This document shows positions 1 through 64,000 of a stretch of 64,000 nucleotides of DNA, piece by piece. The notes under the pieces are model-generated. The model saw only the letters and a program-made list of their open reading frames with translations. It had not been told where the DNA came from and did no database searches. The translations under genes and the position numbers were made by a program. The stretch is from an uncultured virus (IMG/VR IMGVR_UViG_3300022858_001422) (taxonomy: Duplodnaviria; Heunggongvirae; Uroviricota; Caudoviricetes). Position 1 is the first letter of the stretch, and each line of letters opens with the position of its first letter. The stretch lies in the IMG/VR virus record IMGVR_UViG_3300022858_001422; one strand, 5' to 3'.

Positions 1-899
1 ATAAAAATATTGTAGAGTTCCGTGATTATGCGGAAGCCAATGGAACCGCATATTATCAGCTTGATGTACATGTATACGACCTGTTGCAGACGTTGTTTTA
101 CATCGAATTTGCAACGCTCGATAGTCAGTTGATTGCACGTGGTTTTGTTGATGGACGTTACTCAAGCTCTGATTTGGCAACTGTCACGGAGAGCGGAACC
201 AACCGGGTTATCGTCGCTAACGCAACCGCAGCCTATTACGATGTTGGGCAAACAATCAGTGTCGGTACGTCACAGGGTGGCAATCAGATTTTTTACGGGC
301 GCACGATTACATCGATTGATGTGTATGATGGCTCAAACATGGCGATTAGTTTTGACGGGGCGGTTGCAAATATCGTCGCTGGAAATTATTTATATAACAC
401 CGGTCAGATTTCGGGCTGGTCAAGTGTTCTCGGCGCTACCAGCGGTAGGCCAACCGGAACAGATGGGAAACAGAGTTGTTGCTATCGCGGGATTGAAAAT
501 CCGTGGGGGAGCCTTTGGCAGTTCGTTGACGGCGTGAATATCAACGATAATCAGGCGTGGATTTGTAATGACTTTGCAAACTACGCCAGTAATCTGTTTG
601 CGAGTCCTTATGAACAATTGGGTTATGTAAACGAAAACACAAATGGATATGCTGTTGACATGGGACATGATGCTGACCATCCAGGCGTAAGTTTACCGAT
701 AAGTGCGACCGGCGGAGACTATAATAAATTTTATTGTGATTATTATTATCGGGCTGCTGGTCAGCGAATTGCCTTTGTCGGCGGGCGCTGGAGTTACGGG
801 TCGGATACTGGTTTGTCGGGCTGGTTCTTGCACTACTCGTCGTCGATTGCGAACCTCTATATCGGTGGGCGGCTTATCAAAAAAGGAGCAACAGCATGA
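1..899 (+). CDS. DGR target protein 1 (5'-partial), C-type-lectin-like C-terminus, putative receptor-binding/tail protein
   Basis: Frame is open from position 3 (KNIVEFRDYA...), so the gene starts before the window. Colinear paralog of 2925-4277 at a constant offset of 3384 nt. YRGIENPWGSLWQFVDG resembles the CLec/FGE-type motif. Ends in VR1. Confidence 0.85.
   Translation, partial: KNIVEFRDYAEANGTAYYQLDVHVYDLLQTLFYIEFATLDSQLIARGFVDGRYSSSDLATVTESGTNRVIVANATAAYYDVGQTISVGTSQGGNQIFYGRTITSIDVYDGSNMAISFDGAVANIVAGNYLYNTGQISGWSSVLGATSGRPTGTDGKQSCCYRGIENPWGSLWQFVDGVNINDNQAWICNDFANYASNLFASPYEQLGYVNENTNGYAVDMGHDADHPGVSLPISATGGDYNKFYCDYYYRAAGQRIAFVGGRWSYGSDTGLSGWFLHYSSSIANLYIGGRLIKKGATA
769..872 (+). 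repeat. DGR variable repeat VR1
   Basis: Ungapped alignment to TR 4340-4443: 18 mismatches by manual count, 17 at TR adenines. Confidence 0.93.
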
Positions 900-1525
900 A
901 AATAATTAATGAAGCAGTGCCAGAGTTCAATCAGTTTGCTGAATTTATTACCGAGAAATCACCAGAGATTGTCGAGAAAGATGTCCTGGTCGGCAACGAA
1001 AAAAAACGTGTGCCGCTGAGTAGTTTTGCAGACAGTAACGCAGAATCAATGCAAACAATTTTGACGGCCTATCAGGAAGATGACACGCTGATAACGGTTG
1101 TGCTTGACGATACCGAAGTCGAATTGCTCAAAGAAAAATATCACGATGATGTGGTGGCTTATGCCACGCAGAGCAAAACGGCAATTGATGTGATTGCGAA
1201 GCTGAAAGAAATCGTGTCAAAGCCAGTCTGGAAAGTGGGCGTAAAGGTCAAAATCGGCGAGGTGTATTTATATTCAGAAGATAAAAACTTGTATGAAGTG
1301 GTGCAAGCGCACGCTACGCAATCAGACTGGACACCCGACATCACAAAGGCGCTGTTCAAGAAATATTATGAAGCGCAAGGTGAATTCCCTGAGTGGGTAC
1401 AGCCGACAGGCGGACACGATGCCTACAACAAGGGCGATCAGGTGAGTTACAAAGATGCTCACTGGGAAACAACGATTGATGCCAACGTGTGGGCGCCTGG
1501 TGTGTATGGGTGGGTGAAAATCTAG
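896..1525 (+). CDS. Protein with C-terminal Trp-rich CBM5/12 (chitin-binding-like) modules; paralog of 5660-6490
   Basis: WVQPTGGHDAYNKGDQVSYKDAHWETTIDANVWAPGVYGW. ATGA overlap with target 1. Confidence 0.65.
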   Translation: MKIINEAVPEFNQFAEFITEKSPEIVEKDVLVGNEKKRVPLSSFADSNAESMQTILTAYQEDDTLITVVLDDTEVELLKEKYHDDVVAYATQSKTAIDVIAKLKEIVSKPVWKVGVKVKIGEVYLYSEDKNLYEVVQAHATQSDWTPDITKALFKKYYEAQGEFPEWVQPTGGHDAYNKGDQVSYKDAHWETTIDANVWAPGVYGWVKI

Positions 1526-1599
1526 TAAGTATAATGTTCATTATAAGCACTAATTTTAGTTTAAAAAGTTTATTATAGATATATAGAAAGGAGTGATAA

Positions 1600-2430
1600 A
1601 TGAGCTATACGAAATATATTTACGTCTATTCAACTGATACAGACGGAAGGCTTGCTAATTACACCAAAGACCCAACTATTACTGTGGCGAATGGTCGTAC
1701 TAATGCCATTATTGATCCTTCTAATTATAGTTGGGCAGTTACGGCCTTTGATGGATGTTACAAATTATATTTTACAGACTATCCGACTAAAACAGAATTC
1801 TTGATTCAGATTGTTCCTCATATTGATGATCAATCTGATTTCAAAGATGTTATAATTCGTATTGGTATGGAGAATTTTGAAATTGATGATATTGTTGAAG
1901 ATACTGAAACAACACTACCTGCAACACTTGCAGATATTAGAAGTGCAATAGATAGCGGAGCAATTACAACAGAAGATATTTGGACTTATCTTTATAGAAC
2001 ATTGACTCCTTCAAGTGTGCAAACTGCGTCAGAACCGATTATAAGCACAGTTCCAGTAGAATTGTACACTTATTCTAGCAATACGATAACTGTAACATGT
2101 ATTGATGCTGATGAAATTTGGTACACAATAAAATCTTCAGCAGGACAAACTGATGATCAAGCCATGCTTCAGGTAAGCAAGACCGGAAGTCTTTTGAGAC
2201 TAGATGGGAAAAGTCCATCTGCTTTTGGATTAGATTCGTCTTATGCAACTTTGACACATTCTGGCAGTTCTATTAATGTGTTTATCAGTGGTAGTGCTGC
2301 GCCCAGATTGAATGGTGCTGGTAATAAAGACTTTACAGGCGAGGTTAAGAGACGTATGAATACCGGAGCGATGCCAATTGTGTCGCAACACCCGATAACA
2401 TTAAAAGGTGGTCTTACAAGATCAATGTGA
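1600..2430 (+). CDS. Hypothetical protein, probably virion structural
   Basis: 276-aa ORF with AAGGAG RBS; Thr/Ser-rich; in the + strand structural arm. Confidence 0.55.
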   Translation: MSYTKYIYVYSTDTDGRLANYTKDPTITVANGRTNAIIDPSNYSWAVTAFDGCYKLYFTDYPTKTEFLIQIVPHIDDQSDFKDVIIRIGMENFEIDDIVEDTETTLPATLADIRSAIDSGAITTEDIWTYLYRTLTPSSVQTASEPIISTVPVELYTYSSNTITVTCIDADEIWYTIKSSAGQTDDQAMLQVSKTGSLLRLDGKSPSAFGLDSSYATLTHSGSSINVFISGSAAPRLNGAGNKDFTGEVKRRMNTGAMPIVSQHPITLKGGLTRSM

Positions 2431-2561
2431 AAAATTAAACATAATGATTGATTAGTCATTATGACTTAGAAAACAGCATAAAATTCGCATTTTATGAGTT
2501 TTAAGACAAAACAGGTCATAAACCTCATAATTTGCCTTATTTTGCGAAAAGGAGCATAAAA

Positions 2562-2912
2562 ATGGCTTTGAGAGATGTAATTACGGGGAGTTTCGTGATT
2601 GGGCAGTCCCAAACGAATTCCATATTAATGAACGAAAACACACTTGTTGGTGTAATTGTAACCGGAAGTTATTTGACAGCTTCAGAAATAACTTTTTTAG
2701 TTTCAGATGATAATACAACTTTTTATCCAATGTATGATTCTTCTAGTGCAGAACTTAGTATTACAACTGGTTCTTATGCCAGAGGATATAGTCTTGATGC
2801 AGAATCGTTTTTCGCATGGGATTATATTAAAGCGCGTCAAGGAAATAGTGCTTCACCTGTAAATCAAATTACAAAAAACATAGATATGAAATTTATAACA
2901 AAACGATTATAA
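2562..2912 (+). CDS. Hypothetical small beta-rich protein
   Basis: AGGAG RBS precedes MALRDVITG. Sequence looks beta-rich and unlike the helical Avd. Confidence 0.55.
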   Translation: MALRDVITGSFVIGQSQTNSILMNENTLVGVIVTGSYLTASEITFLVSDDNTTFYPMYDSSSAELSITTGSYARGYSLDAESFFAWDYIKARQGNSASPVNQITKNIDMKFITKRL

Positions 2913-2924
2913 GGTAGGTGGAAT

Positions 2925-4277
2925 ATGCGTAGAACAAAAAGAATGACACTAATGTTTAGAAATAAATCTAAAGGGTCGCCTATTGGAGAAAACAAAATCT
3001 ATGGTGTGTCATGGGATAAAGCGAGCAATCCAACCTTAACTCGCACCGATGATTCCGTTGGATTTACAGCGGTGGCTGGAGTCGGCGCTTATACAGTTAC
3101 GAATGATTTCGACAGCGCAGAGGTGTATAAAGACATCAGCACTGTGACTGATGATTATGGAAACGTGTTCCGCCGCATCCCAAAATGTTACATCAAGAAA
3201 ACCAACTCTCCGTGGGTGCGGGCGGTCAGCCGTTATCAGCACAGCGGTTATTATCTCCCAAAGTGTTTCTGGGATTTTGTCAATGGCGTTGAATTGGATT
3301 ATATTGACGTTGGTGCATACAACGCCAGTCTGTCGGATGACGGCACAAAGCTGGAGAGCAAGAGTGGAAAATCTCCGCTAGTCAATAAAAATATTGTAGA
3401 GTTCCGTGATTATGCGGAAGCCAATGGAACCGCATATTATCAGCTTGATGTACATGTATACGACCTGTTGCAGACGTTGTTTTACATCGAATTTGCAACG
3501 CTCGGTAGTCAGTCGATTGCACGTGGTTTTGTTGATGGACGTTACTCAAGCTCTGATTTGGCAACTGTCACGGAGAGCGGAACCAACCGGGTTATCGTCT
3601 CAAACGCAACCGCAGCCTATTACGAGGTTGGACAGACTGTCAGCACAGGAACGAGCCAGGGTGGTAATCAGGTATTTTATGGACGCACGATTACCAGCAT
3701 TGACGTGCATGATGCCTCAAACAAGGCGATTAGTTTCGATGGGGCAGCGGTAAATATCACCACCGGCAACTACCTTTACAACACAGGACAAATTAGCGGC
3801 TGGTCAAGTGTTTTGGGCGCCACCAGCGGTAGGCCAACCGGAACAGATGGCAAACAAAGTTTCTCTTATCGGGGAATTGAAAATCCGTGGGGGAGTGTGT
3901 GGCAGTTCATTGACGGCGTGAATATCAACGATAATCAGGCGTGGGTTTGTGATAACCCCACAGACTATGCCTCTAATCTATTCGCCAGTCCTTATGAACA
4001 GTTGAGCTATGTCAATCACAACGTGAACGGTTATTTTGTTGAGGCGGGACATGATGCTGACCATCCAGACGTAAGTTTACCGATAAGTGTGACCGGCGGA
4101 GACTATAATAAATATTATTGTGATTATTATTATCGGGCTGCTGGTCAGCGAATTGCCGTTGTCGGCGGGGACTGGGGTTCCGGGTCGTTTGCTGGTTTGT
4201 CGTCCTGGCACTTGCACGGCTCGGCGTCGTATGCGTTCATCTATTTCGGTGGGCGGCTTCTTAAAGCCGCTCTTTAG
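2925..4277 (+). CDS. DGR target protein 2, C-type-lectin-like, putative receptor-binding/tail protein
   Basis: 450 aa; YRGIENPWGSVWQFIDG motif; 3' end contains VR2; lies directly upstream of TR and RT. Confidence 0.88.
   Translation: MRRTKRMTLMFRNKSKGSPIGENKIYGVSWDKASNPTLTRTDDSVGFTAVAGVGAYTVTNDFDSAEVYKDISTVTDDYGNVFRRIPKCYIKKTNSPWVRAVSRYQHSGYYLPKCFWDFVNGVELDYIDVGAYNASLSDDGTKLESKSGKSPLVNKNIVEFRDYAEANGTAYYQLDVHVYDLLQTLFYIEFATLGSQSIARGFVDGRYSSSDLATVTESGTNRVIVSNATAAYYEVGQTVSTGTSQGGNQVFYGRTITSIDVHDASNKAISFDGAAVNITTGNYLYNTGQISGWSSVLGATSGRPTGTDGKQSFSYRGIENPWGSVWQFIDGVNINDNQAWVCDNPTDYASNLFASPYEQLSYVNHNVNGYFVEAGHDADHPDVSLPISVTGGDYNKYYCDYYYRAAGQRIAVVGGDWGSGSFAGLSSWHLHGSASYAFIYFGGRLLKAAL
4153..4256 (+). 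repeat. DGR variable repeat VR2
   Basis: Ungapped alignment to TR: 22 mismatches by manual count, 21 at TR adenines. Confidence 0.95.
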
Positions 4278-4282
4278 GGGGT

Positions 4283-4300
4283 TTGGGGGTCCCCCCCCAA
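4283..4300 (+). promoter_or_regulatory. G/C hairpin downstream of VR2 (candidate DGR target-recognition hairpin)
   Basis: TTGGGGG-TCCC-CCCCCAA: 7-bp stem, 4-nt loop, just after the target 2 stop. Position resembles the hairpin 3' of IMH in Bordetella phage BPP-1. Confidence 0.6.
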
Positions 4301-4339
4301 GGTTTGGAGTGTAAATTGACAGGGTTATAAGATGCGCGC

Positions 4340-4443
4340 TTGCCATTGTCGGCGGGAACTGGAATAACAGGTCGAATGCTGGTTTGTCGAACTGGAACTT
4401 GAACAACTCGTCGTCGAATGCGAACATCAATATCGGTGGGCAG
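4340..4443 (+). ncRNA. DGR template repeat (TR)
   Basis: Non-coding, with 11 AAY codons in the VR frame. Differs from VR1/VR2 almost only at adenines. Followed by a spacer with hairpin TCACC-GCTT-GGTGA, then the RT. Confidence 0.95.
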
Positions 4444-4570
4444 ACTCTTATTAGAATAAAAACATTGTATTGCATTTTATAATCCTCACCGCTTGGTGAA
4501 AATTAGGCCGTAAAGAGCATGGTTTAGTAGGAGTATCTCGAAAACCCATGAGGCTAATAAGAAGGAAAAC

Positions 4571-5638
4571 ATGAAAAGAGTCGGATATATTTATGAAAAA
4601 ATTTATGAATATGAGAATGTGAAACTTGCAGTTATGAAAGCGTCGCTTGGAAAACGAAGCAGGAACTATGTCAAAAAGAGATTGCAGTATTTAGATAAAA
4701 CAATTTCTGATATACAGGCGATGCTAAAAAACCAGACGTATGTTCCATCGCCGTATGAAATTAAAAAAATATTAGATGGAGCGAGCCAGAAGGAAAGAAT
4801 AATTTATAAACCGAGATTTTATCCAGACCAAATTATTCATTGGGCATTGATATTGCAAATTCAAGATATAATTTTAAAAGGCATGTATAAATACACTTGT
4901 GGAAGTGTTCCAGGAAGAGGAACAAGCTATGGCCAAAAAATTATTCGTAAATGGCTTGATAAAGATTATAAAAATACAAAATATTGTTTTAAGGCAGACA
5001 TAACCAAGTTTTATCCATCTATAAATATCAACATATTAAAGAATATGTTTTATAAAAAAATTAAAGATAAAAATTGCATATGGCTAATAAACAAAATATT
5101 GGATAGTGCCGATGATGGTTTACCGATTGGTAATTATACAAGCCAATGGTTTTCTAATTTTTTTCTGCAAGATTTAGATCATTATATAAAAGAAGTTCTT
5201 AATGTTAAATATTATATAAGATATGTTGATGATATTGTTATTTTGGGAGGAAATAAAAAAGAGTTGCACAAAGTAAAACTAAAGATTGAAGAATATCTTT
5301 ATATAATTGATTTGAAAATAAAAAACAATTGGCAAGTATTTCCAATAAAAAGTAGAGACATTGATTTTTTAGGTTTAAGATTTTATCGGCATAAAACAAC
5401 GTTGAGAAAAAGAAATTCTTTGCGGATAAGAAGAAGATTAAACAAGATTTATAAAAAAGATTTTCTCAATTATAAAGATGCCTGCGCTATTGTTTCTTAC
5501 TGGGGATGGATAAAAAGAACGGATAGCTATATTTTTTATAATGAAAAAATAAAGCAAAAAGTGAGTTTAAAGTTAGCAAAAGAAAGGATAAAAAAACATG
5601 CAAAAAATAATTTCTCAAAAATTTTTGAAAAATTTTAA
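4571..5638 (+). CDS. DGR reverse transcriptase
   Basis: GLPIGNYTSQWFSN (IGxxxSQ, DGR-type), YIRYVDD and KADITKFYPSI; 355 aa with no maturase/endonuclease domain; adjacent to TR. Confidence 0.95.
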   Translation: MKRVGYIYEKIYEYENVKLAVMKASLGKRSRNYVKKRLQYLDKTISDIQAMLKNQTYVPSPYEIKKILDGASQKERIIYKPRFYPDQIIHWALILQIQDIILKGMYKYTCGSVPGRGTSYGQKIIRKWLDKDYKNTKYCFKADITKFYPSININILKNMFYKKIKDKNCIWLINKILDSADDGLPIGNYTSQWFSNFFLQDLDHYIKEVLNVKYYIRYVDDIVILGGNKKELHKVKLKIEEYLYIIDLKIKNNWQVFPIKSRDIDFLGLRFYRHKTTLRKRNSLRIRRRLNKIYKKDFLNYKDACAIVSYWGWIKRTDSYIFYNEKIKQKVSLKLAKERIKKHAKNNFSKIFEKF

Positions 5639-5659
5639 ATTGAAATACGAGGTGACTTA

Positions 5660-6490
5660 ATGGTTGTTTTTGCGCCTATTCCTCAATTTGGTCAACTGGT
5701 CGAATATATAACTCAAGGAATACTTATCAATGATATTATTACGGTTATTATCAATCGGGTTAGCATGGAAGATATATTCACGTCTGACGAGAAAGGCGAT
5801 AATAGTTTTCTGAAACCGCTGGTACTCAATGCACTCAAATCAGATTATGCTAAAGTCTCACAGTTGCGAAATATTTCCAATTTAGAAGAGGTTGAAACAG
5901 ATGTGATGAAGTCAGTAGTCGGGAAAAGTTATCACACTGATGTAGTCGCTTTATCTGCGACTGTATCTAGCCCTGTCGAGTTGGTCGATATGCTTTCAGA
6001 CATAGTATCAAAGCCAATTTGGAACACTGAATTGGTCGTCAAAATAGGTGAAGTCTACTTATACACACCTGATAAAAACTTATATGAGGTGATTCAGTCG
6101 CATACCACACAATCAGATTGGACACCGACAATCGCGAAATCATTGTTCAAACGGTATTACGAACCGAGCGATGATCCGTGGGCATGGGTACAACCCACTG
6201 GAGCGCATGATGCCTATCCTGCCGGAGCGAAAGTTTTGTACAATGGTTTCACATGGGAGAATACCATTGCTGCTAACGTGTGGGTTCCTGGTGTAGTAGG
6301 GTGGACGAATCTAACACCGCCAGAAGAACCAGAAGTATCACCGTGGAAACAACCAATTGGCGCGTCAGACGCTTATAATATCGGTGATAGGTGTACGTTT
6401 AATGGGCATCTATGGGAGAGTAAAATAAATACGAACGTCTGGTCTCCATCGGCTTACCCTGCGGGATGGAAAGATTTGGGAATATTATAA
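5660..6490 (+). CDS. Protein with CBM5/12-like Trp-rich modules; paralog of 896-1525 with one extra module
   Basis: Shares IVSKPxW...VKIGEVYLY..DKNLYEV.Q.H.TQSDWTP and WVQPTG.HDAY with 896-1525. Extra WKQPIGASDAYNIGDRCTFNGHLW repeat. Confidence 0.65.
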   Translation: MVVFAPIPQFGQLVEYITQGILINDIITVIINRVSMEDIFTSDEKGDNSFLKPLVLNALKSDYAKVSQLRNISNLEEVETDVMKSVVGKSYHTDVVALSATVSSPVELVDMLSDIVSKPIWNTELVVKIGEVYLYTPDKNLYEVIQSHTTQSDWTPTIAKSLFKRYYEPSDDPWAWVQPTGAHDAYPAGAKVLYNGFTWENTIAANVWVPGVVGWTNLTPPEEPEVSPWKQPIGASDAYNIGDRCTFNGHLWESKINTNVWSPSAYPAGWKDLGIL

Positions 6491-6520
6491 GCGGTAAAAA
6501 CATAATAAAATGCTTCTTTT

Positions 6521-6787
6521 GTCGACGACTATTGGAATTTAATCCAGTGGTTTGTGAAAGCAAACCCTGTCGACCAGCTTGAGTCCTCAGAGGGCTACGT
6601 TATCAGGAGAGTTAAAGAACGCACGTTGGAGTGACCGAGCCAGCCCCAACCTCTGCAACCGGAAAATTAAACATCGAATAAGGGTCTAAAGTAGACGTGT
6701 TTTCCGGAAGTGCTGACTGATAACATTGGCGAGGCTAACTTTACCGCCTTAAAAGGCGAGATTACAGTAAACCAAAAAAGGTATATT
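6521..6787 (+). ncRNA. IscB-associated omega RNA (HEARO-like) scaffold
   Basis: GTCGAC...hairpin...GTCGACCAGCTTGAGTC...GGCTACGTT...AACATTGGCGAGGC...TTTACC matches the HEARO/omegaRNA pattern as recalled. Directly precedes an IscB N-terminus. Confidence 0.8.
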
Positions 6788-7009
6788 ATGCAAAGAGTAT
6801 TTGTTTTAGATAAAAATAGACAAGCGTTAACTCCTTGTCATCCTGCAGGATCATACGATGCTGTAAATATGGATGGTGGTGGCACGTCTACAATGGCGAT
6901 GTCTACCAATTTACGACCAATGATTATCAACAATCCTTGCAACTGGATTACACCGCCTTTCTTTGAAAGAAGTGGCGGAAATCATTTAGGTATTGGACTC
7001 AAAGATTAA
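6788..7009 (+). pseudogene. iscB: Truncated IscB N-terminus (PLMP region) fused in frame to a phosphodiester-glycosidase (NAGPA-like) C-terminal fragment
   Basis: MQRVFVLDKNRQALTPCHPA (6788-6847) resembles the IscB VFVLDKxxxPLMPCHPA start. The rest, DAVNMDGGGTSTM...NNP...ER...NHLGI, resembles the NAGPA family. Confidence 0.75.
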
Positions 7010-7012
7010 AAG

Positions 7013-7044
7013 AATAACCCCTAGAAAACTAGGGGTTATTTTTT
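7013..7044. terminator. Intrinsic terminator (probably bidirectional) between converging arms
   Basis: AATAACCCCTAG-AAAA-CTAGGGGTTATT plus T-run, at the +/- strand switch. Confidence 0.85.
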
Positions 7045-7054
7045 GCCTTTTTAG

Positions 7055-7477
7055 TTATTTGATTCCTGTGCTACCATGCCCTCCTCGATTGATTGGTGAA
7101 AGTTCAGATTCAATAAATGTAATGTTGGGTTGAATTTGTTGAATTCTAAATTGACAAATTCGATCACCTTTTTTAATTTTTGCAATTCGTAAAGCATAGG
7201 CTGGAAAAAACCACTGGTCTTCTGAACCGGAGTATGCAAAATCTACAACCCCCATGTGATTTGTTTGGATAATTCCAAAGTTTTTAAAAGTGCTACTACG
7301 AGGAACGATATGTGCTTCAAATCCCTTCGGCAACTGCATAGCTACTCCGAGCGGAATAAGTGCAAATTCACGATATTTCATTTCAATATCAATATTGCTT
7401 CTCAAATCGATCCAATTTCCCTGTGAAAACTGTTCAAGTGGTTGTGCGCCTTCAAAATATTTAATTTTGATCTTCAT
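7055..7477 (-). CDS. dut: dUTP diphosphatase (trimeric)
   Basis: [24 protein letters not shown] and RGGHGSTG motifs; likely start MKIKIK. Confidence 0.92.
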
Positions 7478-7488
7478 TTTTTTTCCTT

Positions 7489-10400
7489 TTAAATTGTGCA
7501 AGAATCGTTCGTACAATATTTTTCCCCAATAGCTTCAGAAGTTACTTTTGAGAAATTAAGTGGTTTCAATTTTTTACTCATAGATTCATAAACTTCTTTT
7601 GTTATTGCTTCATAAGGCATTTGTGGATACGTGCTACTATCAAGTTTTGGAAGAAATGAAACAGCCTTTAATTGGAATTGATAAATATTTAATGCATTCT
7701 TGATATCTTTTTCTTCATCTTTATCAAAAGTAACAGTTATCGAAACACTATTCCCACTCCAGTATTTTTGTGCAAAAGCTGCCAAACCCAATTGTTCCCA
7801 CATAGAAACATCATCAATAGTCCTAACATTTTCTCCAGCAAAAATTGGAAATTCAACCACACTCGTACTGTCTTCTTGCCCAAAAGCAGCTTCAACATTA
7901 TATCCAGCTTTCTTTAAAGATTTTATAAAAGATGAATCATTTGCTAATCTAACTCTTCGGATATAATATTTTGATTCTGGGAAATGAATTCCAGGAGTTG
8001 CGCCTGCTAATAATGATGCCGTTCCAGATGGTTTTATAGTTGTCATTTTTATAGATTCTGGAATAGCAAGCCATTCACTATAAACACGATCATAATATTT
8101 TGCGGTTTTATATCCTTCTTCCATCCATATTTTTAATTCATTCAAATTTCTGTTTGAAATAAATTGCGCAATGCCCGACATTGAAATTCCAATACGTCTA
8201 TTTCTAAGCATAACCCGATTTGTTTCAGGCCAATGAGTATTAAGTAGTGTGATTGATTTCGCATAGAGATAAGCAAATTTCAATGTAGTTTGATAATCTT
8301 CTAAAGATTCATGATGATTTGGGAATGTTTCAACTAAATTGCAAAGTTCTGAAGATTCCAAAGTGATCTCTCCGCAGTTATGAACAACGAATCCATCAAT
8401 TACGCCCCAATGGTTGTCGCCATCTATCGAGAAATCATAGACTGACTCAATTCCATTATCATTTAATTCAATAACAGAAACATACTTGTTTTCATTATCT
8501 TTGTATGGCATCAAGAATTTTCCATCAAGATTCTTTGCCATACATTCTTCACCGTTAATTGTCATAAAGATATGTTCTGGAGTACATTTAATTACTTGAT
8601 TATTAGAAAGTTCTAATTCAATAGTTTCTTTATCTCCAGTTTTGAATATTTTTGCATCTACTATAATTCCATTTTTATCATAAACTTGAACTGTTTTTCC
8701 GTCTAGTGATCCAATTTCTTTATAACCATTTGCTGTAAGAATATTGGAACTATATGTAAAACATGGATTAACTCCTAAAACTCTCCTATCTTTGTTGTTT
8801 CTTTCATCTGAATTCATTCTAGAATATTGTTGTGCATTATCAAGCCAAAGAATTCCTGGTTCTGCATTCACTGCAACACGTTTTGCAATATCACTATAAT
8901 CCATTCCAATATCAGCATAAACAGAATTGTTTGAAGCCCATCCTAAAGATGCTCTATCTGGATTTTTCTCATAATCCTTCAGCTCCATAAATTCTTGATC
9001 ATCATAATCACCAATAAGGATTTCTGCGGAATTGTGAACTAAAAATCCCTGATTACAAATAAACTCATGAATGTTTTCTACTTCTATATCATATGTTTCT
9101 ACGTTTTTTCTGCCATTTTTTACACCTTTTATTTTTACTGGAATTAATTTTGTCGGTAAATTTCTTTCATTAAATTTTTGTAATGTTTGAGGAGTAGATG
9201 TTTTTATTCCAGAATTCTTTAAAAACTGTTTTGAGAATGTAAAATCGTTTCCACTTCTGTTTGTTTTGTTAGTGTTTTTATATTTCAAAGAATATTTCAT
9301 AACAACATTTTCAAAATCAATCTTTGATTTTTCACCAACGATATTTATATTGCAAATAGTTTTCCATCCGTACTTATCTCTATTCTTTGATTTTATTCTT
9401 GTTGGAATTCCAAGAGATGCATATAGTGATTGAACTTCTTTTGCAAATTTTGGATAAACTGTGGCTACAGCTACAGTTGGTCGTGATCGGCTGCTTCCAT
9501 CTGCATCAAAAAGTCCAGCTAAATAACTTGCTCGAATATCTTTTGTTCCTTGTTTGATAAAATCTGGAATTACAATTTCTTTATGTGCTTCTTTGAATTT
9601 TGAGAAATACCAAACCAATTGTTTTGATTGTGAGCTTACTCTTACACATCTATCATTCTTTCTACCATAAGATACTTTTACGTTAGTTACAAATCTTGAA
9701 AGAATTTTTTCTAAAAAATCAACCATATTTAAATAATCTGGCGACATTCCAAAACTTACATATGCATTGAATCCATTTTTATCAAAATTTGGGGCAACAT
9801 ATCCATTTCCATGAAGATTTCCTAATATCCATGAAATATCCTTGTCTAGATCTGGAACAGTAATATCTTGACAGGTTGTTGAATGTTTTGGTTTTTTATA
9901 TTCAAAACTAGGAAGATGTGTCTTCTTTCCTTCTATAATATTTTCTAAAAATACAATGTAGTCGCTAGTCTTTATATCTTTTGCCATTTTCCATTCATAC
10001 TCATATGGAGATTTTAATACTGCCACACGATGATTTGGAGTACATTCAAGATCACCAATCTGTGTATCTAATATAATTGTGTCTTGTAATCCTTGATAAA
10101 CAATATCTTTTACTTTATTGACTCCTTTGCTTGTATAAACACTATTATTTTTAGTAATATCTTCAATTTTTATTAATCCGCTTTTAGTATGTATTAATGT
10201 TCCTTTTGGTAAACACCTGCGAACGTTTCCTGCAACAACAGCTTTTCCAATTGCGTTAAAAATATCTGCAATATTTCTAGAGGAGATTTCTTTACCAATA
10301 GAATCTGTTAAAACAATTTTTACAAATTCATGTAATTCAATCAGCGGTTTACTGCCTGAAGATACACCCCCAAATGTTCTGATAGGTTCTCCGGCTTTAC

Positions 10401-11031
10401 GAATTAAACTATAATCAAATTCGTAATTCTTTTCACTAAAGAAAGAATTGATGAGTAATTGTAAAGATTCCACCCATCCTTCTCTGCTATCTGGAATAAT
10501 AAATTCATGTACTTTGTCATAGGGTTGTTTTACTGTAACTTTTCCAGCGCCTTTTACATCTGCCCCGACTCCTATACCTGACATCAGAAAGTCCATTGCA
10601 TTTGCAAATGGTTTTCCAGGATTTTCACCAATATTTTTTGTGCTTAAAAAACAACAGGAATATAATGCTTCAGCTAATCCTCTTTCTGTAATCAAAGTAG
10701 TTCCCATAGCCCAGAGAGATCGACCAGATGGCAGCATTTTTAAATTAAAAATACGGTCATACATTTCGTGGGCGGAATGTTGAGCCTTTGCTTGATTCCA
10801 TCCTAAATTATAGTCTTCGATATGTTGTCGTTGAATTGAATAAATTCCTTCAACCACTCGTTTTACAGTCTCCCACCACTTCTCGTTTTCACCATCTTCA
10901 TTTAAACGCGAGTAGGTTCTCATAAATACGAATTCTCCCAACCCGTTAAATCCGAAAGGAGGTTTTACCTCTTTATATTTATCTAAGAAGTTTTCAGTAA
11001 GCTGAAAACTTTGTGTCATTGGAAATTTCAC
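7489..11031 (-). CDS. nrdJ: Class II (B12-dependent) ribonucleotide reductase with two inteins
   Basis: [37 protein letters not shown] and C-terminal CTNDSC; about 656 aa after intein removal. Confidence 0.92.
8377..8763 (-). mobile_element. Mini-intein (129 aa)
   Basis: Starts CFTYSSNIL, block B CTPEH, ends GFVVHN|C; splits the NPCGE active-site motif. Confidence 0.9.
9031..10215 (-). mobile_element. Intein with LAGLIDADG endonuclease (395 aa)
   Basis: Starts [10 protein letters not shown], ends GFLVHN|S; internal LGNLHGNG and LAGLFDADG blocks. Confidence 0.92.
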
Positions 11032-11044
11032 TTATAACGCCTCC

Positions 11045-11575
11045 TTAGTCGTATGCTTTCAATATTAATACAATCTCTTTTACAGTTTCTTCAATGGGTC
11101 TATCGTTATCAATTACGTGTTTCACCTCGCTTTCTATTCCCTGGAATACTCCTTGATCTGAGAAAATTCGTCTAAACATTTCCATCAAATTATCCCCTCT
11201 ATCACACATTCGTTTCAGGCGAACACGTTCTGGAACGTCAATAAAAAATGATACCATGGGGAAATTATTATCTTCAGCAATTTTCTTGAGCTGTCGAAAT
11301 CCAAAAGGTTCTACAACCGCAATTCCATTGTCCTCAATATCATTTTTTGCAATACCATAGAACCAACCGTTGTAACAAGTCGATTCTCCGAAAAAATCAT
11401 TTTTCTTGAGATTCTCAAATTCTTCTTTGGTAATAAAGTGATAATCTCTGTGATTCAACTCATTATTTCTAATTGGGCGTGAGGTGTAAGAAATGATATT
11501 GCTACATCCTTCTTTAACTAATAGTTTCTCAATTGTAGATTTTCCAGCAGCGGAGCATCCAACTAAGATGATCAT
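11045..11575 (-). CDS. gmk: Guanylate kinase-like protein
   Basis: GCSAAGKS P-loop, SYTSRPIRNNE, DYHF, YNGWFYG. Confidence 0.88.
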   Translation of the reverse strand: MIILVGCSAAGKSTIEKLLVKEGCSNIISYTSRPIRNNELNHRDYHFITKEEFENLKKNDFFGESTCYNGWFYGIAKNDIEDNGIAVVEPFGFRQLKKIAEDNNFPMVSFFIDVPERVRLKRMCDRGDNLMEMFRRIFSDQGVFQGIESEVKHVIDNDRPIEETVKEIVLILKAYD

Positions 11576-12141
11576 TAAATTCTACCTTCCATTATATCCA
11601 TAAAGTGAGACCATCCGTTAATACGAACCATATTATTTCGCATATCCGAAGATGTGTATTTCTTATTCCATGGCTTAGTAAACAACATTCCCAATCCGTT
11701 GAAATAATGAACATTATCAAAATTATCGTCAATGATCATATCGGCAATAATCAAACTTTTATCACTGGCAACAACCAGGTCGTCCTTATCTTCGATGAAC
11801 CCATGGTCTTTTAACCACCCAAATTTGACATTCATGGGGTCATTGGCAGTTACATAGATGATTCTGCTATTATGTTCTCGCATGTAGTTGACAGCCTCAA
11901 GAGCGCCTTCAACTGGTTTTGCTTTACTAAAAACTCGTGGTTTGTGGACGAAATCATAGATGGCCGATTTTGCTTCTGGTTTTACGAAATCAGAAATTTT
12001 CCATTCTGTGATAGATTCTTCTTTTAGATTGTCGTCAAACTTTCGATTGTACGAATTGAGCCAGGATTCAATGAGGTTAAGAATCACGTCATCGCAATCA
12101 ACGGCTACAGTTCTCTTATAACGATTTTGATTTGCACTCAT
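11575..12141 (-). CDS. 5'(3')-deoxyribonucleotidase (HAD family)
   Basis: VDCDDV, YVTA, DKSLI..DMIIDD, FTKPWN. Confidence 0.85.
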   Translation of the reverse strand: MSANQNRYKRTVAVDCDDVILNLIESWLNSYNRKFDDNLKEESITEWKISDFVKPEAKSAIYDFVHKPRVFSKAKPVEGALEAVNYMREHNSRIIYVTANDPMNVKFGWLKDHGFIEDKDDLVVASDKSLIIADMIIDDNFDNVHYFNGLGMLFTKPWNKKYTSSDMRNNMVRINGWSHFMDIMEGRI

Positions 12142-12326
12142 AAAGCGTATCCTTTAACTCTTCAGTAATAAATTTTTGATCGATCTCATCAAGTTTGTCC
12201 CAATATTCTTTGAAATTATTATCTAAATTTCGCCATACTTCTATAATGGCTTTTATTTCGTTTCCAATCATTTTATCAAATCCTCCTTTTTCAGACATAT
12301 TTAATTCTTTTTGTTTTAAAATTGTT

Positions 12327-12806
12327 TTACTCACAATATTTTAAAAGACACTTTTCAGCAATAAATCTATATATTTCAATTGTTTCACTATCATAAATAT
12401 CATTAGGAATTACTTCAGTCATTATTTGTTTTTCCATATTGATAGAATATAAATCTATTCCTACGGCAGCCGCAGCCATTCTAACATCTAATTGAGCTTT
12501 ACCTACAAAAACTAGCATCATTCTAATATTGTTTACATAAGATGTGTTTAGCGTACTGTCTATCATTGCTAAAGATAAACTTAATCCCATTTGATACTTC
12601 AAAATTTGACCAATATCTTTCATTACTGGTGAAACATTTTTAAGTTCAACAATTGAAAAAATTTTATTGGTATCAATTCCCAATAGATCAATTTTTCCAA
12701 CTGGAAATTCAAATTGTCTATGTATCCATTTCTCCATTCCTAAATATTCTGGATGATTAAAAAAATAAGTTTCTAAATCTTTTTCTAAGAATTTTTTTGA
12801 ATTCAT
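12327..12806 (-). CDS. PD-(D/E)XK nuclease, NucS C-terminal-like
   Basis: LEKDLE...GKIDLLGID...IVELK...GQILKY. Confidence 0.65.
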   Translation of the reverse strand: MNSKKFLEKDLETYFFNHPEYLGMEKWIHRQFEFPVGKIDLLGIDTNKIFSIVELKNVSPVMKDIGQILKYQMGLSLSLAMIDSTLNTSYVNNIRMMLVFVGKAQLDVRMAAAAVGIDLYSINMEKQIMTEVIPNDIYDSETIEIYRFIAEKCLLKYCE

Positions 12807-13516
12807 TTTTTTACCTCAAAATCAATTACCCAAACCCAAGGATTCTTATCCCAACCAAATCCTTTCTTTGCATACTCTTCTTCCCACACTTTTGAGAATT
12901 CCGTTGTCTCTGTAGGAATAAATGTCACACCATCTCCCCAGTCATAAGAAGGCCTTCCAACACCTTCTGCTTTTGCATCCTCTTCTGTAATGTCCTGCAA
13001 TCTCTCAACCCTTACATTCTTTACAGAAAGTTGAATACGGCTTGCCCAGCGTGGCATGTGAACAGCAAGTCTCCAACGTGTGGGAGCATTTGTAATATCA
13101 AAACTATAGCAACCATCCGCATCTGTTTCCAATCGAGCTATCTCACAATCTCTATTACACTCCTTTGCATACTGATAGTACCTGTCTTCATCATAATCAT
13201 AGCCGCAGCTGTAATCTTCTCCTTCAGACATATCCTGTTTATATTGAAGAGTGTAAGGCTCTCCTTCATACCAACTAACAATTCTCCAAGCCTCTCTCAC
13301 CCAGAGTTCATTTTCTTCACCATAGGTTGCATAGGGACATTTGACTTCCATACCTCCGTTGACTGCCCAGAAATCATATTTTCCTGATTCAGTATTCCAT
13401 GCTCCTTCAACATAATCTGGCGGTTGTGGCTTTACTGGCCTCCGAAACTGTGTCTTTCGTCCTGCGAGCGTAGCTCTCACCTCATCAGATGTAAATATTA
13501 CTGAATGTTCTTTCAT
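12803..13516 (-). CDS. Conserved phage protein (ASCH/PUA-like family)
   Basis: GRKTQFRR, LWVREAW, HMPRWASRI, VERLQDITEEDAKAEG, NPWVWVIDF. Confidence 0.7.
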   Translation of the reverse strand: MKEHSVIFTSDEVRATLAGRKTQFRRPVKPQPPDYVEGAWNTESGKYDFWAVNGGMEVKCPYATYGEENELWVREAWRIVSWYEGEPYTLQYKQDMSEGEDYSCGYDYDEDRYYQYAKECNRDCEIARLETDADGCYSFDITNAPTRWRLAVHMPRWASRIQLSVKNVRVERLQDITEEDAKAEGVGRPSYDWGDGVTFIPTETTEFSKVWEEEYAKKGFGWDKNPWVWVIDFEVKK

Positions 13517-13592
13517 TATTCTCCTTTAAAAACATATGAAATAACTCTTTTGTGATGTTTTTCAAAAAATTATTCTTGATCATTCATTATGT

Positions 13593-16500
13593 TCAATTTT
13601 TTAGATTTTTGATAATCTCAATATCTCTAGCAAGTTTAATATTTTGTGTTTCGATGACAGTATTTAATTCTGTCAAGTCTTGTTCGTGGCAATCACGCTC
13701 TTCTGTGAGATTATTAGTATTGGTACGATGTATAATTTTATGTATTTCGATGATTGCATTCTGAAATTCAATACGTTTCTGTGCTTGATTATATATATCC
13801 GCAATGTTTTTGTATGCTTTCTGAAGTTTTATATACTCCGTATTCTGCCATTCACAAGTGTTTTTGTATTCATCCCGCTCTTTTTTTAAATCTTTAACTT
13901 GTTTCCATAAAAATCCATTATTTTTCATTTTATTTCCTTTATTTTACCACAATATATTTGCTGAACCACTCCATATACCAGTTCTTTTTAATTGAAACTT
14001 TCTCCATGGAATGACTGTAGAACTGGTTTTATAGAGAGAATATTTCGTGTAATCAGATAGCAGTTTTTTTACATATACATTACATAAATTATATGATGAT
14101 ATAGTATACATTTATTTCTCCCTTTATTTTGCTACAAAAATAGTTGTTTTGTTTGTAATTCAACTGTCCGAAATTATCGGACAACTCGTTTTGAACTATT
14201 CGGTATTTCCGAACAGTTCAATCAATCACATAAAATTAGTTTTTTTATGATGTTTTTATAAATATTTGTGAGTATTCAACAATTGTTCGATATTTTTCTT
14301 GTTACGCTTTGTATCTGCCAAAACATAATCGCCATTTTCAAGTGATAAATGCTTATATTTATCTAGACTAACTGAGACAATGTATTTTATGTTGACTGCC
14401 ACAATGTTTGTTTCGGTTGAATCTTCAACATCAAATTCTAAAAATTGATCTTTATTCATTGTTTTTCTCCTATCGAAACACTTCCTTCTAATTTACATTC
14501 AATGTCTTCGATCAATTCATTCATTCCGTTTAACATAAGCCATTTTTTATCTTTTTCTTTTACTTTATAATCTAGAAATTTAATAATTTGTCTAATATTT
14601 TTTAAAGAATGAAGAAGATTTCCGAAATCATAAGATAATTCATTAATATTACCAAATTTTTCAACGTATGCTGTTTTAATGATATTTTCAATACCTTCTT
14701 TATCTGAAATATACATTTCTTCTAATTTTTCAAGAGACCCTCTAGGAGTATAATTTTTTTCCCATCGTTTTCCAAACAGGTATTTTCCAAACGCTTTTGC
14801 ATAACGAATCCCGCTATGTGTTGAGTTAGACCACTCTTTTTTTATATCATATCTGTCTAAACTATTGAAAGTAAATCCTATTTTTTTCATGTATTCAGAT
14901 AAAATAAATTTTCGAGCAAGTTCTTGATTATACTGGTAGAATGTTTTTTTGTCTTTATTGCTATAGTTTCTTTCACTAATTCCAGCCAAAAACATGTTTA
15001 CAATATATGGATTATTTTTGCTGCTATCTTTTATATTGACAATGCTTACTTCGATAGGTTCACTAATAATTTGAACTTGTTTATAAATTGAATTCCAGGT
15101 GTGAATGAATTTTTTATATGTATATTCTTCATCAATATTATCACCCCAATGAGGAGTACCATACTCATCACAGTATACAACAGGTTGTAACAAATCATGT
15201 TTCTGAGATTCATAATCTTTCACAGAAAGTTTATTTTCATTTTCATCCTGATAATAATTTATAAATTTACTAATGGTGACTAATCTAACATCGTTTTCAT
15301 TTTCAACAGGAATATTCTTATAGCTATAATTTGCATCAACTACTACAATTTCATCGTCAATTTTATATGTTCCAGAACCCAATGAAATATATTTAATGTT
15401 ATCATCTATAATTGTAACATCTTTACTCATTCTTACTCCTTATATTTTACCACAGAAATATAGTTTTTGGTGGTAAAAAAAACAAATATTATTTATTCCA
15501 TCTCTCTGAGTCGTTTTGCAACAGATACAAGACGGGCAGCTTCTTTTGCATTATCTTCGATAAATGATTCTAAAATTTCAATGTGAGCATCCAGGCTTTC
15601 GTTCAGTTCTTCCATCTCTGCAAGTTCGTGTTCAAGTTGTTTGATTCGTTTTCTCCGCATCATTCCTCTCCTTCAATCCAAGGCGCGTTCGGCCATGGGT
15701 CTCCCGTTACTTTCGCGTCTGAAAGTAAATCATGGGATTCCATAGCTTCCTTTTCTGTTTCACGATATTGTGATTTATAACCGCAGGTGCATTCGAAACA
15801 ATATCCATAAACCTCTTTGGATAGGCGGAGATCTTTACCGCAGTTAGGAAAAGGACACTGGATTGGTTTTTCTGCTTCTAGCTGTGCAATTCTAGCAGTC
15901 AACTTGTCGAATTCTGCGATGATGTCTTTTTCGTAATCGTCGGTTTGTTCTTTATACATCTGATAATTATCATAATTATCATTATTATCATCATACATTT
16001 GCCAATGTTGTGATGCTGAAATCAAATAAAATACTTTTAACTTAAATTCGTTTCTGTTCACTTTGTCTTCCTTTTATAGTGTCCCTTAATTTAGTTCATA
16101 TTTACACAACGTCATGGGACATTAGAGTTAACTTTGTGTAAATTGAAGTGTATAATCTACTATACACTACGTTTTGAAGTGTAATATTTTTAGCTGTTTT
16201 TAATACACTTCGTTTTAATGTTTATTAAAACTGCCTTCTGTGTTGAATAACTGTAAATATTCTATGGTTGGATGACGCAAAATATTTATTTTTCATTTTT
16301 ACATTCCTTTTATAATCACATAAAATTAGCCTTTTATGTTGTTTTTATTCCTTAAGTTTCTTGATAAAAAATATAATCTTAATTTTTATACCACTATAAA
16401 AGTCTTCAAATCTATAAGCAATTTTTTCAAAATTTCCATTAAAAAGATTTTCACCAAAAATTTTAATGCAATACATAGTTGCAAATCCCATTAATTCATA

Positions 16501-19500
16501 AATAAACGGTGAACATACTAGCCACCAAGACCAGTCAACTGCATTAATTACTTTCAAAAACATAAATAAAATTCCTAGTAAAATAACTTCTACTATTTTT
16601 GTGGGATCTTTTACATCTAATTTAATTTTCATTTTTTATTCCTTTGCAAATATCACAATTGCAATCATTGATAAATTGATATTCTGGAGTAAACTCATCG
16701 CCAAGTTCGTCTGTGGTGTACTGAAATCCTGCATCTAAAGCGTTTTGGTAAGTAATAGGCTTATCGTCTAATCCAGGAAGTCTCTTAGCGTTTAGAGACA
16801 GAAAATCAGATCCAAACCATGAAGCCACTTCAACCTTTGCTTTTCCTGTTGTTTTTGCATGTACTAAAGTTACCCATTCATCAAATCTATCCTCAACAAT
16901 CCATGCTTTCATCATACCACCTCACTCCCGATGGATTGGATTGGTTCTCCGAGAACGCAGCCGAAGTCTTCTGGCACAAGCATTCCCTCTAGCGGACATT
17001 TTTCTTTTTCGCATCTGATAGCGCCTTCTGGTGCTGTCCCTTCAATGTGCCACCCATCAGCGTCTACCGAGAATCTACATTCTTCGCACCGCACCTGCCC
17101 CCACTTCTCAGCGGTAAGGCGGTCAAACTCGGCAAGCAGTTTTTCTTCAGCAACGTCTTTTTCATCGTTAGCATCTATTTTTCCGAAGTAACCGCATCCA
17201 TGAGAATAACCGATACCTTCTGCACTTTTTATTGCATTGTTCAATAATTCCTCAAATGCTTCTCTGTTCATTTTAATTTCCTCTAATCTATTTTGAATTT
17301 TTATTTTTTCAAAAACAACATAAAATCAACTTTTTATGTGGTTTTTAATGCTTAAAATTTACACCTGTAAAATCAGTTATACATTCCATAATTTTAGTAT
17401 AAGATTCCGTGAGTTCTTTCTCTTTTTCTTCATCTTCTTTTGCAATTTGAAGTGCAAAATCACAGATTAGATGACTTGCATATCCAGTAGAAATTTCATT
17501 TGTAATAAGATTTTTTCTATCTGTTGCTCGATCCCATAATCCAGGCGATTCATAAATTATCTCATTTTGTTTTAAAGTCCATTGTTTATTACTTTCACAA
17601 ATTACTTTTACTTTTTCATATAATGTTTTTTCAATCACGGGAGGTGAAGACAATTCATCTGCAAGCCAGTGCTCAACATGACCATTTTCGTTGAAACCTA
17701 AAACGTGATTTCCCCAGGTAATCAAACCATCTTTTGCAAGAGGAAATTTGACAGGTGTTTCAATAACAGGAGGTTTCGGTGCTTCTTCGCCTTCGCGCCA
17801 TTCCATTACATGAGATGGCTGGTGCGCTTTAGCCCATTCAGAGGCGTGATCAGGATTCCATGAAAAATAACAATTGTGGTTAACGCTTGCTAGCCATTCT
17901 TCAACATTGCCATCACGTAACGCCCACACACTTTCACAAATCATAAACTTCTTCAATCCCTCTTCTGCGGTCATCCACTTGCGAGCAGGTTTTGCATTAC
18001 TCTGCCAATTATCACAGGACGGAAGGGGTAGACATCTAACATCCCAAGATTTTGATTCCATTGGGAGATAACCTGCGTCTTCCATAAGATGTCTCACTGC
18101 TTTTACAGCATTGTCATCAACTTCAAAATATTCATAACCATCATATTTGTTTCCGTTTAACAATATTTTTATGTTATGTTTCATTTTTACATTCCTTTAT
18201 AATTCTTTCAATTATAATAATAATTTGTTTTCTATTAATTATGTTTGTTTCAGTAGCCTCTTGTTTTTCTTCTTTAGTTCTATCTTCTCTATGTGCACCT
18301 GCAAGATAAGAGTTAAAAACCATATTGCTTATACGTTGATTGATTTCCCATTCATCTTCTATTTTCATTTTTCCTCATTTTCAAATATCATAATTGGTTC
18401 TTCAACACCATGTCCACAACAGGCACTTGAAACGCCTTCAATATAACCTAGACAAGCATCGTATCCTTCTGGTGTTGGCATTTTCCCGCATTTGGCGCAA
18501 GGTCGGTCACGATCGGTTATATCGTTATTATCTTCATATCGCCAGACAGTATCATCAAAATAAATTACATGCCCCCTGGTGTTACTTTTTGCACTCATTC
18601 AAACCTCTCCTTATAGTAGTTTAGGCTGCTCACCGCGCAACTTCCTTACCAGCGCCCACAAACATTCGATGCACAGCCCGCCGCGCAGGTCTTTACGATA
18701 GCATAGGGTGTGACAGTTGGAACAGGGGGTGCAGGGTGATGAGGGTTTCATTCTATACTCCAATCATCTGTTCTCGGAGCTCCACAGGCAGCACAATTAC
18801 CAACGCTGTCATTTCTGGTATAACCATTGCACCAACGACACATGAATACATCCTTCGGCTTGCTCCGCTCCGTCCATTCTGTGACATATACCTTTTCAAC
18901 TACAACAGGTCTACAACGTACAACTGTTCTGTATTCATAAGAATCTGTCATAGAGTTTTCGTGTCTGTCTGTTTTTTTATTTACAACAATCCAATTGCCA
19001 TCCGGAACCTGAGAAATGCTTTTCCATAAACATTCTTTTTCATTTTCTTGAACTTTATGTATTACAAATTTCTCAGCATCACCATAATGATGATCTAAAA
19101 TTCTCTTGTCTACGGTAAACATTCCGGCATAGTCCTTGATTTCACTCATTCAAAACTCTCCTTCGTTTTCATATCCAACCCCTCCATCCAATCTAACGTG
19201 TATTCCCGCCCGAATTCCTCACACTTCATCCGCCAGGCTTGACATCGTCCGCTATAACCTCGTTCGTGGAATTCGCGGTGGCACTCTACACACAAGTATA
19301 GCAGGTTCTCCGGCTCAACAATAATTTGCACTCCTCACAAACAAAAGTGCCATTTTCTTGCTCCTCCATAGCCAGCCGACAAAACGGACACATGACATAT
19401 AACGGTTTTATTTTCTCCAAATTATCTGGAGCGAAATTGTGAGATTTTTTTTCATGACCGTCTTGATAAACCATCGGATCATCAAAAGCAACGATGATTG

Positions 19501-20164
19501 GTAAATTTCTATTTGATGGATGGATTGCAGTAATGATTCCAGTTTCTGTGGTTCTGAAGAAAGTAAAATCCACCCCTTCAGACACTACCCGAACATGGTC
19601 TCCAATCCGCAAATCTTCGAATTTTGTTTCTGACTTTGTAATATTCATTTCATTCTCCTTGTACTGTTTCCATTTTGGAAATAGTTCAGTGTCAATAATG
19701 CCTGTTATACTCACTAAACTTTATTTCTGCACACATCACAATTGCAATAATTTGTAAAATCTTCTGGGCGTAAATAATATTCACTCTGATTAGGATCATA
19801 GAGGCCCTCCTCGTCTGTGTATCTGAATCCGGCTTCTTTGGCGTTTTCATACGTGAATGGTTTATCATCTTTTTCTTGAAACCTCATAAAATTCAGATTT
19901 TATGCGATTTTCAATAGTCGTTTTAACTAATCATTCATTATGTTTTAATTTTTCAAAAAAAGCCTCTTTATTACCAGGAGCAAAATTTCTGATTCTAAAG
20001 CGTTTATTATCTAATTTTCTAAATTTTTCAATAATTTCCATCCGAATTTTTTTAATTCTTTCATCCGCAATATTTAATTTTACATCATCGCAATCATCAA
20101 AGCAAACATAAGCCCAAGAAACCGCATGTTCTAACTGGTCTAATAATTCGATAAGTTCCTTCAT
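13593..20164 (-). other. Accessory tract 1: many small hypothetical ORFs (about 45-325 aa), several with CxxC motifs
   Basis: Densely packed - strand ORFs with GGAG RBSs, no recognisable functions; punctuated by palindromic sites. Confidence 0.7.
19714..19887 (-). pseudogene. 5'-truncated paralog of 16622-16915
   Basis: MRFQEKDDKPFTYENAKEAGFRYTDEEG...CNCDVC aligns to the C-terminal half of 16622-16915. Its ATG is the arm of the palindromic site and has no RBS. Confidence 0.65.
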
Positions 20165-20188
20165 TTTTTATTCTCCTTTACATACTTA

Positions 20189-20217
20189 ATATTAGCACAC
20201 TTCGCCTAAAAAGTCAA
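20189..20217 (-). promoter_or_regulatory. Sigma70-type promoter
   Basis: TTGACT-17 nt-TAATAT with TG extension, upstream of RBS and accessory tract 1. Confidence 0.75.
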
Positions 20218-20275
20218 GGTTTTAAACAAATACAACTGCACTAATTTCAGATACAAGATTAGCACAGTTGTAAAG

Positions 20276-23200
20276 TTATTTTACGCGAGAAACTATCTCG
20301 TCAAATTCCTCTGGTTTTATTATTCTGTATTGATCTATCCACCATGTAGTTTCTGTTTCTGATTCAACGTAATTATTATTCACAAAACTGATCGATGGTT
20401 TTTCTTTGAAATGATTTACGTACAGAATGTCACCAGCAAGAAAGTTATTATTTTCAAAAGTTTTTTTCTGAATTTTCAAACTGGTTTGTTTTCCGTTATT
20501 CAAACAGTAGGCTTGAATTCTAGGTGCAAATTTCTCGTTGAGTTCCATTACAAAAACAAATTTTTTATTGATGTGAGAATAAGTTGCGTGAATATATCCC
20601 AGAACGTCTCTTTCAATTGCTAACTGTTGCCAAACAGGGAATTTTTCATCTGGAATTGTCTTCCAGAACTCTTTTAGTAACTCTATTCGCTTTACTTTTG
20701 TCTTGTCAGAGTGCTTTCGTGAATATCTAGCTTTACCTTTTGTGAATTCCTTGAAGAATTTCAAGAGTGTCAGGTTTGATCCAAATACGTCAAAGTAATT
20801 AATCTGAATCAAGTCTTCATATTTTTTACTTATATAACCTTTCTCTTCAGCATCTAACAAAAAATCTAAAAATGTTTCATATTTATTCTGTCCTAATTCG
20901 TAAAGACGATCACTGACAGACGAACTAAATCCTTTGATACTCTTTAGGCTGGTTGTAATTTCCCACTTCTCAACATTGCCTTTGATAGTTCGATTATCTT
21001 GACCAAACTTATATCTTGGAAAATTGATTTTGAATGATTTTTCAGCTTCTTCAATAGCTCTTACTAAACGATCTTTGCTACCATCTCCTTCCAATAGGTT
21101 CAGAAGTGTTTCATAGAATTGAATGGGGTGGTGAGCCTTGAGATAAGCCCCATAGAGGCTGTCTCCTGCTACACAGTAAGAATGTGCAGAATTAAATAGA
21201 TAAGAGCTAGAATCTTCAATAATTTGCCACGTGAGATTGGCTACATCTATAGCCTTATCTTCTTCAAGATTTTCATTATCAATTAATCTTGATTTCATTC
21301 CTTCAATAAATGTTTCTTTATAAGCAAAAACTTTTTCATATCTTTTTTTGGCAATATTTTTAATTAATGTAAATGTGTCAGCAATCGGAATTCCGGCATA
21401 AGCCAACACATTCATAGCTTGTTCTTGATAAAGCATGAACGAATAAGGAATATCTTTAGATTGAATAAGACTATCTAGAGTTGGTACATTATATGAAAAT
21501 GACTCTCTGTTTTCAAATATTTTATACATCGATTGAAAACCTGGTCTTACAGATGCGATGAAAGCACTTAGCTCGGCAATATTAGAAGGCGAGTATTTTG
21601 CAACTCTTCCTCTAGTTGAATCTCCTTCGACCTGATTGATTCCAATTGTTTGAGCATTTTTATAAATATCCCAAACTTTTTCATCGCCATCACATATTTC
21701 AATAAGTTCAGGAAGTTGATGAGGCTTTCTCTCTAATTTTTCATAAGTTTTATAAATCAATTCAACTACAGAAACTTTGAGAAGGTCATTCTTTAGAAAT
21801 CCGTATTTTTCTGCCCAAAGACCATCCATACATGCACAGATATGACCTTTGAGATTAATAAGTCCAATTTCTTCTTTAATATCTTTGCTAAAAAGGAGGC
21901 TACCGCATGGGTGGATACCAGCCTGAGCAACAATTCCTAGATACTTTTTACTTTCTAGAAAATAATCAAGATATTCTGGCGAAATAAATTCTTCAGGGTT
22001 TTGTTCTTCGTCATTATACTTTTTCGCTAACTCGAATTTTCCAATTTCGTCTGACACACTATTGGCAATTTCAAAATCAATATCTTTTGCTCTAGCATAT
22101 AATTTCCATGCAGCTTTTATCCTTAAAGTTCCATAAGCCAACATGGGGTAAGAATGACCTTCGCCCATAATGTCAATTTGAGCTTGAGCGAATACTTCTG
22201 GATTACCAAGATTGAAATCAATGTCAGGGAGCGTCTTAGCATCCAAAATACGTTCTTTAGTCATAAATCGCTCTGGAAACAGTTGTACAGTAGCAGAGAT
22301 GCGATCTACGGTGGTAAAACCAAGTAATTTGGCAGTATAGAAGGACGCAATCGATCCACGTCCTGTGCGTGTAAGCATACCGCCTAATTCTTCACTTCTC
22401 TTTACAATTTCGTAGTCAAGAAGGAAATAATCAGCCATACCAGTTTCAACAACAACATTTACTTCTTTTATAATTTCTTTTACATATTCATTCCACATTG
22501 ATTTGTCAATATTTTGTTTTTCTTCTTCCCATTTTTCAGAAATCAAATTTTTAAAAATATCGTTCTTTTCTTTTTGAGTTTTATCGGGATAAAGAGTTGG
22601 CAACTTCATATCTTTGTTAAAAATATCGCTAGTGTATTCTTCTACCTGGAGAAACGTATTGGTGTTTTTCATAGCTTCTTCAATCTGCGGTTTTGTCAAT
22701 ACCCCCTGAAACATAAAACGATTGAAAGCAACTTCATCGCTAGGATAATCAAGATACCAGCCGGTTTCATCTTCGTAACTGATATGTTTTGACCGAATAA
22801 AATCATCTCGATCTTTTGCCTGATTTTCGTAAATGTAATGTGAATCTACTCCAAAGATAATCTTGATTCCGTAATGGTTAGAAATATTAATAATCTTTTT
22901 ATTGATTTCTTTCTGTGTATCAGTATTGTGATTCTGAACTTCCAAAAAGAAGTTCTGTCCAAAATGGTCGTGAATCTGAATGATCAATTCTTCGTAATCA
23001 TCATATTTCCACACACCTGCTAAACAAGCTGTCGTAACCCAAACATCATCTTTAGGCAATGATAGAAGTAACTCTAAGTCAATTCTAGCACGATAATAGA
23101 ATCCTGTGAGATTAGCTTCAGATAAAATCCGATTGATCGCTTTTCTACCATTTTCATTTTTTGCTAATAGAATCATGTGGGCATTGGTTCGATCTTTTTC

Positions 23201-23428
23201 AAGACGATCTTTTACAAAATAAACTTCAGAACCAATTACGAGTTTCAGATTGTATTTTTTAGCAAGTTCGTAACTTTCAATATATCGCCCACACCAACCA
23301 TGTTCCACAGAACTTAAAAGACTATGACCCAACGCTACCGCACGTTGGGCATAATCTTCATTAGAAACAACCGAATCGGGTACAATTAAGTTCGACATGG
23401 ATCCGTGTTTATGATAGTTTTGGTACAT
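20276..23428 (-). CDS. dnaE: DNA polymerase III alpha subunit (family C)
   Basis: PHP motifs (HKH, EHG, DSHY), GRGS, FPERF, PDIDF, GIHPCG, KNDLL, LYQEQ, YLFNSAHS. Confidence 0.95.
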   Translation of the reverse strand: MYQNYHKHGSMSNLIVPDSVVSNEDYAQRAVALGHSLLSSVEHGWCGRYIESYELAKKYNLKLVIGSEVYFVKDRLEKDRTNAHMILLAKNENGRKAINRILSEANLTGFYYRARIDLELLLSLPKDDVWVTTACLAGVWKYDDYEELIIQIHDHFGQNFFLEVQNHNTDTQKEINKKIINISNHYGIKIIFGVDSHYIYENQAKDRDDFIRSKHISYEDETGWYLDYPSDEVAFNRFMFQGVLTKPQIEEAMKNTNTFLQVEEYTSDIFNKDMKLPTLYPDKTQKEKNDIFKNLISEKWEEEKQNIDKSMWNEYVKEIIKEVNVVVETGMADYFLLDYEIVKRSEELGGMLTRTGRGSIASFYTAKLLGFTTVDRISATVQLFPERFMTKERILDAKTLPDIDFNLGNPEVFAQAQIDIMGEGHSYPMLAYGTLRIKAAWKLYARAKDIDFEIANSVSDEIGKFELAKKYNDEEQNPEEFISPEYLDYFLESKKYLGIVAQAGIHPCGSLLFSKDIKEEIGLINLKGHICACMDGLWAEKYGFLKNDLLKVSVVELIYKTYEKLERKPHQLPELIEICDGDEKVWDIYKNAQTIGINQVEGDSTRGRVAKYSPSNIAELSAFIASVRPGFQSMYKIFENRESFSYNVPTLDSLIQSKDIPYSFMLYQEQAMNVLAYAGIPIADTFTLIKNIAKKRYEKVFAYKETFIEGMKSRLIDNENLEEDKAIDVANLTWQIIEDSSSYLFNSAHSYCVAGDSLYGAYLKAHHPIQFYETLLNLLEGDGSKDRLVRAIEEAEKSFKINFPRYKFGQDNRTIKGNVEKWEITTSLKSIKGFSSSVSDRLYELGQNKYETFLDFLLDAEEKGYISKKYEDLIQINYFDVFGSNLTLLKFFKEFTKGKARYSRKHSDKTKVKRIELLKEFWKTIPDEKFPVWQQLAIERDVLGYIHATYSHINKKFVFVMELNEKFAPRIQAYCLNNGKQTSLKIQKKTFENNNFLAGDILYVNHFKEKPSISFVNNNYVESETETTWWIDQYRIIKPEEFDEIVSRVK

Positions 23429-23440
23429 TACTTTCCTTTC

Positions 23441-24235
23441 TTAAGTATTATAGGGGCAGCTTTCCCGAAATCCACAAATTTGCTTGCAGAAATAGTTGTT
23501 TTTTGAACTAATATTTGGAGGCCAATCTTCTTCGTTCTTTATCTGATTTATTGTCCCCTCAAACCATTCCATTGTCTTTTGAATTTCCATTGGATCAACT
23601 TCTTTGACTACTTCAATTCCATCTCGAATAAACCAGATTCTAATATCGCTAATTTCAATATCTTTTTCTATCCAATAAATATAAGCGTAAAGTTGAAATT
23701 GATGCATGTAATTTATAATCTGTTCAGATTCAAGATTTGCTTTCTTTCGTTTCCTGGTGTTTTTCTTAAACTTAGATGTCTTGAAATCAACAAGACTATA
23801 TTTTCCGGTAGATTTTTCTCGTAGAATCAAGTCTGGTCTTGTAGTCAATTCAATATCGTTATACACGGACTTGACAGTTTTTTCTACCTCAACAACCTCA
23901 TATAGAGACAAATCAAAATCAAAATTTGAAAAGTATTCTAGTCCAGTCTCGTAATATTTCTCTCCCATACCTTTTGGAAATGTGGGTGGAAGGGAAACCA
24001 TAAAATCTTTATAATGTTCTTCGTAATATTCGACCATTTCATAAATCTGAATTTCTCCATTAAAAAACTTTTCAAGAACATCGTGAACCAATAATCCAAA
24101 ATCCGAATAGAAGTTCCCTATTCTATCCTCCGCCTCAATATAATTATATTTAAAACCTAGCGGACAAGTTTCAAAACTTGACACGCTGGAAAATGACCAG
24201 CGCATATTATCTAAAATAAATCCATATTCACTCAT
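23441..24235 (-). CDS. Cas4/RecB-like PD-(D/E)XK exonuclease
   Basis: SFSS...CP, G..VH.VLE, PD...DFKT, QFQLY, C-terminal CxxxCxxxxxC. Confidence 0.8.
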   Translation of the reverse strand: MSEYGFILDNMRWSFSSVSSFETCPLGFKYNYIEAEDRIGNFYSDFGLLVHDVLEKFFNGEIQIYEMVEYYEEHYKDFMVSLPPTFPKGMGEKYYETGLEYFSNFDFDLSLYEVVEVEKTVKSVYNDIELTTRPDLILREKSTGKYSLVDFKTSKFKKNTRKRKKANLESEQIINYMHQFQLYAYIYWIEKDIEISDIRIWFIRDGIEVVKEVDPMEIQKTMEWFEGTINQIKNEEDWPPNISSKNNYFCKQICGFRESCPYNT

Positions 24236-24236
24236 T

Positions 24237-26177
24237 TTACTCCTTCATGAAATTTGGTAAACTATCTAATCTGGGGTCTTTAGTTGGCAAAGGTGATGTA
24301 TCCTCGTTCCATTTATAACGTTTATAAAGTTCTTTTATAGTGGAATAAAAACGATAAGATGGATAATCAAAATATAATCTTTTTGTATCTTGGTTTCCTG
24401 TATATCTATTTTTCAAGATAGACACTTCAACATCTTCATCAATTGGATCTTTACCTTTTTTATATCCGCCTTTACCGTCTGCTTCTCCTGCCTTGTCTTT
24501 CTTAGAGAATCTTTTTACAGAAACTAAATATTGTGCAAGATTCGTTATTTCTGAAGCTCCAGAGACATCATCTGCCTCAAGTTCAAATCCATGAGGTATT
24601 TTCTTAGGATGGGTAACTAGAACAATTAGAACACCATACATGAGGGCAAGACTATTCAGTTTTACAATAAAGTCCTTTTGTCTTTGGTAAACATCAGAGC
24701 CACTCGACCCAATATCCAATGTCATCAAATTATCGAGCAGCCAGACCTTTACGCCATATTTTCTCGTTGTAGCTATAGCCTTATCTAAAATATAATCACT
24801 ATTGTTATTGTTTTCGCTATAAACCCAAACTCGTCCTTTATACCATTTTCTCATTTCTTTTCTTGCAGTAGAATCTATAACATGTACAAAATTATTTTTC
24901 ATATTGATTTTTTCAGAACCGGCCATAGCTAATTCTAACCAATTTTTCAACATAGGGGAAATTAATTCCCCGCTGAAATAAAAAATATCTTGACCTTGAT
25001 TCAAGGCCTCACAAGCAAAAACTTGATTGATAAAGACTGACTTTCCAGAACCTCTCTGTCCTGTAACTAGAACAACACTACCAAAAACAAATTTATAGAT
25101 AATATCGTCTATTGGTTTTAAACCAGAATATAAACCAGGAGCTTTTTCAATATCGAAATCTTCAGTATCAGCAAGATCGCTAATTCCTTCAATCGGAATT
25201 TCTTGAGCGTTGAAAATCAAATCTAATACAAATTGTTTTCCACAATGATATAAAATTTCATTTACGTCTTTTACTTTTGTATCCTTTCCATTCTTATCTT
25301 TTACAACAGAAGGTGCATCGACATAAAGAGTTCGCCAAACACCAAGACGAGAACAAACTTCTCTTCTCATTTTGAGTCCAGCTTCATCTGTATCAGACCA
25401 TACAATTATCTTATCAAAAAGCTCTAACCAGTCCCAATTCTCTTCAATCCACCCAAAATTTCCTGCCCCCATAGGAACACTCACTGTATTTGTATATCCT
25501 GCTTCAATGGCTGCCAGAGAGTCAATTTCGCCCTCATTAATTAAAAGTGGGCCATTCGATGTATCTACACGATTCATATTGAAAAGAAGTGGTCTTGTGC
25601 TTGCTCCTTTTTGACACCAATTTTTACTTTCACCTTTTTTTATAGCATGAGTTGGTCTATATTTTACCATACATATAACATCATTTGTATCGCAATAATT
25701 AAACACTACATTTCCATTTGAATCTTGTTGAATATCAGTCCTATCTAATGTTTCTTTAGAAATACATCGTAACTTCATATATTTCTCAACTTTTGTACGA
25801 TCCGTATTTTGTTCTCTGACAGGATAAATATATTTTCTTTCAGTTTTAATTCCCTTTTCTGAAAAACGATATTCTGTTTTTACTTTGTCAAGATTAAATA
25901 ATTTATCAACTGCTTCAATATATGTCAATCCTTGTTTAAGATATAAATCTATAATTCCAAAATTTTTACCACATCCAAAGCAATGAAAACAATTATCTTT
26001 GGAATTCCAACTAAAAGAAGGCGTGCTATCTTCATGTCCGCCAAGTGGACAACTTCCTTTTAATGTATTTCTATCCCAATTTTCAACCTTCAGTTCTTTT
26101 CTAATTATTTCTGCTGCGTCTTCTCCTAGTTTTTCTTTTGCTTCTACGATTAAACTTTTCAGGCTTTCATCAAACAT
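24237..26177 (-). CDS. Primase-helicase (Zn finger + TOPRIM + SF4 helicase)
   Basis: CP..H...CFGC, EGEID, DTDEAG, GQRGSGKS, LLDNL, LKNR. Confidence 0.9.
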   Translation of the reverse strand: MFDESLKSLIVEAKEKLGEDAAEIIRKELKVENWDRNTLKGSCPLGGHEDSTPSFSWNSKDNCFHCFGCGKNFGIIDLYLKQGLTYIEAVDKLFNLDKVKTEYRFSEKGIKTERKYIYPVREQNTDRTKVEKYMKLRCISKETLDRTDIQQDSNGNVVFNYCDTNDVICMVKYRPTHAIKKGESKNWCQKGASTRPLLFNMNRVDTSNGPLLINEGEIDSLAAIEAGYTNTVSVPMGAGNFGWIEENWDWLELFDKIIVWSDTDEAGLKMRREVCSRLGVWRTLYVDAPSVVKDKNGKDTKVKDVNEILYHCGKQFVLDLIFNAQEIPIEGISDLADTEDFDIEKAPGLYSGLKPIDDIIYKFVFGSVVLVTGQRGSGKSVFINQVFACEALNQGQDIFYFSGELISPMLKNWLELAMAGSEKINMKNNFVHVIDSTARKEMRKWYKGRVWVYSENNNNSDYILDKAIATTRKYGVKVWLLDNLMTLDIGSSGSDVYQRQKDFIVKLNSLALMYGVLIVLVTHPKKIPHGFELEADDVSGASEITNLAQYLVSVKRFSKKDKAGEADGKGGYKKGKDPIDEDVEVSILKNRYTGNQDTKRLYFDYPSYRFYSTIKELYKRYKWNEDTSPLPTKDPRLDSLPNFMKE

Positions 26178-26197
26178 AGTTCCTCTGTGGTGATAAA

Positions 26198-26221
26198 AGA
26201 TGGGGTATTTCTACCCCATCT
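26198..26221 (-). terminator. Hairpin/terminator between ssb and primase-helicase
   Basis: AGATGGGGTA-TTTC-TACCCCATCT 10-bp stem with a short T-run on the - strand. Confidence 0.55.
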
Positions 26222-26231
26222 AAAATGTTAT

Positions 26232-26672
26232 CTAGTCAATATCTTCTCCGTCAGCAACTTCCCATGGAAGCTTGCCTTCATCACCATCATCAGCTTCTTC
26301 TACAATCGGGGGTTTATCCATACCTGTTTTGTGAGAACTACCGCCACCATTGTATTCACTCAATTCCCATGACCAAACTACAATTTGAGGATTCTTTGGG
26401 TATCGTTTTTCACCATCCTTCATATATGATTCTTGCGTAACTCCACCTTTGATTTCAAGACGAATGGGATTACTCTTACTTGGAAGCATTGCCAATAATT
26501 CATCATTATAGGCTTTACCTACAAAACGAACAAAGCTCCAGTTTGAATTTGTATATTCGCCATCTTTATTTTTAGAACTCGTACTCATTCGTACTTGAGC
26601 ATATTTTTCCTTATCTTCAATTTGCCAAACTGTTACAGCTTGTGGATATTTACCATTTCCGATCCATAACAT
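26232..26672 (-). CDS. Single-stranded DNA-binding protein
   Basis: OB-fold-like pattern (KDGEY...WSFVRFVGK...YMKDGEKRY), acidic tail with LPW; replication context. Confidence 0.7.
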   Translation of the reverse strand: MLWIGNGKYPQAVTVWQIEDKEKYAQVRMSTSSKNKDGEYTNSNWSFVRFVGKAYNDELLAMLPSKSNPIRLEIKGGVTQESYMKDGEKRYPKNPQIVVWSWELSEYNGGGSSHKTGMDKPPIVEEADDGDEGKLPWEVADGEDID

Positions 26673-26673
26673 A

Positions 26674-27486
26674 TTATTCTTCTCCTTCTACTGTTTCTTT
26701 AACTTCAACATCTTCAATAACTTCAGCTTCTACAATCTCATTTTCAACTAAATCTGTAAGTTTTTCAATCAATTCTTCAAGAACAGAAATATCTTTGACT
26801 CTATTAGGATTCATTGATGGCGTATATTTTTTAGCAATTTCCTCAAAACGGGGGTCTTTTCTTTTATGTAAAAGAGTATATAATGTAGTAGCTTCTTTTT
26901 GCTTTGATTTTAGTTGAGCTTTTTTATCTTCGTCGGTGTTTTTATCAGCCAGGTCTTTTTTGAATTCACTTGAAACTTCTCCAAATTCATTTGACTCTGC
27001 ACCAATCTCTTCTGCCGTATAAACCACAACGCCGCCTGTAACATCAGGACAATACAATCTTACACCACTGGTAAGAGCACGATAGAATAACATGTTTCGA
27101 GGATATTTCTTCCAAACATCTTTTCCTGATAACCCAGCCTTTTTAGCATCATCCAAAGTAAATGAAAATTCACCAACCTTCTGATCCTTTTCATAAAACG
27201 CAAGATTACATCTTTCATTATTGGTTTCCAGAATAATGTAGTTGTAATCAGGATGACGTTTTACAAGTGTTGCAACCAGATTTCCGCCTAAAGCAACCTT
27301 GTTTTTGATAATATTGATTCCAGACATTGAAGTGAATGGATCAAATCCAAGTTCGCGTCCTGCAAGAACTTTTACAGATGCTTGAGCCAAATCTTTTGTA
27401 TCTGAAAACAAACCACTTTCCATCATTACCTTCGCAATTCCGGTAACATCTTCCATACTATTAATCATCAAACTATTTTCCGTCAT
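26674..27486 (-). CDS. ssDNA-annealing recombinase (RecT/Beta-like)
   Basis: GRELGFDP, FTLDDAKKAGL..K.VWKKYPRNML.YRA....R..CPD; near exonuclease and SSB. Confidence 0.7.
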   Translation of the reverse strand: MTENSLMINSMEDVTGIAKVMMESGLFSDTKDLAQASVKVLAGRELGFDPFTSMSGINIIKNKVALGGNLVATLVKRHPDYNYIILETNNERCNLAFYEKDQKVGEFSFTLDDAKKAGLSGKDVWKKYPRNMLFYRALTSGVRLYCPDVTGGVVVYTAEEIGAESNEFGEVSSEFKKDLADKNTDEDKKAQLKSKQKEATTLYTLLHKRKDPRFEEIAKKYTPSMNPNRVKDISVLEELIEKLTDLVENEIVEAEVIEDVEVKETVEGEE

Positions 27487-28077
27487 TCATTCTCCTTTAT
27501 TCTCAAATAATTTATTATATTTTTTAGACTGTTTTTTGAATTCCTCCGTTTTATTATATCCACAAGATTTAGGTTCACCACACAGACCGTTACGATAAAT
27601 ACAATTAGGAACACAGAGTTGATAAAGTTCTGGTTCATAATCTTTTAAACTATTTACAAATTCTTGCCATGCTCCACGAGTTTCCTTACTCGCCAGATAA
27701 CACAGTCGCTTTCTAGAGGCATTGATTATTGCCTGAGCGTTCATTGACTCTTTGTGGGTAACCAACGCTCCCTGTGGAGCTTTATCCCGATCATAGTCTT
27801 CAGTTGCACCCTTCATTCTGTCAGGACGCTGCGAGAATACGAAAGGCGTTGCTCCGATTGAATGACGAACTAGATGAACTGAAATCCAGGATTTTAGATC
27901 AACCCATTTCCAGGAGAACCACAAGTCTCGGATTGGAGAATGTTCAGATTTCAAAATCATCAACTTCCATTTTGAATCTGGAGGATTCTTTACTTTCAAT
28001 CCCATGGTTGTCAAGGCTGAATCTTTCACATTGTGCCAATCTTGTTTGTCTGGCAATTTTGTTAGCTCTATTTTCAT
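27487..28077 (-). CDS. thyX: Flavin-dependent thymidylate synthase
   Basis: EHSP, HLVRH, SQRPD, RLC..AS.ETR. Confidence 0.82.
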   Translation of the reverse strand: MKIELTKLPDKQDWHNVKDSALTTMGLKVKNPPDSKWKLMILKSEHSPIRDLWFSWKWVDLKSWISVHLVRHSIGATPFVFSQRPDRMKGATEDYDRDKAPQGALVTHKESMNAQAIINASRKRLCYLASKETRGAWQEFVNSLKDYEPELYQLCVPNCIYRNGLCGEPKSCGYNKTEEFKKQSKKYNKLFENKGE

Positions 28078-28462
28078 ATTATCGATTTGAAAACAATTGC
28101 GTACTCAAAACTTCATGAGTGTAATAACCGAATTCATTTGCGTTATCATAATGACAAGTTAGAAAATACCAGTTACCACCGATAAGAAACGGCATTCGGG
28201 ATACAGGGCCATTGCTAAAATTCCCATAATTGAAATCACACCAGTTTGCGAAACGTTCTGCATTTCTGTACGTATCAATATCTGGCTGCATGATAAAGAC
28301 CTTTGATAAAATATAACGTCCTTGGAATAAATACATTTGATGAAGATCAGATGCTTGCAGTAAGATAACTGCCAATAAAATAAATCCCAACATTAATGAA
28401 AACTTCAATTTTTTACTCATTTATTTTTTTCTCCTATAGAATATATTGAATAAATTGAACAG

Positions 28463-28535
28463 TGGGGCGTGGTAGACTTGAACTACCCATTCTTCCTTAT
28501 AAGAGAAGTTTTTTCACCGCCTAAAATAACGCCCC
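28463..28535 (-). tRNA. tRNA-Ile (anticodon UAU)
   Basis: Acceptor GGGGCGT/ACGCCCC, anticodon arm CTTCT-CTTATAA-GGAAG, T arm GGTAG-TTCAAGT-CTACC. A/U-only D stem; CCA not encoded. Confidence 0.75.
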
Positions 28536-28544
28536 GAAAAAACA

Positions 28545-28617
28545 CAGGCACAGTGAGACTTGCACTCACATCCTAACTTTAGAAGAGTTGAATTCTATCT
28601 TGTTGAACTATGTGCCT
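28545..28617 (-). tRNA. tRNA-Arg (anticodon UCU)
   Basis: Acceptor AGGCACA/TGTGCCT, anticodon loop CTTCTAA, T arm GTGAG-TGCAAGT-CTCAC (atypical loop). Confidence 0.72.
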
Positions 28618-28623
28618 AAAAAC

Positions 28624-29028
28624 TTATTTATTTTTTCGATAGTTTTGATGGCATTCTCTTGAACAAAAAGAATTTTTACTATGTTTGTTTTCTGGTCTAT
28701 TGTCACTTTTATTTTTATTTATATGATGAACAACCTCGTTATTTTCTAAAAATCTACCAATCTTATTTTCTGCAACAATTCTATGATGTAAAACATATCC
28801 ACAACTATTTGCCTTGGGATGTTCTTTAGCAGTAACGTATTCATAATCGCCACTTTTCACAATATTTTTTATTTTCCATCCTGAATCTGGAAATACATAT
28901 TGTTTTTCACATAAAGAATAATTGCTGATGCATTCTCTATTGCAAAAAAATAACCCAGTTTTACAATTTTTAACCTTGCTTGGTTTTCTTTCCAATTCTT
29001 TTCCACAATGTGTGCAATTTACTTTCAT
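28624..29028 (-). CDS. HNH homing endonuclease-like protein with Zn-finger (possibly internally deleted)
   Basis: CTHCGK, FCNREC, YVLHHRIVAE, VVHHINKNKSDNRPEN. Confidence 0.72.
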   Translation of the reverse strand: MKVNCTHCGKELERKPSKVKNCKTGLFFCNRECISNYSLCEKQYVFPDSGWKIKNIVKSGDYEYVTAKEHPKANSCGYVLHHRIVAENKIGRFLENNEVVHHINKNKSDNRPENKHSKNSFCSRECHQNYRKNK

Positions 29029-29592
29029 TTATTACCTCCTGGTAATTATAGAGGAAGAACAATGCAGGAGCATTGTTTGTTCAGGCTTGCAAACCCTATC
29101 CTCTTTTTATATTTTCAGAACCACGTAAAATCACAGTTTTATGCGATTTTTAGGGTCGTTTTAACTAATGAATCATTATGTTTGATTTTTCATATTTTAC
29201 CAGTTTTCTTCTAAATCATAGAATTCATTCAATCTTGTCACTTCTTCCTTCCAAACATCCATATAAGAACCCATAATCACTGTTTTTTCTTCTAAATATG
29301 GTTTCCCTAGTTTTTTATTTTTCCATCCTCTTTCTTTAGCAATATAAAGAGGAATTTTCTCTTCTTCGCTCAATATATCATAATTATCAGACCCATACAT
29401 ATAAACGTACGGTTTTTCATCGTCAAACACAACAGTTAAGTCCCATACCCAGTCTTCAGCTTCTGGCTCAACAATATCATATTTTTCTATCTGATATTTT
29501 TTTGCAATATTTGCTAAAGAATGTAACAATACTCCGTAATCTCCAGTAAAATGTTCTGTTTTTATCATTTTTATATTCCTTTCAACTACTGA

Positions 29593-29621
29593 ATTTTAGC
29601 ACACAATGCGTTTTAAGTCAA
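29593..29621 (-). promoter_or_regulatory. Sigma70-type promoter
   Basis: TTGACT-17 nt-TAAAAT with TG extension. Confidence 0.75.
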
Positions 29622-29644
29622 GGTTTCAACATAAAATGAGAGTT

Positions 29645-30364
29645 TTATGTTGTTTTATAAATAAACAATTTTTCCGTTCTTTTATCATGCTGTCCAATAT
29701 CTAATGTAGAAGATATATCTTTTTTCCAAATATAGACAAAATCATCTGGTGCATTATATTCACTTATATATACCTTGTGTCCATATTCAGCCATATTTCG
29801 ACACCACTCCCAAAATATATTATGATCAAAATTATCTTTATATTTTATCGTATTTTTATATGGCGGGTCACAATATAAAATACATGGTTCTGAAAAATTT
29901 TTATCGCTATAACTACAATTATAAAATTTTATATCAATAATTTTAGGAAGTTGTCGCATAACAAAATTTTTTGCTTTTTCACAATAATTTCTGTTGGCTT
30001 TATTTGACGCATATCCTCCAAACCACTTTGCTCCAAAAGAACAACCAACACCAACAAAACCGATAAGATGTTGAGGATATTTTTCTTTGTTATTTTTTAT
30101 GTCGTAATATTCTTCTTTTGAAAGAGTGTTTGGAGGAATCCACCCGTCCTGCAGTGCTTTCCACATAGAGATTAAATATTCATTTGTATCCATACCAATT
30201 CTTTTCGGATGATCGATTTTATCAATCATGTTGCATCCTCCGACAAATGGTTCCACATACCAAGTGTTCTCATCTATTCCATCTAATACAATAGGAGAAA
30301 TGTATTTTGCTATTCTTCTTTTGCTTCCAGGATATTGCATTTTCATTCCTTTTTCAAAAATCAC
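29645..30364 (-). CDS. DNA adenine methyltransferase (Dam/D12 class)
   Basis: YPGSK, YVEPFVGG, YCDPPY. Confidence 0.85.
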   Translation of the reverse strand: MIFEKGMKMQYPGSKRRIAKYISPIVLDGIDENTWYVEPFVGGCNMIDKIDHPKRIGMDTNEYLISMWKALQDGWIPPNTLSKEEYYDIKNNKEKYPQHLIGFVGVGCSFGAKWFGGYASNKANRNYCEKAKNFVMRQLPKIIDIKFYNCSYSDKNFSEPCILYCDPPYKNTIKYKDNFDHNIFWEWCRNMAEYGHKVYISEYNAPDDFVYIWKKDISSTLDIGQHDKRTEKLFIYKTT

Positions 30365-30610
30365 ATAAAACTGACATTTTATAATGTTTTATCTTATCCA
30401 CTTATTCCTAGCAATTGACCAATAAGTTTATCATTACGATCTGTATCTGCTAAAACAAAATATCCGGCAGGCACATAAATTTTATTAAAAACAAAATAAT
30501 TAATATGTTCAATATTTATTGTCAAAATATCATTTTCCTGTACGACATTTCCAAAGCCGTCCTGGTTTGTTGCAACTATATCAAATCTCAAGAATTTTTC
30601 CATTTTGTCC

Positions 30611-31018
30611 TCAATATCTATAAATATGAATTTCATCAAACCTGTTTTTGATAGCTTCATCAATCATGTTCTTTGTACCCTTTGATTTACCGTCCCAAAA
30701 TGCAATTAGCATAGAATAATCATTATCTTCCTTGGCATATTTTGCCATTCTCTGATTACGAATCGGGCCAGCTTTTTTACCGAGATTTTCCCAATCTGCT
30801 TCTATGACTCTTTGAGAAAAACCAAACTCAATAGCGAATCTTTCACCAAGAACATCTGCGCCCTTTGCCCCTCCAGAAATGATAGTATAATCTGAACAGG
30901 ATTTACTATAACTAAGATTAGATATAATTCCACTAACTTTAGCCTTTAGAAAATCATAGTTTTTAAAATTTCTTCCACCTGCAATAATAATTTTCATCTT
31001 AACTCCAATCAATTCCAA
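30611..31018 (-). CDS. SLOG-family (DUF2493/YspA-like) protein
   Basis: IIIAGGRNF, ISGGAKGAD, AGPIRNQRM, FWDGKSKGT. Confidence 0.8.
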   Translation of the reverse strand: MELIGVKMKIIIAGGRNFKNYDFLKAKVSGIISNLSYSKSCSDYTIISGGAKGADVLGERFAIEFGFSQRVIEADWENLGKKAGPIRNQRMAKYAKEDNDYSMLIAFWDGKSKGTKNMIDEAIKNRFDEIHIYRY

Positions 31019-34000
31019 AAAGTCAAAAAATATTCACCCAACAATTTCAATCCATTTCTAACCTGTTCTGTTTCTTCTTTATTCCATTTGCGAAGTCCTT
31101 CATCTCTAATAATAAAATCTAAAGCCAAGATAATTTTATCACAAATTTCTTCATTGTAAGTATATTTAAAAACTCTTAATCTAGAAGCAATGAATTTTGC
31201 CATAGTTATATCAAAAGACCAGCTTTCGCTATCATCAAAACCTCTATCAATTCTTTGTTTAGAAAATTCAGGTTCTCTATCATCATCTTTATCTGTATTA
31301 GAAAAATTGATATTTGGGATTCCGAGATATTTAGGATCGTTACTCATTTTAACTCCAAGTCCTATGATTTTCTGCAACCCATTCTCCACCAGAATCATCA
31401 GATTGAATAATCCAATCTACACCGTCTGGAATTTCAACAATTTTGAATGGTGCATATTCGCCTTTATCAAGATTAAGTTCTTCAACAACTTGAATCAATG
31501 CCGGATTGTTTCTTTCGATAGAATCTATGTCAAAATACCCATCTTCTATTTCATTATCTGAAATAAGAAATTTAAGTTTTTTTGTATAATAATTAAAGCG
31601 TATCCAATCTCTATCTTTACCAGGTATCTTGTCCGATGGTTTATACGTGTATATGAGTGAATCACCTTCTAAAACAGAATCATATTCGTATCTATACAAT
31701 TTTATTTCTTTTATTTCAGCATATTTCATCAATGCTTTATCAGTTAAAAAAAACAATAAACCATCGTGAAATCTATTTATTACAATCTTCATTTTTTCTC
31801 CAATTATTTTAATAAAATTCTACATCGTTTTCATCAAATTTATCGTTCCAGTAAAGTATATTGGAATAAATATTGCTCAAACTAATTTCTGAAGAAATTT
31901 TCTTAGAAATATATGCTTTATGATATTTATAACCACGAGATGTAATATTATCAATAAGAGCAATATATTTTACTCCGCCCTCTAATATTATTTTATATGA
32001 TGAATTAGATGTCCAAATATTTTTTATTTTATCATCTGGAATATCTTTAATTAATTTTAAAAGAAATTCTCGTGATTCATCTAGTGTTTTACCGAAAACT
32101 GCAATTGTATAATCCATTTTTTATCTCCAAAAACCGCATAAAAGCACAATTTTATGTTATTTTATTATTTACTCCAAAATATTTCAAAAACTACATCAAA
32201 TCTTTTTTCATAAACTCTTTCTTTTTTAAATGCTAGTCTATAGCGAAATCCATTCATTTCATAATTAGCCATAAAAAATTTGCAATAAAAAATAAATGTT
32301 TTTAATGTTTCAACACCATTTATCTCGCCATTCTTAATGGTAAACAAATGTGAACAACTATATTTACCGGCTTTTGCAGCAGATTTAATTTCTTGATCTA
32401 TTTCTTTTTCTTGACCGTTTTGCCAATCTTTCCAATTCCCACCTGATTTAAAAGTTAAAATTTTCATATCTTTTGCAGTAATCATTATTCCATCCTTATT
32501 TTGATAAAATAAAATCAATATTATTTAACCCAAGCATCTCAAAATAATCCATTTCTTCTTCACTAAACTCAATAACTTTTCCTTCTTTTGTCCAAATGAT
32601 GTCTCTAAAATCAAGACGATTTATTGCTGTTCTAGCGTTCATAATTTCTATGGTTTCTTCAATTGAAACAGTGTTTGATCTAGATGGCATATCTTTTGGA
32701 CTTTCATATAGTTTAGTACATGTCAAATATATAGTCTTCATTTTTTTCCTTTTTAAAATCGCATAAAACTACAATTTTATGCTTTTATTTTAATTTTCGA
32801 CAGAACTTATTATGCTTATTGATAATATTTCGTTCTATCTCATAATGCATTTTATCAAGTATTTCTACACCTTTCGTCCTATATACGCAATTTGATTTCA
32901 TGCAAAATACACTCCACTCATTCAGGTCGTTATTCCATGAAGCCCTGCATTCACTACCGCAAATAGGGCACGCCTCAATCACCGGCTCTGGTGGCTCTGG
33001 AACTTCTGGCATCTGGAACTCTGACGCTGGGAGCCAGAGGACGCGCGACCACCACTCGGTGTCGGTAATGTCCGAATCTGCGCTCCAGTAAATGCTACCC
33101 GTTGGGTTGTTCTTTGCTTTCCAACGAAACCCGCCTGCCTTGTCTAACGTACACACAGACTCCCACTGTTCCACAGCCCCATCCCGCCACACAACAGATT
33201 TTGGTTCAACATACTTTTGAAGTTTTTCAACAGTGCTTTCAAAAAACCATTGATTATCATTCATGCAGTAAGGAATTTCTGGATCATTTTCTTCGACATC
33301 CATGATTTCGACAACAAATTTATCTCCAATATTGTACTTCATTTTATTTCTCCTTTTTTAAAATCTCATAAAACAACTATTTTATTCTGTTTTTATTTTT
33401 TTTCGATTAGGTCTTTTACATCACGATAAACCATAGCACAAAATAAAGAAATAGTTCCACATAATGTAAAAGCCTGGCTCCATTCATTAGATCCATTGCG
33501 AGATATAATAAAACCAAGAACAAAACAAATTATACAATATGCATGATATTTATTCATTTAAATCTCCTGTTATATTATTTTTATCTGTAACAATTGTTCC
33601 ACCTGGATGAAAATGTACACCATCTGGAATATTGAGTGGATTATTTCTATCTAACATATTTTTCACTATTGTAGAATAATCCTCGTAATTTCCTAAAACT
33701 TTTCTAGCTTTTTCCACTTCAGATGAGTGTAATCCGTTCTCATCTATAATTTTTAGCAATGTGAATATAACGTTTTTCATTTCATCTTTTTCAATAGCAA
33801 AATCCCAATTTGCTTCTTTAGCATTTTCAAGATCTGCTGGAAGATAAGGAATTCCATCAACAAGTTTATCTGCATATTGTCGAAAAGATTCTAAGGCATG
33901 ACGCAACTCGTTATTTTCTTCTTTTAAGTTATCAAATTCTTTGACAATTTTAAAAAGCTTCATTGTTTCTGTATATGTATCTTTAGCTTTACCAGAATGA

Positions 34001-37000
34001 TTCTCTAAAACTTTTACCAGTCCTATCATTTCATCATCGTGAAGAACAAGATTATCTTCTCTTTCAATAGAATTTTTCATATCTAGAATAAATATATTTA
34101 AGTTATTTTCCATTTTTATTCCACCATCCATCTTTTACCTCTATAACTGCCGTACCATAAGGTTTATCCTCAAACTCATCAAATCCACAAATTTCACCAT
34201 CAAAATAAATTTCTCCGTATTTATGGTTTCCTTCACTCGATGGATTTTCACACATTTTTGTTCCAATAAAATCTCCAGAATTCATATCTGGGCGAAAATC
34301 TGTGATTAAAAATGCAAAAGTATTGCCAATATACCATGATTCATTATTTGGTTTTACCTTATAAACAACAACTTCCTGTTTCATTTCCACTCCTTCATTA
34401 TATCATAAAATGGATATTTTATGTGAAAATTAATGCATTAAAAACAATAAATCCATAAAGCAATTAAGACACCTATAAAAAATAAAAGAAAAGACGGTGC
34501 AAAAATTATCATTCCTGTATTTCTGGTTTCTTCTTTATCAGATTCAATAAATATCAATCCAATAATTAAATTAATTATTGCTATTATAAAAAGTGTCTGT
34601 ATAAAATTCATTGTTCACTCACAATATTCACAATCTGGATTCACACATTGCCATTTTCCAGGACGAACGATCTGCATTTGTTTTCCGCAAAATCCACACC
34701 AAGCAGGTAAATCATCTTCGTCAATATATGATATGTCTTTAGATGGATAGACCAGAATTTTATTGCCAATAGACAAAACTATATCTTCTGAGAATTTATC
34801 GCAAATATAATTTTCAAGTTCTTCAATTCGTTTTTGCATCCTGTCAAATTCTTCGAGAATTGATTTTCCAATAGCTTCCACGTTTTCTTTTGCACCAGGT
34901 TTAGCCAACATTGCTTGAAAAGTTTCGTTAGCATAACTATATAATTTCGCTCTAAGTTCTTCTTTGTTCATCATTCATAATCCTGTTTGATATATTCATC
35001 GCAAATAAAATTAGCTTCTACTTTATGTTCATCCATCCAACGCGACAATTTTTTATGATGTGGCAGAGTATTCTCTCCATTATCGCTTGCCATTGCCCAA
35101 TTTGCATATAGTTTCTCGTATTCTCCACGACAACCTTTTTCACAAAAGAACTCTGGCCAGTCTAACCAATGTTCAGGCGTATGGGGATGTTTGCAATTAG
35201 CACAGCTGTTCAGTTTATGGTAATTAATTTTCATTTAGTTTATCCACCAGTCCTTTTATTATAACACCTATTTCAACACCAACAATAATCCACAAAAAAA
35301 TTGCAATCATTATTATCTCCTTCAATCAAAAATAATGAGTATTAACGTCTGGCCATAGTTCGACTTCAGCACAATCAAATAATTGAACTTTGTCACCCTT
35401 TTTTACTTCTGGTTTTGGATGCCCTGCCGGTTTGCCGTCTAGCGAAGGAATTCTTCTTACTCTGACATCTATATAATTTAACTCAGCATCACGACATACC
35501 TTGCTCTTAGCTTTGCCAGCAGTAGTTGCATATACAACTGTGCCAAATCCATCGGTTCGCCTACTAACATTCCATGCCTTCATTTCATTCTCCTAATCCA
35601 GGAACTGATATCCCGTGATTGCTACTCTGGCATTTAGTTCCTTGGAAGCCAATTTCTCGTATTCCTTAATGCATTCCGCTGTTACTTTTCTATACTTCTT
35701 ATCCGTAATGATACGACCTGATCCCCAGCAATCTTCTTTAATTTCTAGACAATAAGAAAATAAGACTCGCTTTGGCAAAATTAGCATTTCACTCTCCTTT
35801 AACTACTTCCTTTTTGGAAACTGTTCAGTGAGCATAGTCCCTCTTATGCACACTATAAAACTAATAAAATCAATGTTTTATGTGATTTATAAACTTTCTG
35901 AAATCTCTGCTATTCAATTCTTGGATGCTGAGATAATCAATTTAGTTATTACGTTATCAAGTTCTTCTTTAGCTTTTTTGACTTCTTCAGCAGCCCAATT
36001 ATATTTCTCTACATGATGAATATGATAGAACTCTTCCTGCTTTGCTCGCCAGTTTCCATATTTTATAATTAGTCCGCTAAAATATTCTTGCATACTGGCT
36101 AATCTTTGATCCATTGCTGAAAATTTATCTTCGTAGTCTAACATTTTTCAATCTTCCTTTTTTATTTCAATAAAATATAATTCCAATACTCTTTTTAATA
36201 TTGTTGTTTTCATCAAGAGACATAACATAAAAGTTAGGACGTTTATTAGATAATCCGAAAATATATTGCATTCTGTCTAAAAATTTTTCATCGTCAAGTA
36301 TTTCTTTTCCCATAAAAAACTCTTGTTTTGTCCTGGTATCAATAAGATACATCTCGTCATTTAAATTCATCAATAAATTCTTTGCTTTTTTATCACAAAT
36401 AAAAAATGTTTCTGCTTTATCGTTCCATTCCCATATCGTTTTTAACATAGATCGAACACCATCTCTTGTAAAACCAAGCAATATTAAAAAAGGTGTGCAA
36501 TGCTCTATATTAGATATAACTTCAGCAATATTTTTCATTCAAAACTCCTTTTAAAAACAACATAAAACGTGTATTTTATGTGATCTAAGCGTTTTTATCT
36601 TTCTTACCAAATAAGTGTTTCAGAAACCAGTTTAAACCTCGTGGTAACGATATTTCATTGATTGGAGGTTCAACCAAGCGCAACTTATTCAAGGTTTTTT
36701 CTGATACAAAAGCACCGTTATCCATTCTATAAGGACGATTATCATTTAAACTATCATGAGTAATTTCAAGAATAAATGCTTTATCATTCTTTTCTACTAC
36801 AAACTTTTGTCCTACTTTATATTTACACATTTAATCCTCCAGAACAGCTTGATCAATTATTTTATTCATAACATCTCTCACAAAATCTTTAGTCATAAAT
36901 TCTGTTTCTAAAGAAATCTTGCCACTTTTATCTGTGTTAAAAACAATTACACCAAACCCTTTTCCATATCCCCAATGAATACGAAAATGTTGATTTGGCG

Positions 37001-37091
37001 TTCCTCCTACATGTTCAATATAATCATGATCTTTTTTCATTCTCATACTCCTTAAAATCACATAAAATGTTGTTTTTATGCTTAAGCGCAT
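31009..37091 (-). other. Accessory tract 2a: small hypothetical ORFs
   Basis: About 20 short - strand ORFs, many separated by palindromic sites. Confidence 0.7.
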
Positions 37092-37140
37092 AAAATCTTC
37101 CTTTTATCGTATTTTGAATATATTTTATACTTACATTTCG

Positions 37141-37675
37141 TCATTCAGGATTTGAACCTGTTGCGAACATTTCACACGCTACTGGCTGCCTGGCTAACTG
37201 GCTATCCCGTTCTAACTTATTAGTATGAACGCTCCCATCTATCAGATGCCCTTCCGCCGAAAAGTATTTCGCTTGAAGCCTCAGCACGTTCCCACCGCGC
37301 AGATGACGAATCGTAGTCTTTCCCACTGTCACGTCTTTTGCCTGCCTAGACCAATAACGGATTTGAACCGCACCTCTTCTCTCCAGACCTCTACGAATGA
37401 GCAGGAATCGAACCTGCCTTTGAGCGCGTAAGTGGAGTCGAACCACCATGGTCTTGCCAGACTCAATCGGGAACACCAGATTGTAGAGGAATCGAACCTC
37501 AATAGTCTTACCCATAACACGCGCTTATTTCACCATCTGGGATTCAAACCCAGTTGTCTGCTACTCGTGGCGATACCACATCTTCGCAGAACATTATTAT
37601 CTTAAGCGCAACCCTCACATTGCTGATGGCGAATCTCAGGAACCAGCGACCATATTCATGGGTGGCTCCTTCATC
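37141..37675 (-). ncRNA. Candidate large structured RNA with six T-arm-like hairpins
   Basis: GC-richer non-coding island downstream of a consensus promoter. GTT(C/T)RA(A/T/C)TC loops closed by stems at 37146, 37358, 37401, 37432, 37486 and 37537. Confidence 0.65.
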
Positions 37676-37679
37676 TATA

Positions 37680-37708
37680 ATATTACCACGTTATAATAAA
37701 AAAAGCAA
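37680..37708 (-). promoter_or_regulatory. Sigma70-type promoter driving the candidate ncRNA
   Basis: TTGCTT-17 nt-TAATAT with TG extension. Confidence 0.7.
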
Positions 37709-37864
37709 GGTTTTTACCTTAAAATATCATCGCTTATTTTTCAATTCCTCAATCTCATCATTCAAAAATATGTTCTTCAAAAGAACTGCTCCGTATCTTT
37801 GCAATAATATGAGATAAAGTCTTTTCATTTTATAAAATTTTTCTTGCCAGGTCATTTTTTACAC

Positions 37865-38626
37865 CTAAATCTTCCCGTCTAATCTTAATTGAGCAATCTC
37901 AATCCATTTCAATCCTTTAATCTGGATTCCATTAATAATCTTGTTTTTTTCACAGAGTCCATTGTCAATTCCTATGCTATGTCTTCCAGTGTTCTCGCAG
38001 GCAATAATTGTCGATCCAGAACCACAGGTGAAATCTAAAACCAAATCATTTTTATTAGTATATGTTTTTATAAGATATTCCATAAGCCTTATAGGTTTTT
38101 GAGTTGAATGAAATTCTGCTTTAATATCCACGTCAAATTTTAAAACACTTCTTGGATATCTTGTAGTTATGTCATTTCTTTTAGAGGATTTTACATCTCC
38201 ATAACATTCTCCGCTATCACCACTTTTATGATTATTGCTATAAGCAATACCCTCTCCAAAAATAGGATTATAGACAGGAAGTTTTTTATAAAAAATAACT
38301 ATATCTTCGTGCGCCCTCATATGCATTCTGTTAGCATTGAGATGTCCAGTAGATTTATTCTTTTCCCACACTAAAGATTGTTTATACATGTTTAAATTCG
38401 ATGTTATTAAGACAGAAGTAAACGGTTGACTTGCGGTCATTACAATTGCGCCTCTTGGCTTAACAATTCTTTTTAACTGTTTCCACATTTTATCAAGATT
38501 AATTACAGAGTCCCACTTACACTGCGTAGTTCCATAGGGAGGGTCTGCTAATACCATATCAACAGATTTATCTGGGACATCTTTCATTATTTCTAAACAA
38601 TTACCAAAAATCAACTTGTGTTCCAT
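37865..38626 (-). CDS. DNA methyltransferase (N4-C/N6-A, beta class)
   Basis: DPPYG before HSTQKP and VLDFTCGSGS. Confidence 0.9.
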   Translation of the reverse strand: MEHKLIFGNCLEIMKDVPDKSVDMVLADPPYGTTQCKWDSVINLDKMWKQLKRIVKPRGAIVMTASQPFTSVLITSNLNMYKQSLVWEKNKSTGHLNANRMHMRAHEDIVIFYKKLPVYNPIFGEGIAYSNNHKSGDSGECYGDVKSSKRNDITTRYPRSVLKFDVDIKAEFHSTQKPIRLMEYLIKTYTNKNDLVLDFTCGSGSTIIACENTGRHSIGIDNGLCEKNKIINGIQIKGLKWIEIAQLRLDGKI

Positions 38627-39733
38627 TTTTATCCTTTAAAACATCATAAAATCTTATTTTTATGCGACTATTCTTTTTCCATTAATTGTTTGTATTCTAG
38701 AAAATCCTGAAACAACATTCTCTTAGAAAGATAATCCCAACTTACGACTCGATCAATCTCTTCAATAACAACACTTTTGGCTAGTAAATCTATAGTGATA
38801 TTTTTAGCAAGAGCTAAATCTGTTTCATAAGTAGCATATTCTCTTAGATAATCTTCTTTATATTTTTCTGAAAGCTCAACTATCAAGGCTGCGCATTTTT
38901 CATCTTCTGCATAAAGAATATAAGAAAAAGGAATAGATACAGGATAGCTAAATTGTGATTCTCTTAGAAATTTTCTTTCCACACAAATATATGTTGCTTT
39001 AATAGTAGCTTCGTAAATCTTTTTCATAAATCAAACCCTAGAAACGTAATACAGTACCTTGAATTACCATAAGAATAGGTGATTCCAGAAGAACAATTAT
39101 TTGCTTTTTCTAAAGTTAAAAATGTTTCACACACTTCAGAGTACCACTCCAAATATTTATTTCTTTTTTCTAATTTTTCAATTTTCCCAGCCAACATGTC
39201 ATTCTCATAATTTAGATCTTCAACAAGTTCTTCTAGTTTCCATTTTTTCACTTTGAAACCTCGCAATCTCCATAATCTTTAGTTTTTCGTTGTCCGCTCC
39301 AATCAGTACGATTACTGATCTGAGGATAAGCCTCAACAATCACCCAATCGCTAAACCAAAATCCTTCTCGATCCTCCATTTGGAAACCCTTTTCTTTAGT
39401 AGCATAAATCTCTGGTATCCAATTCACCGTTTCAATATAGCAATCTTTTAGATATCGCCTTAAAACACACTGGTAATACTTGTCCATGATTCATATTCCT
39501 TCTGTCGCCTTTAAAACAACATAAAATGCTGCTTTTATTGTTTTTTAACTTTTATATAAATTTTAAAACCTTTGATTGACATTTGTGAATAATCCCCAGT
39601 TTCTAATGAAAAAGGAAATTTATAGTCAGTTACCCAAACTTGATTATCTTCAACTCTCTCAACTTCTTGAAATCTTTCAGACTTCAAACCCATATAATTT
39701 TTATAAACTTTAATTTTATCCCCAAATTCCATC

Positions 39734-40618
39734 TCAACTCCCTGGTGCTGCCTGTGCCATTAATGCACCATCTGCAATGTCTGCTCTGGCAGCTCGTAAA
39801 TATAAATTCGTAGTAGTAATATTCTCATGCCCTACAGCCTTTTGAATCTGGAATGCACTCACCTGGTTTCTAGCAAGATCACAGGCGAATGTCCTGCGCA
39901 TTGTGTGACATGAAATACCCTCAATTCGTTTCTCGTCAATACCAGCCAATCCTGCTGCCTTCTTTACACCCTGTCGGATCGCTTCAGCAGATACCTTATG
40001 CCAATGTCCTGACGAACTCCCAAATCCCTTTTGGGAACAAAACAGATATTCAAAATTAGTTCCACGTTTTTCTAAATATTCTTTGATAAGATTCTGAACA
40101 TATTCGTTGATTGCTAGAATCCGTTCTTTGTTTCCCTTACCATGGACAAGAAGTTTTCCATCGGAAATATCTTCAAGTTTGATATTGGTAACTTCTTCAC
40201 GGCGAAGTCCGGTATAAAGCAATATCGCCATGATCAATTTCAGTTTCAAATTATTGCCACAAGCAAGAATAATATTATCACGCTCATTTTGAGTCAGGAT
40301 CACAGGAATTGTTTTTGGTTCTTTGAAATTTTTGATACCTGAAGCAGAATTATTCTCAATGAATTCATTTGCAACCATCCAGTTAAAGAAAACTCGTATA
40401 ATCCGTAGTCTAGCATTAACTGTAGACGCTTTATTTTCTTTGCTCATACCGCTGAGATAATTGCGAATATCCATGGTAGAAACATCTTCAAACGATTCAA
40501 GATTAACAATATTTAAACCGTTAAAAAATGACTCCAGGTTTGAACTATAAGACCGGATTGTATGTGAGCTTTTATCGTCTTTTGCTAACTCAATAAATTT
40601 TCGATATTCTGTAAACAT
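39734..40618 (-). CDS. Tyrosine recombinase (XerC/D-like with N-terminal core-binding domain)
   Basis: TGLRREE, HGKGNKER, HTMRR, GHENITTTNLY give a complete R-K-H-R-H-Y set. AGGAG RBS before MFTEY. Confidence 0.93.
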   Translation of the reverse strand: MFTEYRKFIELAKDDKSSHTIRSYSSNLESFFNGLNIVNLESFEDVSTMDIRNYLSGMSKENKASTVNARLRIIRVFFNWMVANEFIENNSASGIKNFKEPKTIPVILTQNERDNIILACGNNLKLKLIMAILLYTGLRREEVTNIKLEDISDGKLLVHGKGNKERILAINEYVQNLIKEYLEKRGTNFEYLFCSQKGFGSSSGHWHKVSAEAIRQGVKKAAGLAGIDEKRIEGISCHTMRRTFACDLARNQVSAFQIQKAVGHENITTTNLYLRAARADIADGALMAQAAPGS

Positions 40619-40653
40619 TTCATGTCTCCTTGTGATTATCTTTTGATAATTAA

Positions 40654-40682
40654 ATAATAACACAAAAAGTTTATTATGTCAA
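40654..40682 (-). promoter_or_regulatory. Sigma70-type promoter of the recombinase
   Basis: TTGACA-17 nt-TATTAT with TG extension. Confidence 0.75.
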
Positions 40683-41248
40683 TAGTAGAATAGAATTCCA
40701 ATTTTATGCGGTTTCTAATCCGATTTCTTGTGCCAGATATTCAAAAATATGATGAGCGATAACAGTCTTCGCAGGATAATATTTTTCCGGTGCTTTAACA
40801 ATTTTAATAACATTACTCATTTGTCGTTTTTTAGCATCAAAAATTTTCAATCCAGGATTACTTATTACATTACAAATTGTCTCGGTAATAAAATATTGCA
40901 TATGAATATTGTAATCGTTAGAATTAAGCATAGTTAGCTTTACAGAAACAAATTTTCCCTCTTGTATATTCGATACGCTTCTATTATATAGTTCGGTTAC
41001 TTTCTGATCTCTAATTTTTATAGCCATATTTACTCCTTTTTTTATTTGAAAAATCACATAGAACTATTCTTTTATGTTATTTTCTGTTTTTGATTTTTTA
41101 TATCTTTCCAATTGATCTAGGGTGAGTACAATTCCATGCGTCATAATAAACAATGGATTTCCAAAGTCGTCCATTCCGGTACTTACAACCTCTAGATCCA
41201 TTTCTTTTACTACATCCATCAAATCTAAGTGCATTGATCTTCTATTAT

Positions 41249-41917
41249 TCATAAATTTTCCTTTTCAAGATATATTCTATCAATTATTACAGGATCATTT
41301 TTCATTTTATGTCGTTCATTCAATGAAGACGCATTTACATATTTTCCGGTAAAGTCAATTCCGTAGCTTTCATGAATATGTCCAAAAACATGCAGTTTCA
41401 AATTCTTTAGCTCTTGAACTCTTTCCAATAAGGAAACACTTCCGGTTCGGATGTCAGTCCATGTTTTATCTAGTATTGAAAATGGTGCACCATGGGTAAT
41501 AAGAATGTCTGTATCATCTGGAATTTTACTATAATACTCTTTGAGAATATCGTCAGACTCCATAAACGCCCAATTTCCAAATGGTAAAGAATATGGCGAT
41601 CCGAATATCTTAAGTCCTTCAATTTCAACTGATTCGTTTACTAAAAAATAAGTGTTGTCGAACTTTTTAGAATATTTCAAAGTCTCTTTGTAGCTGAAAT
41701 CGTGATTTCCAAATGTGCACACCTTATATTTTATTGGCAATAAGTTCAACCAGTTGATAAAGCTAACACCATTATCAAAATGATTTGCTTGCAGGTCTCC
41801 AGCATACAACAACATATCTGCGCCAGAATCTATTAATTTTTGAGTAAGCTTCTTTGATTTGTGCTGCCCATGAGTATCTGAAATACAAACAATTTTCATT
41901 TTTTCTCCTTTTAGCAT
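41249..41917 (-). CDS. Metallophosphoesterase
   Basis: SDTH, AGD, GNHD, ITHG, FGHIHE. Confidence 0.9.
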   Translation of the reverse strand: MLKGEKMKIVCISDTHGQHKSKKLTQKLIDSGADMLLYAGDLQANHFDNGVSFINWLNLLPIKYKVCTFGNHDFSYKETLKYSKKFDNTYFLVNESVEIEGLKIFGSPYSLPFGNWAFMESDDILKEYYSKIPDDTDILITHGAPFSILDKTWTDIRTGSVSLLERVQELKNLKLHVFGHIHESYGIDFTGKYVNASSLNERHKMKNDPVIIDRIYLEKENL

Positions 41918-42064
41918 AAAACCATCATTTTATCAGTTTCTATAACCGCAATTAGAACAATACCAATCCCCGTTTCCATCCTGACTGAGGGGATAGTCAC
42001 ATGACGGACAACGGAACAACAAACCTTTTACAAAACTAATAATTTTATTCATTTTAAATCTCCT

Positions 42065-42397
42065 TTAAAATAGTATGGGATAATAATCTAAACTCAAAAA
42101 TGCTTCCTGAATTGAGTTTATGTCTGTAGTAGATAAATAATCTAAATTTGGTAATTCTGGTTCTTTTGGTAATTCTGAAACAATTAATTCTTGTATTTCT
42201 TCAATGGTAACAATATTGTCTTCGGTAACAAAAAATGTTCCTGGCAGTACAGGTCTTTCATAATGCGCCATGTGAAAATTATTGGCTTGAAAAATAATAT
42301 AATTGATTTTTTTTAAGCTTTCTGTTTTTGATCCAAGACCATTTCTAATGTAGTTTAAAACATGAATCGCTTTTTCCTCATCATAAAAAATTCTCAT
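42065..42397 (-). CDS. Degenerate Panacea/SocA (DUF4065)-like protein
   Basis: EKAIHVLNYI...LKKINYIIFQANNFHMAHYERPV...PNLDYLSTTDI resembles the DUF4065 pattern, but the GPV motif is absent. Confidence 0.45.
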   Translation of the reverse strand: MRIFYDEEKAIHVLNYIRNGLGSKTESLKKINYIIFQANNFHMAHYERPVLPGTFFVTEDNIVTIEEIQELIVSELPKEPELPNLDYLSTTDINSIQEAFLSLDYYPILF

Positions 42398-42924
42398 TCT
42401 TCTCCTTTAAATATTTTTGTAATTTCTCTTGTCCAATATGACAATACTCCTAAAAGGGTTATCGTAAAAACAATCTCTAAAATTGTCATACTGGAAAATG
42501 AATCGACAGATATTAAAAAAATCATACCCAATATAAGAGAACAGAGAATTCCTGTTATTGCAATTATACAAATTACGCATAATATGCCAAGAATAATATC
42601 TTTGATCTCTATAGAAATATTAGCTTCTATATTTTTTAAAAAATTCTTATTTAATGTGAAAAATATTGTCCCAATAATCGTTAAACATATAAGTATAATT
42701 CCTAAAATCATTTTTTATCCTTTCTAAAACATAATAAAAGCATTATTTTATGTGTTTTATCCCATATCTTTCTACGTAACACTTCTTGCACAAAAACGGC
42801 GCATTTCTTGTGATCGCACCATTATTACCATCAACCCTGATAAAAAGCTCTGAATCAGGCTTTTTAACACCACAATTCTCACATTTACCAGGACTTTTTC
42901 TAGGTTTATAGGAGTATTGTCTAC

Positions 42925-43872
42925 TCATTTTTGATCCTTATAAAATTCTTTATATTTTCTAGTCCACTCATAGCTATCTGAAAAAATTGAATTGATAGCC
43001 TTATACATTTTTGGTTCATATGTTTGAACTGCACGCAATTCTTTTTCAAAACCTCTTCCAAAAGGACATCCAATACATCCAGTTCTAGGAAGATCATAAT
43101 CCGTATAACATTTGCTATGATATATCTTCATTTCTTGATCATACATACTTTTCAATTCATTGTTCCACCAAAAAATAGGAAAATACATTCCATAACTCAA
43201 CGACTTGCTTTTAACAAAACAGTTTTTATATTGTCCAGCTCTAATGCCACCTTCTGATTTCCTAATACCTAATATCATCATATCGACATTATTTTCTTTA
43301 GCAAACTTTTTTACTGGAGTTTTCTTTGCGGAATTACAACACTTATTTGAAACTTTGAAAGGTAGACCATATTTGATCAAAAATTCTTTTAAGTATTTAT
43401 TTTGTTTTATATTGAATCTTCCAGGGCCATTTATATTGCACCACCATTTTATTGCAATCTGAGCATTTGGAAATTTTATCAAAAGTTCTTCTGGATCTTT
43501 TTTGTTATCTTCAAAAAAATCAAAATTGTGTCTTTGTAAACGATAAAGCATTTCACTAACAAACTTGCTGATAAAAGGACTTCCTGATTTAGAAATTGTT
43601 TGCCCAATAGATTTTTTTGGTTTTATTGTAGTTATATGAAATCCTTCATTTATCATTTTTTCAACATGATCTTTTGTTGCTAGATATTCTAATCCTGTAT
43701 CAAAAAATACGGCAGGAACAGAATATCCTTTGTTTCTCAACATCCACATGATCGTATCTGAATCTGATCCACCGCTATAGGAAACATAAACATTTTTATC
43801 TTTATATTCTTGCATAACAGAATCTAGTTTTGCATAAGCATCAACAACGTCTAAATTATCTTCTATATTCAT
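42925..43872 (-). CDS. PAPS reductase family protein
   Basis: SYSGGSDS PP-loop, FDTGLE, CC..KK, GIRKSE, RTGCIGCP. Confidence 0.85.
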   Translation of the reverse strand: MNIEDNLDVVDAYAKLDSVMQEYKDKNVYVSYSGGSDSDTIMWMLRNKGYSVPAVFFDTGLEYLATKDHVEKMINEGFHITTIKPKKSIGQTISKSGSPFISKFVSEMLYRLQRHNFDFFEDNKKDPEELLIKFPNAQIAIKWWCNINGPGRFNIKQNKYLKEFLIKYGLPFKVSNKCCNSAKKTPVKKFAKENNVDMMILGIRKSEGGIRAGQYKNCFVKSKSLSYGMYFPIFWWNNELKSMYDQEMKIYHSKCYTDYDLPRTGCIGCPFGRGFEKELRAVQTYEPKMYKAINSIFSDSYEWTRKYKEFYKDQK

Positions 43873-43901
43873 ATTTTCCTTTTTAGCATAAAAAGCTCAT
43901 T

Positions 43902-46900
43902 TTATGCTGTTTTTCTACTGTCCCAATAACGATTCCTAGAATTTTGTCTCTCTACGAGAAGTTCAGAAACCTTTTTTGTAAGTTTTTCATTTTCCTCAAG
44001 ATAATCCTGATTCATGTCTGCTACAATCTCATCTTTATATTCTTCAAATATTCGTCTACGAATTTTATCATAATCATATTTTGATTGCAGCTTACGATTA
44101 TTATAATTGCATAATCCATCAACAATTGTTTGACGAAAATTTTCCCAAGCATCTCCTTCAATCCAGTCAATTAGATTACTATAAAAATCATTTAGAACTT
44201 CATTTGTTGCTCCGTCGATCTTTCTTTTAATTTCAAAACCATAATCTTCTAGGCGTTCAACCATTTGTTCTTGTGCTTCTTCTGGTAAATCTGGGTAAAG
44301 CGGAAATCTCTCACTCATTTTTAGTCTCCTTATATTCTGGAACTAAAGCCCAAGCTAAAATATCCTGATCATCTTCCCAATAAAAAACACCGTTTGACAA
44401 TTGAAAACTACCGTTCGTTTGTCCTAGATATACACTTGGAAGAAAATAGTTTCCTTGCCTTTCTGCAAAACCTCTATCGTCCTTTTTTGACTTCACAACG
44501 ACAAAGACATTAACATAAACTTCACCTTTTGGTACAGGCGGAAGACCCTCTTCAATTTGAGTCCATTCAAAATTCATTTTTTATTCCTTAATTTTATAAC
44601 CTAAATAATCCAAATATGATTCCAGTTTCAGAAGAAATAATCAGAATGGGATAATCGCAATGATATTTGAGCAATGATTTAAGAGCATCTACAACTACAC
44701 TATTTGAAATAACTTTGTAACCATGAAAAACTCTTTTATTGTTAAATAAAGATTCAGCTATTTTTTTATCACAAAATATTTTAACTGGTTTTTCATTGTT
44801 TAATTTTTCAACAAGTTTTGCCAATAAAACACCAGATTCATTACGCCATCCATCATATGACAAATAAGTATAATCCTGAATTACCTGTCTTGTCTCCCAC
44901 AATCTTCTTTCTTCCGTAGTCATTTTTATATAATTATCTATTTCTTTTATGTAAAATTTACTCATTTTTACTTCTTTATAATATCCCAATCCTTTTGCCT
45001 CTTTCAAAGTTAACTTTCTCAATATTCTCCATTGATTACCATATCCTGTGGTTTTCAATTCTTGAAACCCGTACTTTCTTCCATTTTCTACATAAGTGTA
45101 TTCTTTAGTATAGAACTCTGGGTTTCCAACACGTTCATCTACCCAATATCTTTCTATTTTTTGACCCGATGGAATAGCATTTCGTCTTGCTTTTTCTAAT
45201 TCAAAATTCATTGTTTCTCCTTAATTATATCATAAAATTGATGTTTTATGTTGTTTTTTTTATCAAACCAATTATACTGGTGGTTCTGGAGCTTCTTCGT
45301 TTGGATAATAATATCCAACAAGCATTACGTATGTGGGCTGGTTAGAAGAATCCCATTCATTAGAGCGAAATCCGAGAGGATAACTAAGATATGAATCGCC
45401 TCCCTGCATCCATGCTATAGGATCATTTCCTGGACTCCACCCCCACACATTATCCATATAATGATATTCTTCAAGTCCTTCTTTGGCTAAAATCCATCCG
45501 TTCATAATTTTTCCTTTACTTAATACTTCTCTTGCAATACTTCCTTCGTCGTAAGTAATTCCAAACACAGAATTATTCGTATATGGAATCCCATCTTCAT
45601 TATAATGATTTTTGTCTGCGTACCATTCAAGAACTTTTACGAGATTCATAAATTTGTCAAGGATTTCAATTTCTTTATTATCAGCATTTTTCTCAATCAT
45701 CATATAGTTATCACCATCAACAGATTCAAGAACTTCTGTATGAACTAAATCGTTCTCATATTCTCGTAATAACTTCAGATCTTCCTTAATATTCATTTTT
45801 TATTTTTCCTTATAAAATAGTAATTTTATGTTGTTTTTATTGGTTTCCATCGTTTAATATTTTTTGTTTTTATTGATTTTCCATTATTATCATAAAATAT
45901 ATCCACTTCAAGAACATAAACTCCTTTAACTATTTTTTTATCAGTTGTCTCAATAATTATATTTGCATATACAAAACCATTTTCATAAATCAGGAAGTCA
46001 AGCGGTTTTTTAGGAAATTCAAACCATTTGTTGTTCAAAGAATATGAACTAAGATTCATTTTCAATCCTAGCGAAAGAAAATATCATCATTTCTTCTATA
46101 GACTCAAAATTACAAATCCCCATAGCTTCTAATTTTCCAAGCCACCTTTCTTCATAATCACTCAATTTATTTTCATGATGTATTTTCGTCTCTGCAATCC
46201 ATTTTGTAAGCCATGGACGATTAGTTTTTTCCAATAAAATATACTCGGAAATCCATTTGTATAAATCTTTTCTAATATGATATTTTTTACTCATAATACA
46301 ATCTCCTTTTATAATAAAATCGCTATTTTATGTGTTTTTCAAAATATTCAAAATCTCAAAAAATTAAACCTAATCAATCATTAGTTAAAACGACCCTAAA
46401 AATCGCATAAAATCACCATTTTATGAGATTTTGATTTTAATCCCATAAATCAACAAAATACTTTCTAAATAGGTCAAAAGCGTGATTAAATTTGATTGTT
46501 TCTTCTTTTTCTTCATCTACACCATAAATACAATCACACGCATCTTCGTAAAGAGAAAAACCTTCTGAAATTTCCTTCAAAATATTATCCCATTTTTGAA
46601 CCATCTCTTTATCTAGCATTTCATTTTCATCACCAAGTTTATAACTATCAGGATAAATAACCATTGGATGAGAAATCTTATGTTCTCTTAAATAGCCAAC
46701 AATTTCTGAGATTTGTTCTGCAAAGTAACTGTCTGCATTCCAAGATGCACGATCATCCCAGCCTCTAAAAACACGCTGCCATGCCCACTTTAGTTGTCTA
46801 CAACATTCAATAACAATTTTCCAGGGGTGAAATAAAAGGTAGTAAGAATTCCATCCTCCAAAACCATTTGGAAATATCTTATTGATAAATGTATAAAATT

Positions 46901-48052
46901 TTCGTTTAGCAAGATTTTCTTCAAATCTTTCAGAAAACGGTTTATAATCTTTTTCAGCCATTATCACTCCAATCATCAAATGAAACCCAACAGGGCTTAG
47001 TTTCACTACCCCTAAGACTGATTAGATCAATTTCTCGCAACATAAGGTCTCCATCTCTTACAGGATAGCCAGCAATATCATCTTCATTAGAATATTCGTT
47101 TGCCAATAAATAACCATTACCATCTCCCCAAAGTCTAAGAGATCCTGCATTATTATATTTATCTAAATTTTTCAGATACCATTCTTCTTCAATCTCAATA
47201 GTGATAGTTGGAAAATTATTGTCAGTCCATTTCTTTTCTGAAATTTTTGAAAGAGCCTTCATCATATCTTTAATATATTTTTCTGGAATAAAAAATACAT
47301 CACCACGTTTTGAAACAAATAACATTTTATTTTTCATCGTTCAGTTTATCCTCAATATCACTAATCATTTTATCTGTATCTGAAGGGCCATTATAATACA
47401 TGTCCATCACTTTGGCAATATCTCTAGCAATATCATCTGTTGTTGCCATTGCTATAAAGCCTTCTGTAGAATCACTCTTCATATATATAAGATTCATTTT
47501 AGATGTAAATTTTATCATAATAAAATCCTTGTTTTATGTGTTTTATTCTTGTTTATAGTTGTTCACCAGGAATTCAATCATTTTGGTGGTATTGTTTCCT
47601 TTTAGTTCATTCATAAATTCAATCATTTTCATAAATTCCCGAACACCATAAGTATTGACATCTTTCATCATCTTGTCAATTTCAACCAGATCGTCATGAA
47701 TAGGATTGAATAGTTTGCGGAATTTTTCAATTTCGGTATTCAGTTTGGGCATTTTTTCTGCCCAGTCTTCCCACATGGCATAAGACTCTTCTAGCATATC
47801 GTCTGTAACTTTCTTGAATTGTTGTTTGGCAGAAACCATAAACCCCCGATACCGAATAACTTCGTCATCCATGCATTCTACACTGGTACTAATTTCACCC
47901 ATCGCAGAATCAAAATACTTCATGATTTCTTTTTCAATAGCTGCACCATTGTCAAGTTCTTTAATTTTATTGCATAAAGACTTTGGAAGCCAAACAAGAT
48001 CTCTATCTTCAGATTTTAATTCGCTATATTTCCATTCATTTTTCTCAGTCAT
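43902..48052 (-). other. Accessory tract 2b: small hypothetical ORFs
   Basis: Short - strand ORFs separated by palindromic sites. Confidence 0.7.
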
Positions 48053-48126
48053 TTTTATCCTCTTTCATTATATTTTGTTTATAAAAAAATAAGAGACATC
48101 AAAAACAATGTCTTCAATGTCCCTTA

Positions 48127-48155
48127 ATACTACCACGTCATTATTCAATTGTCAA
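48127..48155 (-). promoter_or_regulatory. Sigma70-type promoter
   Basis: TTGACA-17 nt-TAGTAT with TG extension at the start of accessory tract 2. Confidence 0.75.
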
Positions 48156-49459
48156 GGTATATAAGGTTCTTTTATGATTTTCTCATATAACTTGATTGTT
48201 TCTGCAATGTTCGCATCAAATGTCTGAGTAAGCGCAAACTCAAATGGTTTTCCTAAAGCCTGATGCTTGTAAAAACGAATGTTGTCAATCATTTTCTGCA
48301 ACGCTTTTTCCCATTCTTCAGGAGTGTTTTGAACAAGTTCCCCCATCCCCTTGAATTTTCTATAGGTTACAAAATTAGATGCTACCCACGGAATTTTCAA
48401 AGCCATATATTCCAAAACCTTGATCCAACTTCTACGCTTATCGTATTCAGTAGCCAATGGTGCTAAACCAATGTCGTAAGACTTTAGCAAACTACCCCAT
48501 TGTTCCTCTGGAACATAACCATGAAACACTTTCTTTTCGGCTGGTAAATCAAGTGCATCAAAAATCTTGCGATCTCCTCCAATCATTACCTTTACATCGT
48601 CATTCTTTTTGCAGATATTTTCAAGAGCTTTCAAAACTCCACTACCTTCAAATGATGCAAAGTGAGAAACACTCCCTTGCCATCCGATAATGATTCCCTC
48701 ATGTGGATGCATTGGTGCTACATTAGAATATTTTTCCATTTCAAGATAGTTGTCAATATAATGAATGTTTTTATTATATCTTTTCCAATCTTTCTTGAGC
48801 ATTTGCGAAGGAACCTGGATAGCAGTTGCTAATTTCAAACCCCAAATAAATTGTGTAAGCGTTGGGATAACACTTTCAAATTTTTCTTCCGTCATAGGAA
48901 TTTTTTCTTTTAGTATCTCCATTACTTTGACAGCTAAAGGTTCTCTGTCTTCCATGGGGATATTATTCCACAAAGCATCGTTATCTCGTGGGCAACCACG
49001 AAACGCAGCTAGGATTCTGTAAGTAATGTTATCGGGAAGTCTAATCTTTTGATTATTTTTCCAGAATGAATGTGACGGATTATCCGGCAAAATAATGTCA
49101 TAAGCATCATCAAAAATTGCAATAATCTTTTTTCCACGACTTCGCCAGAATTGCATAACCGTCAAAGTGGTTTCAAAGAAGTTTCTTTCAATAACAATAA
49201 TATCTGCTGCGTTAACAATTTTTTGGATTTCTTGTGTATTCGATGAAAATTCATCTATTTTCATTACAACAGATTCACAACCTTTAAGTTTATTTACAGC
49301 TTTTGCCGGAAATATGCAGTTATGCTTAGAACAGTTCATTGATTCCGGCCTATCTGAGTAAACGTATAAAACTTTCAATTTTTTCTCCTTTAAAGATTGT
49401 AATCTTCTGGGTTTAAATTTCTTGATTTCAAAGATTGATTCTGGTGTTCGATAACCCAT
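48152..49459 (-). CDS. Glycosyltransferase (GT-B, GT4-like)
   Basis: FDD, IGWQGS, DIGLAPL, KVLEYMALKIPWVAS. Confidence 0.82.
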   Translation of the reverse strand: MGYRTPESIFEIKKFKPRRLQSLKEKKLKVLYVYSDRPESMNCSKHNCIFPAKAVNKLKGCESVVMKIDEFSSNTQEIQKIVNAADIIVIERNFFETTLTVMQFWRSRGKKIIAIFDDAYDIILPDNPSHSFWKNNQKIRLPDNITYRILAAFRGCPRDNDALWNNIPMEDREPLAVKVMEILKEKIPMTEEKFESVIPTLTQFIWGLKLATAIQVPSQMLKKDWKRYNKNIHYIDNYLEMEKYSNVAPMHPHEGIIIGWQGSVSHFASFEGSGVLKALENICKKNDDVKVMIGGDRKIFDALDLPAEKKVFHGYVPEEQWGSLLKSYDIGLAPLATEYDKRRSWIKVLEYMALKIPWVASNFVTYRKFKGMGELVQNTPEEWEKALQKMIDNIRFYKHQALGKPFEFALTQTFDANIAETIKLYEKIIKEPYIP

Positions 49460-50202
49460 GGTAAATTCTCAGCATATTTACGCCATTTTTTATATAAATA
49501 AGGTAAATGATCGCTATAACCAGTTCGACTACCGGTCATTTGTGTATTGTCTAATCTATAAGAACAAGCACAATCAATAATATCACTATCTATAAAGTCA
49601 TAATGTTGCCTCATTTCTACAGAATGCGCCCAATCTTCAGAAGTTTTTAATGATTCATCAAATAGTCCAGCTTTTTCTTGTGCTTCTCTGCTCCAAAACA
49701 AACAGTTACACGGAGAACAATTTTGAACAAGTATTAAATCTTTTATATTTTCAGAATGCCAATAAAGAGAGGATCCTACATGTTGATAACCATTATTTAT
49801 GGCTTTATAATGCATCTTTAAAGCGTGGGTATAAACGACATTTGCTGAATTTTTTTTGGCTAAAAACAATCTATATTCTAATGCGTCTCTATAGAGAATA
49901 TCATCATCATCAAGCATTACATACCAATCCCCTTTGCTTTTTGAAATTGCTATATTTCGTGTTTTTGCCAAATCATAATTTTTATCGTTTTCATAATAAC
50001 GAATTCTTTTATCGTCAAATTCTTTAACAATGCTTTCAACATTTTGACCACAATCATTTATAACTAAACATTCCCAGTTTTTATAGCCTTGATTTATCAA
50101 TGAATTTAACGTTATTTTCAACCATTCCGGTCTATTAAAAGTTGGTGTTAAAATAGAAATAAGAGGGTTGTTATATTTTTTCATAATATTATATCCTTCC
50201 AA
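49390..50202 (-). CDS. Glycosyltransferase family 2
   Basis: ISILTPTFNR, VINDC, RN.AI, LDDDD, EDW. Confidence 0.88.
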   Translation of the reverse strand: MEGYNIMKKYNNPLISILTPTFNRPEWLKITLNSLINQGYKNWECLVINDCGQNVESIVKEFDDKRIRYYENDKNYDLAKTRNIAISKSKGDWYVMLDDDDILYRDALEYRLFLAKKNSANVVYTHALKMHYKAINNGYQHVGSSLYWHSENIKDLILVQNCSPCNCLFWSREAQEKAGLFDESLKTSEDWAHSVEMRQHYDFIDSDIIDCACSYRLDNTQMTGSRTGYSDHLPYLYKKWRKYAENLPWVIEHQNQSLKSRNLNPEDYNL

Positions 50203-51236
50203 ATTTCTTCGTTTTTTATGTTATATATATTTTTAGTGCAAACATCAAATTTTTCTGCTATTTCTTTTACGGACATGCTTTCATCGAGCAGTATTTTTTT
50301 AATTTCTAACACTTTTTTTGAATTTAATTTTTTACCAATTCTTATTTCAAAATTATTGCATCCAACGTCAGACCATGATTTACCTGTCTTTATAAAGTGT
50401 AAATGTGTTGTAGAAATATTGAATTTTTGAGATATTTTTTTTATTGATAATTCTCCAAGCTTCAACAATTCTTTTATTTTTAGTATTTCCTCTTTAGAAA
50501 ACTTTGTTCCAACCGTATGAGTTTTTCTTCCATCTATATCAACTTTTTCTCCGATGTTTTTCCACATTTTATTTCTAGCAATTAAAGACACTTCACTATG
50601 TGTAATGTTGTACTTGTCAGCAATTTCTGTAAAAGTGAGATCTGTTGTTTTTAATAAATTTTTTATTCCTAAAACTTGTTTTTTAGAAAGATTTGCTTTT
50701 GTGGCAGCAACTCTATTTTCTGGAACAACAACACCATTTGTAACTTCCGCCCAACTTTTCCCTTTAATAATGTAAGATATAGTTGAACGGCCCACACTAT
50801 ACCTATCCGCTATTGCTTTAATTGTATATTTTCCCGACTCATACAAATCTTTTATCTCTAATACTTTTTCAGAATTTAATACACGTCTATTATTATTGTC
50901 GCAATTTTGTGGAGATCTTCTTTTTTTGTCAATACAGTCCTGCACATTTTCTTGTTGTGTTCCCATTTTCAAATGTTTAGGATTGCAACATGATGGATTG
51001 TCGCATATATGCATAACAACCATTCTATCTGGAATTTCGCCATAAAAAATGCAATACATTATTCTGTGAGCTTTTCTAGTGGTTTTTTTACCTTTTAAAT
51101 TAATGTATAAATTTCCATAGCCTCCTCTATCAACTGTTCCATTCCATTCCTAGCATGTATCTTCATCTTCTATATTGACATTAGACCAAAATTTTTCAAT
51201 ATCTTTTTCGTTGTAATCTTCTATTTTTAATATCAT
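50181..51236 (-). pseudogene. HNH homing endonuclease with HTH-like repeats, interrupted by an in-frame TAG
   Basis: MILK...FWSNV...TC*EWNG...AHR...MHICDNPSCCNPKHL; TAG at 51150-51152 replaces the Trp of CWEW. Confidence 0.8.
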
Positions 51237-51275
51237 TGTTTTTCCATTATAAACAAATATTTACAATACATTCTA

Positions 51276-52088
51276 TTATTCATAGATATCTACCTCTTCA
51301 TGAACTGAATGAGTTTTATATCCGATAAATTTATCGGGATTAACTCTCATTCCTTCACCATATTTAGTCAATAAAATTTCAATACTGTTTTCTTCTTTTT
51401 CACCTTGAGCATTATTATTGCCCTTACTAACTTTATTGATGGGAGCAGAAAATGCAACTGACTCCTTGTAACAAGCCATCATAGGATGTTTCTCTACAAA
51501 TGTCTTCTTAAACTGATCCATAAAAAACTCTAAAAAATTCGGATTCTGAAATGCGCAACTATCTTGAATACGATAAATTGTACTCATCTTATAGATACTA
51601 GAACTTACTTCAAGAGGATAATTCCAATCTGATTCCGCCGATGTCCAATTCCACAACATAATTTCGCCATCAACAGCGTGTGTTGGAATAGGCTGTTCTT
51701 TAGAAAGAGAATAACAATAATCTAAATTTTGTCCTAATCGTAATGAAAATCCAATAATTTCCTGATTAGACTCAAATAGATTCGTGGCATCGTTTGTATT
51801 GAAATCACCAGTAAAAATAGAATCATCTGTCAAAAACATAATATGCTCATAATCAGGAAAAATATTTCCAAGATCATATTGAAAATTATTTTCTTTAATA
51901 AAGTGAACACCTTCATTTTCTAAAGAACATTGACGATATTTATCTGCAATTTCAGCATTATCAACCTTGTATAAAACATTTACATCTAATTCGTTATAAT
52001 TTTTACAATGTAATCTCAATGACTTTAGCAACAAGTCAAGCTGCAATGGACGATTATATGAGAAAACAACAGTTACAATATCTTTCAT
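51276..52088 (-). CDS. Putative glycosyltransferase (GT-A)
   Basis: VFSYNRPLQLDLLL.S, FLTDD, FSLRLG. Confidence 0.6.
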   Translation of the reverse strand: MKDIVTVVFSYNRPLQLDLLLKSLRLHCKNYNELDVNVLYKVDNAEIADKYRQCSLENEGVHFIKENNFQYDLGNIFPDYEHIMFLTDDSIFTGDFNTNDATNLFESNQEIIGFSLRLGQNLDYCYSLSKEQPIPTHAVDGEIMLWNWTSAESDWNYPLEVSSSIYKMSTIYRIQDSCAFQNPNFLEFFMDQFKKTFVEKHPMMACYKESVAFSAPINKVSKGNNNAQGEKEENSIEILLTKYGEGMRVNPDKFIGYKTHSVHEEVDIYE

Positions 52089-52642
52089 AATTCTTTCTCC
52101 AATTCCTTGAATGATAATCCTTTTTCATCTTTTGGGGATAATATAACGTTAGAAATACTATTATAACTATATTCGTAGCCAACCCCAATATCTTTATCTT
52201 TCCAAAACAACGTTCTTTCTTGTGATTTATTATATAGCTCACTTGTTTTATAATGCACTATTGAATTTTCTTTATGAGCATAAAAGCCATGTGCAAATCC
52301 TGGAGGAATATAAATTTGATCTTTTTTATTTCCGAACAACGTTTCATAATCCCACATTTTATAGGTAGAAGACCATGGTCGTAAATCAACCACAAAATCA
52401 GTAACAATACCATGCATACACGTTACTAATTTTCCCTGTTTCTCTCCTAATTGAATGTGCAACCCTCGAAAAACACCTTTTTTAGAAATAGATATGTTAT
52501 CTTGGACAAATTCTAATCCAAATGGATAAACAATATCTGCATATTGTTCGTCAAATACCTCTGTAAAGCTACCCCTATCATCCCCAAAAACGTCTGGATG
52601 AATTATAACACAATCTCTCAAGCCTGTTTCTTGAATTTTCAT
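52085..52642 (-). CDS. rmlC: dTDP-4-dehydrorhamnose 3,5-epimerase
   Basis: DDRGSF, QDN.S.S..GVFRGLH, VDLR, GFAHGF, SPKD. Confidence 0.93.
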   Translation of the reverse strand: MKIQETGLRDCVIIHPDVFGDDRGSFTEVFDEQYADIVYPFGLEFVQDNISISKKGVFRGLHIQLGEKQGKLVTCMHGIVTDFVVDLRPWSSTYKMWDYETLFGNKKDQIYIPPGFAHGFYAHKENSIVHYKTSELYNKSQERTLFWKDKDIGVGYEYSYNSISNVILSPKDEKGLSFKELEKEL

Positions 52643-52919
52643 TCTGCCTCCATTAACGCATACATAGAATATTTTATTGTTTTTTCTAAAAATTCTTCAT
52701 CTGACATTTTTGCAAGTTTTGAAACTATAAAACTAATTGGCAAATTATCAGTAATTTTTTCTGAAACAAGTTTTGTTTTTTGATCTATTGTAGAAAAACA
52801 AAACCCAACAGCATAATTTTCAGCCATTCCTATCCTATATCCAAACAAATCATCATCAAAAATACACCCCTTTAAAAGTAAATCCATAACAAGACAAATT
52901 CTTTTTATCAATGTAATAT

Positions 52920-53570
52920 TCATTCCGTCTCCATTTTCACAAAATTTTCTTTATATCTCTGAATTGGCAAATCATAGGTTGCATTTGCCCCCTCAATATC
53001 AGATATTGAATCTCTCTGAATCGCTACCATTTCGGGAGCAACAATATAGCAATTGCTATTTGGAACAACTCTTTCAGCATAAACGACATCAATTGGTACA
53101 ACCTGATTCATTGGAAAATAAGTTGCTAATTTCTCTATAAAATTATAATTTACAAAATAAGCATGAGTTGATTGAGCATGAGTTAATCTAGCTAAATGAG
53201 GTGAAATTTGCTGAAAAGGCTTCAAAATATTTGCACCCAGGTAAAACATGTCCCAACCGCCAGGGAGTTCGTCTATTGCAGAGGGGATAATTTCACCATA
53301 ATTTCCGACAAACTCCACATCGTCTTCAAAAACTAACAGGTGTTTTTGCTCATGTTGAGCAATTTGTAAACATTTAATGTGGCTTGACATACAACCAATT
53401 ATTCCCCTTACTTGAGGCGTAAAACTTGGAATTTCAAAACGTTCTGCCGAAATTCTGTGAATAACTGGAAAAATATCTTTTATTTTTTCAAACTCAAGAA
53501 TAGCTTGTTCATTTCTGTCTGGTCTGCTGTCTAAATTGATATACATACAAATAAAATCATTTGGGTTCAT
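52920..53570 (-). CDS. Glycosyltransferase family 25-like
   Basis: YINLDSRPDR, GCMSSH, FEDD, THAY. Confidence 0.8.
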   Translation of the reverse strand: MNPNDFICMYINLDSRPDRNEQAILEFEKIKDIFPVIHRISAERFEIPSFTPQVRGIIGCMSSHIKCLQIAQHEQKHLLVFEDDVEFVGNYGEIIPSAIDELPGGWDMFYLGANILKPFQQISPHLARLTHAQSTHAYFVNYNFIEKLATYFPMNQVVPIDVVYAERVVPNSNCYIVAPEMVAIQRDSISDIEGANATYDLPIQRYKENFVKMETE

Positions 53571-54444
53571 AAATAAGATCCTTAAATTCTTCCCGATGCT
53601 CTACAAGATATTTTGGATGCGTTTCATAGGTAATTGGAACAATTTTAAATTCTCTATTTCTACCATACAAATCTTTTCCAGTAACAATTGCATTATCCAC
53701 TGATTTTTCAATATTATCTTTGAATACGTCTAAATTGAATTCTTGATGTGAAAAAGATTCCACCTTTGTTTTTATCATATCCTTATTTCCAAGATATGAA
53801 AAATGGCAACCTCCGTTTGGAATTTTTATTCCATCATGATCGTTTCTCAATGCAGAATGTGATTGGTGAATAAAGTTTTCAAACGATAATGCAACTGTGC
53901 CATAAGATTCTTCATTTACCTGCAAATTCAAATAATAATAGTACGTGTCATGATGAAAAAAATAAATTTTATCAGGATCAAAACTATCAATAACTGTTTG
54001 CAAAACTTCTGGTCTTACAATCTCATCAAGATCAGATAACAAAATCATATCGTCTGCTTTGGCTCCTAAATCAAATAATCCTCGAATTAGAGATTCTTTT
54101 TCAAAACAATCTCTGCCATAATGTTCAAGATTTTGATGCAGACGTTTTTGAGAATTCACCTTTCTTACAACCAGGTTATAAATAGCATCTTTATCAGGGT
54201 CTTCCATCAAATTCTTATAATCAGATGGTGTATCTTTGACTACCTGAACAAAAAGTTTCTTTTCTAATTCTTCACTAAACTTATGATCTTCATCTTCAGA
54301 TAAGAATAATTTTTTAGGTTTTCCAGAATGAGTAAAATCACTTTCTGAAATTAAGAAAATATCCACCACATCTTTCAATGATTCTATTTTGATTTCAAGT
54401 AAATCAAATTCTGAATAAAACATGCTGCAACTAAAAACTTTCAT
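53557..54444 (-). CDS. Glycosyltransferase family 17-like
   Basis: E.DLLEI, ES.FTHSGKPK, SDLDEI, HFSY, K.ESFSH; likely start MKVFSC. Confidence 0.78.
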   Translation of the reverse strand: MKVFSCSMFYSEFDLLEIKIESLKDVVDIFLISESDFTHSGKPKKLFLSEDEDHKFSEELEKKLFVQVVKDTPSDYKNLMEDPDKDAIYNLVVRKVNSQKRLHQNLEHYGRDCFEKESLIRGLFDLGAKADDMILLSDLDEIVRPEVLQTVIDSFDPDKIYFFHHDTYYYYLNLQVNEESYGTVALSFENFIHQSHSALRNDHDGIKIPNGGCHFSYLGNKDMIKTKVESFSHQEFNLDVFKDNIEKSVDNAIVTGKDLYGRNREFKIVPITYETHPKYLVEHREEFKDLIYEPK

Positions 54445-55181
54445 TGAACCTCCTCTAAAATTTTCACCCAATTTACAAAAGGTGGCATTTCTAACCCCAC
54501 ATGAGCGCTTCTTCCTGGAATAGAATTTACTAAAAGACGATTCTTTTTCCATAAACTGTCAAACATAAGAAAATCCATTGGATGAGGAAATTGTTCTGAA
54601 CAGAAGTGCATTATAATATCGTAATCTTCTTTTAAAACTTTGATCATTGTTGCAAACGTATTGGTTGTTGCACTCGTATATTTCCAGTGTGAATTTCTCG
54701 ACACAATAACTTTAGAAGTTTCACCCCCATCAACAATGAACGGATTGTATCCCCCATCACTTTTATTTTTATACTTATCAAGAGAATCATAGAGGGTAGC
54801 ATAACCACCAAAAGCTACGCCTTCTAATATCAACATCTTGGAATCAAGACAGTGAATATAATCATCTTCTACAAAATAAACTACATCATTGTCAGAATTA
54901 GAGTCTTTTATCGCTAAATCAATCATAGTTCTGAAAGAACCACTATCACCCAATGCAGTTGGAACAACTCTAAGACCTAAAGATATAAATCGATCAATTG
55001 TTTCCTGCTTGCAATTATCTGCCATGATTGTGATATTTTCGCCCTCAAAAACTTTCATAAAGTTTCTAAAGATTTTTTCTTTGGTAATATCCTTGTAAAT
55101 TGTTTGAGACAAATCTGCCGTCCCACCTAGACGATGGGAAGCATCACTATATCTTAAGTAAATCCTAAAATTGTTATCCAT
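54441..55181 (-). CDS. Putative glycosyltransferase (GT-A)
   Basis: ADNC, YFVEDDYIH; locus context. Confidence 0.6.
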   Translation of the reverse strand: MDNNFRIYLRYSDASHRLGGTADLSQTIYKDITKEKIFRNFMKVFEGENITIMADNCKQETIDRFISLGLRVVPTALGDSGSFRTMIDLAIKDSNSDNDVVYFVEDDYIHCLDSKMLILEGVAFGGYATLYDSLDKYKNKSDGGYNPFIVDGGETSKVIVSRNSHWKYTSATTNTFATMIKVLKEDYDIIMHFCSEQFPHPMDFLMFDSLWKKNRLLVNSIPGRSAHVGLEMPPFVNWVKILEEVQ

Positions 55182-55207
55182 AACCTATTTTACCACACCT
55201 GTTCTTT

Positions 55208-56050
55208 TTAATCAAGGTTTCCATCTCGATCCATAAAATTCCAACCAAATGTAAACATATCGGAATTAGCCCAAAACCCATCACTAATGTTATGACGACT
55301 CCAATACTTAGGTGCAATCACATAAGGATTGTTTAGGTTCGTCCATGTTGCAAAAATTGCAAAAGCTGAATTTGATAAAATTAGATTTCTTGCATGTTGC
55401 ACAACATAAAAATCATTCCCAATATCAAAATGATATACAGGACAATTGAAGATATTTTTGTAATAATCAAGGTCTTCTGTAATTACAATAAAATGCATGT
55501 TTTCATTTTTTTGTAACATCAAATCAATTGTTTTAGACCAGTAGTCATTAGTCAAAAATAAACTCTTAACTCCTCTATATTCTCCACCCCTACAATTGAT
55601 TACACAAAGATTTTCATCTGATAGGTCAATCCCCTCTTTAGCAAGTCTTTCTTCATATAATAAGGTGTTTTCTTTTTTGATTGTAAGCCATTCTCGAACC
55701 TTATTTCTATCATAATATCTAGCATCATGTCCGCATCGAAAAACTAACTTTGTATTATCAGGAACGTCAAACACGTCAGGTTGATAAGGATGATAACTAT
55801 AAGTTTGGTGGTCATCATATTTCTCTGACCAAACATTCGTAACTCCCTCTGGCATTTCACCATAAGGAGTATTATTTGGAATTCCATAGTCTACATCAAA
55901 ACAATACATTTGTTCTGCACCATTATAATAGTCATGAGAGGTTCTTTTATTAATACTCCAATCATAACTATTTTTTTCTGCTACGGAACGACATAGCAAA
56001 TAACGTGTTATCTGATCTCCAATATTTCCTGTAAGGTCGCAACAAATCAT
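55208..56050 (-). CDS. Glycosyltransferase family 11 (fucosyltransferase-like)
   Basis: GNIGDQ, INCRGGEY, ITED, ILSNSAF..W, IAP. Confidence 0.72.
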   Translation of the reverse strand: MICCDLTGNIGDQITRYLLCRSVAEKNSYDWSINKRTSHDYYNGAEQMYCFDVDYGIPNNTPYGEMPEGVTNVWSEKYDDHQTYSYHPYQPDVFDVPDNTKLVFRCGHDARYYDRNKVREWLTIKKENTLLYEERLAKEGIDLSDENLCVINCRGGEYRGVKSLFLTNDYWSKTIDLMLQKNENMHFIVITEDLDYYKNIFNCPVYHFDIGNDFYVVQHARNLILSNSAFAIFATWTNLNNPYVIAPKYWSRHNISDGFWANSDMFTFGWNFMDRDGNLD

Positions 56051-56709
56051 AATCTCTCCTCATATCTATTGCTAAAAATATAAAATAATGCTCTTTCTAA
56101 AAGGTGCGCTTCCATCGTATATTGCGCATAGTCCACTAATGACATTAGCTTCATGTAGAACTCTTTGCTATACTTTAATATGTTTCTTTTGGGAACTACA
56201 TACTGCGCACCAGGAGAAAAACGTATCCAATCAACATGCGTATAGTCCGTAAACATTTCGTTCATAAACTGATCGTAAGCATGATATTTTCGATGTTCAT
56301 AAGGAGGTGGTAATAAAAGATACCAACTGGAATTTATTTCAGTGTAGTTTCCATCTGGTGCTTTTCTGTGTGCATAAGATTCTGCTACGTGCGCATAGTC
56401 TTCAATAGGTGTGAACTCAGTATTATAAATTAACTTGTCAAATGTTTCACGCTTGCAATGATCCCAGACTAAACCTTGACCGAAAAATGTGATCTCTGGA
56501 AGTGAATCGTAATTATTCGTAATGAAATGAAAGCAATCGTAAATGTTATGACCTACGTTATCAATTCTAATAATCTTATCTCCATCAGGAAGAGTATTGC
56601 TTTTATCATAAATAATATACCGATTGGTATATTCTTCAATCCATGAACAATTGTTTTTCCAGTTTGAAATTACAAAAAATGCTTCTGGCTTCATCGGTTT
56701 TTCATCCAT
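56047..56709 (-). CDS. DUF3431-like glycosyltransferase-associated protein
   Basis: IYDK, NVG, NYDSLP, FGQG, GAQYVV, HLLER. Confidence 0.65.
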   Translation of the reverse strand: MDEKPMKPEAFFVISNWKNNCSWIEEYTNRYIIYDKSNTLPDGDKIIRIDNVGHNIYDCFHFITNNYDSLPEITFFGQGLVWDHCKRETFDKLIYNTEFTPIEDYAHVAESYAHRKAPDGNYTEINSSWYLLLPPPYEHRKYHAYDQFMNEMFTDYTHVDWIRFSPGAQYVVPKRNILKYSKEFYMKLMSLVDYAQYTMEAHLLERALFYIFSNRYEERL

Positions 56710-57350
56710 TGACTACGATTCCTATGAAATCCAAACGTGGGCATATTTCCCATATTGTTTTCTGGAACTGGATTTTCATAGGCAAATTTAGCCGCTACTT
56801 CTGATGGTGCATAGTTAATACCTAAATTTAACATAGCTGTACGTCTATAGACTGTACAATTACCATCTTCATTATAAAAACCTTGTCTTTCCTGTAATTC
56901 CCAACCCATTTTTTTAGGCAAGTCAAGAATTTTTTTGCTACGAAGAGACATTCCGCCATTACCATTTCTTACATGCTCTCCTTCATCTGTAATATATGCA
57001 GTTTCAGACCATGGCCAAATAGCCCCAATATAGTCATATTGCAACCAGTCGTCATCAAACATTTCTGGCGAAATGACGTAACCATGGTCTTGCACCATGA
57101 GACAATGTGATGTTTGAATATGTTCGCCTAGATCCAAAAATACAAACTTGCTATATTCGTCAATATTTGTAATTTTATCTATCTGTTCAAATTGAATTTC
57201 TGGCGGCAAGCAGTTTGGTTTGTCATGAGATAAAAGTTTCACTTGCCCAAAATTGATTTTCAACATTGAAAATAACATTGCCTGAATTGTGCCTTTGATC
57301 CTGTCGGTGCAGTCAATTGCCACAAGCGTTACATCTGGTAATTCTTTCAT
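56691..57350 (-). CDS. DUF5672-like putative glycosyltransferase
   Basis: VQDHG, YDYIGA.W, GNGGMSLRSK, NED, FGFH. Confidence 0.7.
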   Translation of the reverse strand: MKELPDVTLVAIDCTDRIKGTIQAMLFSMLKINFGQVKLLSHDKPNCLPPEIQFEQIDKITNIDEYSKFVFLDLGEHIQTSHCLMVQDHGYVISPEMFDDDWLQYDYIGAIWPWSETAYITDEGEHVRNGNGGMSLRSKKILDLPKKMGWELQERQGFYNEDGNCTVYRRTAMLNLGINYAPSEVAAKFAYENPVPENNMGNMPTFGFHRNRSQWMKNR

Positions 57351-58030
57351 TGAGACACTCCATATTTTTTGAATAAATAACTTCTCTCTTTAGAAACCAC
57401 CTGTTCGTTGATAAACTTATTCGTAGTCTGTCCTTCCCATAAATATTGTGCAGCCGTTGGATGATATAGAAATTCAGGTTTTCCAAAAATGTTGAGCATC
57501 CTGAAGTACATGTCACTGTCTACAAACCAATTTAATTTTTCATCCCATTCTAAAGCCGCAGTTCGTCTTACAGTCAAACAAGAAGGTGTTCCGATCAAAT
57601 TCACAAAAAGAGGATTCTGGCTGATACGAGGAGTTTGAAGTTTGAAAAACTTAACTCTATCGTACGAGTGATAATATTGTGAGACTACCCAATTTTTATC
57701 ATAAGAAAATGCTTCTACAATTTTTTGCAGAGAATCTTCGCCAATCAAAAAATCATCTTGCATCAGGAACTTGATTATATCTCCTTCACAGTTCGCTACA
57801 CAACTATTCAAATTAGCCCCTAGAGACCCTCTACCGTGTTCATTGCGAATATATTTCACTTTATCAAAATTATCGCATAAAATCCTGATTTTATCGTCTT
57901 TCGAGTGGTCTGACACAACAATTTCATAATCTGTATAGGTTTGCATAAAAATACTGTCTAAAGCGTACTGAAGAAACTCAGCACCCCGATTGCTCATAGA
58001 ATATGTGGGAATCGCCATACTAACTTTCAT
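57347..58030 (-). CDS. Glycosyltransferase family 2
   Basis: SMAIPTY, VVSDHS, N.N, FLMQDD. Confidence 0.82.
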   Translation of the reverse strand: MKVSMAIPTYSMSNRGAEFLQYALDSIFMQTYTDYEIVVSDHSKDDKIRILCDNFDKVKYIRNEHGRGSLGANLNSCVANCEGDIIKFLMQDDFLIGEDSLQKIVEAFSYDKNWVVSQYYHSYDRVKFFKLQTPRISQNPLFVNLIGTPSCLTVRRTAALEWDEKLNWFVDSDMYFRMLNIFGKPEFLYHPTAAQYLWEGQTTNKFINEQVVSKERSYLFKKYGVSQ

Positions 58031-58721
58031 TTAGAAACTCCTTCATCTTAGTTGTATTCATCGTTGTGTTTTTTGGCATGTGCTTATTCAAAATGTTGAA
58101 TGACTCTCGAACTCCAGGCTTTGTTTGAATCGCAAGATCATGAATCGTCTTAGTTTCAGTTCCCACGTTGAAAACTCCTTCAGCGTTATTATCGATAAGA
58201 CGTATAATCAGTTTTGCAATAACATCTATATAATCGAAACTACCCATTTGCGTTGTTATGGCGTTGTCATAAGGCCACGGATTTGGCTTAAATGATGTAC
58301 GAATCAGTAAATAGTTGTTTGCCCTAGCTTGAACATAAGCATCGCCCAACATCTTTGTATGAGCATACCAGGTTCTATTTGTAACTGGAACATCATTTTC
58401 TGAAGCATTTTCTTTTGATCCAGAATAAATATAGTCTGTTGAAATATGAATTAATTTTTGATTATCAATATTGCACCAATCCACCAATTTCATTACGCCA
58501 ACATAATTCGTTTTCCAGTGGTCATCTCTTTCTTTGGAATATGTGTCTGTATTTGCGATACAGTTGACAACCTGTTTATAACCATTAATCCGCCAATACC
58601 AATTCGTTTTATTGAAATCAATTCCTTCAAATTTACGTGAAACCCAACTCCACGATGGTTTCTGACTCACAAATTCTTTAGCAAGTCTTCCTGAACCTAG
58701 AACAACTACTCTATTTCTCAT
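58020..58721 (-). CDS. rmlD: dTDP-4-dehydrorhamnose reductase-like SDR
   Basis: GSGRL, HISTDY, YAHTK (YxxxK), IRTS. Confidence 0.75.
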   Translation of the reverse strand: MRNRVVVLGSGRLAKEFVSQKPSWSWVSRKFEGIDFNKTNWYWRINGYKQVVNCIANTDTYSKERDDHWKTNYVGVMKLVDWCNIDNQKLIHISTDYIYSGSKENASENDVPVTNRTWYAHTKMLGDAYVQARANNYLLIRTSFKPNPWPYDNAITTQMGSFDYIDVIAKLIIRLIDNNAEGVFNVGTETKTIHDLAIQTKPGVRESFNILNKHMPKNTTMNTTKMKEFLNES

Positions 58722-60051
58722 AAAAACCTTTCAAGACATCATCAAAATATTGAAAAACTTCTTCTGTATATGCAGGAGAAGCTCCTACAAAAAATACTCT
58801 TTTTAGAACTTCGTTAGCCATAGGATAATCTCTAAAATCACCTAGGTGTTCATAGCCAGGATGAATTAATAAATTTCCTGCAAAATAATTTCTTGTTTGA
58901 ATTTTATTTTCTTCAAGATAGGCAACAAGCTTTTCTTTTAGCTCTCGATTATGGCAAATAATTCCCGTTCCAAACCAAACTGGACTTGCGAAATTTAAAA
59001 CTTTTGGAGATTTAGTTCCAACAACATGATGAAAAGATTTTGAAATTATCTTTTGACTAACATTTCTTTTAGAATAAATTTCATCCAATTTGCCAATTTG
59101 AACTTTTCCAATAGCTCCTTGAAGATCTAAAGGCTTGAGATTATAACCCATTTTTGAAAATACATATCGATGATCAATAATCCCATCATAATTTCTCAAC
59201 CATTTTGAAAATCGTTTTCCACACGCTCCATTAGGTAATAACCCCTCACTACCAAAACAGATGCATGAGCGGCCCCAGGTGACTAAACTTCTAATAATAT
59301 TATAAATTGCTTTATTGCTAGTAACAACCATGCCTCCTTCACCAGTTGAAATCGTATGTGCTGCATAGAAAGAATGACTACTAGCAACGGCGAATTTGTT
59401 TAGCAACTTTCCTTCCCATTGACTACCAAGAGAATCACAGTCATCTAAAATTAGTTTTAAGTTATGTTTATTGCAAACCCCGACCAACTTATCCATCTGT
59501 GGAGGATTGCCTAATACTGGTGAAAGAAAAACAGCTTTTGTTTTATCTGTAATTTTCTCTTCAATTAAGTCCAAATCAAAATTCAACGTGTCAAATTCAA
59601 TATCAATAAAGACCGGTTTTAGATTGTTCTGAACTACAACAGAGGTTGTAGTTGGAAAACCAACCACTGATACAATAACTTCATCATTATCTTTCCAATT
59701 GTAATATTCCTTTAGTGCTGCGATCATAATCAAATTTGCTGAAGATCCACTGTTCACCATCACAGCGTATTCTTCATTAATAGCTTTTGCAAACTGATTT
59801 TCAAATTCTTGAACGTTCGTCCCTGCACTAATCCAGCTCCCTGTTAGAAGAGCTTGTGTAGCAGCCACAACTTCTTCTGTTCCCCAATACGGGCCAGAAT
59901 AGTAAACTGGTGTTTCACCTGGAATAAAATTGTCAAAATTATTATGAACACATGATGGAATATGAACATCGCAACTTAATTCATTGATAAAATTTTCAAT
60001 TCTTTCATTTGTTTTCATTTCTGTTTTCATTATCGGTTTTATAAAAACCAT
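58711..60051 (-). CDS. DegT/DnrJ family, RfbH/ColD-like NDP-4-keto-6-deoxysugar 3-dehydratase
   Basis: VNSGSSANL, DDCDSLG, SFYAAHTISTGEGG (His at the usual Lys position), GYNLKP, TRNYFAGN. Confidence 0.85.
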   Translation of the reverse strand: MVFIKPIMKTEMKTNERIENFINELSCDVHIPSCVHNNFDNFIPGETPVYYSGPYWGTEEVVAATQALLTGSWISAGTNVQEFENQFAKAINEEYAVMVNSGSSANLIMIAALKEYYNWKDNDEVIVSVVGFPTTTSVVVQNNLKPVFIDIEFDTLNFDLDLIEEKITDKTKAVFLSPVLGNPPQMDKLVGVCNKHNLKLILDDCDSLGSQWEGKLLNKFAVASSHSFYAAHTISTGEGGMVVTSNKAIYNIIRSLVTWGRSCICFGSEGLLPNGACGKRFSKWLRNYDGIIDHRYVFSKMGYNLKPLDLQGAIGKVQIGKLDEIYSKRNVSQKIISKSFHHVVGTKSPKVLNFASPVWFGTGIICHNRELKEKLVAYLEENKIQTRNYFAGNLLIHPGYEHLGDFRDYPMANEVLKRVFFVGASPAYTEEVFQYFDDVLKGFYEK

Positions 60052-60202
60052 CTCCCTTCAATATGAAAGTAAGTCCATACTTGCGAATAACATTAGAGGA
60101 CTGACACTCTGGACATAAGGGTGTCAGTCCTGAAATTTCTGATAGGCTAGATTCAACATCAAAAACAAGCCCACAATCATTACATTCAAAACCATATTTC
60201 AT
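60005..60202 (-). CDS. FmdB-like zinc-ribbon protein
   Basis: YGFECNDCG...CPEC...FILKGDGFYKTD. Confidence 0.75.
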   Translation of the reverse strand: MKYGFECNDCGLVFDVESSLSEISGLTPLCPECQSSNVIRKYGLTFILKGDGFYKTDNENRNENK

Positions 60203-60459
60203 ATTATACCATTTTCAGAACATCTTCTTTAACCCAATTAATACTCGCAACCCCAAGAGTATTCCATCGTTCAATTTCATAACCGTCATCATTAATCATT
60301 GCAATCCAATAGTAAGACGCTCCGTTTCCATTTTCTGAAGATAAAAGAAGCTCAAACCCACAAGCAGGAGTAATAAATCCACCATCTTGTTTCTCATTAA
60401 GCATTGTAAAAGAATCAATTCTAACTTTATTCATGTAATATTCATAAAAGTCTTTCATT

Positions 60460-61323
60460 TTAAAACTCCTTGACTAATGATTCTAAATATTCTCGATTGT
60501 TCACGGATTCTTTTGCTAAATATAAAAGCTGTTCATCGCCAATAAAACCCATTCGCCACGCAACTTCTTCTACACAGGCAACCATAATTCCTTGCATTTC
60601 CTGAATAGTCTGGACATAATTTGATGCTTTCAATAAGGCATCGTGCGTTCCAATGTCTAGCCAAACCGTACCTCGTTGAAAAACTTTGACGTATAAGTTG
60701 TCGTTTTCAAGATATAATCTGTTTACATCAGTAATTTCAAGTTCTCCACGACCAGAGATTTTCAAGCTCTTTGACTTCTCGACTACAGACGAATCATAAA
60801 AGTAAATTCCTGGAATTGCAAGATTTGATTTTGGATATTCTGGTTTTTCTTCAATGCCAATAGCTTTGCCATTAGCATCAACTTCTACAACACCATAACG
60901 TTCTGGATCATGAACTTTATATGCGAAAATAATAGCTCCAGATTCTAATTTTACCGCCTCCCTGAATAGCCCCGAAATTCCTGCGCCGTACAAAATATTA
61001 TCTCCTAAAACTAGGGCTACTGTATCATCACCAATAAAATCCTCGCCAATAATAAAAGCTTCTGGAATTCCTCCTGGATTTTCTTGAACAGCATATTCAA
61101 TGTTTATTCCAAGATGGTTTCCATTGCCAAATAATTTTCCATATAAAGGAACATATTCAGGAGATGAAATAATCAAAATGTCTCGAATTCCAGCTAACAT
61201 CAAAATTGATAAAGGATAGTAAATTACTGGTTTATCAAATAAAGGCAATAACTGTTTTGAAACTACCTTTGTGGAGGGATACAGACGTGTTCCTTTGCCA
61301 CCTGCTAAAATAATACCTTTCAT
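60460..61323 (-). CDS. rmlA: Glucose-1-phosphate thymidylyltransferase
   Basis: GIILAGGKGTRLYP, SKQLLP, LGDN, EEKP, RGELEITD, WLD.GT. Confidence 0.96.
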   Translation of the reverse strand: MKGIILAGGKGTRLYPSTKVVSKQLLPLFDKPVIYYPLSILMLAGIRDILIISSPEYVPLYGKLFGNGNHLGINIEYAVQENPGGIPEAFIIGEDFIGDDTVALVLGDNILYGAGISGLFREAVKLESGAIIFAYKVHDPERYGVVEVDANGKAIGIEEKPEYPKSNLAIPGIYFYDSSVVEKSKSLKISGRGELEITDVNRLYLENDNLYVKVFQRGTVWLDIGTHDALLKASNYVQTIQEMQGIMVACVEEVAWRMGFIGDEQLLYLAKESVNNREYLESLVKEF

Positions 61324-62336
61324 TTTCGCTCCTTCATTTCATTTACCCAATCTTGATTTTCAAGATACCAATCTACCGTTTCAATAAGCCCATCGTTCAA
61401 ATTTCTTTGTGGACTCCAACCAAGCTCATGTTTGATTTTGCTAATATCAATGGCGTAACGAAAATCATGTCCTAATCGATCTGGAACATATTCAATCAAG
61501 TCTGCATGGTGTGTTCCTGGATACATATCATCAAAAATATCACAAATTTTAGTAATAATCTCGATGTTCTCAATATCACATTCGCCACCAATACAATACG
61601 TTTCGCCCAGCTTGCCATTCAACATAATTTCATAAATAGCTTCACAATTATCGTCCACGTGAATCCAGTCACGCATCTGTTTTCCATCACCATAAACAGG
61701 AATTGATTTCCCGTTGTATAGATTATTGATTACTTTTGGAATTAGTTTTTCTGGATGCTGATGTGAACCATAGTTATTAGAACTGTGTGTAATGATGGTT
61801 GGCAATGCGTAAGTATCATGATAGGACTGTACTAAATGGTCACTGCCAGCCTTAGAAGCTGAATAAGGTGAATGGGGATCGTATCGTGTATTCTCATCAA
61901 AAATATGGCTATCTTGAGGTGTTAAAGCACCATAGACCTCATCTGTTGAGATGTGAATAAATCCCTGAAAGCAGTCTTGCTTTTGAAAATATTTATTAGC
62001 TTCATTCAGTAGTGTTGCAGTTCCAAGAACATTAGTTTTCACAAATCCCAAAGGGTCGTTAATAGAATTGTCTACATGAGTTTCAGCAGCAAAATGAACA
62101 ATATAATCTGGACGATGAACTTCTAAAACTGATTGAATCAAAGCCCCGTCTAAAATATCTGCCTCAATTGTAAGACAATGTTCTTCATCAATCCCTTCGA
62201 GATTCCGAGGATTTGAAGCATACGTATTTTTATCAATATTAATGATAAAAGAATTTGGCTCTTTTTTCAAAATAGCTTTTACATAATGGCTTGCGATGAA
62301 GCCAAGGCCACCCGTCACTAAATACATTTTATCCAT
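61320..62336 (-). CDS. rmlB: dTDP-glucose 4,6-dehydratase
   Basis: TGGLGFI, HFAAETHVD.SI, STDEVYG, YSASKA, SNNYG, RDWIHV, DRLGHDFRY. Confidence 0.96.
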   Translation of the reverse strand: MDKMYLVTGGLGFIASHYVKAILKKEPNSFIINIDKNTYASNPRNLEGIDEEHCLTIEADILDGALIQSVLEVHRPDYIVHFAAETHVDNSINDPLGFVKTNVLGTATLLNEANKYFQKQDCFQGFIHISTDEVYGALTPQDSHIFDENTRYDPHSPYSASKAGSDHLVQSYHDTYALPTIITHSSNNYGSHQHPEKLIPKVINNLYNGKSIPVYGDGKQMRDWIHVDDNCEAIYEIMLNGKLGETYCIGGECDIENIEIITKICDIFDDMYPGTHHADLIEYVPDRLGHDFRYAIDISKIKHELGWSPQRNLNDGLIETVDWYLENQDWVNEMKERK

Positions 62337-63051
62337 GTGTATATTTTTCTCCTAAGATTATTTTACCACTTAACAATTTACCTGTCAAGCGTTTATAAGA
62401 AACTCGAAATGGTTCTTCTTCGTTTTCAACACCAATGTAATTTCTAAGGTTGTCTTTGCACCATTCACCGCCACTAGCACTTCCCATAAATGGGGCAAGA
62501 ATTGTGTCGCCCTCATTTGTAAAAGGAAGAAATAATCTATTCATTAGTTTCAATGGTTTCTGCCATTGAATATTTTTTCCACTTGAGTTCTTTTCTCGTT
62601 CCTTACTCATCGTAGAAAAGTTTCCAAGATCGTCAAACACAGAACAGGGAGTTTTCATTCCTGTTCCCTTTTTATCAAAAGCTGTGCCAGCAGTTTTCTT
62701 TGGGATTTGAATTCTGTCGCCACGCCAAGTATAATCATTTCCTTTAGCATAAACTACAATATAATCATGTTTTTGTGGGAATTTATTTTTTGGAACTCCA
62801 CCCCATTCCTGTTTATAAATAAGTGTGTTCAACCATCTATCTTTACCAACGAGATTATCAAGATATGTTCTTAAATGGTGAAAAGTGGAATCATCAGTTT
62901 GTGCCATGAAAATTCCATTTGGTTGTAAAAAATTCCAGTATTTATCAATCCAGGAAAAATCTGTATTCCCATAAATATAGTCTGCATAGACCAAATCTAT
63001 GGGAATTTTGATTTCTACCTTCATGTTATCGTTATAATGAAGTTCTAACAT
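62329..63051 (-). CDS. DNA methyltransferase-like protein (beta class, atypical motif IV)
   Basis: WQKP, APFMGSAS; DYIY where DPPY is expected. Confidence 0.65.
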   Translation of the reverse strand: MLELHYNDNMKVEIKIPIDLVYADYIYGNTDFSWIDKYWNFLQPNGIFMAQTDDSTFHHLRTYLDNLVGKDRWLNTLIYKQEWGGVPKNKFPQKHDYIVVYAKGNDYTWRGDRIQIPKKTAGTAFDKKGTGMKTPCSVFDDLGNFSTMSKEREKNSSGKNIQWQKPLKLMNRLFLPFTNEGDTILAPFMGSASGGEWCKDNLRNYIGVENEEEPFRVSYKRLTGKLLSGKIILGEKYTHG

Positions 63052-63611
63052 TAGTCCTCAAATCCCATGTACTTACGACTTGACAAGTAATCCGCCAGGT
63101 GTACAAACACTTGCAGTCCTGTTTTTGGTTTAGGAAGAACCTCATCATCGTATTTGCTGGTCGACCATTCTCCCATGTGGCTCGAAATTGCAGTTGCAAT
63201 CAATTCGCATTGTTCATCTGTTAATAAGTCTTTCAGGTCTGTTTCATGATGTTTTCTAATTTCACTCGCTGCAATAAGTGGATGTGTAAAGGCAGTATAT
63301 TTTTGTTTTACAATCCCAGACTTATAGCCATCATGCAACATCAAAGCTACAATAATAATGTCGCTATATTTTCGCAATGATTTGAAATTTTCGTTCTCTA
63401 GCAATGAAATTGCAATCTTGATAGCCATACGAACATGTTTTACCAGTCCATGTTCCTCAAGAGCAAATGACGGGTGATATTTGAGCGAAGAGCTCGCGGG
63501 TACATCAAAAAAATAGTCTGGTAAACGATCTAACATTCCCTCGGCAAAAGCCTTCACATTTTTATCTCGAATTAAATTCAATTCTTTTTTGAAATATTCT
63601 TGTTTTTCCAT
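63051..63611 (-). CDS. HD-domain phosphohydrolase
   Basis: ASS.KYH, GLVKH, LHDGYK, SHMG, HLADY. Confidence 0.8.
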   Translation of the reverse strand: MEKQEYFKKELNLIRDKNVKAFAEGMLDRLPDYFFDVPASSSLKYHPSFALEEHGLVKHVRMAIKIAISLLENENFKSLRKYSDIIIVALMLHDGYKSGIVKQKYTAFTHPLIAASEIRKHHETDLKDLLTDEQCELIATAISSHMGEWSTSKYDDEVLPKPKTGLQVFVHLADYLSSRKYMGFED

Positions 63612-64000
63612 TTTATTCCCTTCTTAATTATTTTTTGCAACCAATATTTGAATCAATTTTGTATCATGATTGATCTTTTGGTTTTTCTTTTCAATAAGGT
63701 CTGTTAATTCAAATACCATGCTGAGCAACTGATTGATTTGATCCTGTTTTATATCACAACTTTCAGAAAATCCTTCGGCTAAATCCCAATATTCAATAGC
63801 AACCTTTTTCCAATCTACCTTAACAATAAGTTTTCTCCAATTTATTTTTGCCAATCTTGAAAACAACATTCTTACTCCTTTTAAAAACCTCATAAAACAT
63901 TCCTTTCATATTGTTTTACCACGCTTGTTCATACTCTTTAATTTTCACACCGTTTTCTTCAAGAATGGCTTTAATTTTAATTGAACAATCCAGACATAAA

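Follow-up and report, generated by a model that had tools for sequence, protein, structure and literature searches.

What purpose is served by a palindrome that recurs between the small early genes of a phage is the question raised by the locus described here. It lies in a window of 64,000 nucleotides, the whole stretch of DNA analysed, from an uncultured member of the Caudoviricetes (IMG/VR identifier IMGVR_UViG_3300022858_001422). The phage carries a PolIII-alpha replicase and Gram-positive-type signals and is not T4-like. It belongs to a group of large uncultured salt-lake phages in which the palindrome is present in nearly every gap between small early genes. An earlier note had read the sites as an integron- or pdif-like system built around a tyrosine recombinase, with operators for a dimeric transcription factor as the main alternative. 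We find that the sites are real, conserved double-stranded DNA boundary elements located at exchange junctions, and that they are putatively protein-binding.

The palindrome and its place between genes

A scan of the whole window for the core CATAAAA-N6-TTTTATG, as proposed in the earlier note, found it far above expectation, with 14 exact matches (0.01 expected) and 27 matches with at most one mismatch (0.17 expected; maximum of 3 in 100 shuffles). To these were added a copy with a 7-nt spacer at 14229 and, on the basis of their context, two copies with two mismatches at 40689 and 63891 (Table 1). Candidates at 36311 (two mismatches) and at 42701, 44722 and 48158 (5-nt spacer) were rejected. 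After these additions and rejections, 27 sites lie within 13530-47538, where about 30 had been reported. The arms continue on both sides of the core (extended consensus AAAA-H-M-N-CATAAAA-N6-TTTTATG-N-K-R-TTTT), in keeping with the extension to ~14 bp seen previously and illustrated by the copy at 17319. Overall the palindrome spans 20-34 bp, its two 7-bp half-sites (CATAAAA and TTTTATG) being strongly conserved and its 6-bp centre free. Its four A/T tracts are helically phased, their starts being exactly 10 bp apart, and the A tract upstream of the core is more conserved than the T tract downstream. Inverted arms of 11-13 bp around a 6-bp spacer, found both in the logo of the window sites and in the consensus of the related phage G009, reproduce the geometry of Xer and lox sites, and the core-site architecture of tyrosine recombinases had been correctly recognized. 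Along the array the outer-arm types show no alternation of orientation, the arms being palindromic. Four copies (2477, 19885, 29124 and 46406) share a further extension of ~50 nt, in both orientations, and the one at 2477 is ~99% identical to its counterpart in G001, whereas the flanking genes are only ~75% identical.

The 29 six-nucleotide spacers of the window are mutually different, as the earlier note had claimed along with one 7-nt copy (14229), but uniqueness by itself is at chance level (0.24 identical pairs expected; probability of none, 0.79). No two window spacers are within one mismatch of each other, against 8.7 such pairs expected (0 of 4000 column shuffles; flank-hexamer controls are normal), and 15 of the 29 are asymmetric as compared to 9.45 by chance (P 0.015). 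The depletion of near-identical pairs is weak in G009 (37 versus 45.8 expected, P 0.12) and absent in G011 (2 versus 1.8 expected), and among the 92 perfect sites of the three genomes no spacers are identical where ~4 are expected.

The minus strand carries the genes from about 7000 onward, and hence 'upstream' in the earlier note means higher coordinates. The sites occupy the gap from a stop codon to the following ribosome-binding site (RBS). The stop codon lies between -13 and +14 nt from the core at 19 of 27 sites, a count in which two gaps were corrected for ORFs missed by the gene caller, and most sites end 13-32 nt ahead of an RBS and ATG, as read from their context. The placement at gene boundaries shortly before an RBS, as described previously, thus holds, and the upstream stop codon falls inside the core at all seven places listed for it. 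The distribution of the sites also confirms their concentration in two tracts of small ORFs and near-absence from three functional blocks. Apart from the copy at 14229, 2497-16318 is empty of sites with at most one mismatch, and hence there are none in the nucleotide-metabolism block; the replication block (19905-29123) likewise has none, and the only match in the glycosylation block (47539-63890) is the intragenic one at 57876. The sites lie in ORFan-rich tracts, 53 of the 69 window ORFs scanned having no PHROG match. Promoter-like matches number 123 against 99 ± 10.7 in shuffles, with no -35/-10 conserved at a fixed distance from the sites, and canonical terminators in the region number 2 against 6.1 expected.

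Table 1. Coordinates of the palindromic sites and of associated genes and signals in the window
Feature	Position	Strand
Core site, exact, between plus-strand structural genes; composite ~105-nt element	2477..2496	
Core site, 7-nt spacer	14229..14249	
Core site, exact	16319..16338	
Core site, exact; near-perfect 14-bp arms	17319..17338	
Core site, exact; composite element	19885..19904	
Core site, 1 mismatch; composite element	29124..29143	
Core site, exact; downstream border of slot alternating Dam-like and N6/N4 methylase ORFs	29630..29649	
Core site, 1 mismatch; upstream border of methylase slot	30364..30383	
Core site, exact	32137..32156	
Core site, exact	32762..32781	
Core site, 1 mismatch; variant joint at exact edge (33386)	33367..33386	
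Core site, exact; variant joint at exact edge (34423)	34404..34423	
Core site, 1 mismatch	35863..35882	
Core site, exact	36561..36580	
Core site, exact; tandem partner of 37089 (8 nt apart); L019 homology resumes at edge	37061..37080	
Core site, 1 mismatch; tandem partner of 37061	37089..37108	
Core site, exact; downstream border of 2,064-bp block identical to L019	38645..38664	
Core site, 1 mismatch; within 2,064-bp L019-identical block	39520..39539	
Degenerate core site, 2 mismatches; upstream border of L019-identical block	40689..40708	
Core site, 1 mismatch; missing along with 62-aa gene in L021	41057..41076	
Core site, 1 mismatch	41915..41934	
Core site, 1 mismatch; variant joints at both edges (42734, 42752)	42733..42752	
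Core site, exact; joined 7 nt from site 42733 in one variant	43887..43906	
Core site, exact	45231..45250	
Core site, 1 mismatch	45811..45830	
Core site, 1 mismatch	46313..46332	
Core site, exact; composite element, inverted relative to transcription	46406..46425	
Core site, 1 mismatch	47519..47538	
Doubtful match, 1 mismatch, inside glycosyltransferase gene	57876..57895	
Probable core site, 2 mismatches; usual stop-site-RBS context	63891..63910	
PD-(D/E)XK exonuclease, likely partner of RecT	23441..24235	-
RecT-like annealing protein, candidate for homology-driven exchange at sites	26674..27486	-
Xer-like tyrosine recombinase, 294 aa, core-binding and catalytic domains only	39734..40618	-
Sigma-A-type recombinase promoter, TTGACA-17-TATTAT with TG	40654..40682	-

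Probable recognition by sequence, not by fold

Intercistronic hairpins act in the early RNAs of T7 or SP82, and the sites could by analogy be RNA elements of early polycistronic transcripts, serving as weak terminators or attenuators, RNase processing sites or mRNA stabilizers. The placement between stop codon and RBS on the transcribed strand, the scarcity of canonical terminators and a few copies that fold well (-11.5, -8.8 and -8.2 kcal/mol, z below -3) would agree with such a role, but we disfavour it as improbable since the arms do not behave as stems. At their outer positions Watson-Crick pairs are formed in 8, 8 and 7 of 28 sites, which does not exceed the shuffle means, whereas in 57 bacterial hairpins with the same 22 fixed bases, taken as genuine terminators, the counts are 43, 49 and 46 (75-86%). 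The copies fold weakly, with a median energy of -4.25 kcal/mol (-14.9 in the bacterial hairpins), and half of them, 14 of 28, fall short of -4.2. The corresponding values in the relatives are -3.4 (G009) and -3.35 (G011) with no covariation in either, outer-arm pairing being at or below chance there too. Deviations in the arms are uncompensated, only 2 of 15 deviant copies yielding G-U pairs as read from site context. The composite copy at 46406 is inverted relative to transcription, and the better preservation of the upstream A tract is also contrary to an RNA function. Identity with intrinsic terminators was rejected for the weak folds and lack of arm covariation, and terminator stem-loops of the PeSL type (see below) for the low median energy and unpaired outer arms. 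Thus, the palindrome is not a hairpin and would be recognized by its sequence and not by its fold.

Relatives, recombinase and exchange junctions

The motif is conserved in the phage group. The related phages G009 and G011 contain 55 and 12 perfect cores, respectively, with the same anatomy and a homologous Xer-like recombinase, and a co-occurrence count allowing one mismatch gave 40 and 28 matches with 0 in controls. By crude ORF calls, most sites are intergenic in both relatives (G009, 45 of 55; G011, 40 of 53). The half-sites are maintained between genomes with 40-60% identity of their proteins, and the recombinases of G009 and G011 are 42% and 38% identical to that of the window (36-42% across the motif-bearing genomes, with the same half-sites). 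The outgroups G006 (92% complete) and G008 (73% complete) have neither motif nor recombinase. Motif and recombinase thus co-occur, which the earlier note had suggested checking, but the motif-bearing genomes form one clade with ~30 genes in common and the co-occurrence may therefore be a single event.

The complete tyrosine recombinase with its own promoter, described previously at 39734-40618, is confirmed, and a strong promoter of its own precedes the gene in all three motif-bearing genomes (window, G009 and G011). In the window, site 40689 is 7 nt upstream of the -35 of this promoter. The best models for the protein are XerA, XerC and XerD, with the R-K-HxxR-H-Y residues visible in the alignment, though its XerA score of 165 (cutoff 220) and all others are below every NCBIfam equivalog cutoff. 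It has no arm-binding domain and therefore needs only a simple site; no other inverted-repeat candidate was seen near its gene. The gene lies mid-array and is co-oriented with the surrounding genes. An IntI-type integrase was rejected (TIGR02249, 92 bits versus a cutoff of 265; PRK15417, 40 versus 435). This result and the lack of hairpin covariation contradict the integron-like part of the earlier reading, and the palindromic, non-alternating arms depart from those of pdif sites. The reading is supported in part, in that the sites are real, with Xer-type geometry and an Xer-like enzyme, gene content differs at them between variants, motif and recombinase occur together, and the window spacers are unlike each other and asymmetric beyond chance. 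Among 22 loci from a set holding one genome for each of 185,579 species, no relative of the recombinase exceeds 33% identity, save short-range exceptions with 41-44% identity over only 40-56 residues, and a role as lysogeny integrase is hence unsupported. The sites are candidate substrates of this neighbouring recombinase.

Contigs from salt-lake metagenomes, including L019, L020 and L021, reveal that genes are gained, lost and swapped right at the sites in the natural population. Of the 38 variant endpoints displayed, 16 are no more than 15 nt from a core, in zones that make up 5.9% of the region; of the 22 that are away from sites, 11 are at site-less gene ends (8.9% of the region). For example, the window and L019 are identical over a 2,064-bp block whose two ends coincide exactly with the outer edges of cores 40689 and 38645, and the 40689 spacer is common to three contexts, viz., the window, L019/L021 and L020. 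Between 29630 and 30364 one methylase ORF replaces another with both sites and their spacers retained; a methylase ORF present in two contexts has no sequence in common beyond the stretch that begins 4 nt ahead of the ATG and ends with the stop codon, which places the boundary outside the spacer. One variant retains two whole sites 7 nt apart (joint 42752-43883), L021 has lost the 62-aa gene with its site 41057 and has none left behind, a PAPS-reductase ORF is absent from a variant ORF-precisely and outside spacers, and several variant indels have no site at one end. The sites therefore mark differences in gene content, but breakpoints inside spacers, which the earlier note had suggested testing for, describe neither the methylase ORF nor the endpoints elsewhere. 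Further, with a stop codon and RBS within ~10 nt of each core, exact-edge boundaries would also be forced.

Explanations and precedents

The explanation that we tentatively prefer, though rating it somewhat short of probable, is that the sites are docking sites of a phage regulator at which generic recombination also takes place. A twofold-symmetric protein would dock on them as double-stranded DNA, most likely a regulator acting in a dispersed-operator or 'stoperator' fashion, and would divide the long co-directional trains of early genes into separate parts or stop transcription from reading through them, a regulatory effect that is purely inferred. Being the only sequence common to otherwise unrelated neighbour genes, the sites would also serve as short homologies for joining modules, perhaps by general phage recombination through RecT and the exonuclease, aided by the many homing endonucleases of the relatives (at least 5 GIY-YIG/NUMOD3 and 4 HNH genes among 26 ORFs scanned in G009). 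Genes would consequently be gained, lost and swapped there, as proposed for the PeSLs of T4-type phages. The motif excess, the stop-site-RBS layout in all three genomes, recognition without a covarying hairpin or fixed promoter and the ORFan-rich setting are consistent with this, as are exchange at gene ends in general, including the site-less ones, the ORF-precise events outside spacers (methylase, PAPS-reductase, 62-aa gene with its site), the RecT-like protein and exonuclease, and the precedents of PeSLs (PMC2839356) and stoperators (PMC9283540). However, the search for a candidate regulator was negative: DNA-binding Pfam matches are absent from all 48 small window ORFs, and among 26 early proteins conserved between G009 and G011 such domains occur only in homing endonucleases. 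Operators, moreover, predict neither the avoidance of near-identity among spacers nor their excess asymmetry, and ~13-bp arms with a 6-bp spacer and a recombinase in every motif-bearing genome fit a recombinase site equally well or better. Operators for a dimeric factor, the alternative in the earlier note, are nevertheless at least as likely a function as recombination.

It is also possible, if doubtful, that the sites are core sites of the early, sigma-A-expressed Xer-like recombinase, in a natural form of recombinase-mediated cassette exchange. With ~50 sites per genome bearing different asymmetric spacers, they would not recombine among themselves; each would recombine with the allelic site of a sister genome or of a relative infecting the same cell, and two flanking exchanges would swap a module. 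The geometry matches dif (11-6-11), XerA dif and lox (13-8-13) as outlined in PMC5357621 and PMC3553980, and the enzyme without arm-binding domain or rival repeat, its joint presence or absence with the motif, its strong promoter in the face of an unsupported integrase role, the spacer statistics including those for the 92 perfect sites, the edge-to-edge 2,064-bp block and the methylase swap with spacers retained, akin to same-spacer dif-module replacement as summarized in PMC13141974, all argue for it. Binding and cleavage by the recombinase are, however, putative from sequence, the genomes represent one clade, the recombinases have diverged while the half-sites are the same, the spacer depletion is weak in G009 and absent in G011, and the spacer statistics as a whole could be accounted for by avoidance of repeats and palindromes. 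Methylase boundaries at RBS and stop codon, whole sites 7-8 nt apart (37061/37089; variant 42752-43883), which are not products of site-by-site exchange, the site-less L021 deletion and the majority of endpoints off sites also argue against it, and compaction also forces exact edges. In its full form, with each of ~50 lox/dif-like sites recombined by the enzyme only with its allelic copy to bring about genome-wide clean module exchange and mosaicism, we consider the proposal unlikely. A selfish miniature palindromic repeat (REP- or MITE-like), spreading into intergenic gaps and functionless for the phage, would explain the composite subfamily in both orientations and the 2477 copy shared with G001 amid diverged genes, and yet is highly improbable: the spacers are less alike than chance, the opposite of recent copying, the half-sites are kept among diverged genomes, the hairpin covariation that REP/RAYT-type elements need is lacking, and no REP/MITE-type transposase was seen in the window.

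Among known systems, the promoter-early stem-loops (PeSLs) of T4-type phages (Arbiol et al. 2010, PMC2839356; Comeau et al. 2014, PMC4122927) are likewise repeated intergenic motifs, located between a stop codon and a Shine-Dalgarno sequence. Each genome has tens of them, mainly in hyperplastic regions rich in ORFans, and close relatives differ by indels and replacements at the motif. A PeSL is outlined as a sigma-70 promoter with a stable G/C-rich terminator hairpin over ~100 bp (PMC2839356), whereas the present sites are 20-34-bp palindromes with sequence-specific half-sites, lacking a fixed promoter or stable hairpin, in a phage that is not T4-like. The stoperators of Cluster A mycobacteriophages, like the putative docking sites here, are tens of copies of one protein-binding site spread over the genome within transcription units, but are described as asymmetric sites for a monomeric repressor (PMC9283540); the window site is palindromic, and neither repressor nor prophage form was found. 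The pdif sites of Acinetobacter plasmids are described with distinct XerC and XerD arms in alternating orientation (C and D modules), host enzymes and reactions that require identical or near-identical spacers (PMC13141974). As with these dif modules, many sites of Xer-type geometry with 6-bp spacers delimit small accessory modules that can be replaced with spacers kept; unlike them, the arms are palindromic without alternation, the single candidate enzyme is encoded by the phage whose genome holds the sites, and several events have boundaries outside sites. Cre/loxP-type sites are described with two inverted ~13-bp arms and a short asymmetric spacer that sets direction and partner, and engineered heterospecific spacers allow cassettes to be exchanged without deletion (PMC3553980). 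The window sites resemble these in arms and asymmetric spacers, but natural Cre-type systems have one site per replicon and an 8-bp spacer, and no natural genome with ~50 heterospecific sites was found in the literature searched. Integrons resemble the locus in having imperfect palindromes at the ends of cassettes and a tyrosine recombinase from the Xer-like branch, a variant here having lost an ORF with its 3' site. Their attC sites are long imperfect palindromes of 57-141 bp recognized as a folded single strand, unlike the 20-34-bp sites without folded-strand covariation, and the recombinase, which falls short of the IntI model, differs also in being mid-array and co-oriented with the genes.

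How phage mosaics with breakpoints between genes arise has long been asked, the usual answers being random illegitimate joins that selection filters or short boundary sequences that are conserved. Here, a defined and highly over-represented element is present at the joints of a natural population, conserved across a phage group and accompanied by a candidate enzyme, and the prediction for matched versus mismatched spacers is simple to test in vitro, requiring one purified protein and a few oligonucleotides. Should that enzyme recombine the sites, this would be the first multi-site heterospecific exchange system of natural origin in a virus, and would supply orthogonal sites ready for use in engineering; should a regulator dock on them, they would be a counterpart of PeSLs that lacks both hairpin and promoter, in phages of Gram-positive-type hosts.

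The palindromic site and its spacers

The 64-kb window contains 14 exact copies of the palindrome CATAAAA-N6-TTTTATG, where dinucleotide-preserving shuffles predict 0.01, and 27 sites with at most one mismatch against 0.17 expected (maximum in 100 shuffles, 3), by which chance or base composition is rejected as the source of the sites. A script scan added a copy with a 7-nt spacer at 14229; the 2-mismatch copies 40689 and 63891 were counted as sites on their context, and 36311 and the 5-nt-spacer matches of the scan were not accepted. Twenty-seven sites lie within 13530..47538, in keeping with the roughly 30 that the earlier note had reported there. The logo of 28 sites reads AAAA-H-M-N-CATAAAA-N6-TTTTATG-N-K-R-TTTT, with the starts of its four A/T tracts spaced exactly 10 bp. 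The composition profile and ORF list place genes on the minus strand from about 7000 onward, and the order in the coding direction is stop codon, site, T-rich stretch, AAGGAG and ATG. The upstream stop lies -13 to +14 nt from the core at 19 of 27 sites, often as the TAA that opens the left A tract or within CATAAAA, and it falls inside the core at seven sites, as had been read by eye; the next start codon follows the site end by 13-32 nt at most sites. Four of the sites form part of a composite element that has a common extension of ~50 nt (GAAAAATTAAACATAATGAtTGATTAGT...; see table), of which the copy at 2477 is ~99% identical to its counterpart in a related 37-kb IMG/VR contig (G001), whereas the flanking genes are only ~75% identical.

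The spacers had been described as unique. All 29 six-nt spacers indeed differ, but chance alone would suffice for this, with only 0.24 identical pairs expected. At the level of near-identity, no two spacers in the window come within one mismatch of each other in either orientation. When each spacer column was shuffled among sites (4000 shuffles), 8.7 such pairs were expected for all 29 sites and 6.8 for the 26 intergenic sites, and 0 of 4000 shuffles reproduced the observation in either set; the absence of pairs likewise stands against 5.5 expected for the dense 23 (P 0.003), 4.8 for all 29 in the same orientation only (P 0.005) and 4.1 for all 29 under a pooled-composition null (P 0.015). Pairs within two mismatches occur as expected (55 vs 55.2), and four flank control hexamers are normal (30 vs 25.1, 9 vs 9.4, 13 vs 8.5 and 6 vs 6.5). 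The spacers also exceed shuffles in asymmetry: a self-complementary position is absent from 15 of 29 (9.45 expected, P 0.015), and no spacer is a palindrome. Since the near-identity statistic was chosen after seeing the data, we repeated it on two related motif-bearing genomes, G009 and G011. Of the 55 spacers in G009, no two are identical (3.4 pairs expected, P 0.03), and 37 pairs come within one mismatch where 45.8 are expected (P 0.12); in G011, a comparison of small numbers, 2 such pairs stand against 1.8 expected. The window thus shows the signal strongly and G009 weakly, and G011 does not show it. Tyrosine-recombinase sites that share a genome require dissimilar, directional spacers. Single-base lox spacer mutants still recombine weakly with loxP, and double mutants are not known to do so. 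The same trend could arise if repeats and long palindromes were selected against in a genome with abundant recombination and many homing endonucleases.

The phage lineage and exchange junctions in the lake population

Pfam and PHROG scans identify the replicon as a large tailed phage, whose PolIII-alpha replicase is 39% identical to the enzymes of Geobacillus virus E3 and big Bacillus and Clostridium phages, and which also encodes a primase-helicase, a RecT-like protein and a PD-(D/E)XK exonuclease. The window further carries three DNA methylases, a large glycosylation block, two long small-ORFan tracts and a class II RNR gene split by an intein with a LAGLIDADG homing endonuclease, and 53 of 69 ORFs had no match in the PHROG scan. 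A diversity-generating retroelement is also present, its reverse transcriptase preceded by an RT-18 RNA (70 bits) and its two variable repeats located at the 3' ends of paralogous genes, with nearly all template/repeat differences at template adenines. A HEARO RNA matches at full length (109 bits, gathering score 83); such RNAs are usually tied to IscB-type HNH nucleases, of which no ORF is evident beside it, the next 99-aa ORF matching NAGPA only. A G+C-richer non-coding stretch behind a TGnTAATAT promoter contains six T-arm-like hairpins (GGTTCGAnTCC type), drew no calls from ARAGORN or Rfam and has a fold z-score of -1.17; the ORF predicted in it is probably spurious. Two tRNA genes adjoin an HNH endonuclease gene, and in G011 a tRNA-like gene with a TGnTAATAT-type promoter lies directly upstream of the recombinase.

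Coordinates of features in the window and in related contigs
Feature	Position	Strand	Remark
Class II RNR gene	7489-11031	-	
Composite element	2430-2530	+	of the four copies, the one at 46355-46431 is inverted relative to transcription
Composite element	19859-19956	-	
Composite element	29126-29196	-	
Composite element	46355-46431	+	
Retroelement template	4330-4460		
Retroelement variable repeats	4143-4273, 759-889		
Retroelement, further intervals	4487-4564, 4571-5638		
Paralogous genes with variable repeats	84-899, 2925-4277		
HEARO RNA	6521-6744	+	
Stretch with T-arm-like hairpins	37110-37690	-	
ORF within this stretch	37141-37515		probably spurious
tRNA genes Ile(TAT) and Arg(TCT)	28462-28618	-	
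DnaE, window	20276-23428		compared with G011
DnaE, G011	64185-67256		compared with window
Homing endonuclease examples, G009 pieces	L171:13392-14111, L172:6229-6831, L173:18489-19460, L174:9239-10090		

Window DNA is present in 24 salt-lake metagenome runs. Megablast found no close relatives among isolate phages at the DNA level, the best match of the recombinase in phage isolate records is less than 30% identical, and IMG/VR scans with the recombinase alone or with the PAPS reductase gave no match. Pattern searches of IMG/VR returned 10 loci with a 27-base pattern (four being structural-region fragments of the same phage) and seven singleton loci with a 22-fixed-base pattern, two of whose contigs are G009 and G010. 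The first finds were structural-region fragments of the same or a related phage, including G001, which has five sites with at most one mismatch against none in the reversed control; four directly follow late-gene stop codons, and the fifth match, at 16900, is an RBS/ATG look-alike, as is the lone 'site' of another contig (G005/L011), which was excluded from the count.

An alignment of 21 metagenomic recombinase homologues (41-61% identical) retrieved three large IMG/VR contigs. In G009 (168 kb, judged 100% complete), 40 matches carry at most one mismatch (control 0) and the perfect core ATAAAA-N6-TTTTAT occurs 55 times; in G011 (125 kb, 91% complete) the corresponding numbers are 28 and 12. 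The third contig, G010, is identical to a part of G009 and was left out of the counts. Their recombinases are 42% (G009) and 38% (G011) identical to the window enzyme, both genomes repeat the layout of stop, site and RBS, and, with ORFs called crudely, intergenic sites number 45 of 55 in G009 and 40 of 53 in G011. The outgroups G006 (182 kb, 92% complete; DnaE-type polymerase 46% identical) and G008 (73% complete; 36%) lack the recombinase and have one and no motif match, and no other repeated palindrome was found in G006. The window, G009 and G011 have ~30 genes in common, including the primase-helicase (56-60%), RNR and the glycosylation block, and G006 only three. The co-occurrence of motif and recombinase that the earlier note proposed as a check is apparent, in that both are present in the window, G009 and G011 and neither in G006 and G008, but by their shared genes the motif-bearing genomes belong to a single clade, and one evolutionary event may account for the association. 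The G011 DnaE is only 30-32% identical to that of the window, below the 44-46% of G006 despite a 60% identical primase-helicase and a 62% identical RNR in G011, which suggests a replacement of the polymerase gene in one lineage. Free-standing GIY-YIG/NUMOD3/HTH homing endonucleases form a large family of paralogues in G009, with ~11 ORFs matching one G011 locus, and G009 also has several HNH and HNH-AP2 genes, an endonuclease load typical of virulent phages.

Three short salt-lake contigs overlap the recombinase region. L019 is identical to the window over 2,064 bp (40708 to 38645), a block bounded by the outer edges of cores 40689 and 38645. Its 33 differences all lie between 40806 and 40709; at the other end it differs at 38644 and is non-homologous beyond, a promoter and small ORF replacing the N6/N4 methylase gene, until homology restarts at the first base of core 37061. 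The T-arm-rich stretch is shorter in L019. L020 has a core with the same spacer (TTGGAA) as 40689 and another upstream flank, carries an extra ~190-codon gene between core and recombinase promoter and has no second site. L021 is without the 62-aa gene 41064-41252 and site 41057, no site remaining, and its left breakpoint falls within the end of the phosphoesterase gene.

We surveyed junctions on 29000-48000 in contigs (not raw reads) of four runs, which gave 19 distinct joints of at least 45. Of the 38 listed endpoints, 16 are no more than 15 nt from a core, a zone that makes up 5.9% of the region; another 11 are equally close to a site-less gene end (8.9%), and 11 fall elsewhere (85%). Four endpoints (29649, 33386, 34423, 42752) match a core edge to the base, and a fifth, 42734, is one base inside it. 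Complementary joints, 29649 to 37866 and 38630 back to 30350, presumably on one contig, indicate a variant in which the N6/N4 methylase ORF (37865-38626) replaces the Dam-like methylase between sites 30364 and 29630, which keep their spacers. What the two contexts of this ORF have in common begins 4 nt ahead of the ATG and ends with the second stop-codon base; with boundaries at start and stop, the relocation was not made in spacers. In the lake population this ORF is found either at its window position or in the Dam-like methylase slot (29645-30364), so the methylation repertoire differs between phage variants. In other variants the PAPS-reductase ORF is precisely missing (42929 to 43874), the 57-aa gene after site 34404 is missing, or the stretch separating sites 42733 and 43887 is missing and two whole sites remain 7 nt apart, resembling the window tandem pair 37061/37089. 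The sites are clearly preferred junctions, and the mechanism is not told by the junction data; of the breakpoints, which the earlier note proposed to look for in the 6-nt spacer, some lie near the cores, but the methylase boundaries lie outside the spacers. Exact-edge boundaries would also be forced by compaction, since stop codons and RBS lie within ~10 nt of each core and a viable gene/site join must fall at the core edge.

Candidate functions of the site

The Xer-like tyrosine recombinase encoded within the array is a 294-aa protein of two domains, one SAM-like and core-binding and the other catalytic, and the alignment shows its catalytic Arg, Lys, HxxR, His and Tyr. Among NCBIfam models it scores highest with XerA (165 bits, cutoff 220), XerC and XerD, and among relatives of solved structure archaeal XerA and E. 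coli XerD match it best; scoring 92 bits against a cutoff of 265 on the integron-integrase model, it does not bear out the integron-like system proposed earlier. The promoter of its own that had been ascribed to it is confirmed as a strong TTGACA/TATnAT in the window, G009 and G011, adjoined by a site in the window only. Being without an arm-binding domain, the enzyme is expected on a simple inverted-repeat site, and no other inverted-repeat candidate was found near its gene. In bacterial genomes, no relative above 33% identity over a long stretch was found among 22 loci, nor any prophage or integrated form.

As described in the accessible part of one source, Xer sites are two 11-bp half-sites around a 6-bp centre, and the arms of the single-recombinase sites difH and difSL end in GAAAA beside the centre (PMC5357621); an excerpt of another gives loxP and FRT as 13-8-13 (PMC3553980). 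The geometry of the phage site fits such Xer/lox-type sites by analogy, and dif-module replacement between same-spacer site pairs is reported in part of a further source (PMC13141974). It is therefore possible, if doubtful, that the sites are core sites at which the recombinase mediates allelic module exchange, with which the persistence of cores and spacers while either flank changes, and the dissimilar, asymmetric spacers, would agree. However, the methylase ORF moved with boundaries outside the spacers, tandem whole sites and loss of a site along with a gene are not products of two-site recombination, and compaction would also force the exact-edge boundaries. Heterodimer arms or alternating orientation, as in the pdif modules of Acinetobacter plasmids, were not seen along the array; at positions -1/22 the two outer arms differ in 20 of 28 sites, only a marginal excess. 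Among the papers listed in full-text literature searches there was none on a natural phage with many heterospecific recombinase sites, which is not proof of absence.

An RNA hairpin or terminator at the site is quite improbable. RNA folds of eight sites range from -2.1 to -11.5 kcal/mol, clearly better than shuffles in only three, and 36-mers of 28 window sites have a median of -4.25 kcal/mol. Watson-Crick pairs at the three free outer-arm positions number 8, 8 and 7 among 28 sites and do not exceed the averages of shuffles (8.1, 13.9 and 9.9), and core-arm deviations are rarely compensated (by our reading, G-U pairs in 2 of 15 deviant copies). As a positive control, the same 22 fixed bases were scanned in one genome per bacterial species, giving 61 loci, every one a singleton; in 57 distinct matches the same positions are paired in 43, 49 and 46, all three in 38, and the median fold is -14.9 kcal/mol (n=58 36-mers). 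These look-alikes are ordinary bidirectional terminators, and the phage sites are not; the G009 and G011 sites likewise lack arm covariation, with median folds of about -3.4 kcal/mol. Canonical terminators are scarce in the region (2 vs 6.1 expected), sigma-70-like promoters show no excess there (123 vs 99 +/- 10.7 in shuffles), and no known RNA family was found at the sites. A sigma-A promoter within the site was rejected, the logo having no -35 or -10 at fixed distance; a spacer starting with T creates the hexamer TAAAAT, for which a conserved partner is absent. Even less probable is that the sites are a selfish repeat. Because the half-sites are conserved in sequence and not in fold, the conserved feature points to a sequence-specific half-site pair on double-stranded DNA with a putative twofold-symmetric binding protein.

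No recognisable regulator was found: none of the 48 small window ORFs has a DNA-binding Pfam match, and in a set of 26 conserved early proteins shared by G009 and G011, DNA-binding domains occur only in GIY-YIG/NUMOD3 and HNH homing endonucleases. The repressor of phiC31 binds conserved inverted repeats, a further precedent for dispersed palindromic operators. The element is real and lineage-wide, a putative protein-binding site on double-stranded DNA in plastic early regions, at natural exchange junctions. We rank two mechanisms close together, the Xer core sites and, as our tentative preference, dispersed operator-like elements. A comparable joint role has been proposed for the promoter-early stem-loops (PeSLs) of T4-type phages, as far as the accessible parts of two sources go (PMC2839356; PMC4122927). 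Conservation of such operator-like sites would leave short homologies scattered through the phage genomes, by which the sites may double as joints for general short-homology recombination.
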